DNA of 60,579 nucleotides, the filler included, from Globobulimina sp. (lineage: Eukaryota): the NCBI GenBank assembly GCA_003354225.1. It is 14 parts of 14 records of this genome, joined end to end, with 100 filler letters (N's around TTAATTAATTAA, not from the genome) between each part and the next. Parts side by side here need not be neighbours in the genome. Positions count along the whole stretch, not along the records: positions 4,341 to 8,579 come from PIVH01001429.1; positions 8,680 to 12,917 come from PIVH01001430.1; positions 13,018 to 17,253 come from PIVH01001431.1; positions 17,354 to 21,588 come from PIVH01001432.1; positions 21,689 to 25,923 come from PIVH01001433.1; positions 26,024 to 30,258 come from PIVH01001434.1; positions 30,359 to 34,593 come from PIVH01001435.1; positions 34,694 to 38,925 come from PIVH01001436.1; 6 more parts are not named here. One strand, given 5' to 3'. Position numbers and translations under genes: made by a program. How positions within the stretch are numbered: position 1 is the first letter of the stretch; each line of letters begins with the position of its first letter. Under the pieces are notes generated by a model. That model was given only the letters and a program-made list of their open reading frames with translations, searched no databases and was not told the origin of the DNA. This document shows positions 1 to 60,579 of this stretch, in pieces.

Positions 1-494
1 ATTATATTTAGCTTTTAATGTTTGTATAAATTGATTTATACTTTTAAATGAAGCGAGATCTAACTCAATAATTTCAATATTATCAGCTGATAATTGCAAC
101 TTTACTATTTCATTTTTCCGGATAGATCCACAATCTGTCCATTTCGAAATAATGTTTCTACTGAATTGCAACTATTAGGCAAGCTATATGTCACCAGCCA
201 ATTCAATGAGCAACAGTACCAACAAACAGGTAAACAGCAAACCAATACAACAATAACTATAACCCAGACCACTGTTGGTTCCATGATGAAAAAGTATTAG
301 TTAATTAATGAGTGGAAAAACTTGCATTTCGAAAATCAACAACAATTATTATGGCAGAAGAGGTTTGTTTTGTCACTACTTTGTGGCTGCCGAGGATCTT
401 TTAATTTGGTATAACATGCAATATAAAGCAAAAAGATGAAAACACTGACAAAGACTGGGATATTATCTATAATGAATTTGAGAGGATCGCAGCA

Positions 495-2027
495 ATGAAG
501 CAGCAACGCCGCGAGAATAATGACAATCCATTTGCCACCGCACCGATTGAAGATTTTAATTTAATTAAAATGAGAAACTCCGAGTTACAAAATATACTGC
601 AAAACAATAACGGTGGTGGACGATTAGTAATGATGTCATTATCTAAAACCAAACGGAGAGACATTTACGATGTGAAAGCAGATGATATCATAAATATATC
701 CAATTTATTGAAACAACGAGCAAACGAATCTGAAAACCACTCACAAAGACTGCCGCAACCAATCATTCATTTCACATTATCCAAATGTTTGATTGACCCT
801 TTAGCCATTCAACAATTCAGCAACTTGCTATTAAATCATTTATCATATAAATATTTAACACGTTTAAACTTAAGTAATATCGGCCTTTGTTATGCTACAA
901 AAACAAACAGAAACAAACAAGATCTACAGCAACGATTAGAATGTATAAACTATTTAGCTCACGGTTTAAAAACAAATAAATCATTACACACTTTGCGATT
1001 AGACCAAAACAACAAAATCCCATTCCAAGGCTTACAAATTTTATTATTTGATGGCCTTTTAAAGCATCCAACGTTGGAATCGCTGAGTTATAAATCAAAT
1101 AAACTGAATATTGCACACATGCGCGTGTTTGCGGATTTTTTGGCCGCAAACAGTTTATTACAACGTTTGTATTTGGATAGAAATGAGATTGATTCGGCAA
1201 TGTTACGCGAGATATGCGTTGGTTTAATGACAAATACAAAGATTAAGACATTATCGTTTCGGAGTAATGTGATTCGCGATGCAGGAATATTGCACTTGGC
1301 ACAAGTCTTAAAAACGAATAAAGAATGCAATATTAATATGATTGATTTGTATTCGAATCAATTGAGACAGAAATCAGGTTTATATTTTGGGAATGCGTTA
1401 GCACAAAATTGCAGTTTAAGTAAATTATATTTAAGTTATAATGACATAGCGGATGAAGGTGTGGTTGGATTATGTGAGGGTTTAAGGAGTAATACAAGTT
1501 TGTGGCGATTGCGACTGACAAGCTGTGGTTTGACGAGTGTTTGTTGTGCCGCGTTGTCAAATGTGTTGGCGACTCATTGTAATATGGCAGAGTTGGAAGT
1601 GGAGGCAAATAATTTAGTGGATGATAACAATGGAATTGTTGCGCTATGCGAAGGGATTGGAAAGGCAAAATATTTGAAATATTTAAATTTAACGAGAACT
1701 TATCCGGGTTTGATTGGTGCAAAAGCATTGGCGGCAGCTATCAAGAAACAAGTGACAAATGTTGATAAGTTGGAGAAGGACATTAAAAAATGGATATTAC
1801 AGTCACCGATATTGAAAGGTGATGCGGATTCAAATCAAATGGATATAGTTATTCCAGTGGATATTGTCGATATTATTGTTGAGCAATTTGCAGGATTTCA
1901 CAAATTCCATACGTTGACCTATAGCAGTAATGTCAAAAGATATCTTGGCCCAGAGACTCAACCACTTGCTGATATGTTTACATTTGTTAGCGATAGGTTT
2001 GGATATCAAATAGATATTATGTGGTAA
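495..2027 (+). CDS. RNI-like (ribonuclease-inhibitor/NLRC3-type) leucine-rich repeat protein
   Basis: 510-aa intronless ORF with about 10 repeats of LxxLxLxxNxI at ~28-aa spacing (e.g. LQRLYLDRNEI, LSKLYLSYNDIADEG). Confidence 0.9.
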   Translation: MKQQRRENNDNPFATAPIEDFNLIKMRNSELQNILQNNNGGGRLVMMSLSKTKRRDIYDVKADDIINISNLLKQRANESENHSQRLPQPIIHFTLSKCLIDPLAIQQFSNLLLNHLSYKYLTRLNLSNIGLCYATKTNRNKQDLQQRLECINYLAHGLKTNKSLHTLRLDQNNKIPFQGLQILLFDGLLKHPTLESLSYKSNKLNIAHMRVFADFLAANSLLQRLYLDRNEIDSAMLREICVGLMTNTKIKTLSFRSNVIRDAGILHLAQVLKTNKECNINMIDLYSNQLRQKSGLYFGNALAQNCSLSKLYLSYNDIADEGVVGLCEGLRSNTSLWRLRLTSCGLTSVCCAALSNVLATHCNMAELEVEANNLVDDNNGIVALCEGIGKAKYLKYLNLTRTYPGLIGAKALAAAIKKQVTNVDKLEKDIKKWILQSPILKGDADSNQMDIVIPVDIVDIIVEQFAGFHKFHTLTYSSNVKRYLGPETQPLADMFTFVSDRFGYQIDIMW

Positions 2028-2058
2028 GTGGCAATGTTTTTCTGCAATAAAAAATCAT

Positions 2059-3705
2059 TTATACAAGTTTTGATTGCATGGCAACCCATTCAAAATCATA
2101 AGTGACTGGCAATCCGATATGCGGCTCATTATTCCATTGCGGTGTATTCCACGAAAATGGAGTCAAGTTATCATGCGTTGGTCCACCGCATGCGATTGAA
2201 GACACTGACAACATTGGTTCAAATCTGCAACTTTTGTATCAACGCCGCCAAATGCACTTGCTTCACTATTTGGAAATAAATCCGCTCTGCTCATCATAGC
2301 CCAGCTTGGATCCAGCCGTTGCAATGGATCATTTTTGTAATTATTATATCTCATTATTTTTTTTATCATGCTCATATTATTGCATTTATTTGCATCTCTT
2401 CGTGTGATTCTTGCTCTTGGTGCCAAATCATATGAAGATGCTGGTCCTTCCACGCGAGCTCTTGCTGCAAATCCAGACTCTTTATAAATATATGCAATCC
2501 CTGGCACATTGTAACTGCTCCAATATCCCCGTTCCAACACCTTTGTCACATCTAAAACAGATACATTGCCAGGAATTTGCTCAGCAATCCACAATGTATT
2601 ATCCTTTAATGTTTGTCCAGTTGCAAATAAATTGTAATTTAACGCCATCCATTGATTATTATATGTGCCAGAATTATATCTCGCAAACATTTGCACCCAA
2701 TCTGGTGCCGTATCACATATAGCATTACAAACTCGCACTCTTTGCCATGTAAATAACGTTTCTGGCTTTAATTTTGAATATAAATTGACATTAAATATAC
2801 CATTTGTTGTTTCTGTCACTGCCAATCCACTGTCCATAATATAAAAGTCGTCAATACTCGATAAAGCACCGGGATATGACGACATTGTATAATGTTCCGT
2901 TTTTATTGAACTTGCGGCAGTTTTAATCCTATAATGTTTATAAACTCTGTTCATCCAAAAATAATTCGACCACGTACTGTGTGCAATAAATATATTATCA
3001 AACTGCGGCGTTACTTTCACCAAAGCAGAACATCGCGAATTTTGATTCATTGATTGTAGCTGTTTTATTTTTTCTTTTTTTTGTTGAACAGATAATGTGC
3101 TGTCCTCTAATATTATTTTCATAGTCACGCCAAGCAAATCTTGATTGCCATTAATAAAATGAAATTGGAACGTATTTAATGTTGGAATATCTGAATGGAA
3201 ATCATTTGATGCCATGCTGTTCACCATCAAACTGTGCGGTTAATAAATTGACATAATTCCAATATGGATCGCTTGAATGTGACATGATTTGTTGATCAAT
3301 CCAGTTTCGTTGGGTTTCGGTCCAATTTGTTAATTGTTTTTGAAAAGGAATAAATAGGTTTGCCATACCTTGCCATCCGGTGTAATATCCCCAATATATT
3401 TCATATGCACTTAAATATCCTTCGAGTAAGCCGGCTGCAAACATTCTGTGATAATCAGTGATCGATACGGATGATATTTTATAATCTGATTTTATTTCGA
3501 GTATACCCCATCCGGTGCTGTTTAATGAATCATTGAAATAGCCGCAAACAATACCGTTAATACAGTCCATTACGCCCAATTTTATGGAATATTTCATGCT
3601 TTCTTCATCAAAATATACAGTGCCATTCATTGAATGCTCCTCGCCATTGCATAAAACACAACAATACAAAAATATTGGCAACACTAACGTAGTGAAAGTT
3701 GGCAT
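2059..3705 (-). CDS. Phospholipase B-like (PLBD/Ntn-hydrolase) secreted or lysosomal protein, with two frame disruptions (pseudogene or sequence errors)
   Basis: Signal peptide MPTFTTLVLPIFLYCC, then TGWGILEI, AGLLEGYL, the N-terminal nucleophile motif CSALVKV, SSYPGALSSIDDFY, YNSGTYNNQW and the C-terminal GPTHDNLTPFSW...YDFEW. It needs a +1 shift near 3204 and a -1 shift near 2221. Confidence 0.85.
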
Positions 3706-3800
3706 TGTAGTTTTGAGTGAAAATCGTTTCTGAAAGAGTGAGATCACAATGGGAAGAAATAGAATTTAATAGCAGTCAAACATAAATAAATGAATCAGCA

Positions 3801-4238
3801 TCACAAACTGCAAAATATTTGTGGATCGATACAATATTTTTGGCACAAACTTCTATGATATCCCCGATTCCAATCATATTTTTGACATTTTTTGCTGCAA
3901 TAAATAGCAACCTGACATTTTGAGCAACAATATTTGCATTCAGCCTTTACTTTGCTACATTTCATATTGTTACATTTTGAGTTTCTATACATTTCTTTTT
4001 TGCATTTATTACTATATTTCCTTATTTTTTTATAAAACATCACATAGTTTTTATTATTGTCATCATCAAATAATAATATTGTTGACTTAATATACGATGC
4101 GAAATATTGTTGACTGCTTGTATTTATTAGTAATGTTTCAAACTTTGTCAAACATTTTTGAATGTTATTTTTATGTTCTTGCAGAATATGTTGCTTTTGT
4201 AAGTGATGTAAACCAAATGTAAGAATAACAAATAAAAC
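3801..4238 (-). CDS. MYND zinc-finger protein, 3' part (5' end truncated by contig end)
   Basis: CNNMKC...CSKCQVAIYCSKKCQKYDWNRGYHRSLC; the frame is open up to the contig edge. Confidence 0.85.
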   Translation of the reverse strand, partial: VLFVILTFGLHHLQKQHILQEHKNNIQKCLTKFETLLINTSSQQYFASYIKSTILLFDDDNNKNYVMFYKKIRKYSNKCKKEMYRNSKCNNMKCSKVKAECKYCCSKCQVAIYCSKKCQKYDWNRGYHRSLCQKYCIDPQIFCSL

Positions 4239-4240
4239 AT

Positions 4241-4340
4241 NNNNNNNNNNNNNNNNNNNNNNNNNNNNNNNNNNNNNNNNNNNNTTAATTAATTAANNNN
4301 NNNNNNNNNNNNNNNNNNNNNNNNNNNNNNNNNNNNNNNN
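4241..4340. other. Artificial contig-joining spacer (N44-TTAATTAATTAA-N44), first of 13
   Basis: Identical 100-bp linkers lie at 4241, 8580, 12918, 17254, 21589, 25924, 30259, 34594, 38926, 43258, 47590, 51921 and 56251. The core has stops in all six frames, and the contig lengths between spacers never increase (4240 down to 4229). Confidence 0.98.
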
Positions 4341-4342
4341 CT

Positions 4343-5767
4343 CATTATCGAAGCGATTGGCATCGCTACAATGTCAAACGTAAATGTGTTGGCATGGAAC
4401 CAATTGAAAAATCTCTATTCGAGGACAAATTAAAAACCATCATTGCATCTGGACGTCAAATCAATTCAATCTCAAATAGAAAAAAGAAAAAAGCATTAAA
4501 TAAAAACATACAAAAAAATTACGACACTTTAATTCAGAATCAACAATGGCATCAACCCTCCAATGCAAAAACACCAACCTCATTACTAAATTATTCCTGC
4601 ACTCTCTGCTCAAAAACATTTAAAACACATCAACAATGCGTGTCACATTTAACTACCAAAAAACATAAAATCAAATTCATACAATATCATAAAAACCTAC
4701 GTGACCAACAACAACAAGAAATTGATGTGTTCCACGCCACCAATGCCCCGCCACCAAACCCAGAACAAAATCAGGCCGCTCCCAACATGGATAAATTAAC
4801 CCCTTTACACCAACTGTCCCCCATCAAGACCATCAAAAACAACCCATTCGTAACCATCAAACAAGTGCTTATCAGGCATAAAAAACGTGCTTTCCATAAT
4901 GATGATGAATCAAAATCAAATGACACTGAAGGCACTGCTCCAGCTCCAGAGCCAGAGCCAGAGGCAGCGCCGCCACGTTTAGCTATATCCCCCGCACACT
5001 GTCTATTTTGTACTGTGACATTTGAGGATATGGAGCTCTCCGTAGCTCATATGACCGCGCAGCACGGTTTTTTTGTTCCTTTACCAAAACGTGTAACCGA
5101 TGCACATGCTCTATTGGCGACAGCGGGGCATATTATTGGCAAATATCATCAATGTGTATGGTGCTGGAAAATGTTTCGATCTTTGCGTGCTGTACAGGCT
5201 CATATGCGGCATCAGGCACATTGTAAGTTACAACTTGAATATAGCTCCAATATGACATATGGTGACAGTGACTATGAAGCGGTGTTGAACGAGGATGAGG
5301 ACAGTCCTTTTGTGGAATATTTTGATTTTGATAAAGTTGTTGTTGATAGTGATGGGGATGTGGATGGTGTGGATGGTATGGATGGCAGCAGAGAGCTGAT
5401 GGTTGTGCATAAGCGATATGTGACGGAGATTAATGAATGTGATGAATTGGTGCGGAATGATGGCACTGTCATTGGACATCGGGATAATATGATTGTTTAT
5501 AGACAGCGACATGGCCGTTTAGCGTCGTATCATGAGACACAAAGTGAGCAACAGATTATTGCGCAGATAAATAATCCTCAGAAGAAATATAAATTACAGG
5601 AAATGGAGAGGCAGAAAAATATTAAAGCTTTTGAGGATTCGGGTGCGAGACAACAGGCTAAAAATATGAAGATTAAAGAACACGAAGCTATGAATTTACA
5701 AACAAGAGCGCATAAAATGAATTATCAAAATTGGGTAAATTTACAAAAATCAAAGCAGTTGTATTGA
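4343..5767 (+). CDS. ZNF622: Pre-60S maturation factor Rei1/ZNF622, 5' truncated
   Basis: HYRSDWHRYNVKRK lies in frame upstream of the listed ORF. C2H2 fingers include CTLC..HLTTKKH, CLFC...HMTAQHGFFVP and CVWC..FRSLRAVQAHM...HCK, followed by IGHR. Confidence 0.93.
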   Translation, partial: HYRSDWHRYNVKRKCVGMEPIEKSLFEDKLKTIIASGRQINSISNRKKKKALNKNIQKNYDTLIQNQQWHQPSNAKTPTSLLNYSCTLCSKTFKTHQQCVSHLTTKKHKIKFIQYHKNLRDQQQQEIDVFHATNAPPPNPEQNQAAPNMDKLTPLHQLSPIKTIKNNPFVTIKQVLIRHKKRAFHNDDESKSNDTEGTAPAPEPEPEAAPPRLAISPAHCLFCTVTFEDMELSVAHMTAQHGFFVPLPKRVTDAHALLATAGHIIGKYHQCVWCWKMFRSLRAVQAHMRHQAHCKLQLEYSSNMTYGDSDYEAVLNEDEDSPFVEYFDFDKVVVDSDGDVDGVDGMDGSRELMVVHKRYVTEINECDELVRNDGTVIGHRDNMIVYRQRHGRLASYHETQSEQQIIAQINNPQKKYKLQEMERQKNIKAFEDSGARQQAKNMKIKEHEAMNLQTRAHKMNYQNWVNLQKSKQLY

Positions 5768-5898
5768 TTTGCGTTCTTACTTCTTAGTGACTTGCCATTT
5801 GTTTGTAAGTTTTAAATTTCATCACCTTTTTTGAGTTAACTAGCCAGGCACACACCAAATATGCCAACGCAACCGCAAGAATAGCACTATCCACAAGT

Positions 5899-7560
5899 AT
5901 GACATATAAGGCATCCACCAATATGTCGCCGATACAACCGCAAAAACGGAAAACAATGGAAGCGATAGAATATGGCAACATAAATATATTGCAGCCAGAC
6001 GTCGGCACTCCAAAAGCTGGTCACTTTGTAATTGCGACATCTTTATTATCGGAAATTAGAATCATTACGGCAATATTCGTACGTGTCGGCTTTCAAAATT
6101 TATCATCGCAAGTGCCGCTATTAATCTGTACATTTTTTATTGGCCATTTACCAGATGCAAATTTGTTAATAGCTGGAGCCGGATTGGCCATTGCATTCAC
6201 AGAAGTTACTGGAACATCTGTTGCAATGGGAATGTCCTCAGCATTGTCAATATTAGTACCACAAGCAATTGGTGCCAGGCAAAATAGATTAATCGCTATA
6301 TATTTCCAACGCTCATTCTGGATATGTGTTATTACCCTGATTCCAATTGGGATTCTTCAAGGATATGGCGGCTCCATTATGTGTGCTATTGGCCAACCAC
6401 AGAATATATGTTCTATTATAGAAAACTACTGTTTATTGCTCATAATATATGTAGAATTTTTCACTTTAATTAGTATTTTATCTCGAATTGGCCAGGCATT
6501 AGGTTTCAACACACATTTATTTTGTACCTCGGTAGTTTCGGGACTGTTAAGCCTTCCGTTAAATGGGCTATTTGTATACAAGTTGGATTATGGATATATT
6601 GGTATGCTTCTATAGAAAAACTATACTATAACAACGTTAATATGTTTTGTTTGTGACACAGGTACAGCAGTATCTGTTGCAATATGCACAGTTTTAGCTG
6701 CTATTATGATAGTGTTAGTATTGGTGTATCACGGATATGCGTTTATCTTTGCTCCTTTACCAATGCATGTTGTATTTACAAAAAAGGGCATTGACGAATA
6801 TTTGGGGTTAAGTCTGCCGATATTATTTCAAATATCGCTTCCGTTTTGGTTTTATGATCTTTGTGTATTGCTAAGTGGCTATGTGAAGAATCCAGACATT
6901 GCATTATCAGCAGGTACTATCATTGGTTCATTGCTGGTTTGCATGAGTTTAGTGTCTGAAGCGTTGTATTTAACAATATCGATGAGGGTGGGATCGTATA
7001 TTGGTGCCGGCAGTATTTATTATGCAAAAAGATCAGTGTTGGCTGCATTTATTGTGTATTGTGTTTATGCTGTAATTATTAGTGCATTGTTTGTAATTTT
7101 TCAAGATGATATTCCGTACATTTATACAAATAACGATGACACAGCAAAAGCGGTATCAGATTGTATGTATATTGTCGTATTTAGAGGCACTGTTTATGGG
7201 ATTTATATTAATATCGCTGCTGTATATCTGGGATTAGGCAAACCGAAATATCCCGCATATGTTATGTTTTTTACACAATGGGTTTTGAGCTTGTCGGTCA
7301 TGTTTTTTTTATTGTATGAGATGAAGTTAACAGACAATACATTGTATGGAATGTATGTTATATGGGCTACGCCTGCTGCTATTGGCTATGCTGTCGGTGC
7401 TGTGCTGTTATCATTATATTCGATTTTTGGATTGGATTGGAATGAAGCATTGGCTGAGTCAAAAGCAAGAATTGAAGGAGGTGTGACTGACTATGGATCC
7501 ATTGCTAAAAGTCCAGTTATAGAGACAGCGACATCTGACAAATTAATAGCTGGCCCGTAA
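5899..7560 (+). CDS. MATE-family efflux transporter (exons 5899-6601, 6662-7560)
   Basis: Multi-TM protein with GMSSALSILVPQAIGA and SMRVGSYIGAG. A 60-nt intron at 6602-6661 (GTATGC..CAG) joins GYI-G-TAVS in frame. Confidence 0.9.
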
Positions 7561-7628
7561 TATGTGTAGCTTTTCGACTTTTCTTTTTCTTAACAACAAC
7601 ACAACGACATGCATGATATATTTAATTG

Positions 7629-7951
7629 TTTTCGTAAAAAGGTTACCTTTTTGAATTGAACTCTGTTTGTTTGCTTTGATTTATTACTAGTTAAAATATA
7701 TAATGTTTCTCTTGTATATGTACCAATAACATGAATAAAATGACCCAAGACAAATCTATAGCAAACCGTTTCTGAATTTGCAAAGCGTTTCTCAGATAAT
7801 CGAATAGAATATATACAATTTATCGACCAGGGGGGGTATCTTTTTGATGATGCTAGTTATTGATAAACAAGTCGATGTACATGTACAAGAGAAACATAAA
7901 TCAAAGCAAACAAACAGAGTTCAATTCAAAAAGGTAACGTTTTTACGAAAA
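7629..7951. mobile_element. MITE-like element with ~75-bp terminal inverted repeats
   Basis: The left arm ttttcgtaaaaaggttacctttttgaattgaactctgtttgtttgctttgatttat is the reverse complement of 7896-7951 with 1 mismatch. After a 20-nt insertion the match continues (gtttctcttgta). Non-coding; no clear TSD. Confidence 0.7.
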
Positions 7952-8082
7952 GAGCCACATATTCACAGAAACAGGAAACACTCTTTAATATTATGAACAT
8001 CTTCAGCTGTGGTTGTAAAGTTTGCATTTGATTCAAGATGTTTTTTATTTTTTTGGACAGTATGATCTCACCCGGCCTCAAG

Positions 8083-8579
8083 TTAATCTGTTTGTTGCTG
8101 ATGTTTGATTATTCTGTGTATGTGGTTATGATCATATTGCAAGAGTTGAATCATTTGAATGCTATCATCACTCAAATCTAAATTGTATTCTTTCATCACA
8201 TTGACTCTTTTGTCAATACTATCTTTTCTCAGCAACAATAAGCATAAATTATTTTTAATTTTACTTTTTGAAATTGCATAATCATTGAACAAACTTTTGA
8301 AGCTCTCATCCAATCTCTCGACATCATTACAAATCAATAAATGTGGACATTGGTTCAATATTTCACTTATTTGAAACAAATCCATTGCTTTTAACCAAGA
8401 GATTATTTTTTTTAATTTATCCAAATTAATGCCTAATATTTGTGGTAATATTTGAATGATTTTAATATCAAATCCTTTAACATCACTCACATTTTCATGA
8501 ATAAAGTAAATTACTTTTTTAATATGACTCAATGTATAAATCATACATTGTGGATGTAAAACAATTAATTCTTTTACAT
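8083..8579 (-). CDS. mTERF-repeat protein, 3' part (5' truncated)
   Basis: Repeated motifs HPQCMIYT, LPQILGIN-LDKLKKIISWL, CPHLLICND and IDKRVNVM, typical of mTERF. Confidence 0.7.
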
Positions 8580-8679
8580 NNNNNNNNNNNNNNNNNNNNN
8601 NNNNNNNNNNNNNNNNNNNNNNNTTAATTAATTAANNNNNNNNNNNNNNNNNNNNNNNNNNNNNNNNNNNNNNNNNNNN

Positions 8680-9008
8680 ATGCCAATCAGAGATTATTTA
8701 TCAGATCTGTTAAGGAATATTAAGGAAAAATTTAATGTATTTGGACATGATATGGATATTGATAATAAATGTGATGATAATGAATATGAAGAAGATGGAG
8801 AGGGAGAGAGAGAGAGAGAGTTAACCATTGCAATGAATGGTGATGTTCATGGATTAAAATTGATTATGGGATCTCATGGAAAGGAAAATCCTAAGACTGA
8901 GGGATTATTGCTCAGTGATAAAAAAGGATTGGCTTATTTCAGGGTATTTCCATTGTTTGATTATGAGTCAAGAGATGAAATTGTAGAATTTCTAAATGTT
9001 TATGGCAA
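8680..9008 (+). CDS. Hypothetical protein fragment (5' truncated; runs into repeat-rich sequence)
   Basis: Protein-like composition from the contig start to about 9008, then degenerate atagtcattat repeats. Confidence 0.4.
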
Positions 9009-9466
9009 AATAGTCATTATTTTCCAGCACAGAATTATGATGCAATTGTTATTATTCATTATTTTTTTAATAGTCATTATGCAATTCTTATTATGATGCA
9101 ATAGTCATTATTTTTTTAATGCAATTGACCTTCTTCTGCTGTGTAACCAAACTGTTCATCCCCCGCATATCCAAAACATTCAACTGTTTCTCGCAATAAT
9201 TTGGATAACTTCGATTTCGTTTCTTTATTTCTTGTAATGACTCACCAAAATAGATAAAACAAACTCCTTTACACTCGATCACTAGGCTCTGACTCTGATA
9301 GCCTCGGCTCTGGCTCTCACTCTTAAACGACAAACATCTACTATAATTTATGTGATTTGGCATTGTATCATTCTGTTTTCTTGTTCGTGTCTTGCAATTG
9401 GAGTTTTTCAAAAACAAACACAAAGTGCTGGTGACTTACTTTAAATGTTATGTAAATAAGAAGTTT

Positions 9467-11210
9467 TCAATCCCAACTTTCAGCGTTCGGTGTACGACCA
9501 CGAAAGCGATCCAAAGTGTGTTCAAGTCCTTGTATAATTTTCAACGACTTTTGTTTCATCATTTTATGTCTCTGCCTTGTTTTCCTGCATTCCATTCTCC
9601 AGTTTGTCCGAATCAATACAATCCAAATAATTGTCACTCTCACAATCGACACTGCCAAAGCAACCAACCAAATCATCGGAATTGCGTAATCCGGATTATT
9701 TTGCCGAATATCAGAATAAATGCCAAAATATACTGCAAATGGAACAAACAATAACCATGAACTTGATGTGTATAGAACTGCTCTTATCCTATTCCTTGAC
9801 ATTCCTTCCAAGACTCCACAAGCCGGACATCCAACTGCCTCAACAACAAAATTGAGTGCAATAATCGGCAATGTTGCATCCAAAATACATGTAACTTCAT
9901 CTTGGTCACTAAATATATTTGCAATGTACTTCCTGAATGAAAACACAATGACTGATATCACGCAACAAATGACAACTGTCAACAGTAAGGATAGCTTCAT
10001 TATTATTTTCAGTGACTTAGTATCGCCATTACTCACAGCTTTGCCTGATCTAATAACTGTCGCTAAGCCAACCCCCCAAAAAACAGCCCATAGCATGCTC
10101 CAAATATTAACCAACACCGCCATGGCGGCAACATCCTGAGGTCTTAACTGAGCAGACCACAAAGCTACAATTTGATACGGCCAGTTTTGAGACGCATCGC
10201 CAAGTGCTAACGGACCAATTATTTTCAGAAACGTCAGAATTTTTTGTTTTCCAAATGCTTTGCAGGAGAATCCATTCCATGCACCGGCTTTAATGTGATA
10301 TCGTTTGATTTTAATACACCACAAAATAAATAACAATAACTGCGAGAGTGTGGATAATGTGGTGGCCAACGGAGAGCCTTCAAATCCCAATCCATTCCAA
10401 CTACCAATTCCATAAATTAATATCTTATTTAATGCGATATTCGTTGCAATGCAAATCAAACCAATAATTGTTGCTGGTTTCACAATTTCTAAGGCTTGAA
10501 AGTATTGTAACAATGCCATATATAACACAGATGGCCAAATATATAACGAAGCATATTGACCGAATATCTGAGCATAATGCAATACATTTTCATCACTTTC
10601 GACCATTGATAGTACATTTCGCACATTGAATAGTAAAATAACTGTTGGAATACACATTATTGTGGTCATCAACATGTTCAATTGCAACCAATCACCGGTT
10701 AATTTATTATTTCCTGCACCAATCGCCTGCGCACATAATGAGCTTAGGCCATATGCTAAAATTTAATATGTTTTTGTTGGTGTTTGTGTAGGAAACATTT
10801 GATTTGGAGTAACATAAATATATACCAGGTGCATATAAAAAAGTTGATGATAATTCAGCAACGATGCAAGCTAAAGAAGCACCAGACAACTGATGCATGC
10901 CTAGGTGGCCAAGAAAAGCAGTGTCAATGTTATACATTGCAATTTGGGCAATGGTAGACGTAGAAACAGGCCATGCTAAATTCAACATTTGTTTGCATTC
11001 AAACTTCCAAATGTCGGTGGTGTGCTCCATTAATAATGGTACACTATTTGTAGATAATTGGCTTGGTTGTGGTTGGCAAATATTGTCTTCGCTTTCGGGC
11101 CGCAGTTGTGACGGATTAGAATAAACATTTTTTGTTGTTGGTGTACATCCGATGGAGATGCTTGGTTCATTGGTGAAACGTGGAGCATTTACAGAATTTT
11201 GACGATACAT
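9467..11210 (-). CDS. MATE-family efflux transporter (exons 11210-10826, 10755-9467)
   Basis: LNLAWPV, IDTAFLGHLG, LSSLCAQAIGAG and GLGFEGSPLAT. A 70-nt intron at 10756-10825 restores the frame. Confidence 0.92.
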
Positions 11211-11274
11211 AATTCAAAATTAAAGTTTAGTATTACTGCACAGTGAAGTTTTTTTTATGTTGCATTAATCTTTG

Positions 11275-11772
11275 ATGGGTTGTTGCTGCGCAGAAGAACG
11301 AGGTTGGACGGTAAGACATGAACTCGTTCTTGACTATATGAGAGGCGATGGAAACCTAAAGCCAGTTTGGTCCGCATTTAAACTAAATCAACGCAGTCAT
11401 GGATCTCTGGAATATGATGAATTTTGTGCTCTGCTATTTATTGCATTTGAAATCTATGATAAAATACAAACTGGAACAAGTCGACAAATATCAAACTCAA
11501 TGAGTCAAATGGATGATGTATCGATCGATGCATTTGAAACAAAAAAGAAAGGTAAACTCAGTGATTTAACAGATACACAATTAAATGAAAGAGGGGATTT
11601 GCAACAATTACAAAGAACATTGGATAAAGTTTCCCTAAAATTGGCTGTTCAATTTGATAAAGATGGCGATGGTGTATTTTCATGGAAAGAATTTAAAGAA
11701 TTTGGAGCTTATTTGACAAAGGAATACGAGAAAGTAACTAATGGATATACTGCACCTCAAATGGATCGATGA
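11275..11772 (+). CDS. Small EF-hand Ca-binding protein with N-terminal acylation motif
   Basis: Begins MGCCC (myristoylation/palmitoylation pattern). It has a canonical EF loop DKDGDGVFSWKEF and a degenerate loop NQRSHGSLEYDEF. Confidence 0.75.
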   Translation: MGCCCAEERGWTVRHELVLDYMRGDGNLKPVWSAFKLNQRSHGSLEYDEFCALLFIAFEIYDKIQTGTSRQISNSMSQMDDVSIDAFETKKKGKLSDLTDTQLNERGDLQQLQRTLDKVSLKLAVQFDKDGDGVFSWKEFKEFGAYLTKEYEKVTNGYTAPQMDR

Positions 11773-11915
11773 TACTTATCATGCTGGCTTGCTCGAGAAC
11801 ACATAACCTAAACACTGTACTTTTTGTAAACATTTGCATACAGTCAACAGCTGTTTTTAATCTTAAACAAATGATATATACACTTGACTAAAAGTTTTTA
11901 TTTTGGAGAGCCATA

Positions 11916-12567
11916 ATGGCGACAGCTACCAATGGCATAGGGATATTGAAACAAATTGCAATCAAGTTTCGGCAGACATTTTATAATCACAATACAATCA
12001 ATTACAAGGCCATAACACTGGCTGCATCATCATTGATTGTGGCTGGATATATCATCAAATCACTTATTAAGAAAAACAAAAAAAATAGAATTACATTTAA
12101 AAAATTGTATTACAAAACACATGCAAATTCATTGCGATTCATTAATCTTTTACTTATCATACATTTACCACTATCAATAAACAGTATATTCATCATCTCT
12201 CATTTACGATATTTAAAAAACAAAGGTATCACATTGTAAAACTGGATTTGTTTATGGTCTGTTCAATTTTATCATGTCTGCATTTTTGAATAGGATTATC
12301 GGAGAAGTTCATGAGAGATATTTACGTGAATCGATAGGCGACGACATAGCAATTCGAATATTTGAAAAGTATATATTATCAGCAGCTGAATCCCAATTAG
12401 TAACTCAAATGAATGAAACTAATAAGATATTGCGTGAGACATTGGGTGTCGGTGTGGCAAATATTGGCGATTTGGAGAATATTATTTGGCGATATATTGG
12501 TCCCATTGATGATGCCATTGATTTTACAGAATTTAAAGAAATTGTTAATATTATGTTCAGGTTTTGA
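11916..12567 (+). CDS. Hypothetical membrane-anchored protein, probable intron 12226-12293, frame join uncertain
   Basis: N-terminal hydrophobic segment and a duplicated motif (YLRESIGDDIAIRIFEKY / ILRETLG..GDLENIIWRY). The splice only joins in frame if there is an extra frameshift near 12140. Confidence 0.45.
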
Positions 12568-13017
12568 AGGATGAATTTATATCACATATTTACTGCAACG
12601 CGCCATTGATATGTTTGACTTCAGGAAGGTGACAAATTGGTCAATTTGGAGAATTACAAGATACCAAAGTTTTGTTTTCACCGTGTTCAAAAAAAATACG
12701 TTTGCAGGGAAACTGTTTTATCCCCTTGGGAAAAGCGATTTTTTGAGCTTCCCATGGGTTTTGTTTACTTAATATGGAACAAAGTACTTCACTAACATAC
12801 ATGGATGGAATTAGCATCAGGAATTTGCCTGCTTATTTTTTGGCAAAGATAACAGCCATTCAATTTTGAAGTTTTTGAGTTAGTACTTACTTTCAGTTTT
12901 TTATTTTTATCTTTGCANNNNNNNNNNNNNNNNNNNNNNNNNNNNNNNNNNNNNNNNNNNNTTAATTAATTAANNNNNNNNNNNNNNNNNNNNNNNNNNN
13001 NNNNNNNNNNNNNNNNN

Positions 13018-13475
13018 TAACAAAAAGCATCATTGGCGTCAATCATATGCATATCCAAACGATGCAAATCTTTCATAGCGATTCCTATAGAAATTTCATC
13101 GCCATTGGCACAGATTTCATTTGCCACACATTTAACAATTTTGATTGTCCATTCATACAAAATGTCAGCCTTTAAATCTATCAAAGTATTTCCGTAGATT
13201 GTGACGTAGCCTTCGGGCAGCAATAAATCGGGTTCACTTTCGTTTCGGTGTATACTTGCTGTTGAATCATCATTCGAGAGTATAACGTTAGGACCATATT
13301 CTGCGAAATGTTCATTCAAATAATAATACAGAATACAGGTATAATTGACAAGAGTTGGAATATCATAATAACTGTCATCTAACCGCAATTCCTTCCTACA
13401 CCGCCTTGTGTAACCAAACACGGCATATCTAGTTTTTTTATTGATATGCTTGATTCTTTGATAGTCATCTGCCAT
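13018..13475 (-). CDS. Protein with N-terminal VxGYxR..IPxxI (F-box-like) module and SPRY/B30.2-like beta domain, 3' truncated
   Basis: AVFGYTRRC..IPTLVNYTCILYY followed by TIYGN..YEWTIKIV..ISIGIA. Confidence 0.6.
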
Positions 13476-14060
13476 TATATCAAGTTTTTAGTTTTTTTTT
13501 TGTAGTTTCTTAAAGGCTGAAGCACAAAATAATTTAGATATAGAAACGGTTTTCTATAGATTTATCTTGGGTTTGTTCTGTGTTTGTTATAACTTTGTCT
13601 TGGGTTTGCAAATCCAGAACAAATTTATAATTGAACCAAATGTATACAAACAGGAATATATTAGAATTATAATTCGTAAACGTTTGCACTTTGCAGTGGA
13701 AGTGGATATTGTTTTTTTGATCATGCAAAAATGTTTTGATATGTTTACGTACAAATTGCTGAAATTTTTAGAATGCCGATCGATGGGTGGCATGGAAAAA
13801 AAGAAAGTAAAATTAAAACTTTTAACACAATGATTATAAATTATAAACTATAAATACTAAAAATATGGAGAATTAAAAAAAAAACAAATGAAAAGAGAAA
13901 GAACAATGAAAAAGCAAAAATTAGCATAGGTACAAATTAGTATTAGGTACAGGAGACTTCTAAACATAAAAAATATATATATATTTTGTAATTAATTAAC
14001 TAAAAAAATAAAAGCTACCTAAAGAGAAAGAACACTGTAATAATATTCCTTAAACAACCC

Positions 14061-15302
14061 TTATAACTCATCATTAATTTCCTCCTTAATATAACCTTTA
14101 GCCATGGCAATATAATACGCGATCATTTGTAACGGCACCACCGCCAACAACGCAGTCAACGGCCCATTGCCAGGGATCTCAATAATCCTTTCTTGCGACA
14201 ATCCGCTTAATAACTCCTTATTATCCGTAATATAAACTACTTTACCTTGACCCGCTTCGATTTTGCGCGCATTCTCCACCATAACTCGCCCAAATTCATC
14301 ATCCAACACAATCATAATCACAAATCCATTCTCACCGCCACTCAAATCCATATCCGCCACATCACCGTACCCCTCGGCCTCAATATGCGTAATCTGCTTC
14401 ATTTTCAATGCCGCCTCGTAAGCGATGCATTCACCGAAGCCCTTCCCCAAAATACAGATGCTTTTCGCCTCTAATTCGTGCATAACATTTGCGATTTGTA
14501 TACATTTCTGTTTTGTACCGAAAATCACGCCACCAACATACGAATGTAATTTGTGCAACGCGTCCGTTAATTGAGTCGCCCGCGTTCGATCTTCGTTGTT
14601 TAACTGCGAGAACCAGGCCGCGATCAACGACAATACGGTCACTTGAGAGGTGAAGGTGTCGTCGCGTTGCTGCTCTGCGTCCACTACGGCCACTTCGTTG
14701 CCATTCTTATTCAGCGAGGATATGGCTAATAAACCAGCGGCGTCCAAGGCGGGGCCACGCGTATTGGTCACAGCCGCTTTCTGCGCGGAGTCGATGACGC
14801 GAATGGTGTCGAATGATTTGACGTATTGCATCAATTTTTGTGCGTATAATCCTGCGTTTAATGAGGTGCCGCAGCCGGTGATTATTAGGTCTTTGATTTC
14901 TTGCACGAATTGGATATTGGAATCCAACCCATTTAACACGACCTGATCGCCGTGGTTGCCGTACGAGAATGTGGCGCCAAACTGCAGTGCTTTGGAGATG
15001 GCTTTTGGTTGCTCCATAATCTCTTTCTTGGTTAAGGCGAAGTATGGCTTGGAAGGGAGTAAATTGTTTGTATCGAACGTTTCGATGGGCTTCATTTGCA
15101 TTTGGCTGATTTTGTTCACTGTCATTACACTTTCGTTTAAGGTGGAGATGTTATGCGATTTGTTGTGTTGGGTGTAATAGGCAGAGAGGGAGAGTGCTAA
15201 TGCGGAGGTGGCTAAAATGTGTCGCGATTGGTGTTGATGTTTGTAACTACGAAAAGTAGATCTCAATGTGCGCATTTGGGATTGCATCATTTTGGAAAAC
15301 AT
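14061..15302 (-). CDS. GlmS/GFAT-derived protein with only the two SIS domains and a mitochondrial-type presequence
   Basis: KEIMEQPKAI, IITGCGTSLNAG, FTSQ, LGKG..IAYEAALKMKQITHIEAEGY and LLAVVPLQMIAYYIA. There is no glutaminase domain. The N-terminus is R/S-rich and free of acidic residues. Confidence 0.85.
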   Translation of the reverse strand: MFSKMMQSQMRTLRSTFRSYKHQHQSRHILATSALALSLSAYYTQHNKSHNISTLNESVMTVNKISQMQMKPIETFDTNNLLPSKPYFALTKKEIMEQPKAISKALQFGATFSYGNHGDQVVLNGLDSNIQFVQEIKDLIITGCGTSLNAGLYAQKLMQYVKSFDTIRVIDSAQKAAVTNTRGPALDAAGLLAISSLNKNGNEVAVVDAEQQRDDTFTSQVTVLSLIAAWFSQLNNEDRTRATQLTDALHKLHSYVGGVIFGTKQKCIQIANVMHELEAKSICILGKGFGECIAYEAALKMKQITHIEAEGYGDVADMDLSGGENGFVIMIVLDDEFGRVMVENARKIEAGQGKVVYITDNKELLSGLSQERIIEIPGNGPLTALLAVVPLQMIAYYIAMAKGYIKEEINDEL

Positions 15303-16106
15303 GATGTGATAATTGTAAGGTTAGGTTGTGAGGATTGTAGAGTATGTAGTAGGTTGAAGGAAAGTGTTTTTTTAGTGTTGAGTAACTCTATTATAAACTA
15401 TTTAACTATTATTAGAATTAGAATTTAACGATTATGTTATTAAAAAATGAGTTATGATGAAACCCACAACAAGATGACAATAATGATATTGGTATGAATG
15501 TGTTTTGTAAGGTGTTTGTTTGTAGAAAGGGTATACGTTTCGACAGATCACTGTGAAGCAATAAAGAGAAATAAAGAAAATGTACGAAGAATATAATGAT
15601 AAGGAAAGTTTGGATAATAAAGAAATACAATCAATCAAATAATCACAATATATTAATACATAAAAAATAAACGGAAAAGATGGGATAAGTGAATGATATA
15701 TTAATATGTATAAAATTAAAGGAGATATATAAATATATTAAAAAACGAAAATAATTCCAAACAACCAATCAAAATATTAAAAGTGAAATGTGTAAAACAA
15801 TTATAGAGAATTATAAATGAAAAATAAATGGAAATGAAATGTACAAAATAATAATTAGATAAAACTGACAATGAAGTCATGCAATATTGATGGATCCAAA
15901 ACATTACAATGATATTGCTAACAAAATAAAATACATTGCATCTGCCTCTAAAAGAAATCAAAACAAACCGGAAAACTGATGAATGGATTCGATTAAACCA
16001 ATAACCATTTACTGCACAGAAACAACATTATCAAGAGTTTATTTTGGATACATTTCATATTAATTCATTTAAGGAAAAGTTATTGAAAAAGAATTATCAA
16101 CAATTC

Positions 16107-16256
16107 AAAACTGCATTTATCGCATAGGTTTCATGTTTTATGTTTTATGTTTGACCAATATATTTTCACTACAGATCAGCAGTAATGAAGGAAACATAAT
16201 CGGATTTTGTCGAACCTACATAAAAAACCTGAAACCTCTGCGATAAATGCAGTTTT
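16107..16256. mobile_element. Short MITE-like element with ~33-bp inverted repeats
   Basis: aaaactgcatttatcgcataggtttcatgtttt (16107-16139) matches the reverse complement of aaaacctgaaacctctgcgataaatgcagtttt (16224-16256) with 2 mismatches. Confidence 0.65.
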
Positions 16257-16351
16257 TGGTAGTGTTTGCATTCACAATTTTCAGAACTAAGTGTAATTAT
16301 GCAATAATGTATGAATTATTATATATATTACAAACATGACGTTTCCCCAAA

Positions 16352-16391
16352 ACGAGTGTTTCATAGATTGATGACGAGTGTTTCATAGATT
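16352..16391. repeat. Direct duplication of an 18-mer
   Basis: acgagtgtttcatagatt occurs at 16352 and 16374. Confidence 0.8.
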
Positions 16392-16654
16392 TTATTTGTT
16401 ATTTATGTTATGTGAGTGTGCAAAACTTGTTTGAGTCACTTTACATTTTTCTTTCAAAGTTTTATCCGTCCCACCCGCCCAACTTTGTGTGTGTATGTTT
16501 CTTTTTGGTTAGTGTGTTTTGGATGTATTTTAGGTATCATTTGTGATGCCTTATTTGTGTTTAGGGATTTAAATAATTTAAATGTTTTTGGGGTGAATCA
16601 AAAAGATTCACTCTGTTCTTTTTTGTCCACATCGCAATCAAAATAAAACAAGAT

Positions 16655-17253
16655 TTACAATGATGAACATGTTTTATTGCCGATAAGCTCACATCGTGTC
16701 ATCGTTGGGCCTCCAGTACACACATTTTTATTTTCATTACTACCATAAAAATATTCACAAGCACTGTTATCTCCTTTGATCCAACAATCAAAGAATACTG
16801 CAACATACGCATCTTCTCGGTTTTTGCCAATAATACATGGATCATCATGCGTCGCACCTTTAATTTCCGCAAATATTTTTGGAGTCACCGGATCGTCCAT
16901 AAAACCACTATAAACATCATTTGGTGGAACTTGACGATCCAAGGAGCCGCTAAACCATAACATCGGAATCTTAACATTTCTTGATTCCGTTTTATCGCTA
17001 TCATCCACCACCGATGGATGCAAAGCCACTGAAGCTACGAGGCCTAAACCCGCATTGCCTGAAACATGAACAGTTGCGGCTCCACCCATTGAATGTCTTA
17101 TAATTTATCGAAAAATACATGAAAAACAATATAAAAATATAAAAGCAAGTACCCATAGAGTCCAATTTTACTATAATCGGCATAATCTAATACTGGATCA
17201 ATTTTGCCTTTTTGAGATTTAATGGTTGAAATGGTGGTTGCCACATCTTCATA
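16655..17253 (-). CDS. Alpha/beta hydrolase of cutinase/PETase/chlorophyllase-like type, 5' truncated (intron 17097-17152)
   Basis: Splicing gives KIGLYGHSMGGAAT (nucleophile elbow), then VALHP, PMLWFSGSLD (Asp) and IFAEIKGATH (His). Confidence 0.85.
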
Positions 17254-17353
17254 NNNNNNNNNNNNNNNNNNNNNNNNNNNNNNNNNNNNNNNNNNNNTTA
17301 ATTAATTAANNNNNNNNNNNNNNNNNNNNNNNNNNNNNNNNNNNNNNNNNNNN

Positions 17354-17611
17354 CTCATTGCTATTTGTATCGACAGGGACATTGTGTGGAGCATCAGTAT
17401 TAATGCTGCTATTGGTTTTACTCGAATTCCGACTTAACACGGATGTACTCCGCGTTTGGTATCGGTGTTTCTGACGATTTGGTGAATTTGTGGTTGTGTT
17501 TGTTATATTGGCAGTGTTGCTGTCTGGTTGTGTGTCATATATTTGTAATTCATATGGATTGAAATCGGAATCACTGTCATCATCGTTGTTGTTTGTGAAT
17601 AATGGATTCAT
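17354..17611 (-). CDS. Low-complexity N-terminus of an unknown protein (3' truncated)
   Basis: ATG-initiated frame open to the contig edge, S/T/N-rich, and divergent from the neighbouring gene 39 bp away. Confidence 0.5.
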
Positions 17612-17650
17612 TTTCGGTTTTGTAGTGAACTGAAAACCAAAGCTTCGATC

Positions 17651-20064
17651 ATGTCAACTGAAAACCAAAGAAACGGCCCCGGACTGTTGGCAGGCGGTGC
17701 TGTCTCCAAAAAGGAAAAACGTATCTATATAATGACTCGCATCACCACTGCTGCAGTTATACTGATAGTGCTTATTATATTGATAGCCACCATACCACCA
17801 TCTGATGACTCACCATCTACACGCGACTGGACACAAGAATTCTTAAATGGTCCATCCGCACAATTCGCAAAAGAAAACTCACGTTTATTTACAGGAAAAG
17901 CTCATATCGCAGCAACACCACAAAATAATGAATATGCCTCTGATATTCAACAACAATTTGAAACAATGGGTATGGCTCAATCGGATATTTTGGTGACTGG
18001 CAATATATATTTATCATCTTATAATGGTTCATCTTTGTATCAAGTGAATGCGACCAACACTGATGAGACTCTCTTTGAATTTGATTTGTCAGAAGAATAT
18101 ATTGCAGCGGACCCAACATCAAACACTACATTACGCCGCCAAGCATGGTTAGGATACTCTGCCTCTGGCACTGTCACCGGATATGTGGTCTATGTTAATT
18201 ATGGTGCTGGCAAAGACTTTGATGTGTTGCTGAATACATTGAATTTTGATTTACAAAACCAATCTGTCATTGCATTGGTGCGATATGGTGCTTTGTTGAG
18301 AGGCATCAAGGCATTGAACGCTGCAGATTATGGGTTTAAAGCTGTGATGGTGTTCAGTGACCCTCAAGATTATGGATTCACGCGCGGCGATGTAGTGCCT
18401 GATGGTATGTAATTGTCACAGTCACAGCATATTGTATTTGCCAATCTTATATTAACTGCATAGGTCCTTATTTACCGGACAGTGGATTCCAACGTGGTTC
18501 GGCAGCCTTTTTTCAGCGATGTTTTGGTAATCCTTCGCCAGAGAGAGCTGTGGAAAGATGTGGATTTGACGATGTATCGCATATTTTACCATCAATTCCT
18601 ATAATCCCATTGTCGTATGGCAATGCAAGGAGATTAATGGAACAAATGAGTGGTTCTTTCGTGAATGATAGTGAATCGACTGTTGATTGGCAGGGCGGAA
18701 TGCAATTGGAATATAGAATGTTAATATTGTTACATTATAATAGTTTGTTTTAATTGATTCACATATTGTATAATATACAGAGGCACAGTGAATGAGAATG
18801 ATGGTGTTATGGTTCGTTTATCTGCGTCAACTATTTATGCACCAACAGAAATACAAAACGTTCGAGGGTTTATCCCAGGCTCTAAATATCCGAATGAATC
18901 GATTTTGTACGGCGCCCATCGTGATGCCTGGGTATTTGGCGCAGTCGATCCGGTTTCAGGTATTTTAATTTTACATAAGCTTTAATTTCTAAATCTATAT
19001 ATATGCATACTATCTGTTTAGGGACCACTTCTATCATTGAAGTCGCGCGAGCATTCACAAGGATTTATGACATGGGCTGGAGACCAAAGAGGAACATATA
19101 TTTTTTAAGTTGGGATGCTGAGGAATTTGACTTGATTGGAAGCACAGAATTCGGAGAGGAATATGAAGAACTTTTACAAACAGAGCTGGTGGCATATTTG
19201 AATCAAGACCAAGTTGTGTCTGGTCCTAATTTTAGGATTAGTGCTGATCCATTGATTGAACCCTTGGCTTTGGAATGTATGAAGAAAGTACGCCAACCAT
19301 ATCTCGACAATGATGCTGATTTTGAGTCAGTGTATGATAATTGGGCCAAGAATCGAAGCATTTTACAAACTGAAATGTTAGGCTCTGGCAGTGATTTTAC
19401 AGTATTTGTTCATGAATATGGTATTACTTCGATGGATTCTCGTTTTACAGGTGGTTATGGTACATATCATTCAATCTATGATAGTTATTTTACAATGTCA
19501 ACTTATATTGATCCGGATTATGAATATTTGCGCGCTGCGGCATCGGTTGTTGGCTTGATTGGATTTGAGTTGGTGAATAATGATATTATCCCGTTCAGTG
19601 TCTATAATTTATATATTCGTTTGAATGGCTTCTTAGATTTAATCGATCAGCTCTCGGTTGAATATGATTGCAGTGTTTCCAATGAATTAACGCAACACTT
19701 ATCGGCTGCCATGGAGCATTATGGTGAAAAGGCATTGCTTTTTGAGGCAAATGTGAATACTTTGAAAGATTCACAAGACACTGACTCTGAGAATTATAAA
19801 GCGTTAGTAATTCGGTATAATTCTGCGATGCGAACATTGGGTTCAAAATTTCTGTATGAGGATGGATTGCCAACGAGGAAGATTTTTAAAAATTTAATTG
19901 TTGCAGCTGCTGTGGAGAATGGTTATGGCCATCAGGTGTTACCATATATTGCGTATGCGATTAAATTTGAATGTGGTGACCAGGATTTGTTGGAGGAAGC
20001 ATATAATATCACTGCAAACGCAATATATGAGGCTGGTGAGTATTTGGAGAGTTTTAATTATTGA
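17651..20064 (+). CDS. M28 glutamate carboxypeptidase II / NAALADase-like type II membrane peptidase (introns 18405-18463, 18720-18780, 18960-19021)
   Basis: N-terminal TM, PA domain (VYVNYG, LVRYG..RGIK, FSDPQD) and metal/catalytic motifs GAHRDAW, GAVDPVSG, WDAEEF, YLNQD, GSGSDF and YHSIYD. All three GT-AG introns restore the frame. Confidence 0.95.
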
Positions 20065-20191
20065 CTGATTTATAGTGTATATTTCGAAGGGTTTAGGGTT
20101 TTGTAAATAAACCGATTCATTTCCCACTTGCTATAAAATATAAATATCTGCAGGTAAAAAACCTTTAGAATAACTGAAACTATCACCAATA

Positions 20192-21307
20192 ATGTCTAGG
20201 TTTTCAACTTTAGCTTTGCTTATTTTTGTTTTGCAATTGGTAGATCTACATTCTTTACAATCCAGTGGTTGCGGTGTGACACCATTTATAACTCCAGGTG
20301 TAACCAAAAGAATCTTTATTGATGTAAAGGATCCTGAATTTGGAACTGTACCGCGAGCATATCGTGTATTATTACCGGATGATTATGACTCCAGCAAACA
20401 ACACAAATTCTTGCTCGATTTTCATGGATTATATATGAATGCGAACCAGGAAGAAAAGGAAAGTGGTATATTGTTGTTGAGTGGTTATGGGGTAATATTG
20501 GTTTGGCCAAACGGATCCAATGACTCCGAGTCTGGCATACGTAGTTGGAATGCGGTGGGTTCCTCAAACAACACAGGGCCAATGGGCTATGTCTGCGATC
20601 GAGATAGATTGAGATGGGGTGAATATGAAAAGTATACTTCGTGTGTTCAGCGATATGGCTCTTTCTCCGCAGCGGATACTTGTTATTGTTGCTCTTGTTG
20701 GAATGACGTGTTATTCATTGAAACTGTTTTAACTGATTTGGAATCAAAATTATGTATAGATTTAGCACATATTCATGCGACAGGAATGTCCGCCGGAGGA
20801 CTGTTTTCGTATCAAATTGGTCAGGATTTATCAAATATATTTGCTTCAGTGATGCCCGTCGAAGGATCGGTGTTAATCGGATTTAATGTGCCTCCAAAAT
20901 ATCCAGTGTCATTGTTGGATTTCCGAGGTACTGCGGATAGTGAAATGCCTGCAAATGCGAGCAACAGTTTTAACGGATTGGTTGGTCCTTATAATTCAAC
21001 CTGGTCAGCTGACGGCTTTTGGTACCATCCAATTGATAATATCACCATTGTTTGGGCACAAGCACCCAATAATTGCAATGGACAATTGATGCATTATCCG
21101 ACTGTATATGATGGAAAGAGGGACTTTTACTGTGTGGCACCGCATGGTATCTGTGATAATGGCGTTGATGTGGTGCGATGTTCAGGAAATTGGGGACATA
21201 CATGGCCTTTTTGGAAAGTGGCGCCTGAAGCATATCCAAATATTGTTTATGATTTTATGTCAACTCATCCAAAGAAACGAGTTGTTTGGAAACCACGACA
21301 GTTGTAA
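20192..21307 (+). CDS. Secreted esterase, PHB-depolymerase/LpqP (CE1-like) family
   Basis: Signal peptide, SSGCG, RAYRVLLPDDYD, LLDFHG, LVWPNG, DVLFIE, CIDLAHIHATGMSAGG, GTAD and GHTWP. Confidence 0.85.
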   Translation: MSRFSTLALLIFVLQLVDLHSLQSSGCGVTPFITPGVTKRIFIDVKDPEFGTVPRAYRVLLPDDYDSSKQHKFLLDFHGLYMNANQEEKESGILLLSGYGVILVWPNGSNDSESGIRSWNAVGSSNNTGPMGYVCDRDRLRWGEYEKYTSCVQRYGSFSAADTCYCCSCWNDVLFIETVLTDLESKLCIDLAHIHATGMSAGGLFSYQIGQDLSNIFASVMPVEGSVLIGFNVPPKYPVSLLDFRGTADSEMPANASNSFNGLVGPYNSTWSADGFWYHPIDNITIVWAQAPNNCNGQLMHYPTVYDGKRDFYCVAPHGICDNGVDVVRCSGNWGHTWPFWKVAPEAYPNIVYDFMSTHPKKRVVWKPRQL

Positions 21308-22314
21308 AATAATCAATCATTCCATCCTTTTTGTAATGTAGATTTCATATTCCTTTTGTCATTACGATCACATTCATTGCGATGTTGTAATTCCCAATCT
21401 ATTTTTTGATGCTTTCTAGAACAATAAAACACAGATTTACATTTGAACATTTATTCAATTTAAAATAATGTTTCCATTTTGATAATTGCCATCTTTCCAA
21501 TCCAATCTCAAGAGAGAAGTCGATCCTTTTTGGCTGAAAATATATGTTTACGAACCTGCACAGCTCCATATCTGAATTTTATTTTCTCNNNNNNNNNNNN
21601 NNNNNNNNNNNNNNNNNNNNNNNNNNNNNNNNTTAATTAATTAANNNNNNNNNNNNNNNNNNNNNNNNNNNNNNNNNNNNNNNNNNNNCCTGGAGTGAAT
21701 CGTTACTGTAATTGAATCTAACTCTATTTTATCATAATTATTAAGCCTAAAACATGGCTGCTTCTAGGTCCGGTCTCAATTTATATTGCACAATATAAGA
21801 ACAACCCATTGCCAGTGGTGATCAAAAACGTTTCTCATTAGCATTTTACCAAAAAAACCGCAGTAATTTAGACATTACCGATCAAAAAAGTACCTGCGCC
21901 TAGAACTAGTATATAAATAGAATTAAACGAAAAACACCATATCAAAACATTTTTGGGTACCCAATGTTTTGCCTATCAAAACTTTATGAGGTGTGAACCC
22001 TGATTTTAAGATTTTCTTAGTCATCTTGTTTCAACGATGTTGAAGATTGTGAACTAAGTCATTTAAATGGATTGATAAACAACATGTAATGTCATGTATG
22101 GATAAAATCAATATTAATAAAAAAAATAGTTTTTTTTTCATTTGCAGATCCTCAAATTTCAATGCAAAATAAAATATAACAGAAATTAAAACAGAAATTA
22201 AAACAGATGTTGCTGCGCGTGGCATTTTTAATAATAAATAAAATCATATGGATGGATACAGAAACAAAAAAAATCCAAAAAAAAAACAAATGAAAACATT
22301 CTAATGTTTTATAG

Positions 22315-25300
22315 TCACCAATAATATTTCTCAATCAATGGTGGACATTGCAATGCGTGTTCAATATTAATATATTTAATGAACTGTTTGCAATAATATA
22401 TATTTTGCGATGTTCTAAATGGTTTATTTTGATCCAAATTATTAAGTTTTGCAACATGTATAACAATAACATATAGATCAGGAATTTCGAATCCATCGCA
22501 ATCAATAACTGGTTTAAAATATAATTGATAATATTCGTTGGAAATTGAAGGATTAAACCAATACAATCGATCACCGAGTGCATCTCGAATATATTTTCTT
22601 TTTTTTTTATTGAAATATTTTTGTCCAACAATTTTACCTTTTTCATCCACCCCAAAATAAATACTTCCGCCAGAACCCTCATTCAAAAATAGATTTATAT
22701 ACATTTCGGCATTCTCAACAATGACATAAACATCGAGATATTGGGCATTAAGTTTTGTTGGAATATTTAAAAATTTATATTTGTAGCACATTTCTGACGG
22801 CATTACAATTGTCCTATTTTTTACGTAGGTTTTATCTTTTTTTAAATCCCTGACACTCGTCGCATATTTTTTGATTGGTATAAAATCAGTACATAAAAGC
22901 AAATCGTTTTTCCCTCTTTTATCATATTTATCTTTAATTAATCTCTCATTATATCGCGCATACATATTCACTCGATATCCCGCGCCACGGTCATAATTAT
23001 TATCTTTATCTTGTAAATTGTGTCGTATTTGCGCCAATTCTTTGGTTTTTACGTTTTGTATCCATATATCATCCCGCATCGATACAAAAACACGACCTAT
23101 ACATTTCCTGTCAATATTATTTTGTATGGACATACCTACGGCAGCTCGAAATCCTCGCGGTGCGATACAAATATCATAGGCAATATACACGGGATAATCG
23201 TTGTTATTCGCATTATTATTATTACCAATCATAAATGTCAAATTCATCCCAACCTCCAATGCATAAATCTCATCAGCATGCATGAACAACGCCGAATGAT
23301 ACAATATTGTCACTGCGTCTTCGTCATTGTCATCTTTGTGTCTTTTGGGATAGCTCAAAATCAACCCAACGGATGGTTGTTTTTCTTGATTTTCTTTACG
23401 TTCTTTAGTTTCTTGATTATCATCCACTGAAAATAAGTGTTTCCCAATCAACACACCTTCATATATTTGCTCGCCATAATATTCATCCACTATATATTGC
23501 GGCTCTTTTAATAATTGCTGCAAATCATATTTCCAATAATTAGACCTAGGAATCATGTCTTCAGCTAATAATACATCGCCACCACCGTTCTTTTCTTTGT
23601 ATGCATTTCTTTCTATTTCTTCTGTTTTTTTGTACAATTTGCGCAGATTCCATACATACTTTATTAACATTTTTGCGTCGGATACTTGCGGCTTCGTACC
23701 AATTAATACCAATCCCTCTTCTGCTGCTGAATAATTTAAATGTATTAATTTCGTTTGTTGAGCTATTCGCTTTAATTGAGACACTGTGGTTTGTGCATTA
23801 TGCATTGCATGATTTGAATCAAGATCTACATTTCCAAACATTAAAACTGACTGAAACTCCGCTATTCTCTCCCGTGATATGGGTAGAAATTCGCGAACAA
23901 TGCCATCATTGACAAATGGTTTCCTAGCAAATTATAAAATTTATACAGATAAATTTCGTTTTTCTCAACTGTTTACACTGGGAATTGACGTAACTGTTTG
24001 TTGTACGGCCGCAGCATATTATATTGCAAGACTTGGTGATGGTTATCCCAGCCTTTATAACCAATCAAATAAAAATTCTCTTGACTACTTTTAACGGTAC
24101 AATGCCACCATCCAAACGGCTGAGACTCTTTCGCTTTGGCTTTGCATTCAATATCATGGCCTTTTTGAGGTTTCCAATTATGTTTCGCGGGGAGCGCGAC
24201 TGGACGGACATAACTGACAGGTACACATTGATCTGGTTTCCACGTATATGCCACTTTTAATTTCTGCTCTTTTTCATCGTAATCAAATATAAACCCATCA
24301 AAATATGCAAAGGTTTCCTCACATTTTATCTCATATCGGCTACCAAAAAAAATGCGAATATTATTATCCTGCACCTGTACTACTTTCTTATTTTCTATTT
24401 TTTCATCTGTTTTTTCATCATTATCATTATCGTAATTATCATCAGCTGATATTTCTATTTTGTTGGCCTGTCCATGTTCTTCCTTGTCTGCTTTACTCGG
24501 CGTTATTTCTCGTTCTTCGTCGATCTTTTCGTCATTATCAAACTGCGTAAAAGGAACAAACGTAGCACCGTCTTCTTCTTGCGACATCATCGACAGCTCA
24601 GAGAAACAACGGGTCAATGGATTGGATACAAATCTCTCTAATGGCTCTAACGCAAAAAACATTTTTTCTTTCGCTTCGACATTCTTTTTTAATGCCGATG
24701 CATTTCCAGGAGTCTTTTCATCATTGTCATCGGCAGATATTTTCTTTTTTGTTGCATCCACTGAGGCCATTGGGGTGACATCGATATCGTAACTTAATTC
24801 CTGTGCGTTTGTAGCTTGATTATGTTGTTGCTTTGCTTGATTTTTTGGTTGTATCATATTAATATTATTAAGTATGTATAAAATATCCTGTTCACTGGTA
24901 CTCCACATAAATGCATCACTGTTTGCATCGCTGTCATAATTATTTGCCAGCGTTGAGATTGTATTTCTGTTTTGCATCAACAATTGCTTTATATTTATTT
25001 GTTGATCTCTGTTATAAGTACATTGTTTGTAACCTAATATTTGCTTCATATCTTCCGCAACATATCGTAGTTGCACAGCAAATAACTTTTCGCATCTTTT
25101 ATCGAAATATATCTCTGTCCACGCCAATTGATTGAAGTTACTCGTCTTTAATTTGTACGCTTTAATACCGTTTAATTTAATTGTATGGCCAAACAACGTT
25201 CTGGTAACTACGAAATAATTGACTTTGTATTGGATTATCTTATCTAAGCGAGTTAAACTGTACTTTATATCATATTCGTTTGACTCGCTAATATTTTCAT

Positions 25301-25856
25301 AGCATAAATCTAATGCAATCACTAAAAATAAGGTAGATTTCCATGATGTAATTATGGCTTTTTGCTTGATAATCGATGGGTTGTCGTCAATATGATATTT
25401 AAATATTTGCTTAATTTTAGAAATTAATAATTGAGAAACACTAAACACATCATATTGTTGTATACGATTATGATCAAGAATGAAAGATAATAAATCAATG
25501 GATTTCATTTTTAAATATGATTCTTCAGTATGTTTTGTTTTCTTTTTTTTTGCTTGTATAGCTTGCTTATTTTTAAATGTTAATACTAAGTTCTTTTGTA
25601 AAGGCTCAAATTTTATATTCCATACATATGCGATATTTGCTTGTTCATCAATATCGATACATTGTTTAGTCACTTTTGAATTGTCAATATCAATATATTT
25701 ATGATTGTATTCTAATTTATCTTTATTAAGCTCGAAATATTCATCATTTGAGACATAAATTAATATTGAATTTTCGCAACAATCTGTTACCCAATGATTT
25801 CCAACTGATTTGCATTTGACGCAGATATAATTGCCTGGTGTTGCCTTAGTTGGCAT
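22315..25856 (-). CDS. ~1156-aa multidomain protein: zinc knuckle + FMRP-like tandem Agenet + KH-like + Schlafen AlbA_2 (exons 25856-23995, 23923-22315)
   Basis: CVKCKSVGNHWVTDC; GHDIECKAKAKESQPFGWWHCTV..FYLIGYKGWD..LRP; LVLIGTKPQVSDAKMLI; YINLFLNEGSGGSIYFGVDEKGKIVG...FKPV..DLYVIVIHV. A 71-nt intron at 23924-23994 joins the two ORFs in frame. Confidence 0.8.
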
Positions 25857-26023
25857 GTTTCGTTATAAATAAGAACCAGCCCCAATATTTAGAAGTTTTA
25901 GTTACGAAATATTTTAAAAACTGNNNNNNNNNNNNNNNNNNNNNNNNNNNNNNNNNNNNNNNNNNNNTTAATTAATTAANNNNNNNNNNNNNNNNNNNNN
26001 NNNNNNNNNNNNNNNNNNNNNNN

Positions 26024-28286
26024 TATCAATTTATTCCTATCCAATTCGTCAATCTCTTCAAACTTATCCATATTTTCTGGTTTTCGGATCGCTGATAAGC
26101 TCACACTGATATTCTTCAACTTATTTTCATTTAATTTGCGATGGACATTACCTAAAACATCTTGATATGGATTAACAACAACTTCCTCCTCTTCCTCATC
26201 CTCTTCCTCATCCTCTTCATCCTCATCATCATCATCAAAAACAGGTTGGCACATTTTTTGTGTGGAATGCACCGAATTGCACGCAATTGTCATATCAAAT
26301 TGAAATTGAATATCTTCATTATTTTCATTATTAATAATAAATTGGATAATATCATTTGCAATGATTAAATACTGGATAATATCAGAAATATTATCATTTA
26401 TTATTGTCAATGGTTTGGTGATATGCATTGTCGGACATAATCGAGAATAAATATCAATTGCTCCAATTAATTCTTCTACTTTCTGCTTATTAATAATACC
26501 ATAGATTTTCGTGTGTTTCCTTAGAAAATCTTTAAATTCTACTTTGCGTTTATTAGTATCGATATCTTTTAACACAAATTGCAAACAATGTCGCACATAA
26601 ATATCAAGCAAATATTGCATAAATGGAAAATAATTGTTTTTAATGCCAATGGCCAGTCCATATCCAAATGAATGATCTGTTAATATTTTTTGACCAAACA
26701 CTCCATCACATTGCGACATATATATTCTTTGTGTCTGATCCAAATCATTTTGACTTAAATCATAATCAATTTCAAATACTTTATCTTGATACAAATACTT
26801 CTTTAAAAATATATTTGTCACTGATAAATGCGTCAATGCGTCATTCCCATATTTTATTCGTGCATCAAACCCAAACTTATAACAATGTTGTAATATTTTA
26901 AACATTTCCAACTTTTCTTGCTCTTTATTCAAAATAACATTTGTATTAAATGGGAAATCATCGGTAAAATCTGTCACCGCACACTCCAACGGATCTGCAT
27001 TTATTCCCAATTCGTCTGCAACCCCATCATCATCATAACCATTCTCGTCGCACCATTCGGCAAATAATCCATTCTCTGCTTCATTGTCATCCCGATAGTA
27101 ATTTGAATCTTCGCCTCTCATAGTTTCAATAATATGCACCCAATGCTTTATCAATGCCTTCAATCACAGCTGTTTAGCAAAAAAAAATGTGTTATATGCA
27201 AAATGAACAAATGAAGAGCAATATTCTTAACTGCTGTCGCTCTCATCGCCATCACCAATGATGGGAGTAACTGCAAGCTGTGACTGCAATGGATCAATTT
27301 CTTTCTGTTCTGGATCAATAATAGGAGTAAATGCAGTGGCTAACGGTCCAAATTCCTGTGGTCCATTGTTAGCAACTTCTATTGGAGTAATATTGCCGTT
27401 GTTTGTTTTTTTAACCGATTGCTTTCGGGGAAGAAAAGAATTTGATTCTTGTCGACTGAATGATTCACTTAAGTCAATTGGTGACAGTGCTGCTGCAAAA
27501 GTGGAAGATTGACTGTTTAACACATTGTTATTAATACTGTGCGCATCAACTATTTATAATGAATAGTAAATAATATATGCCATATTTTATATACCTATGT
27601 ACTGCTTAACATGTTTCGATCGATTCTTCTTTTTTACTGCCGATAGCAAATTCATTTTGTGTTTGATTTGTGTTTGGTGATTCTGAATGTGTAGGTTTGC
27701 TGTTTGTGATTTCACCAATGTTCGTTTTTGGTATATTTGGTGTATTTGGTTTAAATTTATTCTTATTTGTAGAAAGTGGAGAGATGGGAGTGAGTGGTAA
27801 TGAGTTAATATTGCTCGATCGATGAGAATGTGCAGAGCTGTTAAACGACGATGGCAGCCATGTTACTTGTGATGGTTCCTTATTACGAGAGATATTTACA
27901 TTTAATGTGGTTGCCGACGGCGTTGATGTTGCCGGCATATAAATGGGTATAGGTGGTGTTTCTGGAAATACATTGTTATAATTTGTTTGTTTTTGTTGTG
28001 TTTTGGGGGTATTTATATTTTCGTTCATTTGCATTTGATGATGTTGGAATTGTGCGTGATATCGCCTTTGAAGTTGGTCATAAGAGTTTCTTTCGTGAAT
28101 AAAAATTGCTTGTGCACAATTTAATTGCTGTTGGCACATTTCAATTACTGATTTGCCATAAGATGAATAAACACGTGATTTCTCCGTGCTTATTCTTTGT
28201 TGTAAGCCCGTAATTTGTCTATGTGAAACCGCTAGAATTTGTTTGCTTAATTCCAAATCATCTGCTGTGATTACCGGGAGTGGCAT
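26024..28286 (-). CDS. Hypothetical protein, 3' truncated (introns 27550-27610 and 27170-27231; +1 frameshift at ~27128)
   Basis: Two GTTAAG..AG introns of 61 and 62 nt link three ORFs. The third exon reads IDKALGAYY and then needs +1 to continue ETMRGEDSNYY..FAEWCDENGYDDD. Confidence 0.6.
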
Positions 28287-28462
28287 TGTCACAGACTCAC
28301 AGATAAAAAACTCTAATCAAACTCTTATTTTTTAAAAAAACATCTTTTAGTGAGTCAGTCGACCATTGCAACGCTAACGTTGTTAAATCAGCAACAACAA
28401 ATCACAAATTAATTATCTATAGACACTTTATTCAAATTAGTTGACCATTAAATTGATTAAAA

Positions 28463-30207
28463 ATGAAAATCAATTCCTACGTATCATCGTCGTTTCTATT
28501 GTTTTTATCAATATTTTTCATTGAAACAACAGTAATTGATGCTACCGGTCCATCAAGAACAGGCCCAATCGATATATCATTCAACAACATATCTGATTAT
28601 TATTACAACCCAGAAAGAATATTATTTGTATTTAATCGAACGTGTGCTCAGCAATTACGAAATGGCACAGAAGATGAAGACACTCAAAATAAAATAGAAG
28701 AAGTTATTCAAAACATTGCCATGGTGTATCAAATGTGTCTCCGTCTCACAAACAATTCACACAATGTAACACATTATGATACACCAAAATATTCCTTTGC
28801 TTTTTTCGATATATTTTGTTCATATTACTCACTAAATCAAGGTGAATATAGCAATATAACCATTGACTATAACGATCTCTGTATCGTGTACATTATGTAC
28901 GAACCACTATACAATGCCTCCCAATTAGAACCAGAAACACTTCCCTCAGACGGTCCAGAATTTGCTTGTATGCGCTTAAACACTGCATATTATAAATCGT
29001 ACGGAATGGATTTCTTAGACTCTGATACTATGGATTATTCCTATTCCTATCCACAATTTACAGATGAAAACATTGCCAACCAACACAAAATTGATTTACA
29101 CATTTTAGGTATTACACATTTTTGGGTAGTACACAGTTTTTGAACTAACTTTGCAAAATGTAAAAATATCTAGACAGTGGCGTCCAGTCCGACCATGTCG
29201 AGTTTTATCCATGGCAAGTTATCCACGCTATGGGTGATGGGCCAGCTACCTATGAGAATAAATATGGCGACCACGGCACTCATGTGGCTGGAATTGCAGG
29301 GGGCAGAAATTATGGCGCTTCGCGTAATTTCACCATCTATGATTATCGTGTCTGCGAATTCATTAATTCGCAAGAAATGCCGTGTTATGGTCACAAGATA
29401 TTTGAAGCATTGTTCATGGTTTGGAGTCGAATAAAAAAGAGTGGCAAACCGGCAGTTATTAATTTATCGCTTGGCGGCAGGAAACCAACACCCGCCGAGG
29501 ATGCGTACCATTTTTATTTCGAAGAGATTATCGCCGTCGGCGGCATTCCTGTGGTGGCCGCCGGCAATGACAATGACGATGCCTGTTACACATCGCCTGC
29601 CTACTCGACGAACGCGATTACAGTTGGGAGCTATGATAGGTTCAGAAAGAAGTCCATTTTCTCCAATTGGGGCACTTGTGTAGACATTTGGGCGCCGGGC
29701 ACGTCGATATTTTCTGCGGTTGCGAGTGGCAAAGATGATCGATATGAATACAAACAAGGCACATCGATGGCAGCTCCGTATATTACGGGTATGGTCGCAA
29801 ATTTATTGTATGTGAACCCAGAAATGCGATTTGAAGATATAAAAACGTTATTATTGGCGCATACGAAACCGGTGAAAGGCGGAGTGTGTGCGGACGAGTT
29901 CGAGTGTAGAAGAGCGCAATATATCTGTGATTCGGCCTTGGTTTATGATTTGCCGCATATTTGGACTACGCTGGAGATTGTTTTGGTTGTGTTGGGATTT
30001 GTGGCTGTGTGTGTTTTGGCGATGGTGTGTATGTGGGTGGTTTGGAAAAGGAAGAGCAAGGATGAGGATGAGTATAGAGATAACAAGTGGCAGTATGATC
30101 AAGATGCATATGATGGAAATAAGAAACAAACAGAAGTGCAACATATAAATCCGAATACTGACGGAAATATAACACAACAACAATATATTACTGCTGTTGA
30201 CGCATGA
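28463..30207 (+). CDS. Membrane-anchored subtilisin (S8, proteinase K-like) with intron 29109-29173
   Basis: Signal peptide, the spliced Asp motif HILDSGV, HGTHVAG, VVAAGN, GTSMAAP and a C-terminal TM. Confidence 0.95.
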
Positions 30208-30358
30208 CACACGACACGTGAATGTAAAATAGATTTCTTTTTTTATCTTGCTATATTCNNNNNNNNNNNNNNNNNNNNNNNNNNNNNNNNNNNNNNNNNN
30301 NNTTAATTAATTAANNNNNNNNNNNNNNNNNNNNNNNNNNNNNNNNNNNNNNNNNNNN

Positions 30359-30619
30359 GCAAACATTAATGGCACAGAATATTCCAATTACAGAGCAGTT
30401 GGAAATCACGGATATAATAATTCTAATAAAGAAATGCTTGGTATATTATTTGCTGCCGGACCTTCTTTTAAATCTGGGTATCAAATGGAGCATAAAATTG
30501 AATCGATAGATTTATATCCTCTGTTTTGTGAGCTGTTGTGTGTGGAACCAAATATAAATGCAAATGGGTCCATTAAGTTCACCCAGCAGATGTTGTCAAT
30601 ATCAATAGCAAACAAATAA
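30359..30619 (+). CDS. C-terminus of an ENPP/type I phosphodiesterase
   Basis: GNHGYNN..EMLGILFAAGPSFK..IDLYPLFCELL..NGS; 5' truncated. Confidence 0.85.
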   Translation, partial: ANINGTEYSNYRAVGNHGYNNSNKEMLGILFAAGPSFKSGYQMEHKIESIDLYPLFCELLCVEPNINANGSIKFTQQMLSISIANK

Positions 30620-30811
30620 CTCTAAACACTTTTCACTTAAACATTTGCTCTCATTCAACTCTTTCCTTTACAAGCTTCTCATATTTTCTTTTAATTTCCC
30701 ACCAATATCATCACTCGATTATCATCACTCGCCTTCTTATCAGTATTATTGGTATATTTTGCCAGTGCCAACTTATCGACGAGGGAGTGGTTATCTATCT
30801 GAATATATCGT

Positions 30812-30862
30812 TTAGTCAATCACAAAAGAAGTGTTTAGAAGTATGAACCTACAAAGTCAAGT
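30812..30862 (-). repeat. Solo copy of the terminal repeat of the 51774-51920 element
   Basis: ttagtcaatcacaaaagaagtgtttagaagtatgaacctacaaagtcaagt is the reverse complement of 51774-51824 with 3 mismatches. Confidence 0.85.
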
Positions 30863-30950
30863 ATAATACTTTAGAAGATAAAGAGGAATTCCTGTTTCAA
30901 ATTATTCATGTTCTAAAGTATAGAGCATGAAAACTTTTGTCCAATAAGTT

Positions 30951-33900
30951 TTGTACCCTTTATGGGATAAAACCACAAAAACAGTATCTATCAAACCACT
31001 CACTCCCACAGTTACATTAAATGTGAATTTCAAGACAAGTTGTGATGACATTAATGATTTAGAAAAAGTATTTGGTGGCGTTAAGAGTTATATTAAATTC
31101 AAGCAATTAATGAATGGTCATCAGAAGCGTTACATATCATAAATTATCCAAATACATTCCAAGCTTATCCTGGAGTGAATGTCACATATTTTATAACAGA
31201 TTTAACATTTTCTCAACAAAATTGGGCCAAGGTATTAACAAATGGATATTTGACAGCGCAGGATCCGGTGACTAAGAAATGGAGGAATTACACTGATGAT
31301 AATATTGTTGATGCAAATATGCAACCACCACAAATATGGCCATGGCAACAGATTATAAATCAGAATGTCACAATTAATGGAAAACCGCGCATGGAAAGAC
31401 TATGGTTATTGAATGGCTTAAGAGTGACATCCACATTGTTAACTGCGTTGGTTTGGGCTGCAAATGGTTTCGTTTATTTTCTATACTTTCTGTTATATGT
31501 TGTGTGTTTAATTGTAATTGTATACAAACAGAAATCGGGGATCTAACACCAGCGTATAATTTCACTGCATTGGACGCGACATTGATATTCAATTTGAAAT
31601 GGGACAAACCATTATTAGGAATTCCATTTAATGGCACATTATCAGTTGAAATGGGATATGGTATTACGAATGGAACATGTTACCAAACATCAATTGGACC
31701 TCCAGAACATAATGAAACTGTGATATTATCATTTTATTTTACTGATTTGGTTGGGAATGGGACTGTTGAGTTGGAATCCAATTCAAATAATATATCATTA
31801 GCAATTCAAATTACTGATTTTAACACAACCGCAGTGCATCCAGTTTTAATTAGACCCAAATTACCTTTGCCAGCCGATGTGATTGAAAAAATGATGCAAA
31901 TGTTAATAAATGCTTCAATTCCTTTGATTAATTCATATTTATTGCAGCATACAATGGTAATTCCAAGTAATTATTCTCAATGGATCCCGAATCCGCAGTT
32001 AACATTGATTCATCAAAGTGGATGTTGTAACGGAACACATGGATATATGCAATTTTATAGTTTATGCAGCTGCGATGAAAAGAATCCATTGTGGTCGCCA
32101 TGTTCAAATTTGCCGTGTTCGCCAACACCAAAACCAACAACAAAACCAACAATACAACCAAGTAAACCAACATCGGTTGCGGTGGCATTACCAATTAATA
32201 ATATCATCAAAGCGCCTGTTATAATTATTTCAGATACGAATATACCAAAAAATAATCAAATATGGATGAATGTATATAGTTTAAGTAAGAATACAATTGC
32301 AAAGCATGCGTGTAATTATATGGATGTATTTGATGTTGCTGCGATGAGATTAATTAATGATACCAAAGGGCAGTGTGTCGTGTTGTCCCCACTGTTATCA
32401 ACTGCCACACGATATTATTCATTGAAAATGTCACCACCAAACACCATACAAAGTATCAAATTGTTATGCAATGCAGGATGTAATGCATGTAAATGGCCAC
32501 CGTTTGGCGAAAAGATTGAATTGAATGTATGTTATGAGTTTACCTATGTATCGAATGTGATGTTATTGGAATCGTCTCCTCGTCCATGTATTGGTGGTAA
32601 TTTATTAAAATCATCAATTAAAAATAATAAGAATGTAATCGTTGTCACATATAATGGTTCTGCAAAATGTGAAAATTCCACATTAGTCACAGTACAAAAT
32701 ATGGGCAATATCTTGGATAAATGCGTCGAATCAAATACGTCAGGAACAATTAGCACACTCCAACCGATTGGAACTGCAAATGGAACGTTATATAATTTGG
32801 GAATGAATTGTGATAAAAATTGCAGTGAATGCAGTTCAATGTATGTCAATAAAAAATATGACACATGTTTTGATACTTCGACTTTGCTTAAAATTGCATC
32901 GAAACGGTTTATGTTCGGGTATGATTCCGATGTTTGTGGTAATACAGAAAGTAATGATGAATCCAAATCAGTTGAAACCATACCAATCTTATCATCAATC
33001 ATTATTTTTTTGTTTGTGGTTATAATTGCAATGATAGTGTATGCAAAACGAGTGTTCCTCGTCGCTCAATGCAATGATAAATGTTCCTGTGAGCCGTGTA
33101 AAAGATTGATAGCAAATATTGATTGTTTGTTTTTGCAGCAATTCTTTTTGTGGATTGTTCAGCGATTACTATCTTTTAAAAATTATATCATTGTTTGTTT
33201 TGGAATTAGTTATAATCCGACAAATATTTATAAGCAATTATCAGACAGATTGAAATTACACAATTTATTGTTATTTGTTGCTACGATATTTATATTTATT
33301 CAATTAATTGCATGGATTTGTCAATCTCCGTGGGAATTATTTGATTCTTCGTCATTTGAAAATATTGGTATCCCTTCAGATGCGTTGGATATTACAGATT
33401 TAGAAATTGTTTTAACTGATTGGCAAAATGACGCAGAAATATATTTTGAAGCATTTGGTGGATTTATTTTATTTTTGTTGTGTATTCGTTTTATTTGTAT
33501 TGGCAAATGTTGCGGATGTGAATGGTATGAATTTCGCGTTTTATTATTAGGCATTTATATTTTATTTGTGTTTATGGGCATTTATTTACTGTGTCCGACA
33601 TATTATGAATTTGCGAAATCAGTTAAATTGAATGCAAACAATCAAAATGCATTTACAGGTTCATCTGCTGTGGAAGCTACGGTCAATGATTTGATTGGAT
33701 ATTCCTTTGTTGGCGTCTTTTTATCTTATTTTTCAAATATGTTATTATTTTGGATGTATTCCATTCCTGTCGGTGTATACTTTGCCAGTTTATTTTATGT
33801 ATATTTCTTATTTGAATCTGACGATATTGATGTTGAGCAAAATGAAGAAGTGCCGGTTATAAATTGCAAACAAAAATGCATGAAATTCTCAAATTTGACA

Positions 33901-34593
33901 TTAAGAAATATTTTCAAATATAATGGATTGTCCAAAGACGTGAAATCAACGATGATTGCAAGAATTATTGTGATTGTATTTTTATTGCAAGCGATGGCTT
34001 CGTGTGTCGAGTCATTGCCTGTTGTCATTATGTATCAATCATTTGGAAGCAACATCGGATGGATCATGGCATGGATATTATGGTGGATCATTCCAATGTT
34101 TTTATTATATCATTTATGGTGGATTTGTAATCAGTATATTAAACTGTTAAGAAATGAGGAAAATGTCAGATTCACTCCAAAACAATGTCAAACGCATTCA
34201 ATTTTGAATGGAATCTCGGAATTGACATTATTTATTCTGGTGATGGTTGTTAGTATCATCTCCGAGTCAAATAAAACAAAGATTGCGGTCTGGTTTCTTA
34301 TTTTAACGTGTTTGACGGCATTGGTCATTTCATTTATTTTTTGGATATTTGTGTTGCATTTCATGTTTATGAATACAAAAAAAGTTAATATCAATTCAAA
34401 TTATAACATAATGAATGAAAATGAAGAAGAAAAACAAGAATCAATATCTCGATCTGATACAGCTTCAACAACATTAACTTGTTCACCAGACGCAGACTGT
34501 GTCGTTAATTGTATTGATACCGCATCATGTGCATTTACGCAAATTCATGGTCCAATCAATAATACACTAACAATCAATTGCAGAGGAAACTCT
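30951..34593 (+). CDS. Large membrane protein: BPI/LBP(TULIP)-like domain, Cys-rich ectodomain and about 9-10 TM helices; partial
   Basis: Intron 31467-31531 joins WAAN-E-IGD, and there is a frame break near 31095. LINASIPLINSYLLQHTMVIP..PNPQLTLIHQ..GYMQF resembles a BPI C-terminus. Many hydrophobic segments follow 32980. Confidence 0.6.
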
Positions 34594-34695
34594 NNNNNNN
34601 NNNNNNNNNNNNNNNNNNNNNNNNNNNNNNNNNNNNNTTAATTAATTAANNNNNNNNNNNNNNNNNNNNNNNNNNNNNNNNNNNNNNNNNNNNGT

Positions 34696-37600
34696 GGCGG
34701 TGCACACCATGGTCATAATCATGGTTTTAACGTAAATAATTTGAATTTAAATTTAAATTTAAATGGTAATTTAGGTGCTTCCTCTCACGGCGTGGCAGTG
34801 GCAGGAGGTGGTGGTGGCGGTGCTGTCAATAATCGAACTTCTCGCTCGCATCATAATACACCAAATCCACACTCCCATTTACAGCAAACAACTACATCCC
34901 CATTAACCCCACACTCTGTGCACACCGCACGGACTACCATCAATTCGCCGCACTCTGTGCATTCCTCGCATACACCGCATACACCACACTCAATGAATCA
35001 CGCATTCCCACGGTTTACACCCTACAAAGCACAAACTGCGGTATCTACCACCTCTTCCTCTCAATACTCGCAGCATTCATGGAATCAACAACAGAAATCA
35101 CCCAATAACTCTTTAAAAGAGTCAGCCGGCAAAGAGTCGCTCGCCATGTCCGCCAATAACAAATTATCTCCAAATAACCGCAAAGAAGAGAGGAGCGAAA
35201 GAAATGAATTAGATGTGGATGATAATGAAAGTGACGAGAAATTGGTGGTAGTCGGTGACAAACATTTAGTTCAAGTGCAGGTGCAAGTGCCTGTGGTGGC
35301 AATTCGCAATAAAAGCAAAAGCAAACCGTCATCGAGCCAATCACCCAAAGCCAGCTCTACTTTTATAAATTCTGCGCCGCGATTAAATTATGACTCTGAG
35401 GGCTTGTCGGCAGCCGATGTGGAAGAGGTATTGTCGCAGTTAGAGATTCGGCCCGATACATTACGTGATTCATCCACTGATTTTCGTCCAGTATTTAGTT
35501 GTATTCGTCCCATTGTGTGCCATAAATCGAATACCCCCTTTTATGCACAGTGTAGTACCGCAAAATTAGGTTATTGTACATGGTGTCGACAGTTACGAAG
35601 AGGGAATCAGAAGCAAGGCAGCATTTGCTTGAATTGTGGAGAGCGACTAACTGCAAAATATCATCGATGGTATCCACATTTAGTACGATTGGAACCGTTG
35701 GAAAAGACCAGAACAAAATCAATGTATATTCGTTATAAGCCGGTATTTGAACGGTTTGGTATTACCTGGCATAATGATAAACAGTTTGATTTTGTGATTG
35801 ATCATTATATGTTGATGAAGATTTATTTATCGACCGAGAATTTCAACATTGATCCATTACACTTAGAAAGGACTTATATGATCGGCGTGTTTGCCGGGCG
35901 GGAATTTAATACCGGGGCCTTGGCGAGAAAATTACTACGAGAGGGCACAAAATTGGCCATGTTTCGCGCAGATTTTCCAGATTATTATGACTTTTTACGT
36001 GACGAAAGAGCCGCAGTCGCCGAACAAATGAACTTGCGCTTCTTTCAAGGCATTTATAAATGTTATTTCCATGCACATTACACGAACATTGAGGGGTGGT
36101 ATGACCCTTCGGTTATATCGCGAGAGTCCATTATCGAGACATTTAAAGAATTATGCAATACAATATTAGCGCATACGGCATTAGCTCATATCAATCAAAA
36201 TCAAAGTAATGTGAATGAAAAAAACACGGTGGTGGATGATAACGGTAATAATGGCAATAACCATCGGACTATAAATGGTGCTCGCAAATATACAAAAAAA
36301 CAGCATAACAATAACAAACATAATAAACAGAGACATAATAACAATAAACAAAGGAATAAAAACCATAATCATATTCATAATAATATTCAACAACAATTAA
36401 ATAATAATACAATGCAACAACAACAGCAACAACAACAGCAACAGCAACAGCAACAACAACAGAATATTATTACGTTGACGCAGGCCAATAATATGCAACA
36501 ACAACTCCATAACACAATGAATATGATACCAAATGGAATGAATATGGGCATCGCAAACATTTATAATACCAATCCGATGAATCCAATGAATCCCATCAAT
36601 CAAATAAATGCCATTAATAATCAAATAAATAATCAACAGCAGCAGCAACACATCAATAATATGAATAATATGAAAGAAAAAGAGAATAAAAACAATCAGT
36701 TATTAGCTGCTACCCAGTCAATGTTGAATGAGATTTCTGCCATGCCGCCCATTAATCAGTTATCGGTGACCAATATGTCTGCCATTACACCCATTGGCAA
36801 AGTTAAAACCTTTCAATTTAACAATCCAGCCAATTCCACACCGACCACCTTAATTCGCAGCAACTCCCAAACGCAGATATCTCCCGCTTACCTCCCCCCA
36901 TTAGCCACCACACCGCGGTTTACTGTGCCTACGCCGCGAGCCGCTGTACCAAATATGAATAATCAGCAGTATCATTTATTAAATATAAATAATACCTCTC
37001 CCATTCAAATGCAAGCAAATGGCAGTAATCCACCCTCAGTCTCCATGTTATCTGCCAATAATTTACAAATTCCTACCTCTATGCTAAAGAATACCAGCGG
37101 CGGTGGTCACAGTACGAGTAACAGCACGAGTCATAGCCATAGCCACTCCCACTCGCATACCCACAGCAACACCAACAGCAACAGTAACAGTCATAGTAGT
37201 AATGGTAAAAAAGAGGAAAGCTCTGGATTAGATAAGAAAAACGATGATAAATTAGCTACACCAAAATCGAAATCGGCTTCAAAAAAGAGCAAAAAAATCA
37301 GTATTAATGGTAGCAAGAATAACTCGTTAAATGCAGGCGCCGCACCATTTTTATTAAACACATCGAGTGTGATGTCACCGCCAATCTCTCCACGCAATTT
37401 TGCGCGAAATAGATTTGTGGCGCCTCCACCGCCGCAATCATTTGCTTTTCCACCACCGCCATTGCCGCAAACTACCAATTGGTTGCCAGTTCCACCGGTT
37501 GTAAATAATAATAATCATCACCACGCACATCGTCATCCACACCATCACCATGCGCATCATCATCAACAGCAACAGCAACAACATCACCATCAACAGCAAC

Positions 37601-37938
37601 AGCAAATGCTTGCCCACGCTCATGCCCATGCCCAGCAAGTGTACAATAACCAGGCTCAGGCTCAGGCTCAAGCGCAGGCCCAGGCCCAGGCATTTAATCG
37701 ACACAACCAGTCCTTAATTAATATGAATCCGCAATCGCTTATTAATCCCCTTGCTCATAACAATAACAATAATCATCATCGACAAGTAATGGATCAATCG
37801 CTCATTAAAATTAATCCAAACCAGAATTTAAATCATCCAAACCATCAAAATCATATTAATGTTGCTATGGTTCATAATCGCCAATCTCCGTTATTTACAC
37901 CTACGCAATCTCCACAATTTCGACCATTCTCGCATTAA
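34696..37938 (+). CDS. Q/N/H-rich low-complexity protein with central Zn-ribbon globular domain and PAM2-like motif; 5' truncated
   Basis: Long open frame with CTWC..CLNC inside an ordered region (~35480-36190), polyQ and polyH tracts, and SLNAGAAPF. Confidence 0.8.
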   Translation, partial: GGAHHGHNHGFNVNNLNLNLNLNGNLGASSHGVAVAGGGGGGAVNNRTSRSHHNTPNPHSHLQQTTTSPLTPHSVHTARTTINSPHSVHSSHTPHTPHSMNHAFPRFTPYKAQTAVSTTSSSQYSQHSWNQQQKSPNNSLKESAGKESLAMSANNKLSPNNRKEERSERNELDVDDNESDEKLVVVGDKHLVQVQVQVPVVAIRNKSKSKPSSSQSPKASSTFINSAPRLNYDSEGLSAADVEEVLSQLEIRPDTLRDSSTDFRPVFSCIRPIVCHKSNTPFYAQCSTAKLGYCTWCRQLRRGNQKQGSICLNCGERLTAKYHRWYPHLVRLEPLEKTRTKSMYIRYKPVFERFGITWHNDKQFDFVIDHYMLMKIYLSTENFNIDPLHLERTYMIGVFAGREFNTGALARKLLREGTKLAMFRADFPDYYDFLRDERAAVAEQMNLRFFQGIYKCYFHAHYTNIEGWYDPSVISRESIIETFKELCNTILAHTALAHINQNQSNVNEKNTVVDDNGNNGNNHRTINGARKYTKKQHNNNKHNKQRHNNNKQRNKNHNHIHNNIQQQLNNNTMQQQQQQQQQQQQQQQQNIITLTQANNMQQQLHNTMNMIPNGMNMGIANIYNTNPMNPMNPINQINAINNQINNQQQQQHINNMNNMKEKENKNNQLLAATQSMLNEISAMPPINQLSVTNMSAITPIGKVKTFQFNNPANSTPTTLIRSNSQTQISPAYLPPLATTPRFTVPTPRAAVPNMNNQQYHLLNINNTSPIQMQANGSNPPSVSMLSANNLQIPTSMLKNTSGGGHSTSNSTSHSHSHSHSHTHSNTNSNSNSHSSNGKKEESSGLDKKNDDKLATPKSKSASKKSKKISINGSKNNSLNAGAAPFLLNTSSVMSPPISPRNFARNRFVAPPPPQSFAFPPPPLPQTTNWLPVPPVVNNNNHHHAHRHPHHHHAHHHQQQQQQHHHQQQQQMLAHAHAHAQQVYNNQAQAQAQAQAQAQAFNRHNQSLINMNPQSLINPLAHNNNNNHHRQVMDQSLIKINPNQNLNHPNHQNHINVAMVHNRQSPLFTPTQSPQFRPFSH

Positions 37939-39135
37939 ATGTGACTGTATTAGATTAGTAACTTTGTATTATTATGTATTTTATCTTTGTAAGCACTTCT
38001 TTCCTTTTTTTTTTGTTTTTCTTCTTTTTGTATGTAAGTATGTTGTGTATAAATATAATATTTTAGCAAGCATTTGTGTGTAATATTATTATTTTTTATT
38101 TTTAATGACACTCTCTTTCCTTATTTTTTTTCCCAACATATTTATACTTTTTTTTTCCTGCCTTTTTTTTTCTTGAAAATATTTGAATTTTTCTGTGTTT
38201 TTGTTTTTTTTTTATTTTTTGTGGGCTGGTGAATAGGATCATATTTATCCATATTTTTTTCTCTTTTTATTTTTTCTCCCTTGAAGTTAACCGTTTATTG
38301 ATTATTGCTGATTTTATGTGTTTTTGTTTTGTTTTGTTTTATTTTTGATAGCTTATAGTTAATTGATTTTATATGCATTTCATGATTTTGTTCTTTTTTT
38401 CGGATTTTTCTTTAATCAAAAAAACAAAAACAAAAAATTTTTAAAATTATTATTATTAAATATTATATATTGTTATTATTTTTGATCATGAATCATATTT
38501 ATTATTATAAAAAAACGCAATGATTGTTTATTGTATTTGTAATTTGTTTATATTTCTTTTGATTACTTTTTATTTTTTCCTCCATTTATACGGGGTTTTA
38601 TGTGAATGACTATGAAATGAATGTTGTTTGAAATCAATTTCCGTTAATTTTGGTTTTTTTATGTTTGGTATTCAATATTACTTTCTTTTTGTTTTCGTTT
38701 TTGTTTGTTTTTATTTCTTTATAATTTGATGTTTTTTTTTGGGTTAGTGATGAATTTCTTATTCCTTATTCTTATCTCTTATGTACTTTTAACGCAATGA
38801 AACAAAAAGAATTTAACATATATACAAGTTTGTAAAATCATTTTGATTGTATACATAAAATGACAAACATTCAATTAGAATTAAACACTTTTCTATGTTT
38901 TGGTTGCACAAAGTTAGTAATAAAANNNNNNNNNNNNNNNNNNNNNNNNNNNNNNNNNNNNNNNNNNNNTTAATTAATTAANNNNNNNNNNNNNNNNNNN
39001 NNNNNNNNNNNNNNNNNNNNNNNNNTGTCATTTGCATGGACTAGAGGTGTTACTGCAGAGTTTTTCTCTAACTCTTAAAAAAACATCTAATTAAGCATCG
39101 GTACAATGTAAATAAATCGAACACACATAATTATC

Positions 39136-40395
39136 TCATTCCATTTGTTTGATAGAACGCATTTCATTCCACGATTTCCATTCTCCTAAAACCAACTCTG
39201 GTCTTTCTTTTATTATTGTATCAAGTCTATAATTGCATGCCTCAAATATCTTCATCTTCACCTTTATATCTTGATTTGTTTGCGTATTGGCAGTCATATC
39301 TGCGGATTCAATGCTATCCGTCTCCACATTCCTTGCAATTCGTCTCTTAATATCATCATTACACTCTCCCTGCTCCCAACAATAAATAAGTTGTGTTGCT
39401 TCCATCATATTATCAACAACAAATTCTGTCTGTATAATCTTAAAATAATCGCTCGTTTTCTTAGAATTACCATTCCCTTCCAATATAATATCAAATTGCT
39501 TGATCCAAAACATTGCATAAACGCAATAAAAACTGTTTATAAGTTCAAACTTTACGTCACCTTTTATGGTAAAATACCACTGATAATAAACAGAAATAAT
39601 ATCATCATTCGACTTGGAGTCATCACCAAAGAAATCAGTTAATCTCTGCGTAAATCCTTCATTCATTACATATGCATTTATCGATTCGGAGCTAGGTTGT
39701 GTTATATCGACGCTCCACCATCGATCGATGGGGTCTCGCATTTCAAATATTATCTTTGTCCCATATTCCAATGCAAAATGTGCAAATATCGCGGCAGTGA
39801 CCGGGTTTTGATGATATTTTGTATTCCTGATCAATATATTTTTGTTTCCATCATCTTTTGTATCAGCAATGCAATAACTTGCTACATATTTTTGTATTGG
39901 GATATACTCCAAAATGCCTTCAATGTCAAATTGAATTGTTGCTAATGATAAATTCAAATATTGTACGTCGTAGTTAGTGGTTTTAATGTTTGGGATGAAG
40001 TTATTTGTGGAAAATACTGAATTGTGCAACATTTGTGAAGTATAATCATAATTTCCATCGTATAACGAATCATCGTGAATTGACGGCGAACAACATGAAA
40101 AGTACATTGTTTGACATAACAATTGTTCCAAAGTTGAAGTGCCTGTAAATATGCCGCCGATAAATATTAATTTCGGAAGTGATGTGACCTTTTTATCAAC
40201 TTCTTTACTCAACGTTGATGGGATTAAATCTTGGTCGCGTTCAGATGAATTTGCATCGATGAAAAATGATATTGGAGCAAATGACATATCCGAGTATATA
40301 AATGTTGTTATACAAATGCAAAATAAGAGCAGACATAAGACACATGCGGATTTTGGTGCTTTTGCTCTGGTACTGTTTGTCTGCAACGACGCCAT
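39136..40395 (-). CDS. Golgi-type sulfotransferase (heparan 3-O-sulfotransferase-like fold), divergent
   Basis: Type II TM, 5'-PSB-like PKLIFIGGIFTGTSTL, 3'-PB KIIFEMRDPIDRWWS, and a late FEACNYRL motif. Confidence 0.75.
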   Translation of the reverse strand: MASLQTNSTRAKAPKSACVLCLLLFCICITTFIYSDMSFAPISFFIDANSSERDQDLIPSTLSKEVDKKVTSLPKLIFIGGIFTGTSTLEQLLCQTMYFSCCSPSIHDDSLYDGNYDYTSQMLHNSVFSTNNFIPNIKTTNYDVQYLNLSLATIQFDIEGILEYIPIQKYVASYCIADTKDDGNKNILIRNTKYHQNPVTAAIFAHFALEYGTKIIFEMRDPIDRWWSVDITQPSSESINAYVMNEGFTQRLTDFFGDDSKSNDDIISVYYQWYFTIKGDVKFELINSFYCVYAMFWIKQFDIILEGNGNSKKTSDYFKIIQTEFVVDNMMEATQLIYCWEQGECNDDIKRRIARNVETDSIESADMTANTQTNQDIKVKMKIFEACNYRLDTIIKERPELVLGEWKSWNEMRSIKQME

Positions 40396-40589
40396 GTTTT
40401 GAGCTAAAAGTTGAAAATGTGTTGAAAAGCTAGGAACACTGAACATGCAGACAATTGACAATTTAAAATATTACGAAAATCCACCAAATGTATTGCAATT
40501 GATTGTATTCTGCAGCTGCTATTTTGTTGATTATGATATATAAATAATTGTTGATCTAAAATTGCGAAACAAATATAGCTTATAATAGA

Positions 40590-41684
40590 ATGAATCGTTT
40601 ACGTTTCTTTCTGAAACGGATCAGTGGCAAACTGCGAAACCGAAAGCAAATATTGGTTGCATTTATTTTTATTGTAATATTTTATGGCATCATGCAAGTT
40701 ATGCAACGAAAAAAAAGAAAAATGAAAGGAAGATACAAATCGCGTCAAATCAGCATGAAAAGTGCTCACAAACACCGAATAGTTTTCGGAGGATCAGGCA
40801 ATTTATTTCATTATCAAATGGGTGCAATGAAAGCAATTTTTGAGCATTTTGGTGTTGATTCGTTTAAGAAATGTACGTTTGAAGGTGTATCCGGAGGAGC
40901 AATAACCGCTGGTTATTCCATTGCAACAATGCATGGATGTCATAATCTTGATTATTGGCAGAACTTTGCGTCAGTTCCAGCAAAATCAAGCAGTAACAAG
41001 GTTTTTGGAATGTTTTTCACGCTTTCCGACGAAATACATTCAGAGAGCTATGCTTGGTATGATGCAGTTATGCAATGGAATAATAATATCGTTCCCGATT
41101 GGTTGAAAAATGATGAATATGTAGCATGGGTGACTTCAATCTCAAACAAACAATTTTTAGAAAGCATAAACCACTCTTTTACAGTTCCAGCCAGTTTTAT
41201 GGCAGACTTGGCGAGGGCCACATCATTCATTCCATTGATTACATCGAAATGGTTTTATTGCAAAGTAAAGGAAACAAAGTGCGTTGATGGAGTGCTTGCC
41301 ATGCTATTGGGAGACAAAAGCATTTTCAGAGCAAAAAACTGTGAAAATGAAACTTGCCACATTCTATATATAAATTGCGGTTTGAACACCAAACGTAAGT
41401 ACAATAAGAAAATGCTAAAGAATGGGAATTCAGTGTATTATTTGGATATATGTAAATGGGGTAATTTCAAATTTTCAGACTATGTGGTATGGGGTGGTGT
41501 CAATGTAAGCAATGATTTATACCACAAAGGTTATCGTTTGGCCACATTGAATATAAATCAGATAAACACAGTTTTGAACGAGTTTTTCTCTGAAGTTGAA
41601 GTAAAAGATGATTTTGATAGCAAGGCTCCAACGCTAAAGCATCTCACCATGAACATTTTAAAACCTATACAGACAAATATTTAA
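40590..41684 (+). CDS. Patatin-like phospholipase with N-terminal TM
   Basis: FGGSGNLFHYQMG, GVSGG (catalytic Ser), ATSFIP and VDGV (catalytic Asp). Confidence 0.88.
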   Translation: MNRLRFFLKRISGKLRNRKQILVAFIFIVIFYGIMQVMQRKKRKMKGRYKSRQISMKSAHKHRIVFGGSGNLFHYQMGAMKAIFEHFGVDSFKKCTFEGVSGGAITAGYSIATMHGCHNLDYWQNFASVPAKSSSNKVFGMFFTLSDEIHSESYAWYDAVMQWNNNIVPDWLKNDEYVAWVTSISNKQFLESINHSFTVPASFMADLARATSFIPLITSKWFYCKVKETKCVDGVLAMLLGDKSIFRAKNCENETCHILYINCGLNTKRKYNKKMLKNGNSVYYLDICKWGNFKFSDYVVWGGVNVSNDLYHKGYRLATLNINQINTVLNEFFSEVEVKDDFDSKAPTLKHLTMNILKPIQTNI

Positions 41685-41932
41685 TAACTTTCTATCTTGA
41701 AAAAATCACAAACCACTTTTTTTTGAAAAGACAAAGTACATAGCATCCTGTTTTCAGCGTCACATTTTTATTGGGGAACGGTGACGCAAACCGTTTCTGG
41801 TGTGTCGTCGTGACGAGCAGACGTGACGAGGGCATTTGATTTACTCCAACAACCCCTTATGTAAGTTCCTTTTAACTCACTTAAGTAGTTTAAAAAAACT
41901 GTGTACAAAACAAACGAAAACGTTCACAGAAA

Positions 41933-43257
41933 ATGAACCATACTGCCACGAAAAGACGGTCCCAATTATTAGTAAGTGGATACGTTAGGAAATGTAGCAC
42001 TCCATACATCCATACAGATATTATTAGCATTATTCATGCATTCCATTATTATATTTTATTGCTATTATATTCTATTGGTGCGAATGAGGAGGGACAACAA
42101 GGTAATGGAGGAAATGAAGATATTAAACAAATAACAAAAATAAAAACATTTGAAAAAGAAATAAAAAATATTGTTAGTTGTTCTGAAGAAGCATATATTT
42201 TATTTGATGATGAAACCTATGAATGTTGCGGTTATAATGGAAGGGGTGTATTAGGTGTTGGACATTGTAATAATATTAATATATGGCATCAAATAAAAGA
42301 TATGAAAATAAAAAATATATTTGCAGCACCATACGGATCAGATCACGCATTTTGTATTTCCAATGAGAATAAATTATATGCTGTCGGATGGAATAATGTG
42401 AATCAGTTTGGTATAAATACAAACGAAGAAAACAACAATCAATGGAGAGCAATTAATACATCATTCTCGATTCAAAAAGTAGTCACAGCAGGGCAATATA
42501 CAACATTTTTAAGTGATAATGGTAAAATATATGTTGCTGGTTATGATGATGGTGGTGGTGGTTTAGGATTAGGTGAAGATATTAAATCATCCCCAAATAT
42601 TCAAGAAATTCAAATAAAAATAAAATTTAAGGATATATATTGTGGACGTTCGCATACCTTAGCAATTGATGATAATTATGGTGTTTGGTCGTGGGGCAAT
42701 GGTTATTATGGTAGTTTAGGCCATGGAGATGTTAATAATAGATATTTGCCAACAAGAATACAATATTTTATTCAAAACAAGATTAAAATTGGTAAAATAT
42801 GTTGTGGTTATTATCATAATATATTATTATCATTAAATAACAAAGTTTTGTTCTTTTGTGTTGTGTTTACTTATTTTTACAAATATATTTTAATAAATAA
42901 ATAAGGCATATTGTTTTGGAGTGAATGTGCAGTATCAATGTGGTAATGGTTCAAATGAAACTGTATATTTACCACAACCAAATGAAACATTAAAAAAGGA
43001 AACAATTATTGATATTAAATGTGGTGGCTTTCATAATATTGTTAAAACAGTGGATAACAAATATTATTTATGGGGATATAATGAATATAATCAATGTTTA
43101 CATGTTGATGATGCCAATCCGCCATCACATATTAAGAAATTGTGGATATTTCGGTTTACAGAAATCATCCCGGTATTGAATATGACAGAAGAGAACAAAC
43201 TATTGTTGTGTTCAAAAGTGTTTTTGATATTTAGATTTTACCTAAACTCAAAAAGCA
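41933..43257 (+). CDS. RCC1-repeat protein with N-terminal VxGYxR module (intron 42845-42905); 3' end truncated or chimeric
   Basis: CGRSHTLAI..VWSWGNGYYGSLGHG, CCGYYHNI and KCGGFHNI..YLWGYNEYNQC. Confidence 0.9.
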
Positions 43258-43494
43258 NNNNNNNNNNNNNNNNNNNNNNNNNNNNNNNNNNNNNNNNNNN
43301 NTTAATTAATTAANNNNNNNNNNNNNNNNNNNNNNNNNNNNNNNNNNNNNNNNNNNNTTAAAAAAAAAAAAAAAAGAAAGAGTGCTGAGAATTGCAGGAA
43401 TTCCAAACCCAAAACAAACAAAAAGCAGCACTCAAAATAAAAAATACAATATTATTAATTTATCATTTAAAAAGAATACAGATCGCGATGGAAT

Positions 43495-45463
43495 TTACTG
43501 TGTTGGATTATTATCACTGGCATTTGTGATTAGGTTTGTATTTGTGTTTGTGTTCGTGTTTGTGTTTGTGTTTGTGTTTGAATTTGTATTTGTGTAAAGA
43601 GTAAAATTATGTTTATGAGTAAGTATATTTTTAACAAAATGAAAGTATTCGTGTTTTAATAATTGGTGTCCAAAAATGCGTTGATTGGCCCTCCATTTTA
43701 AGCATCTTGAAACTAAGTCGTATAAATGGCGATGCTCTAATTTGTGTAAATTGAAGTAAGCGTCCAATCGCTTTGCCTGTGCTCTTGACCGCTTTGCCTC
43801 GGCCAATTTCAAGGTACCATCGGGATGATGGAATAATTGCTTATATTTGGCATCCGAGGAGGCGCGGATTAAATCTCTGGGGAGAGCGCCAATCATTTTT
43901 TGCATTTGATTCAAATGATCGATGGGACAGTGCGTATTGAACACCATAGAACCATACAAAAACTCCAATACGACACAACCGACAGACCAGACATCCACCG
44001 GCCTCTTCCACGCCATTTCTAATACAACCTCTGGGGCCCGGTAATGGCGCGTCTGGATCAAATAATTGTATCCATCCTTAAACTTCCATGTTTTTGGGTT
44101 GTTTGGGTCATACCGCGGTTCGTAGACCGCAGAGCCAAAATCTACAATTTTAATGCGTGTATCGAGTGGTATTAAATGCGTTTTGTTGTGTATGCGAACT
44201 GGATAAGTGCGACCATCCACAAACACCATGTTTTCCGGTTTCAAATCGGTGAATATTATGCCCAAATGGTGTAGAAACTGTATGGCATTACAGATCTGAT
44301 ACGTTAACGATCGAGCAATGCAATCTGGGAATGCTCGGAATCTATTTCGTGACATTATTGTGTATATGGAAGGGCCATATAATTTAAACACAAAACATGG
44401 ATGTTGCTTCCATGAGAAGTGGTCTTTTAAATGGATACAGGCCGAGGTGCCGTCATCTGCGTTGGTCAAATGCTGTAATACTCGTAATTCGGTTTTTGCT
44501 GCTTCTATATATCTATGAGTGTTTCGGATCACTTTTATAGCACATCTTGTTTGATCCGATACGTCGACGGCTTCAAATACCTTAGAAAATGTCCCTGCAA
44601 TTTGCGATTTTGCGTAATTATAAGAATATTGATTTGTTTACATTTCACACATGTTATTGTTACATACCTCGGCCTAAGATATCCGTCAAAACAAACTGGT
44701 TTCGTATAAACAGGCCAGCCTGAAATTCGATGTATCCCTTTTCGTCTGTTTTGTAGGTCGGCGGTCGTTGCAATTTGAATAGTTTTTGTATTTCTGGGGT
44801 GGCCATATTTGCTCGAAATACATTAGTTGGAAGATGGGCATATTCGCGAGTCGGGAACTGCTGTTTAATGAGTGCAACATTACAAATATTAGTATTTCTT
44901 AGATTTTTGTTACATTTTAATATGTGTTTCTCGTCTTTCATCATAATATGAATATGTACAGCAAATTGAGCAAAAAAAAGGATTATGATCATGCAAATTA
45001 TTAATTATGTCACTTGACAGTCATACTAGTCGCACTTAACTGGTCTGGCCTTTTTCTTTTGTTTTGTGGGATAACTATGCGAGAGTTTGCCGCCACCATT
45101 TATTTGGGTCATGGAGGAGGAGGAGGAGGAGGATGTTTTATTTTTATTATTGCCGTGATTTGAGATCGATTTTGTTGTCGTATATTTGCTTTTGTTTCTT
45201 TCTTGTCGTCGTTGTTCTCGTTGCTGTTTTTGTAAATGTTGTAAATATTCGCGTTGTTGCCGTAAATATTCTTTTTGTAGTTCGGTTGGCGTCGAAGTCG
45301 AATGATTGTGCTGATGTTTGTTTTTGTTCTTATTGGTGGAATGCGAGGAATGTTGTTTATGATCGTCGTCGTGAGAATCAGTGGGTGCTATTTTTTTACT
45401 GTTTCTGTTTGTATGTTTTTTCGTAAAACCAAATTTTTTAAATACTGATTGCAAATCGCTCAT
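43495..45463 (-). CDS. CLK/LAMMER-family dual-specificity kinase (introns 44861-45040, 44595-44667; probable 3' intron)
   Basis: DEKGYI, LGRGTFSKV, AIKVIR, EAAKTE, TDLKPEN, VDFGSA, IQTRHYRAPEV, DVWSVGC and a LAMMER-position DHLNQMQKMIG. Confidence 0.9.
43535..43594. repeat. (TTTGTG)n hexamer microsatellite
   Basis: About 10 degenerate tttgtg/tttgta units, probably inside a terminal intron of the kinase gene. Confidence 0.8.
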
Positions 45464-45993
45464 TCGATTCGGTAGCTTTTGAGTAAGGAATGAATGCTTT
45501 CTCCAATAAACTACTCTTTCTCTAAAGGTATGGTATGGTATGGACACAAATCAAAACATGAAAATAAAATAAAATAAAATAAAATAATAAAAAAAAAACA
45601 TGTGCATGATATCATATGATGGGAGTCGGACAACGAAATGCATCGAAACGTTTGTGTTATTTTGGTTTATTTTGATGTTACTAAAATAGGTTGGGATGAT
45701 AATGGGTTGATTTATGTGAATTATTGTTTGCTTGATTGACTTGGATGGGATCGGATTGAGTTTGTGTTGAGGATAAATCCACAAACGACTCGATACAGTC
45801 TAACAAATCTATGTCGACGCCCAAGACATGTTGCAAAGAGAGAAAATGTAACGCCATGCATACCTTACTAAGTTTTTGTTCAGAAACCTCAAATCAAAAT
45901 CCATTGTTATAATCTTTTCAGTACAGTATATTGTACAAATAGTAATAGTCGAAAATAAAATTCGTGGACCACATAATGGGCGTATACGTATAC

Positions 45994-47454
45994 ATGATAT
46001 ACTCGGTTTTATTGATGCTAGCATTTGCTACAGGTTTAGATATAGAAATTGAAGGAGAATTGACATGGAGAGATATAAATATATCATTACCGACATCAAC
46101 CGCACATCAAGTAATTGGATATTATCCAAATGCAGATCGTGTATATTTAATTGGCGGTGATAATGTTTCCAACGACTTTTGGTCGCTACAATTTAACGAA
46201 ACATATGATGGTTGGAATCAAAATGAAAAAATCTCATTTGAAAATCTAAAAATCATTGAATATACACAATCATATTTCTCATCATTACATAACATCATTT
46301 ATATAAAAACGAATGAAATTATTCATATTTATGATATGGAAATTGATTTTTTTAATGAGAATGTAATCACATTGCCAATGCATTTGAGCAAAGGCTGTAT
46401 GACTGTTTATTATGATAAATATAATGCAAATGTCGAGTATTTAATAATAATTGGATCAAAAACAAGGTCAAACGGCGATGAACCAACGACGTGGATATAT
46501 AAAGTGGATCAGTTGGCACATAATATTTCATTTTATGATGTTGGCCCAGATCTCATTGGTCTACGACAGGATCATTGCTGTACGGTTTTGGATGATTATT
46601 TGTATGTAATTGGCGGCGTATATCAGGATACGCGATTTATTGAGCAATGGCCAATTGACATCAATAAGGATGAAAACGAAGATTTTGATGATTTTACAAA
46701 TATTGATACATTAATTAATACAGACATTGCACATCAGAACTTACCACAATTTGGACATCGTTGCATCGTAAATAATAACACAAAGCAGATCTATGTAATT
46801 GGTGGCATTACAGACGAAGAGGAGAAATATTTTAATTATTCGCGATATGTATTTATTTTAGAAAGAAAGAATAACACTTTGTATGAGATGAATTATGCGA
46901 AGAACATAAGAAGTGATAATAAGAGTAATTGGGGGGATATATTACCATCGCTGCCAATGGAAATAGCATACACCGCAGCAATGATTGATAAACACGGATA
47001 TTTAAATGTTTTTGGTGGTGAATTAAATTCAGAGAAATATACGAATCAATGGTTGCGAATAAATACAAAAAGCAATATGGTGGGTAATAATAATGAGGAT
47101 GTAATTTGGGCAAATCGTAAGAGACATAATCATAACGAACAGTGGGCTTTATTAATATTACTGATTATGGTGCTTTTGGTTGGTTTATGGTTTAAATGCA
47201 TTTCAAGAATTAGTAAATTAAGATCTGGCCAGCATCAAAGCAGCAGAATTGGCAATTATACGGATGGCACTGCGTACGATGAAATTACGGGTGAATCAGA
47301 AATCGATGATTTGGAAGACGTCGACATTGATGATGATAATGAGTCCGATGAGAATGATAAAAGTGATCAAATTTATAGCAATTTGCAAGGAATTCTTGCA
47401 AATCAATCTGACTTTGAAATTAATAACGCTGATAACGCTGAAACTGTTGTTTAA
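45994..47454 (+). CDS. Type I membrane protein with extracellular Kelch propeller
   Basis: Signal peptide; VYLIGG, LYVIGG, IYVIGG and LNVFGG repeats; TM WALLILLIMVLLVGLWF; acidic tail. Confidence 0.85.
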   Translation: MIYSVLLMLAFATGLDIEIEGELTWRDINISLPTSTAHQVIGYYPNADRVYLIGGDNVSNDFWSLQFNETYDGWNQNEKISFENLKIIEYTQSYFSSLHNIIYIKTNEIIHIYDMEIDFFNENVITLPMHLSKGCMTVYYDKYNANVEYLIIIGSKTRSNGDEPTTWIYKVDQLAHNISFYDVGPDLIGLRQDHCCTVLDDYLYVIGGVYQDTRFIEQWPIDINKDENEDFDDFTNIDTLINTDIAHQNLPQFGHRCIVNNNTKQIYVIGGITDEEEKYFNYSRYVFILERKNNTLYEMNYAKNIRSDNKSNWGDILPSLPMEIAYTAAMIDKHGYLNVFGGELNSEKYTNQWLRINTKSNMVGNNNEDVIWANRKRHNHNEQWALLILLIMVLLVGLWFKCISRISKLRSGQHQSSRIGNYTDGTAYDEITGESEIDDLEDVDIDDDNESDENDKSDQIYSNLQGILANQSDFEINNADNAETVV

Positions 47455-47556
47455 ATATATAAATGTTATATATTATATAAATGTTTTACTTTTTCTGTCT
47501 CTGTCCTTTCTTTTTTTCTTTTTTATTATTTTTTTCAATAACTTTTTATTTTTTAT

Positions 47557-47589
<33 letters not shown>

Positions 47590-47689
47590 NNNNNNNNNNN
47601 NNNNNNNNNNNNNNNNNNNNNNNNNNNNNNNNNTTAATTAATTAANNNNNNNNNNNNNNNNNNNNNNNNNNNNNNNNNNNNNNNNNNNN

Positions 47690-48103
47690 CACCTGCGGGC
47701 CCTGCGTTTTGGAAAAGAAAAATCCGACTGTTTCTGGATTCACGACAACAACACTGTCATGATCATGCACCCCTACCGCACCGATCTTGAAGGGCAGGAT
47801 TTAAGTACCTACCAGGATCCCAATGGCAAGTTCCTCTTCTCGGAAATGGTGACTGTGGTTGAAGAACATGGGGCGGGATATATTGATTATATGTGGCAAT
47901 GGAAAGATGATCCTTCCCGGATTGTGCCAAAAATTTCCTATGTGAAAGAGTTCAAGCCCTGGGGCTGGATACTCGGAAGTGGGATTTACATTGAAGACGT
48001 CAAAGCAGAAGTGGTGTCTTTTACTCGTGGGCTTGTCTGGGTTTGCGGATGCCTTGTCCTGCTGGTGACAGTATTGGCCATAGTTGTCATTCTGGTAGGG
48101 TAG
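47690..48103 (+). CDS. Bacterial Cache (sCache_2-type) sensor-domain fragment of a histidine kinase or chemoreceptor
   Basis: HLRALRFGKEKSDCFWIHD..MIMHPYRTDLEGQDLS..DPNGKFLF..GYIDYMWQW..PKISYVKEFKPWGWILGSGIYIEDV followed by a TM. GC content is markedly higher than in the flanks. Confidence 0.92.
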   Translation, partial: HLRALRFGKEKSDCFWIHDNNTVMIMHPYRTDLEGQDLSTYQDPNGKFLFSEMVTVVEEHGAGYIDYMWQWKDDPSRIVPKISYVKEFKPWGWILGSGIYIEDVKAEVVSFTRGLVWVCGCLVLLVTVLAIVVILVG

Positions 48104-48503
48104 TTCTGGGAACAGGCGGATTTCATCCTTATTATCGCTAGTATTTCCATTGTCATCTATAATACTTTTAAAATCAATGCAATGTGTTACACAAATACAA
48201 AATAAAAAAAAAGGTAATATATAAATTAAAACACAAACAATGTTTATTAACAGGAGAGAAAAAAGAGAGAAAATGTAATATTTTATAATAACAAATAACC
48301 GCATCACTTCAAAAAAATAGTCATATCTTATAATAATTGTGACGCAGACTTGGACATAAATGCTTTAATTTTCTTATTTACATTAACATTCCATATATAT
48401 TTTGTGTTTTTGCTCTCCATCTGTTGCTAAAAAAAAACGGAAAACGTGCACTTGTTTATGTTTCTAAAGTAATGTACAGATTTATGGAGACATATAAATG
48501 TAC

Positions 48504-48932
48504 TCAGTACTCAGCTAGTTTTAATCGGTGACACAGAATGTCACTGTGATAAGGTTGCAATTTCGGTCGCGGAGAAAACAATTTTTCAAAATATTTAGAA
48601 TCATCACATTTAGTGTCAACCCATTCGAATGGCTCCAAAGCAGCGAAATCGAGCCGTCGTAAATAGTCAGAACCCATTTGAATGGTGGCTTTTTCTTGCA
48701 ATTGGTTTTCAGATATCGATGGTCTTTGCATTACAGATATCGACAATGTAGATGATGATTTTGAATGCTTCAGTTCTTGGAGGGATACTTTCAATGATTT
48801 CCGCAGATTTAGAAATGATTTGGACAATGTTTTGATTTTGTATTGGAAATAGTCACAACATGATGACTCTATATTGTCTGACTCTGCTGTGTTTGGTGTC
48901 TGATTACCATCGACTAGGTGTTCGGTTGGCAT
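48504..48932 (-). CDS. Hypothetical protein
   Basis: 142-aa ATG-initiated ORF with protein-like composition; no family recognised. Confidence 0.45.
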   Translation of the reverse strand: MPTEHLVDGNQTPNTAESDNIESSCCDYFQYKIKTLSKSFLNLRKSLKVSLQELKHSKSSSTLSISVMQRPSISENQLQEKATIQMGSDYLRRLDFAALEPFEWVDTKCDDSKYFEKLFSPRPKLQPYHSDILCHRLKLAEY

Positions 48933-49135
48933 TTCACATTTACTGCCTCAAAATAAAAAACATTTAGTTAATAATCTTCTGCGTGTATCATTGTAATATT
49001 CGCGATAAATATGGTGATGGATACTGTGATGGAGCAATAGTAACTAATAAAAGCTGTTTGGAATTGATATGGAATTTTAAATACATTTTTTGCATATTTG
49101 TTTGAATGGCATCAATTAGTTATTTTGTTGATGCA

Positions 49136-49740
49136 TTAATTCGTTACACTTTCAGCATTATTCTCACATGAATCACCATCATCCCATGTTCTACACAAAC
49201 ATTCATTCCCTGTTGATACACACCATTATCATTAGATGTTCCACAATCTGTTGTAATCGAAACAGCATCACATCCATTTGGAAAGGTTTCACATTCCCCA
49301 ACAGCGCAATTTTCTTTCTTTTTTACAGTTAAAAAATATGTACAACTGCCTGAATATGTATGTACACTCTCAATATAACAACTTCCTGAATAATCTGGTG
49401 ATGTCGAAGTGAATGTTGATGTTGACATTATTTAAACATGTTGTCTCGTCACCAGCCCATGTTTTACATGAGACATTGGTCCCTTGTCGATATGTTTCAT
49501 CATTACCAGACATACAATCTGTTTCAATCGAAACACCGATACACCCCTTTGGAAATTCTAAACACTCTCCAACAACACACGTGTCTTGTTTTGTTCTATA
49601 CAAAACATATAAATAGTCGATCTGTACATGATGCGTTTGAACAAGTCATTGAGTGTACCTCATTAATATAACAAGGTCCTGAATAATTGGTTTGTCCATA
49701 TATTCTATGTAATAGCAATAAAAATCGTGCAAAATGTCAT
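49136..49740 (-). pseudogene. Secreted Cys-rich protein with two tandem ~70-aa repeats, broken by three frameshifts
   Basis: Repeat 1 is NYSGPCYINEVH..CVVGECLEFPKGC..TDC..YRQGTNVSCKTW and repeat 2 is DYSGSCYIESVH..CAVGECETFPNGC..TDC..YQQGMNV.CRTW. Frameshifts fall near 49620, 49432 and 49197. Confidence 0.65.
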
Positions 49741-49895
49741 GTCAAATGTATAATCTTTAATAGTGAGAAAAAAAAGGTTATTTGATGTAATATTGGAGTC
49801 AAATTATAAGTTGATCCTTGCACTGATTTTTCTTTAAACAAAATTAATGCTCCAAATAAATAACACAATGTTTACATTAAATAGCAAGACATTCA

Positions 49896-50381
49896 TTACA
49901 ATGAAACATCATCCTGCAATCTGAATATGTCACTTATTACATAATATTCCGATGTTTGAGTATTCTCATTGTTCCCATTTGGTTGATTCGTTGTATTGCT
50001 ATTATTATTTGTCACCATTGCTCCAATAATAAATGTTTGTGAAAAAGGTGTGGGTTTGGATCCTAAATATGATACTTTGCCATTCACAGTAATCAGAATC
50101 GAAGGCGTGGAGGACATTGACAATACGGGTATTGGCTGAGCATTTACTGAAAATAATGTATGATGTGATGGTGGCATTTGATTCCAAAATTGTTGTAACA
50201 CATTGTGATTAATAGGTTTTCCATTCCATTTTATTGTTGATGATGGACGATAAAAATTTGCCATTTGAGCCTGTTGATAATCAGCGATTTGGTAGTAAAT
50301 GCCAATAAATTTCATTGCGCCCAGGTCAGATAATGACACCAGTGTCTCCTTATTTTGTTTTTGTTGTTTATGATCAGCCAT
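49896..50381 (-). CDS. NXT1: NTF2-related export protein NXT1 (p15)
   Basis: FIGIYYQIAD..FY..IKWNG..MPPSHH..VNAQPI..ITVNGKV..FSQTF..VISDIFR. Confidence 0.85.
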   Translation of the reverse strand: MADHKQQKQNKETLVSLSDLGAMKFIGIYYQIADYQQAQMANFYRPSSTIKWNGKPINHNVLQQFWNQMPPSHHTLFSVNAQPIPVLSMSSTPSILITVNGKVSYLGSKPTPFSQTFIIGAMVTNNNSNTTNQPNGNNENTQTSEYYVISDIFRLQDDVSL

Positions 50382-50454
50382 TCAAGGTTTAAATTATTAT
50401 TAGTTTTGTTGCAAAAACTTAAGTAAGTCTGGTCATATAATAAACACACAGCTA

Positions 50455-51490
50455 ATGGCATTTGTTCAGTTAGGAGCAGATAATAAAGTGTTAAAAGAGA
50501 GTATTCAGTCAAAATTAGAAGCAGACAAAAAAGAGCCTTGCGATGCGAAATTATATGATTTTGATGATGTCTTTTATCGATTATTCGTGGACCCCGATGA
50601 TAGAAGTAAATTATTAATAGAATTAACTACGTCAAATTGGTCAGAAATAAGAAAATATGGCGCCGAGGATAGAATAAAAGATAAATTAGGTTCATGGTTA
50701 ACTAATTTTGGAGATGATGGCGCTTCGTTCACCGTGCCATTGGACGACGAAAAAACGTGCTCAAAATCTGGTATTTTTACCTATCTCTGCGGTGCTCGCA
50801 AAATCGCAATATATTTCCATAAATAATACCGTAAACAGTGGAGGTCGCAGAGGCTTTTAGCAAATTAAGAATCTATGCATTGGGTGGTCCATTATATCAA
50901 TATTGTAAAGCGTTGCAATCAGGAAAAGCATTAACAAAAAAACTACAGTTTCCATTACGCCGTGATACATATTGTTGGATTGTGCCCAAAGGTGATCGCG
51001 TTGTGGTTGTGTTTGCCTTGGAATTCCCCATTAAGACTGATCGAATTATTGGCAATCAAATATTGACAGTTTAGTTAATATATTGCGATTTTGCGAGTAT
51101 ATAATGTGTGAATGTTGATTAAATGCGAAGGAATTCCTTGAAGTGAGACGACAGAAAGATTTACAAAGCGCGCCCGTCATATCATATGCTCCCAAACCGC
51201 CGGCTGAGTTGAAAGGGTGTAAGATACCGTCATTTGATAAACAAGGATTTTTAGGATATTTTACCATATTATTATTGCCATCGCATGTCAAAGGAGCCAA
51301 ATTGGATAAAGCAGTTGAAAATGTTGTTGGATTTCGAGCATATTTGACGTATCATATTAAATGTGCTAAAGCGTTCTTTCATCAATCTATGAGGGCGAGA
51401 GTTAAAATAATGTTACAAGTATTGAACAGAGCAAGATATGAACCGGATGATAAACGTAAAAAAAAGAAAATTATCAAATCTGCTCGATAA
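50455..51490 (+). CDS. ARPC2: Arp2/3 complex subunit 2 (p34-Arc) (introns 50771-50838, 51069-51130)
   Basis: DFDDVFYRL, DRVVVVF, APVISYAPKPPAEL and FRAYLTYHIKCAKAFFHQSMRARV..LQVLNRA. Confidence 0.95.
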
Positions 51491-51773
51491 ATATAACTCG
51501 TATTTTCTTTTTTTGTATTATACCTTTTGTTTTTTCGTCTAATATCATTATTCTAATTAACCAGTTTTACGATTTTGTTTGAATTTGTAATGATAAAATA
51601 ATATCATATTAAATGTTACGTTGCAATAGTATTAAAATAGTAAAACGAATAAACGTTACTATTAAAAGCCGACTATGACTCTCACTATGGTCGATAATTA
51701 TTTATCCATCATATCATTATCTATTGTCTGCAAACAGAAAAAAAAAGTTTTATAATAATATTTAAAAATTGCC

Positions 51774-51920
51774 ACTTGACTTTTTAGGTCCAGACTTCTA
51801 AACACTTCTTTTGTGATTGACTAAGTTTTTTAAAGCTTTCTGCACCTACATTAGGCTACATTTAGGGACAGCGACCATGTAAAGAACTTTAAAAAACTTA
51901 GTTAACCACAAAAGAAGTGT
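51774..51920. mobile_element. MITE-like element with inverted repeats, cut by the contig end
   Basis: acacttcttttgtgattgactaagttttttaaag (51802-51835) matches the reverse complement of 51887-51920 with 2 mismatches. The same arm also occurs at 30812-30862. Confidence 0.75.
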
Positions 51921-52020
51921 NNNNNNNNNNNNNNNNNNNNNNNNNNNNNNNNNNNNNNNNNNNNTTAATTAATTAANNNNNNNNNNNNNNNNNNNNNNNN
52001 NNNNNNNNNNNNNNNNNNNN

Positions 52021-52896
52021 TATAGGAACAATACTGTATGCTTTGATCAGCAACAAAAGAAGAAACGCTCCAAGTTCAAATTATTCAAACGCAACACCAA
52101 AAAAAAAAAAGTAAAAGGCAACGCCAACAATAAATGCAATAAACCGTCGACAGATGGCCAAAGTAATAAAAATATAAATAAAGACAAGGATTTTATTCAA
52201 ACCACATTAGATCAACGACGTATTGTCTTTGTTAGCTTAATCGGTCTGTATTCGTCTTGGAAATCAGTGCCAGCCGTTCCTTTGTACAATTCATTGCTTT
52301 TAATCCCATTAAAAAAAGTATGGGTTTATGAGCCAATCAAATATCTAAAAGAATTAAAGCAATCCTTTCTTGATATTGTTGCAAAATTTGGTGATAAAAC
52401 TGATTTGAATGGAGCAAATATAGCAAAATTTTTTAAATTTATAAAATGGAAACATTCGCAAGGTTTAGTGATTTGGATTGTTGATCACTTTCAAAGTTCT
52501 GACCATCAATTCGCTTTTCCCAAACATTCCAACCTGATTTCACCTTTTTGGTATTATTTAAATGATAAATTGTGTTCTTTATATAATAGTATATCTGCTG
52601 CAAATTACGCACCACTCCGTTTTGAAGAGGAATGGTGGAAAAATAAAGCCAAATTTGTGAGCAAATATGGAACAAAATATGCTCAAATTTTTACTGAATA
52701 TCATTTTATTACAATGAATTACAATGCGATTTGTGAGATTATATATCAATCAAATCCAAAAGCATTGCGTCCTGTGATTGTGTATAGAAACAGATCAAAT
52801 ACAAAGTGTTTATTAAATACTATAAAAGCGATAACAAAAATTAGTGTGAACAATAAATTTGCAATGTCTCCGTTATCACCAATAAAAGAACATTAA
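52021..52896 (+). CDS. C-terminal part of an unknown protein, possibly a Penelope-like retroelement ORF end
   Basis: Frame open from the contig start. It ends RPVIVYRNRSNTKCLL, resembling the P-hh-Y-R/K-xxx-N-xxx-LL motif found after the RT thumb in PLEs. Confidence 0.4.
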   Translation, partial: YRNNTVCFDQQQKKKRSKFKLFKRNTKKKKVKGNANNKCNKPSTDGQSNKNINKDKDFIQTTLDQRRIVFVSLIGLYSSWKSVPAVPLYNSLLLIPLKKVWVYEPIKYLKELKQSFLDIVAKFGDKTDLNGANIAKFFKFIKWKHSQGLVIWIVDHFQSSDHQFAFPKHSNLISPFWYYLNDKLCSLYNSISAANYAPLRFEEEWWKNKAKFVSKYGTKYAQIFTEYHFITMNYNAICEIIYQSNPKALRPVIVYRNRSNTKCLLNTIKAITKISVNNKFAMSPLSPIKEH

Positions 52897-53210
52897 TTAA
52901 GTAATAAAATACGTTTTCTCTCCCTCCCCCTCCTTTGTTTTTGTGTAGCTTTGCTAATGATAATAAAACACGTGTTTGTACGTTGTGACTCTATTATTTA
53001 ATATTTATTTTTGTTTTTTATATATAATACGTGTTTTGTGCATTGTTTTGTCGTATTTTTGTGTGTTTTTGTGTGTTTTTGTATGTTGTAGTAATGTGCT
53101 GTGTAGCAATAGCTAGCATGTTTTGCGGTGTGTATTAGGTTTGTTGAGTGTTACGTTATTCTTGCACGCACATAATATTATATTGATAATAATTAGTTAA
53201 TACATTAATT

Positions 53211-53271
53211 AATGCGACTGAGGATAGTCTGTGTGGACGAAAATTTTAATTTTGAGTATTTTTATTGTATT
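53211..53271 (+). ncRNA. Degenerate type I hammerhead ribozyme motif
   Basis: AAUGCGA-CUGAGGA-ua-GUCU(GUGU)GGAC-GAAA...UA-UUGUAUU. Both core boxes, stem II and stem I are present; there is a 2-nt insertion and stem III is weak. Confidence 0.55.
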
Positions 53272-53484
53272 GTTTATATAATATTATGTTATAATTTATA
53301 ATCTATCCTTTAAATGAAATGCATATGTTTTGTCGTGCTATGCATCCGAGAGCAGTTTCTGTATCCAGATAAACATAGATGTACCGCTGCTGAAGGAGAA
53401 TTTTGATACTCCGCACATTAGAATTTATCGGATGTATAGCGAAGTTTATTAAAAGTGTTCCCGAAAACATGTACTTGCTTTGTA

Positions 53485-55128
53485 TCAGTCAATGATCCTC
53501 ATTTTAACATAACTATGCGTTAGGTTTTGATTTTGGGGGCAAAATGCGTTATAAATAGCAAATCCCATTTCCTTCAATTCATTTGGTATTTGGATCCGAT
53601 CCGCTTTTCCATTATATTTCTCACAATATCCATCATCATCAATTATCAAAAAATCAATAACTTTCATCAATCGATCCGGCTCTACATTAAAATCATTTTC
53701 TTGCCACGCATATTCATTCTTATATTTATCAGAATATCGATACACAATACTTGTATTTAATAATTTTAATCCAACATAATTATAGGTAGATTTCCAAAAT
53801 AATATGCCAGATAATGTTGGTTTGTCCAACGACGAGGTCCATTCGGGTGAGTTGGTGGGCAATAATTCAATTACATAATTTCCACAATTATTTTCCATCC
53901 AAATTGCATCCGTTAATGTTGCGCCATGGATTCCTATTAACATCGTAACACTTCGATGCATAACAATTATATCTTTTGCATGATAAAAATCCTCCAAATT
54001 TATCTCAATACACAGTATTTTAAACTGATTATATCTCAAATTGCATTCCCTTAAATTCTTGGATATATTTATCCATTTCCGACGTTTTGTCCTTTGATAG
54101 AAAGCAATAAATCTCCATTCCGACGCATTTTGTCTACGGAGAGCCCCAAATTTATCAGACACTCTTTTTTGTGCTAATTTTGAATTTTTATATTGAGACA
54201 CAGATTGAGTCATATTTACATAATACGTATTTATAAACAACTGATATTCATTGATCATATCATTAAAATGCTTCAAGCGATGCCCCAGAATTCGGCTACG
54301 ATGAACATTCTGCGGCGACAAATAATAACTGGCGTCACTCTCAAATGTAGCATATCTGCTAAAGCCGCAGAAAAATACTCGCTGGAAACATTTACATCGA
54401 TAATGTTCAAATAAATCAACAAAAAGTTGCACTTGAAATTTGGTATATTGTTCCAGCAACAATTTGTGTGATAAAAATATCTCTGCGAATTCCGGTAAAA
54501 CGATATAAAATTTGTAATTTCTGTCTGTTTTATCCATCCATTGCTCAGAATTAAATATGTAATGCAACATTGTTAAAACTCGCAGGTAAAATTCGCCCAT
54601 CATTCCATTGTAATTTGAGGATAAAATAATGTGATTTGGAGTGAGTGGATCGTGGATACAATGCGACGATTCATATTCATTTATTTCTTTATTCCAAACA
54701 CGTGAATTAAATATTTCTTTGTAAATTGCAAACGATTTGAATGAAGATTGAATGCTTTGACCAAACAAGTCCGTGGATGTGCTTTTTGGATCCAATTCAA
54801 ATCGGTTTGCTTGCTCAAATACATAAAAATGTTGTTTATGCACGCAAATGTTTTCAAAATATGGACAATGGTTGGGATGCAATCTGGATTTGTGCCAATT
54901 GCTTCGATCAAAACCATACTTTTGTAGGTCACTTAGTTGTTGTTTTTTTGTTGATTGTTGAGCAGATTGGATGATAATTTGCGAAGTCTGTATTGGAGCC
55001 ACATCATCGAAATCAAATGTAATCAGAAAGTCAATATCAAATAACAAGTAGATGACAAATAATATCAAGACCAGTATTGTGAGGGTCAATCGTCTTTGAC
55101 TGACTAAGCTCAAATCATGTTTTGCCAT
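53485..55128 (-). CDS. Glycosyltransferase family 61 (EOGT/POMGNT2-like), type II membrane
   Basis: N-terminal TM, FENIC, FYQRTKRRKWIN and LIGIHGATLTDAIWM..YVIELLP. Confidence 0.85.
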   Translation of the reverse strand: MAKHDLSLVSQRRLTLTILVLILFVIYLLFDIDFLITFDFDDVAPIQTSQIIIQSAQQSTKKQQLSDLQKYGFDRSNWHKSRLHPNHCPYFENICVHKQHFYVFEQANRFELDPKSTSTDLFGQSIQSSFKSFAIYKEIFNSRVWNKEINEYESSHCIHDPLTPNHIILSSNYNGMMGEFYLRVLTMLHYIFNSEQWMDKTDRNYKFYIVLPEFAEIFLSHKLLLEQYTKFQVQLFVDLFEHYRCKCFQRVFFCGFSRYATFESDASYYLSPQNVHRSRILGHRLKHFNDMINEYQLFINTYYVNMTQSVSQYKNSKLAQKRVSDKFGALRRQNASEWRFIAFYQRTKRRKWINISKNLRECNLRYNQFKILCIEINLEDFYHAKDIIVMHRSVTMLIGIHGATLTDAIWMENNCGNYVIELLPTNSPEWTSSLDKPTLSGILFWKSTYNYVGLKLLNTSIVYRYSDKYKNEYAWQENDFNVEPDRLMKVIDFLIIDDDGYCEKYNGKADRIQIPNELKEMGFAIYNAFCPQNQNLTHSYVKMRIID

Positions 55129-55320
55129 GTTTTTTAAGTTTTTTTTTGTTAAAAAAAAAACACTCAGCTCAACAACTACAATTATTAACAAATGTCAAAA
55201 TGCGAGGATCGATAACAGCAACACATTTAATTTAATTTAATTTAAAAACTGATCTGATAAATAAGTAAAATTAAAAAAATAAATAAGTAAAAAAAGTAAG
55301 AAAAAAAAAGGTGTAATGAC

Positions 55321-56196
55321 TTATTGTTTATTATTATTATTACAACAAACACAAATAAGTGAAACAATACAAGCAAACACACAAATTATGGATATAACAT
55401 TGATTGCAATTGTATTAAATGAAAAGGATAAATTTAAATGAATTGTTTTACCGTTTCCTTTGTCATTATATATAGCATCATCTTGTTGATTTTTATTATT
55501 TTGCGCATACATCATTTGATCACTTGATTTCGATGCGGATTCACTTGATTTCGATGCGGATTCACTCGATTCACTCGATATATATTCTGGCGTGGCACAA
55601 ATTAACATTTCATCATAACCACAAGCAACCCAATCTGTCTCTGTTATGTTAGTGTGATTATCAACTAATTCAAGGCGAATCTGAAGTGTATTAATATTTG
55701 CAGCATCAACGCCAAGTTCTTCATTTACTTCATTTCTCACTGCCGTACGTATGGCATCTTCGAAAATCTTTGCCGAATCAATTAAGGTGAAATCAGTTCC
55801 ACCATTTACAGTGTATGATGTTTGGCACATTCCTGTTGCTCGATTCCTTTGATACGGGAAAACATCAAAAACGATATTAATATTTGTATAGCCAATGGTA
55901 GAAATTGGTGGTGATAAAAAACTTGGATTTGCAATATAAGCTCCATAATATTGCTCAAACCAATAACAACGACCTTCTGTGCAATAATCATCATGAGAAT
56001 AAACATAATGCCCGGTAGAATTTGAGCCATCGTTATCCCACGTCCAGTCAGTGAAATTTTCAGCATTTTCATAAAATAATTCGACGTCTCCTGGAGCACA
56101 AAATCTGCTACGATTTGTATCATTAAGTTGCTGCGAACATGCTAAGCCAATAAGAAGTACAAATAATTTGATGGTTTGGTTTGCACTGAAACACAT
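55321..56196 (-). CDS. Secreted/surface protein with C-terminal TM
   Basis: Signal peptide, beta-rich ectodomain, SESASKS x2 (21-nt tandem near 55520-55565) and a hydrophobic Cys-rich tail. Confidence 0.7.
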   Translation of the reverse strand: MCFSANQTIKLFVLLIGLACSQQLNDTNRSRFCAPGDVELFYENAENFTDWTWDNDGSNSTGHYVYSHDDYCTEGRCYWFEQYYGAYIANPSFLSPPISTIGYTNINIVFDVFPYQRNRATGMCQTSYTVNGGTDFTLIDSAKIFEDAIRTAVRNEVNEELGVDAANINTLQIRLELVDNHTNITETDWVACGYDEMLICATPEYISSESSESASKSSESASKSSDQMMYAQNNKNQQDDAIYNDKGNGKTIHLNLSFSFNTIAINVISIICVFACIVSLICVCCNNNNKQ

Positions 56197-56350
56197 TATG
56201 CGACACAGTTCAGTCTAAAATAGCGTACGTCAATTGCAGGTTGGATATATNNNNNNNNNNNNNNNNNNNNNNNNNNNNNNNNNNNNNNNNNNNNTTAATT
56301 AATTAANNNNNNNNNNNNNNNNNNNNNNNNNNNNNNNNNNNNNNNNNNNN

Positions 56351-56768
56351 CCACCAAACCCATAATTTGTATCAGGTCTTGGTGCGCCTAAAACAAATTC
56401 ACCATCGGGACCAGTCACATTATGTGCTTTTTTCCTTTGTCTTTCGTCGATTTCCACTTCAAACTCAACCTCTTCTCCTTCAGCTAATGAGCGAAATCCT
56501 TGCGAATGGACTGCGGTTTGATGCACAAATATTTCATCATTGTTATCATCATCTACTATGAAACCAAACCCTTTCTCTGAATTAAACCATTTTACTGTTC
56601 CTTTTCTTTTGTCTCCGCCAAACTTATTATGTTAAGTGATTCGTTATAAATTTATTATAAAGATGTAACAATACATACTGTTGAAAACATTCTATTGTTT
56701 TGATGCTGGAATTGACGGATGATACATGTTGCTGGTTTGCCCAAACGCTTTAATATCAGAGATTGCAT
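56351..56768 (-). CDS. Cold-shock-domain protein with mitochondrial-type presequence (intron 56623-56678); 3' truncated
   Basis: Spliced product [78 protein letters not shown]. Confidence 0.9.
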
Positions 56769-56989
56769 TGCTATAAATTCGGAATTCAGGAAAGGATGAA
56801 AATACAAAAACGTTTTAGAGTGGAAATTAACAGAAATTTTTCATGAAAATATAAAAACATTTTAGAAATAATTGTGCGACGGACAAATATCATATACATC
56901 AACAGTTTTATTACAATTATCTCACAATTATTTCTGAAACGTTTTTAATATTTCAGTGAAGTTTCAAGGCTGAGAAAAAAACTTTTATC

Positions 56990-58097
56990 ATGTTAACTTC
57001 TGCTGCGAAAAGAAAATTAACCTCACTCCGACATCCTCAACAAAGTCTTCGTTATAAAGCAACCATTGTACACCCCATAGATATTGAACAAACTGAGATA
57101 TCATTTAAACCATTCCAGCCAATTGATGAATGGTTGTCAACTAAACCAATAAAAGCATGGATACAACAATACAACCAAGTCGGTTATCTTATTATTCCCA
57201 ATATCATTGATCCTGACAATCTACCTATTTATCAACAAATGGTATGTTTATTATTTCTGCGGTAACAAAAACATGTACAACGTGCTATAAACAACTTATA
57301 TGCATAGTATGATGACTTCTTATCCAACAAAATCGATGCAGGGCGACATCGACATGATTTAGGAAGCTGTGAGGAAAGACACAATGCAGAAATAGAAAAC
57401 ATAACACAAATCATGTGGCCTACGCGTTATGTATGCAATCTTCAACAAGGACCATTTCATTCTCGTGCTTTAATTGTATCAAAATTGCTGCTTGGATATG
57501 ATTCTGCATTTGATTTTGATATGATGTTATACAAAGCATCCAATATTCCAACAGCTACGCCATGGCATCAGGATGCTGCTTATTGGCCTGCCATGCCAGA
57601 TGCGCGCAGTGCAACTTTTTGGTGTCCAATGGATGATGTTGAGGTTGAAAGTGGTACATTATGGTATCATCCGTATGGATTGGAACGAGCACGGACAGAA
57701 ACAAAGTTGTTCAAACATGAAGCCGCTGCAAAGGGATGTCATGTGTTGAAGATAAATGATAATGAATTTAGCAAAGAAATGGAGAGAAAATGTGATGGCG
57801 TTGGAATTGCTTGTCCAATCCCGGCTGGTTCAGTTAGTTAAAATTTAATTATATATATTGTATGTATTCATATACAATATCTGTTATATGGGTTGAAAGT
57901 GTACAGTTCATCATGGATATACACCGCATTTTGCAGGTGGGAATAATTCAAATAAACAGAGACGTGCATTTGTTGCGAGCTGCAGACCTGAATCAATGGT
58001 GCAATTTGAAAGAGAGCAAGGGTTTGATCATGGATATGATGGAGTGGATAATGTATTGTTGACAAATCAGCTATCTCGATCAAATTATAAATTATAA
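56990..58097 (+). CDS. Phytanoyl-CoA dioxygenase (PhyH) family Fe/2OG enzyme (introns 57242-57307, 57833-57899)
   Basis: GYLIIPNI, TPWHQDAAYWP, TFWCPMDD..SGTL and AGSCTVHHGYTPHFAGGN..RRA; basic presequence-like N-terminus. Confidence 0.92.
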
Positions 58098-58240
58098 TCC
58101 AGATCTCAAGTAGTTTGACACTGCTTGTGTGTACATGTATATTTATGCACTGTGTTACTTTTAAGTTCTTCCATTCTTTTTGTAAATTCTTCTGGTTTAA
58201 AAAGTAAAATAACAACGCGTCTCAATGACATGATTTACAT

Positions 58241-59047
58241 CTATAATTTTGAATTTTTTGCGTTGAACGCTGCGAAAAATTGAGCAATTTCTCGTTTTCT
58301 TTGTTGATACTTTTTATATTTTAAATCAAACATTTTTGAATGAATATAGTTATGGTTTGGTAATGACCGCATTCGTTTAATCCAGTTAGAAATATTTGGA
58401 AATTGTTCATCAATAAAATTATCATTCAATTTGTGTACGTTTTCATTCATTAAGTCCCAAATATAAATTTGCACAATTTCTTCATAACAAAAAATATCTG
58501 CGATGGATAGTAAATTATCCACAATGAATAATTGCGAGGTTCCTAAAATTTTATCATTTAATATTTTCATTGCATTGTATGCAATTTTTCTTTTTTGTAA
58601 TAAATTATCATTTTTTATAAATCCATCCAAAGATTTTTTAACCATTAAAATTGGCGCCAAATATCCAAATGATAACATTCGTGTATTCCCATGATGCCAA
58701 TGCAAATATTCATCAATCTTTGCCCTTCTTTTCAAATTAAAATTATTCGATGGATACAATGAATTCCATTTGAATTTTGTGCATAAATATTGCATAATTG
58801 CTGCACCTTCAAATAATATTAAACCGTTTGTATCTTTAATCGCCGGTATTTTCCCATCAAATCGAATATTTTTGAAATAGTAATCATCATTTTTTCTGTA
58901 TTTGGTAGGAATATAAGGATTAATAACCACCAAATCATAATCACTAAATTCTTTCATTGAACACAGCCACATTATGGATCGCGTGGGATGACTGATTGGC
59001 ATTCCATACAGTTTTAATTTTGTTTTTGTTTCCATTAAATGTGGCAT
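58241..59047 (-). CDS. Glutathione S-transferase, theta class, with PTS1 (SKL)
   Basis: SHPTRSI, GKIPAIKD..LFEGAAIMQYL, RAKIDEYLHWHH and LSIADI; ends SKL. Confidence 0.92.
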   Translation of the reverse strand: MPHLMETKTKLKLYGMPISHPTRSIMWLCSMKEFSDYDLVVINPYIPTKYRKNDDYYFKNIRFDGKIPAIKDTNGLILFEGAAIMQYLCTKFKWNSLYPSNNFNLKRRAKIDEYLHWHHGNTRMLSFGYLAPILMVKKSLDGFIKNDNLLQKRKIAYNAMKILNDKILGTSQLFIVDNLLSIADIFCYEEIVQIYIWDLMNENVHKLNDNFIDEQFPNISNWIKRMRSLPNHNYIHSKMFDLKYKKYQQRKREIAQFFAAFNAKNSKL

Positions 59048-59154
59048 CCAACAAGTTTTTGATTCTAAAAACTGTTTTTTTTTTCAGTTCGACTGAATAA
59101 TAACTTCTTTTGTTTGCCTTTGCAACGTGTAAAAGGTGATTACTAAATACAATA

Positions 59155-59957
59155 ATGTCAAACTATAATTTTGGTCTCACCACATTCGATCAATCCGGTA
59201 AATTGACCCAACTCGACAACTCATTGAAGGCAGTCTCAAATGGAGATACATCCCTCGGTAAATAAATATTTTTGCATTAAAATGAAATACGCATTATCGC
59301 AAATCTTACCATTAATAAAACAAAACAAACACAAAAATAGGCATTCGTGCTAAAAATGGTGTGGTCATAGCAACGGAAAAGAAGCCACATTCGCCATTGG
59401 TAGATGCAAGTGATTGGAATAAAGTGTATAAAATCTCGGATAGCATAGGATGTGTCTATAGTGGCATTGGTGCCGATGCGCGTTTATTAGTTCGCAAAGC
59501 CAGAAAAGAAGCAGAAGTATATAAGCGAGGCTATAATGAGTCCATTGGCACCAATTTATGTGCAAAGAAATTAGGTGGCATCGCGCAAGAATTTACACAA
59601 TCGGGCGGTGTGCGGCCATTTGGTGTCAGTCTATTAATTGGTGGCTACGATAAGCAACGGGGCTGCCAGTTATATCAAGTGGACCCAACGGGAGCTTGGT
59701 GGTGTTGGAAAGCCTCCGCAATTGGAAAGAATCAGACCAATGCCAAACATTTTTTGGAGAAAAGATACAACGATGACATGGAGTTAGAGGATGCCATCCA
59801 TGTGGCTTTGTTGACTATAAAAGAGGGATTCGATGGCGATGTGACTGCGAAAAATATACAATTAGGGGTTGTGCGGTTAAATAAAAAAAAACAGAAATAT
59901 CAATTTGATGTATTAAACACGGAGGAAGTGCAAGACTATCTCGATCAAATCAGCTAA
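59155..59957 (+). CDS. PSMA2: 20S proteasome subunit alpha-2 (intron 59258-59340)
   Basis: LTTF..SGKL, GVVIATEKK, QEFTQSGGVRPFGVSLL, WKASAIGKN and FLEKRYNDDMELEDAIHVALLTIKEGF. Confidence 0.95.
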
Positions 59958-60226
59958 CAATATATGACAATTGTTTTGCAATTTTATTTTTGATTTTTGA
60001 CCTTTTTGCAAGTGCCCAATTTGAATTTGAAAGTGTTTGCAAAATTAATCAACACATAAAAAAACATGTTTTCCCGAGAAACTGTGTGAATGTCCGTCGA
60101 CACTTTTTTCTGAATAAAAAGATTTTTTTAGCAGTTTTTGCAGACTAAATATAGACTGTATTGCATAAACTATCTTGTACACACTACACACTGATACATA
60201 AAAATACATATTACAGCGCATAAAAA

Positions 60227-60579
60227 ATGGCATATGCTCCGCACCATGAAAACCTTCCATCATATGGCGGTAACGGCGGCGGTGGTCATTCACGGCAACC
60301 GTCCATAGCCACATTATCTGAGCAATTAGAATTAAATTTATCGCTGCGGAACATACCGAAAATGGATTTATTGTCGCCGTCAGATCCATTTATTATCGTA
60401 AAAATGAAGGATGAAGTACAAAACCGATGGAATGTTGTGGGTAAAACAGATATAATTTGGGACAATCCCAATCCAGATTTCTCGAAAGATATTCGTGTCA
60501 ATTATCTGTTTGAACAAATACAGACCATTCGCCTTGATATTTGGGACGCAAATCAACAGCAAACAAAAGATTTATCAAA
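60227..60579 (+). CDS. Copine, N-terminal C2A domain (3' truncated; missing from the ORF track)
   Basis: MAYAPHH..LELNLSLRNIPKMDLLSPSDPF..GKTDIIWDNPNPDFSK..YLFEQIQTIRLDIWD. Confidence 0.92.
   Translation, partial: MAYAPHHENLPSYGGNGGGGHSRQPSIATLSEQLELNLSLRNIPKMDLLSPSDPFIIVKMKDEVQNRWNVVGKTDIIWDNPNPDFSKDIRVNYLFEQIQTIRLDIWDANQQQTKDLS

Follow-up and report, generated by a model that had tools for sequence, protein, structure and literature searches.

Two Coupled Classes of 5' Splice Site in a Window of Foraminiferal Nuclear DNA

The 5' splice sites in a 60,579-nucleotide stretch of DNA from Globobulimina sp. (hereafter, the window) belong to two real classes: class I, G|GTAT(G)T, and class II, (C/A)A|GTTAAGT-like. 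The 16 introns verified in this single 60-kb window, which is AT-rich, compact nuclear DNA of a foraminiferan, comprise nine with G|GTA and seven with (A/T)|GTT, and no mixed case was found. Introns of the two classes are alike in length, with medians of 65 nt (class I) and 62 nt (class II).

Results

Verification of Exon Junctions

Junctions were fixed independently of the first-pass annotation of this DNA, by means of spliced contigs from a close relative, homologous proteins, and residue continuity along Pfam or PDB entries. The strictest subset (n = 10) was restricted to introns with a transcript or a residue-level homologue, and the widest set (n = 20) also counted ambiguous introns. The first-pass annotation had claimed 12 donors preceded by G, which it did not itemise; we recovered ten G|GTA donors, nine verified and one probable:

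6602..6661, + strand: class I intron of 60 nt, MATE transporter gene, attg|GTATGCTT
10756..10825, - strand: class I intron of 70 nt, second MATE gene, cctg|GTATATAT
17097..17152, - strand: class I intron of 56 nt, alpha/beta hydrolase gene, atgg|GTACTTGC
18405..18463, + strand: class I intron of 59 nt, M28/transferrin-receptor-like peptidase gene, gatg|GTATGTAA
18960..19021, + strand: class I intron of 62 nt, same peptidase gene, tcag|GTATTTTA
29109..29173, + strand: class I intron of 65 nt, subtilase gene, ttag|GTATTACA
44595..44667, - strand: class I intron of 73 nt, CLK kinase gene, cgag|GTATGTAA
50771..50838, + strand: class I intron of 68 nt, ARPC2 gene, tctg|GTATTTTT
59258..59340, + strand: class I intron of 83 nt, proteasome alpha-2 gene, ctcg|GTAAATAA
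57242..57307, + strand: probable class I intron of 66 nt, placed from the ORF junction alone, aatg|GTATGTTT

The stop-containing stretch at 6602..6661 corresponds exactly to a 17-residue gap in the alignment with the window's paralogous MATE gene, and use of the alternative acceptors at 6667 or 6670 leaves the donor unchanged. Removal of 10756..10825 joins two MatE ORFs with a QAIGA motif spacing of 27 residues, versus 28 in the paralogue, and the other donor adds five residues. The junction at 17097..17152 was the sole one among the candidates listed for its ORF pair; splicing assembles the alpha/beta-hydrolase nucleophile elbow, G-x-S-x-G, as ...GLYG-HSMGG..., and the downstream ORF matches a PETase-like HMM over positions 130-230. 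In the peptidase gene, the homologue P0121 is unbroken across 18405..18463 (query 24-255, then 255-339; ...VVPDG|GPYLP...), and P0121, P0123, P0124, and P0125 are unbroken across 18960..19021 (...DPVSG|TTSII...). The subtilase joint is present in contigs X1, X2, and X3 and absent from X4, and setting the cut at +3 is the sole placement that gives GT..AG. P0001 (two aligned pieces, 79-94% identical), P0002, and P0004 are unbroken across the kinase intron at 44595..44667. Across 50771..50838, the anchors are as many residues apart as in the bovine chain of solved structure: residue 117 of the ORF is chain residue 101, and 83 residues further on lies chain residue 184. In the proteasome gene, the junction splits a Gly codon, with residue 37 of chain 7qve_i the last of exon 1 and residue 38 the first of exon 2.

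Seven introns with a GTT donor were verified in the same way:

18720..18780, + strand: class II intron of 61 nt, M28/transferrin-receptor-like peptidase gene, gaat|GTTAATAT
27170..27231, - strand: class II intron of 62 nt, seen in spliced contigs, agca|GTTAAGAA
27550..27610, - strand: class II intron of 61 nt, seen in spliced contigs, acat|GTTAAGCA
42845..42905, + strand: class II intron of 61 nt, RCC1-repeat gene, caaa|GTTTTGTT
44861..45040, - strand: class II intron of 180 nt with moderate support, CLK kinase gene, acca|GTTAAGTG
51069..51130, + strand: class II intron of 62 nt, ARPC2 gene, gaca|GTTTAGTT
57833..57899, + strand: class II intron of 67 nt, PhyH-type dioxygenase gene, ttca|GTTAGTTA

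The split codon AT|A at 18720 encodes the I of Y-x-I-G, conserved in P0123 and P0130, and P0121 also supports this junction. Contigs X1 and X2 contain both the 27549>27611 joint, whose position is unambiguous and whose two sides measure 151 and 255 letters, and the 27169>27232 joint, whose short side is merely 28 letters; position 27169 is also the exact end or divergence point of three more RNA-like contigs, and the DNA-like run X4 is unspliced at both introns. An RCC1-like domain HMM matches at 144-269 in the ORF upstream of 42845..42905 and at 266-347 in the downstream one, and the spliced product, ...SLNNK|AYCFGVN..QCG, matches the RCC1 repeat pattern. For 44861..45040, P0002 aligns from 44854 downstream and has a basic patch opposite the end of the upstream exon; further frame-compatible GT..AG pairs are present in this region. 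The ARPC2 intron at 51069..51130 separates P34-Arc HMM positions 56-137 from 139-242, and the match to the S. pombe chain passes from residue 196 to 198 gapless. The transcript-derived protein P0271 (76-84% identical) spans the junction at 57833..57899 (...AAGS|CTVHHGYTPH...). As a separate observation, Reticulomyxa filosa P0007 contains an extra stretch that is absent from the window's protein and may be a read-through intron.

Each of the nine GTT donor strings proposed in the first-pass annotation lies where it had been placed (five on the + strand, four on the - strand), and its sub-counts among the nine are exact (G at +6 in seven, GT at +6/+7 in five, exonic CA in five). As introns, seven of them were verified independently, and two, listed here with a probable intron that departs from the pattern, were ambiguous or doubtful:

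23924..23994, - strand: GTT donor from the first-pass annotation, ambiguous, aaca|GTTACGTC
31467..31531, + strand: GTT donor from the first-pass annotation, doubtful, aatg|GTTTCGTT
56623..56678, - strand: probable intron of 56 nt, cold-shock-domain gene, aaca|GTATGTAT

The acceptor of 23924..23994 can be paired with three in-frame donors (24006 GTACAA, 23994 GTTACG, and 23976 GTAAAC), and a homologue search returned no match for this intron. The stretch starting at 31467 may not be an intron, since a 1087-aa ORF continues through it and has its hydrophobic N-terminus there; a signal-peptide exon in the upstream frame and read-through of the ORF are equally plausible. At 56623..56678, the cold-shock-domain ORF has no start codon and M...MFST comes from the upstream ORF. 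The donor at 56678, aaca|GTATGT, combines a non-G at -1 with GTA, as does the in-frame alternative gtat|GTATTGTT, so that the -1/+3 rule is probably not absolute.

Coupling between Positions -1 and +3

The link between the last exon base and intron position +3, first suggested from introns modelled by hand, proved to be a complete separation in 16/16 verified introns (9/0/0/7, Fisher p = 8.7e-5). It was also found in the strictest ten (5/0/0/5, p = 0.008) and in all 20 introns when ambiguous ones were included (10/1/1/8, p = 9e-4). No such link was present among 1633 decoys, which were non-splice GT sites inside ORFs of at least 250 aa (+3 A 19% and T 32% after G; A 23% and T 37% after non-G), and the coupling is thus not an effect of base composition.

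The classes also differ further into the intron. G at +6 was found in 5/7 class II donors versus 0/9 class I donors (p = 0.005), and class II exceeded decoys for A at +4, +5, and -1 (5/7 each) and for C at -2 (4/7), with p = 0.005-0.04. The absence of G at -1 from all seven class II donors is, taken by itself, not significant against background (p = 0.18 by chance). T occupies +4 in 7/9 class I donors, whereas the equivalent +5 of class II has T in 1/7 and A in 5/7 (p = 0.04); class II is therefore not the organism's own GTA consensus displaced by one base.

U12-type (minor) introns have an extended RTATCCTT donor. TATCC is absent from +2 to +6 throughout the 16 verified donors, so that none is of this type. 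A transformed donor shared by nearly all introns of the lineage, as in Entamoeba, does not fit the 7/16 GTT and 9/16 GTA donors.

Complementarity to U1

Base pairs were counted between each donor and the canonical U1 5' end given in PMC9311317, AUACUUACCUG, from which this foraminiferan's own U1 may differ; 470 H|GTT sites served as decoys for class II, and class I had 66 decoys. In a register shifted by one base, class II donors formed 7.0 pairs versus 5.2 in decoys (p = 0.004); in the canonical register, they showed no gain over decoys (4.7 versus 5.0, p = 0.74). Class I exceeded its decoys in the canonical register only (p = 0.003). With this U1 5' end assumed, shifted pairs outnumbered canonical ones in 6/7 class II donors, and the reverse held in 9/9 class I donors. 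The class II exception was 18720, with seven canonical pairs versus five shifted by simple count, and pairing at 42845 was weak whatever the register. At the exact A|GT and T|GT junctions, class II is cut at the GU whose G would pair where the -1 G usually does. The +1-shifted U1 register put forward in the first-pass annotation is thus supported in part: the movement of G from +5 to +6, the A at -1 and C at -2 of most class II donors, and the gain of shifted pairing over decoys were borne out in the verified set. The first-pass annotation also suggested that U1/U6 recognition may be altered or that snRNA variants may exist.

Discussion

Possible Explanations: One U1 with Two Registers, or a Second U1

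Sequence supports, without proving, a shifted-register reading of class II sites, and we consider the whole one-U1 explanation, the likeliest of those weighed here, about equally likely to be right or wrong. Under this explanation, a single U1 motif, G-N-U-A-(A/U)-G-U, would be read by U1 C9, A7, U6, U5, C4, and A3. Where N is G, the cleavage GU would be N plus the next base and the first G would be exonic, so that the site would read -1 G, +3 A. Where N is U, the lone GU would begin at the first G and the cut would fall one base upstream of the U1 register's expectation, so that the site would read -1 non-G, +3 U, +6 G. G at -1 would be obligatory in class I and dispensable in class II, because C9 would pair with the -1 G in the former and with the +1 G in the latter. 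A U1 with a canonical CC/A7 core could thus bind in the shifted register, as at rare human sites, and serve about 44% of introns here.

Alternatively, class II may have co-evolved with a second U1 whose 5' end differs, say at the base opposite +2 so as to pair perfectly with CAGUUAAGU, the standard U1 serving class I. A clean split accompanied by unlike downstream preferences (T at +4 in class I, A at +5 in class II) is the outcome expected from two U1 species. Co-evolved U1 5' ends are described for Entamoeba (AACAAAC) and Mastigamoeba (ACGUAC) in 10.1101/2022.06.08.495308, and PMC12621601 provides a diplonemid precedent of two U1 genes with differing 5' ends. However, neither the gathering threshold nor a cut-off as high as E = 1 yielded an snRNA gene in the window, and the proposal hence has no direct support from it. 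Nor is a U1 variant required, because the standard U1, once shifted, already gains significant complementarity. We regard a second U1 as possible but unlikely.

Bulged or mixed non-canonical registers would keep +1 G and +2 U paired, bulge the U at +2 or +3, and resume pairing at AAGU; the -1 G could then be spared because the intronic helix would be longer. Such +2/+3 registers are validated for human sites in PMC4856993 (Figure 1C legend, Table 3), and the registers described by Roca et al. 2012 and by Tan et al. 2016 (PMC4856993) resemble class II in that an extra intronic nucleotide near +2/+3 moves the AAGU pairing by one base. With -1, +1, and +2 pairing kept and one U bulged at +3, class II donors scored above decoys (6.57 versus 5.41, p = 0.016), a weaker result than in the shifted register. 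This was the best register for 27610 (eight pairs versus six shifted) and came within one pair of the shifted score at 45040 and 57833; moreover, the lack of -1 G in seven donors fits background, as noted above. Yet a -1 G, which pairs with C9 and is retained in the bulge and asymmetric-loop registers described in PMC4856993, should still help, and it occurs in 0/7 class II versus 9/9 class I donors. A bulge leaves the enriched -1 A and -2 C unexplained, as these bases pair with U10 and G11 in the shifted register only. Exon-side pairs in the canonical or bulge register were not in excess over decoys (p = 0.65), and the advantage of the shifted over the bulged register on the exon side was marginal (p = 0.047). 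A bulged or mixed register seems improbable to us.

It is very improbable that the two classes reflect a small sample, a modelling artefact or a local peculiarity, with one degenerate donor consensus genome-wide. Just 16 introns were verified, all in a single window, the junctions for verification were picked by the analyst, two of the nine first-pass GTT donors were not fixed, and 1-nt indels of the assembly, such as at 27128, can imitate exon junctions. However, the junctions were based on transcripts or homologues independently of the donor sequence, the host genes are unrelated to one another, decoy GT sites show no coupling, the separation is significant even in the strictest ten introns, and all four frame-compatible donors listed for the ORF pair at 18720 begin with GTT. 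That class II is a recently inserted introner-like family supplying its own GTTAAG end is scarcely credible: lengths of 61-62 nt in 5/7 and GTTAAG in 3/7 would suit it, but no similarity extends past the splice signals (pairwise scores with ends removed of 15.95 versus 16.05 +/- 0.74 in shuffled controls), class I introns are of similar length, and the host genes are old and conserved.

Comparison with Known Donors

The shifted U1 register is experimentally established in human cells (PMC9311317, PMC4856993), where such 5' splice sites are credited to Roca and Krainer 2009 (ref. 66 and ref. 10 of these papers, respectively), and rescue by a suppressor U1 acting in the shifted register rather than the canonical one is an experimental criterion used by PMC4856993. 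Like those sites, class II is cut at a GU with the best U1 complementarity one base downstream, and shares CA|GUUAAGU, with +3 U, +6 G, and exon-final CA. In contrast to the human sites, where the alternative registers are atypical, class II makes up 7/16 (44%) of donors here, including those of housekeeping ARPC2, a kinase, and a peptidase; furthermore, the main class here is of GUAUGU type rather than GUAAGU type, and the evidence comes from sequence rather than suppressor U1.

According to Roy and Bowser (10.1101/2022.06.08.495308), GUUUGU donors represent 88-90% of Entamoeba introns and are read by a U1 with AACAAAC. The GUUUGU(U) donor resembles class II in that a frequent +3 U is normal in a protist and raises the question of U1 complementarity, but Entamoeba, as described there, is intron-poor and has a homogeneous donor with +5 G, whereas the window has two classes, +6 G, and a +3 coupled to the last exon base. 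Class I, G|GTATGT with T at +4 in 7/9, is like the GUAUGU of yeasts, Giardia, and Trichomonas in the same source, which are intron-poor and have a single donor class, unlike the two-class pattern found here.

Significance for Foraminiferal Introns

Our literature search found no paper on two such donor classes in foraminifera. What was known before was shifted or bulged U1 pairing as a human rarity, and co-evolution of U1 in lineages with one transformed donor. It is conceivable, and we propose it tentatively, that major-spliceosome introns of foraminifera are divided near-evenly between two 5' splice-site codes, whose reader would be either a single U1 that uses both registers or a pair of U1 snRNAs with unlike 5' ends, with -1 and +3 coupled genome-wide. 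If this is true, about 40% of foraminiferal donors would be systematically missed by standard gene finders; foraminiferal genome annotation is poor, and class II introns would escape any donor model that had GTR as its training set. A displaced pattern in close to half of ordinary introns would let one ask how the position of the cut is determined without regard to the U1 register, would test diversification of the U1 5' end inside one cell, and would reveal the origin and maintenance of donor classes.

Origin of the sequence and definition of the intron set

The 60.6 kb window has a GC content of 32-35%. Long ORFs occupy both strands with short gaps between them, and N masks interrupt the sequence every ~4.3 kb. 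The window was assigned to foraminiferal nuclear DNA because its CLK-kinase ORF shares 92% identity with a transcriptome-derived protein, the closest named relative being Reticulomyxa filosa (58%). No tRNA genes were found in the window, and Rfam searches of it returned no family at the gathering threshold and, with E up to 1, two sub-threshold chance matches, snRNAs being absent. The bacterial-type single Cache domain 2 was matched, with E = 3e-30, by an ORF at 47690-48100 (+). This ORF lies in an island of 45-48% GC amid DNA of 33% GC, immediately preceded by an N mask, and may represent either an assembly chimera or a fragment of a bacterially derived gene.

The assembly contains single-base indels. 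At 27128, one base is missing from all four aligned sequencing runs, including the DNA-like X4, and its loss restores the reading frame past the 27170 acceptor. The phospholipase-B gene contains a 1-nt frameshift at ~3205-3239 (-), which ruled out an intron in this ORF overlap. Several frameshifts also occur at 49100-49760 (-), in a repeated Cys-rich domain, and this region was left out of the intron set. These indels look like homopolymer-type assembly errors. Since, in addition, frame-compatible GT..AG pairs are plentiful at most ORF junctions, a strict criterion was adopted: an intron was considered verified only when transcript, homologue, or domain-model evidence fixed its junction. The set was rebuilt from evidence blind to the donor sequence, the 12 G-preceded donors of the first-pass annotation having been unlisted. 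Codon-usage scoring was too weak for junction placement.

Contigs from the sequencing runs were aligned to positions 26024-30258. Those of X1, X2, and X3 are ~90-95% like the window, and thus come from a close relative. Our guess is that they are RNA, and they were treated as such because GT..AG joints, three in all, occur in them and not in X4. The main evidence for the individual junctions is listed below; introns are named by their donor coordinate, a slash marks the splice junction, and P numbers designate homologous proteins.

Introns and the evidence placing their junctions
27170-27231 (-), intron, agca/GTTAAGAA...AAACAG; spliced contigs
27550-27610 (-), intron, acat/GTTAAGCA...AAATAG; spliced contigs
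29109-29173 (+), intron, ttag/GTATTACA...ATCTAG; spliced contigs
18405, 18720, and 18960, introns of an M28/transferrin-receptor-like gene; P0121, P0123, P0124, and P0125 are continuous across all three
44667, kinase intron; crossed by P0001, P0002, and P0004
57833, intron; P0271 reads AGS/CTVHH across the junction
51069, ARPC2 intron; P34-Arc model 56-137, then 139-242; S. pombe chain to 196, then from 198
Proteasome alpha-2 junction; exon 1 to residue 37, exon 2 from residue 38 of a solved chain
42845, intron of an RCC1-repeat gene; repeat pattern, and domain-model matches at 144-269 and then at 266-347
6602 and 10825, MATE introns; mutual alignment of the two MATE paralogues
17152, intron; splicing restores the GHSMGG nucleophile elbow

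The short side of the 27170-27231 joint spans only 28 letters. In three more RNA-like contigs, the end of the contig or the point of divergence falls exactly at 27169, and the opposite piece begins exactly at 27232. An X3 RNA-like contig carrying another organism label also stops matching exactly at the exon boundary 27169 (-), and continues for 255 letters that are unlike the next exon or intron of the window, which suggests that its upstream exon, also ending in CA, is a diverged or an alternative one.

In ARPC2, bovine-chain anchors 101 and 184 lie exactly the expected number of residues apart only when both 50771>50838 and 51069>51130 are removed. The I conserved in Y-x-I-G comes from the codon split at 18720, and the four alternative donors listed for this ORF pair are likewise all GTT. 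For 57833, PDB and Pfam spacing was too imprecise to place the junction, which was settled by P0271 alone. The 45040 junction of the CLK kinase has moderate support, and the introns at 56678 and 57242 are probable. Near 12544-12628, two indistinguishable alternatives exist for the junction, both GTT.

Two candidates were rejected as lying between genes: 3808..3730 (tgca/GTTTGTGA), bounded on one side by the stop codon of a MYND-finger gene and on the other by the phospholipase-B start ATG, and 55249..55176. Tandem in-frame acceptors were observed at 6661/6667/6670 (+) and 44861/44858 (-), where CAG is followed by more AGs within 3-9 nt; they could act as alternative 3' splice sites, 1-3 codons apart. 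A candidate donor at 49024 (-), caca/GTATCCAT, resembles the U12-type motif and lies in a region without a verified gene model.

Two classes of donors coupled at positions -1 and +3

The presence of two donor classes in the window, G/GTA (class I) and H/GTT (class II), was confirmed. All nine GTT donor strings reported in the first-pass annotation were found at their coordinates, of which five lie on the + strand and the remaining four on the - strand, and the accompanying counts were exact (G at +6 in seven, GT at +6 and +7 in five, CA before the donor in five). Seven of these donors belong to verified introns; the 23994 junction is ambiguous and the 31467 intron is doubtful. When the first 220 residues of the ORF at 22318-23931, relevant to 23994, were used as a query, none of 490 candidates matched.

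The association proposed between positions -1 and +3 held in every set of introns considered. The verified set contained nine G/GTA and seven (A or T)/GTT donors, with no mixed type.

Donor types by intron set (order: G/GTA, G/GTT, H/GTA, H/GTT; Fisher test)
Strictest set (transcript or residue-level homologue), n = 10: 5, 0, 0, 5; p = 0.008
Verified set, n = 16: 9, 0, 0, 7; p = 8.7e-5
Verified and probable, n = 18: 10, 0, 1, 7; p = 2.5e-4
All introns, 23994 and 31467 included, n = 20: 10, 1, 1, 8; p = 9e-4

The probable donor at 56678 (aaca/GTATGT) breaks the rule. No such link was present in a control of 1633 GT dinucleotides inside ORFs of at least 250 aa, in which position +3 was A in 19% and T in 32% of the sites following G, and A in 23% and T in 37% of those following another base.

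All nine class I donors have G at -1 and A at +3, with T at +4 in 7/9, G at +5 in 3/9, T at +6 in 7/9, and G at +6 in none; they resemble GTATGT. Class II donors have C at -2 in 4/7, A at -1 in 5/7, T at +3 in 7/7, A at +4, A at +5, and G at +6 each in 5/7, and T at +7 in 4/7. The displacement of G from +5 to +6 that had been described for this class was thus recovered (p = 0.005). Class II resembles the general CAG/GTAAGT consensus; it does not correspond to class I displaced by one base, since T is the class I base at +4 and A the class II base at +5 (p = 0.04). The lack of G at -1 in all seven class II donors is, taken alone, not below background (p = 0.18).

Median intron length is 65 nt in class I and 62 nt in class II, five of the seven class II introns measuring 61-62 nt, and comparison among these seven revealed no common sequence outside the splice signals. 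Eight of the nine class I introns are in phase 1, mostly splitting G/GN glycine codons; the class II introns are in phase 0 (four), phase 1 (two), and phase 2 (one).

Predicted pairing of the two classes with U1

Each donor was scored for pairing with the canonical 5' end of U1 given in PMC9311317, from which the U1 of this organism may differ. The canonical register was the best one for all nine class I donors, and it was only in this register that they exceeded 66 decoy G/GTA sites (p = 0.003). Six of the seven class II donors paired better one base downstream. In the canonical register, class II showed no gain over 470 decoy H/GTT sites (4.71 versus 4.99 pairs), whereas the shifted register gave 7.00 pairs versus 5.21 in the decoys (p = 0.004). 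Bulging of the U at +3 gave 6.57 versus 5.41 pairs (p = 0.016), a weaker result than the shift.

These scores are consistent with the shifted register put forward in the first-pass annotation, and a single motif, G-N-U-A-W-G-U, read by C9, A7, U6, U5, C4, and A3 of U1, could cover both classes. If N is G, cleavage would use the GU that begins at N, leaving the first G in the exon; if N is U, it would use the GU that begins at the first G. In class II, U10 and G11 would then be the partners of A (-1) and C (-2). Such a motif would explain the complete coupling between -1 and +3, the G at +6, and these two exonic preferences. Several features deviate from this reading: the bulge register fits 27610 better, the canonical register fits 18720 better by simple count, and 42845 pairs poorly in all registers, to which the T at +4 versus A at +5 and the 56678 donor are added.

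Alternatively, class II may be served by a second U1 whose 5' end matches it, which would explain the data about as well. Precedents are provided by the co-evolved U1 of Entamoeba (10.1101/2022.06.08.495308) and by two U1 genes in a diplonemid (PMC12621601). The evidence base is small (16 verified introns from one window), and on these sequence data we prefer the shifted register with about an even chance of its being correct.

Comparison with known systems

In human genes, small minorities of sites are known to use the shifted register or the +2/+3 bulge register (PMC9311317 and PMC4856993). Entamoeba has U as the normal base at +3; its donors form one homogeneous class, GUUUGU, in which G occupies +5, unlike the two classes of the window. 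For foraminifera, PMC6783311 and PMC13746701 state canonical GT-AG ends for foraminiferal or Reticulomyxa splice sites, and PMC11347168 gives a 'minor-like' figure of 2.1% for R. filosa. Full-text literature searches turned up no account of donor classes in this group. What is new here is the frequency of class II (~44% of the verified introns, n = 16) and the clean coupling inside one genome.

In a deposited R. filosa gene model (P0007), the residues V L D S F Y ... K L Q form a stretch that is missing from the kinase of the window and may be an unrecognised intron that was translated. If so, annotation pipelines may overlook introns in foraminifera.
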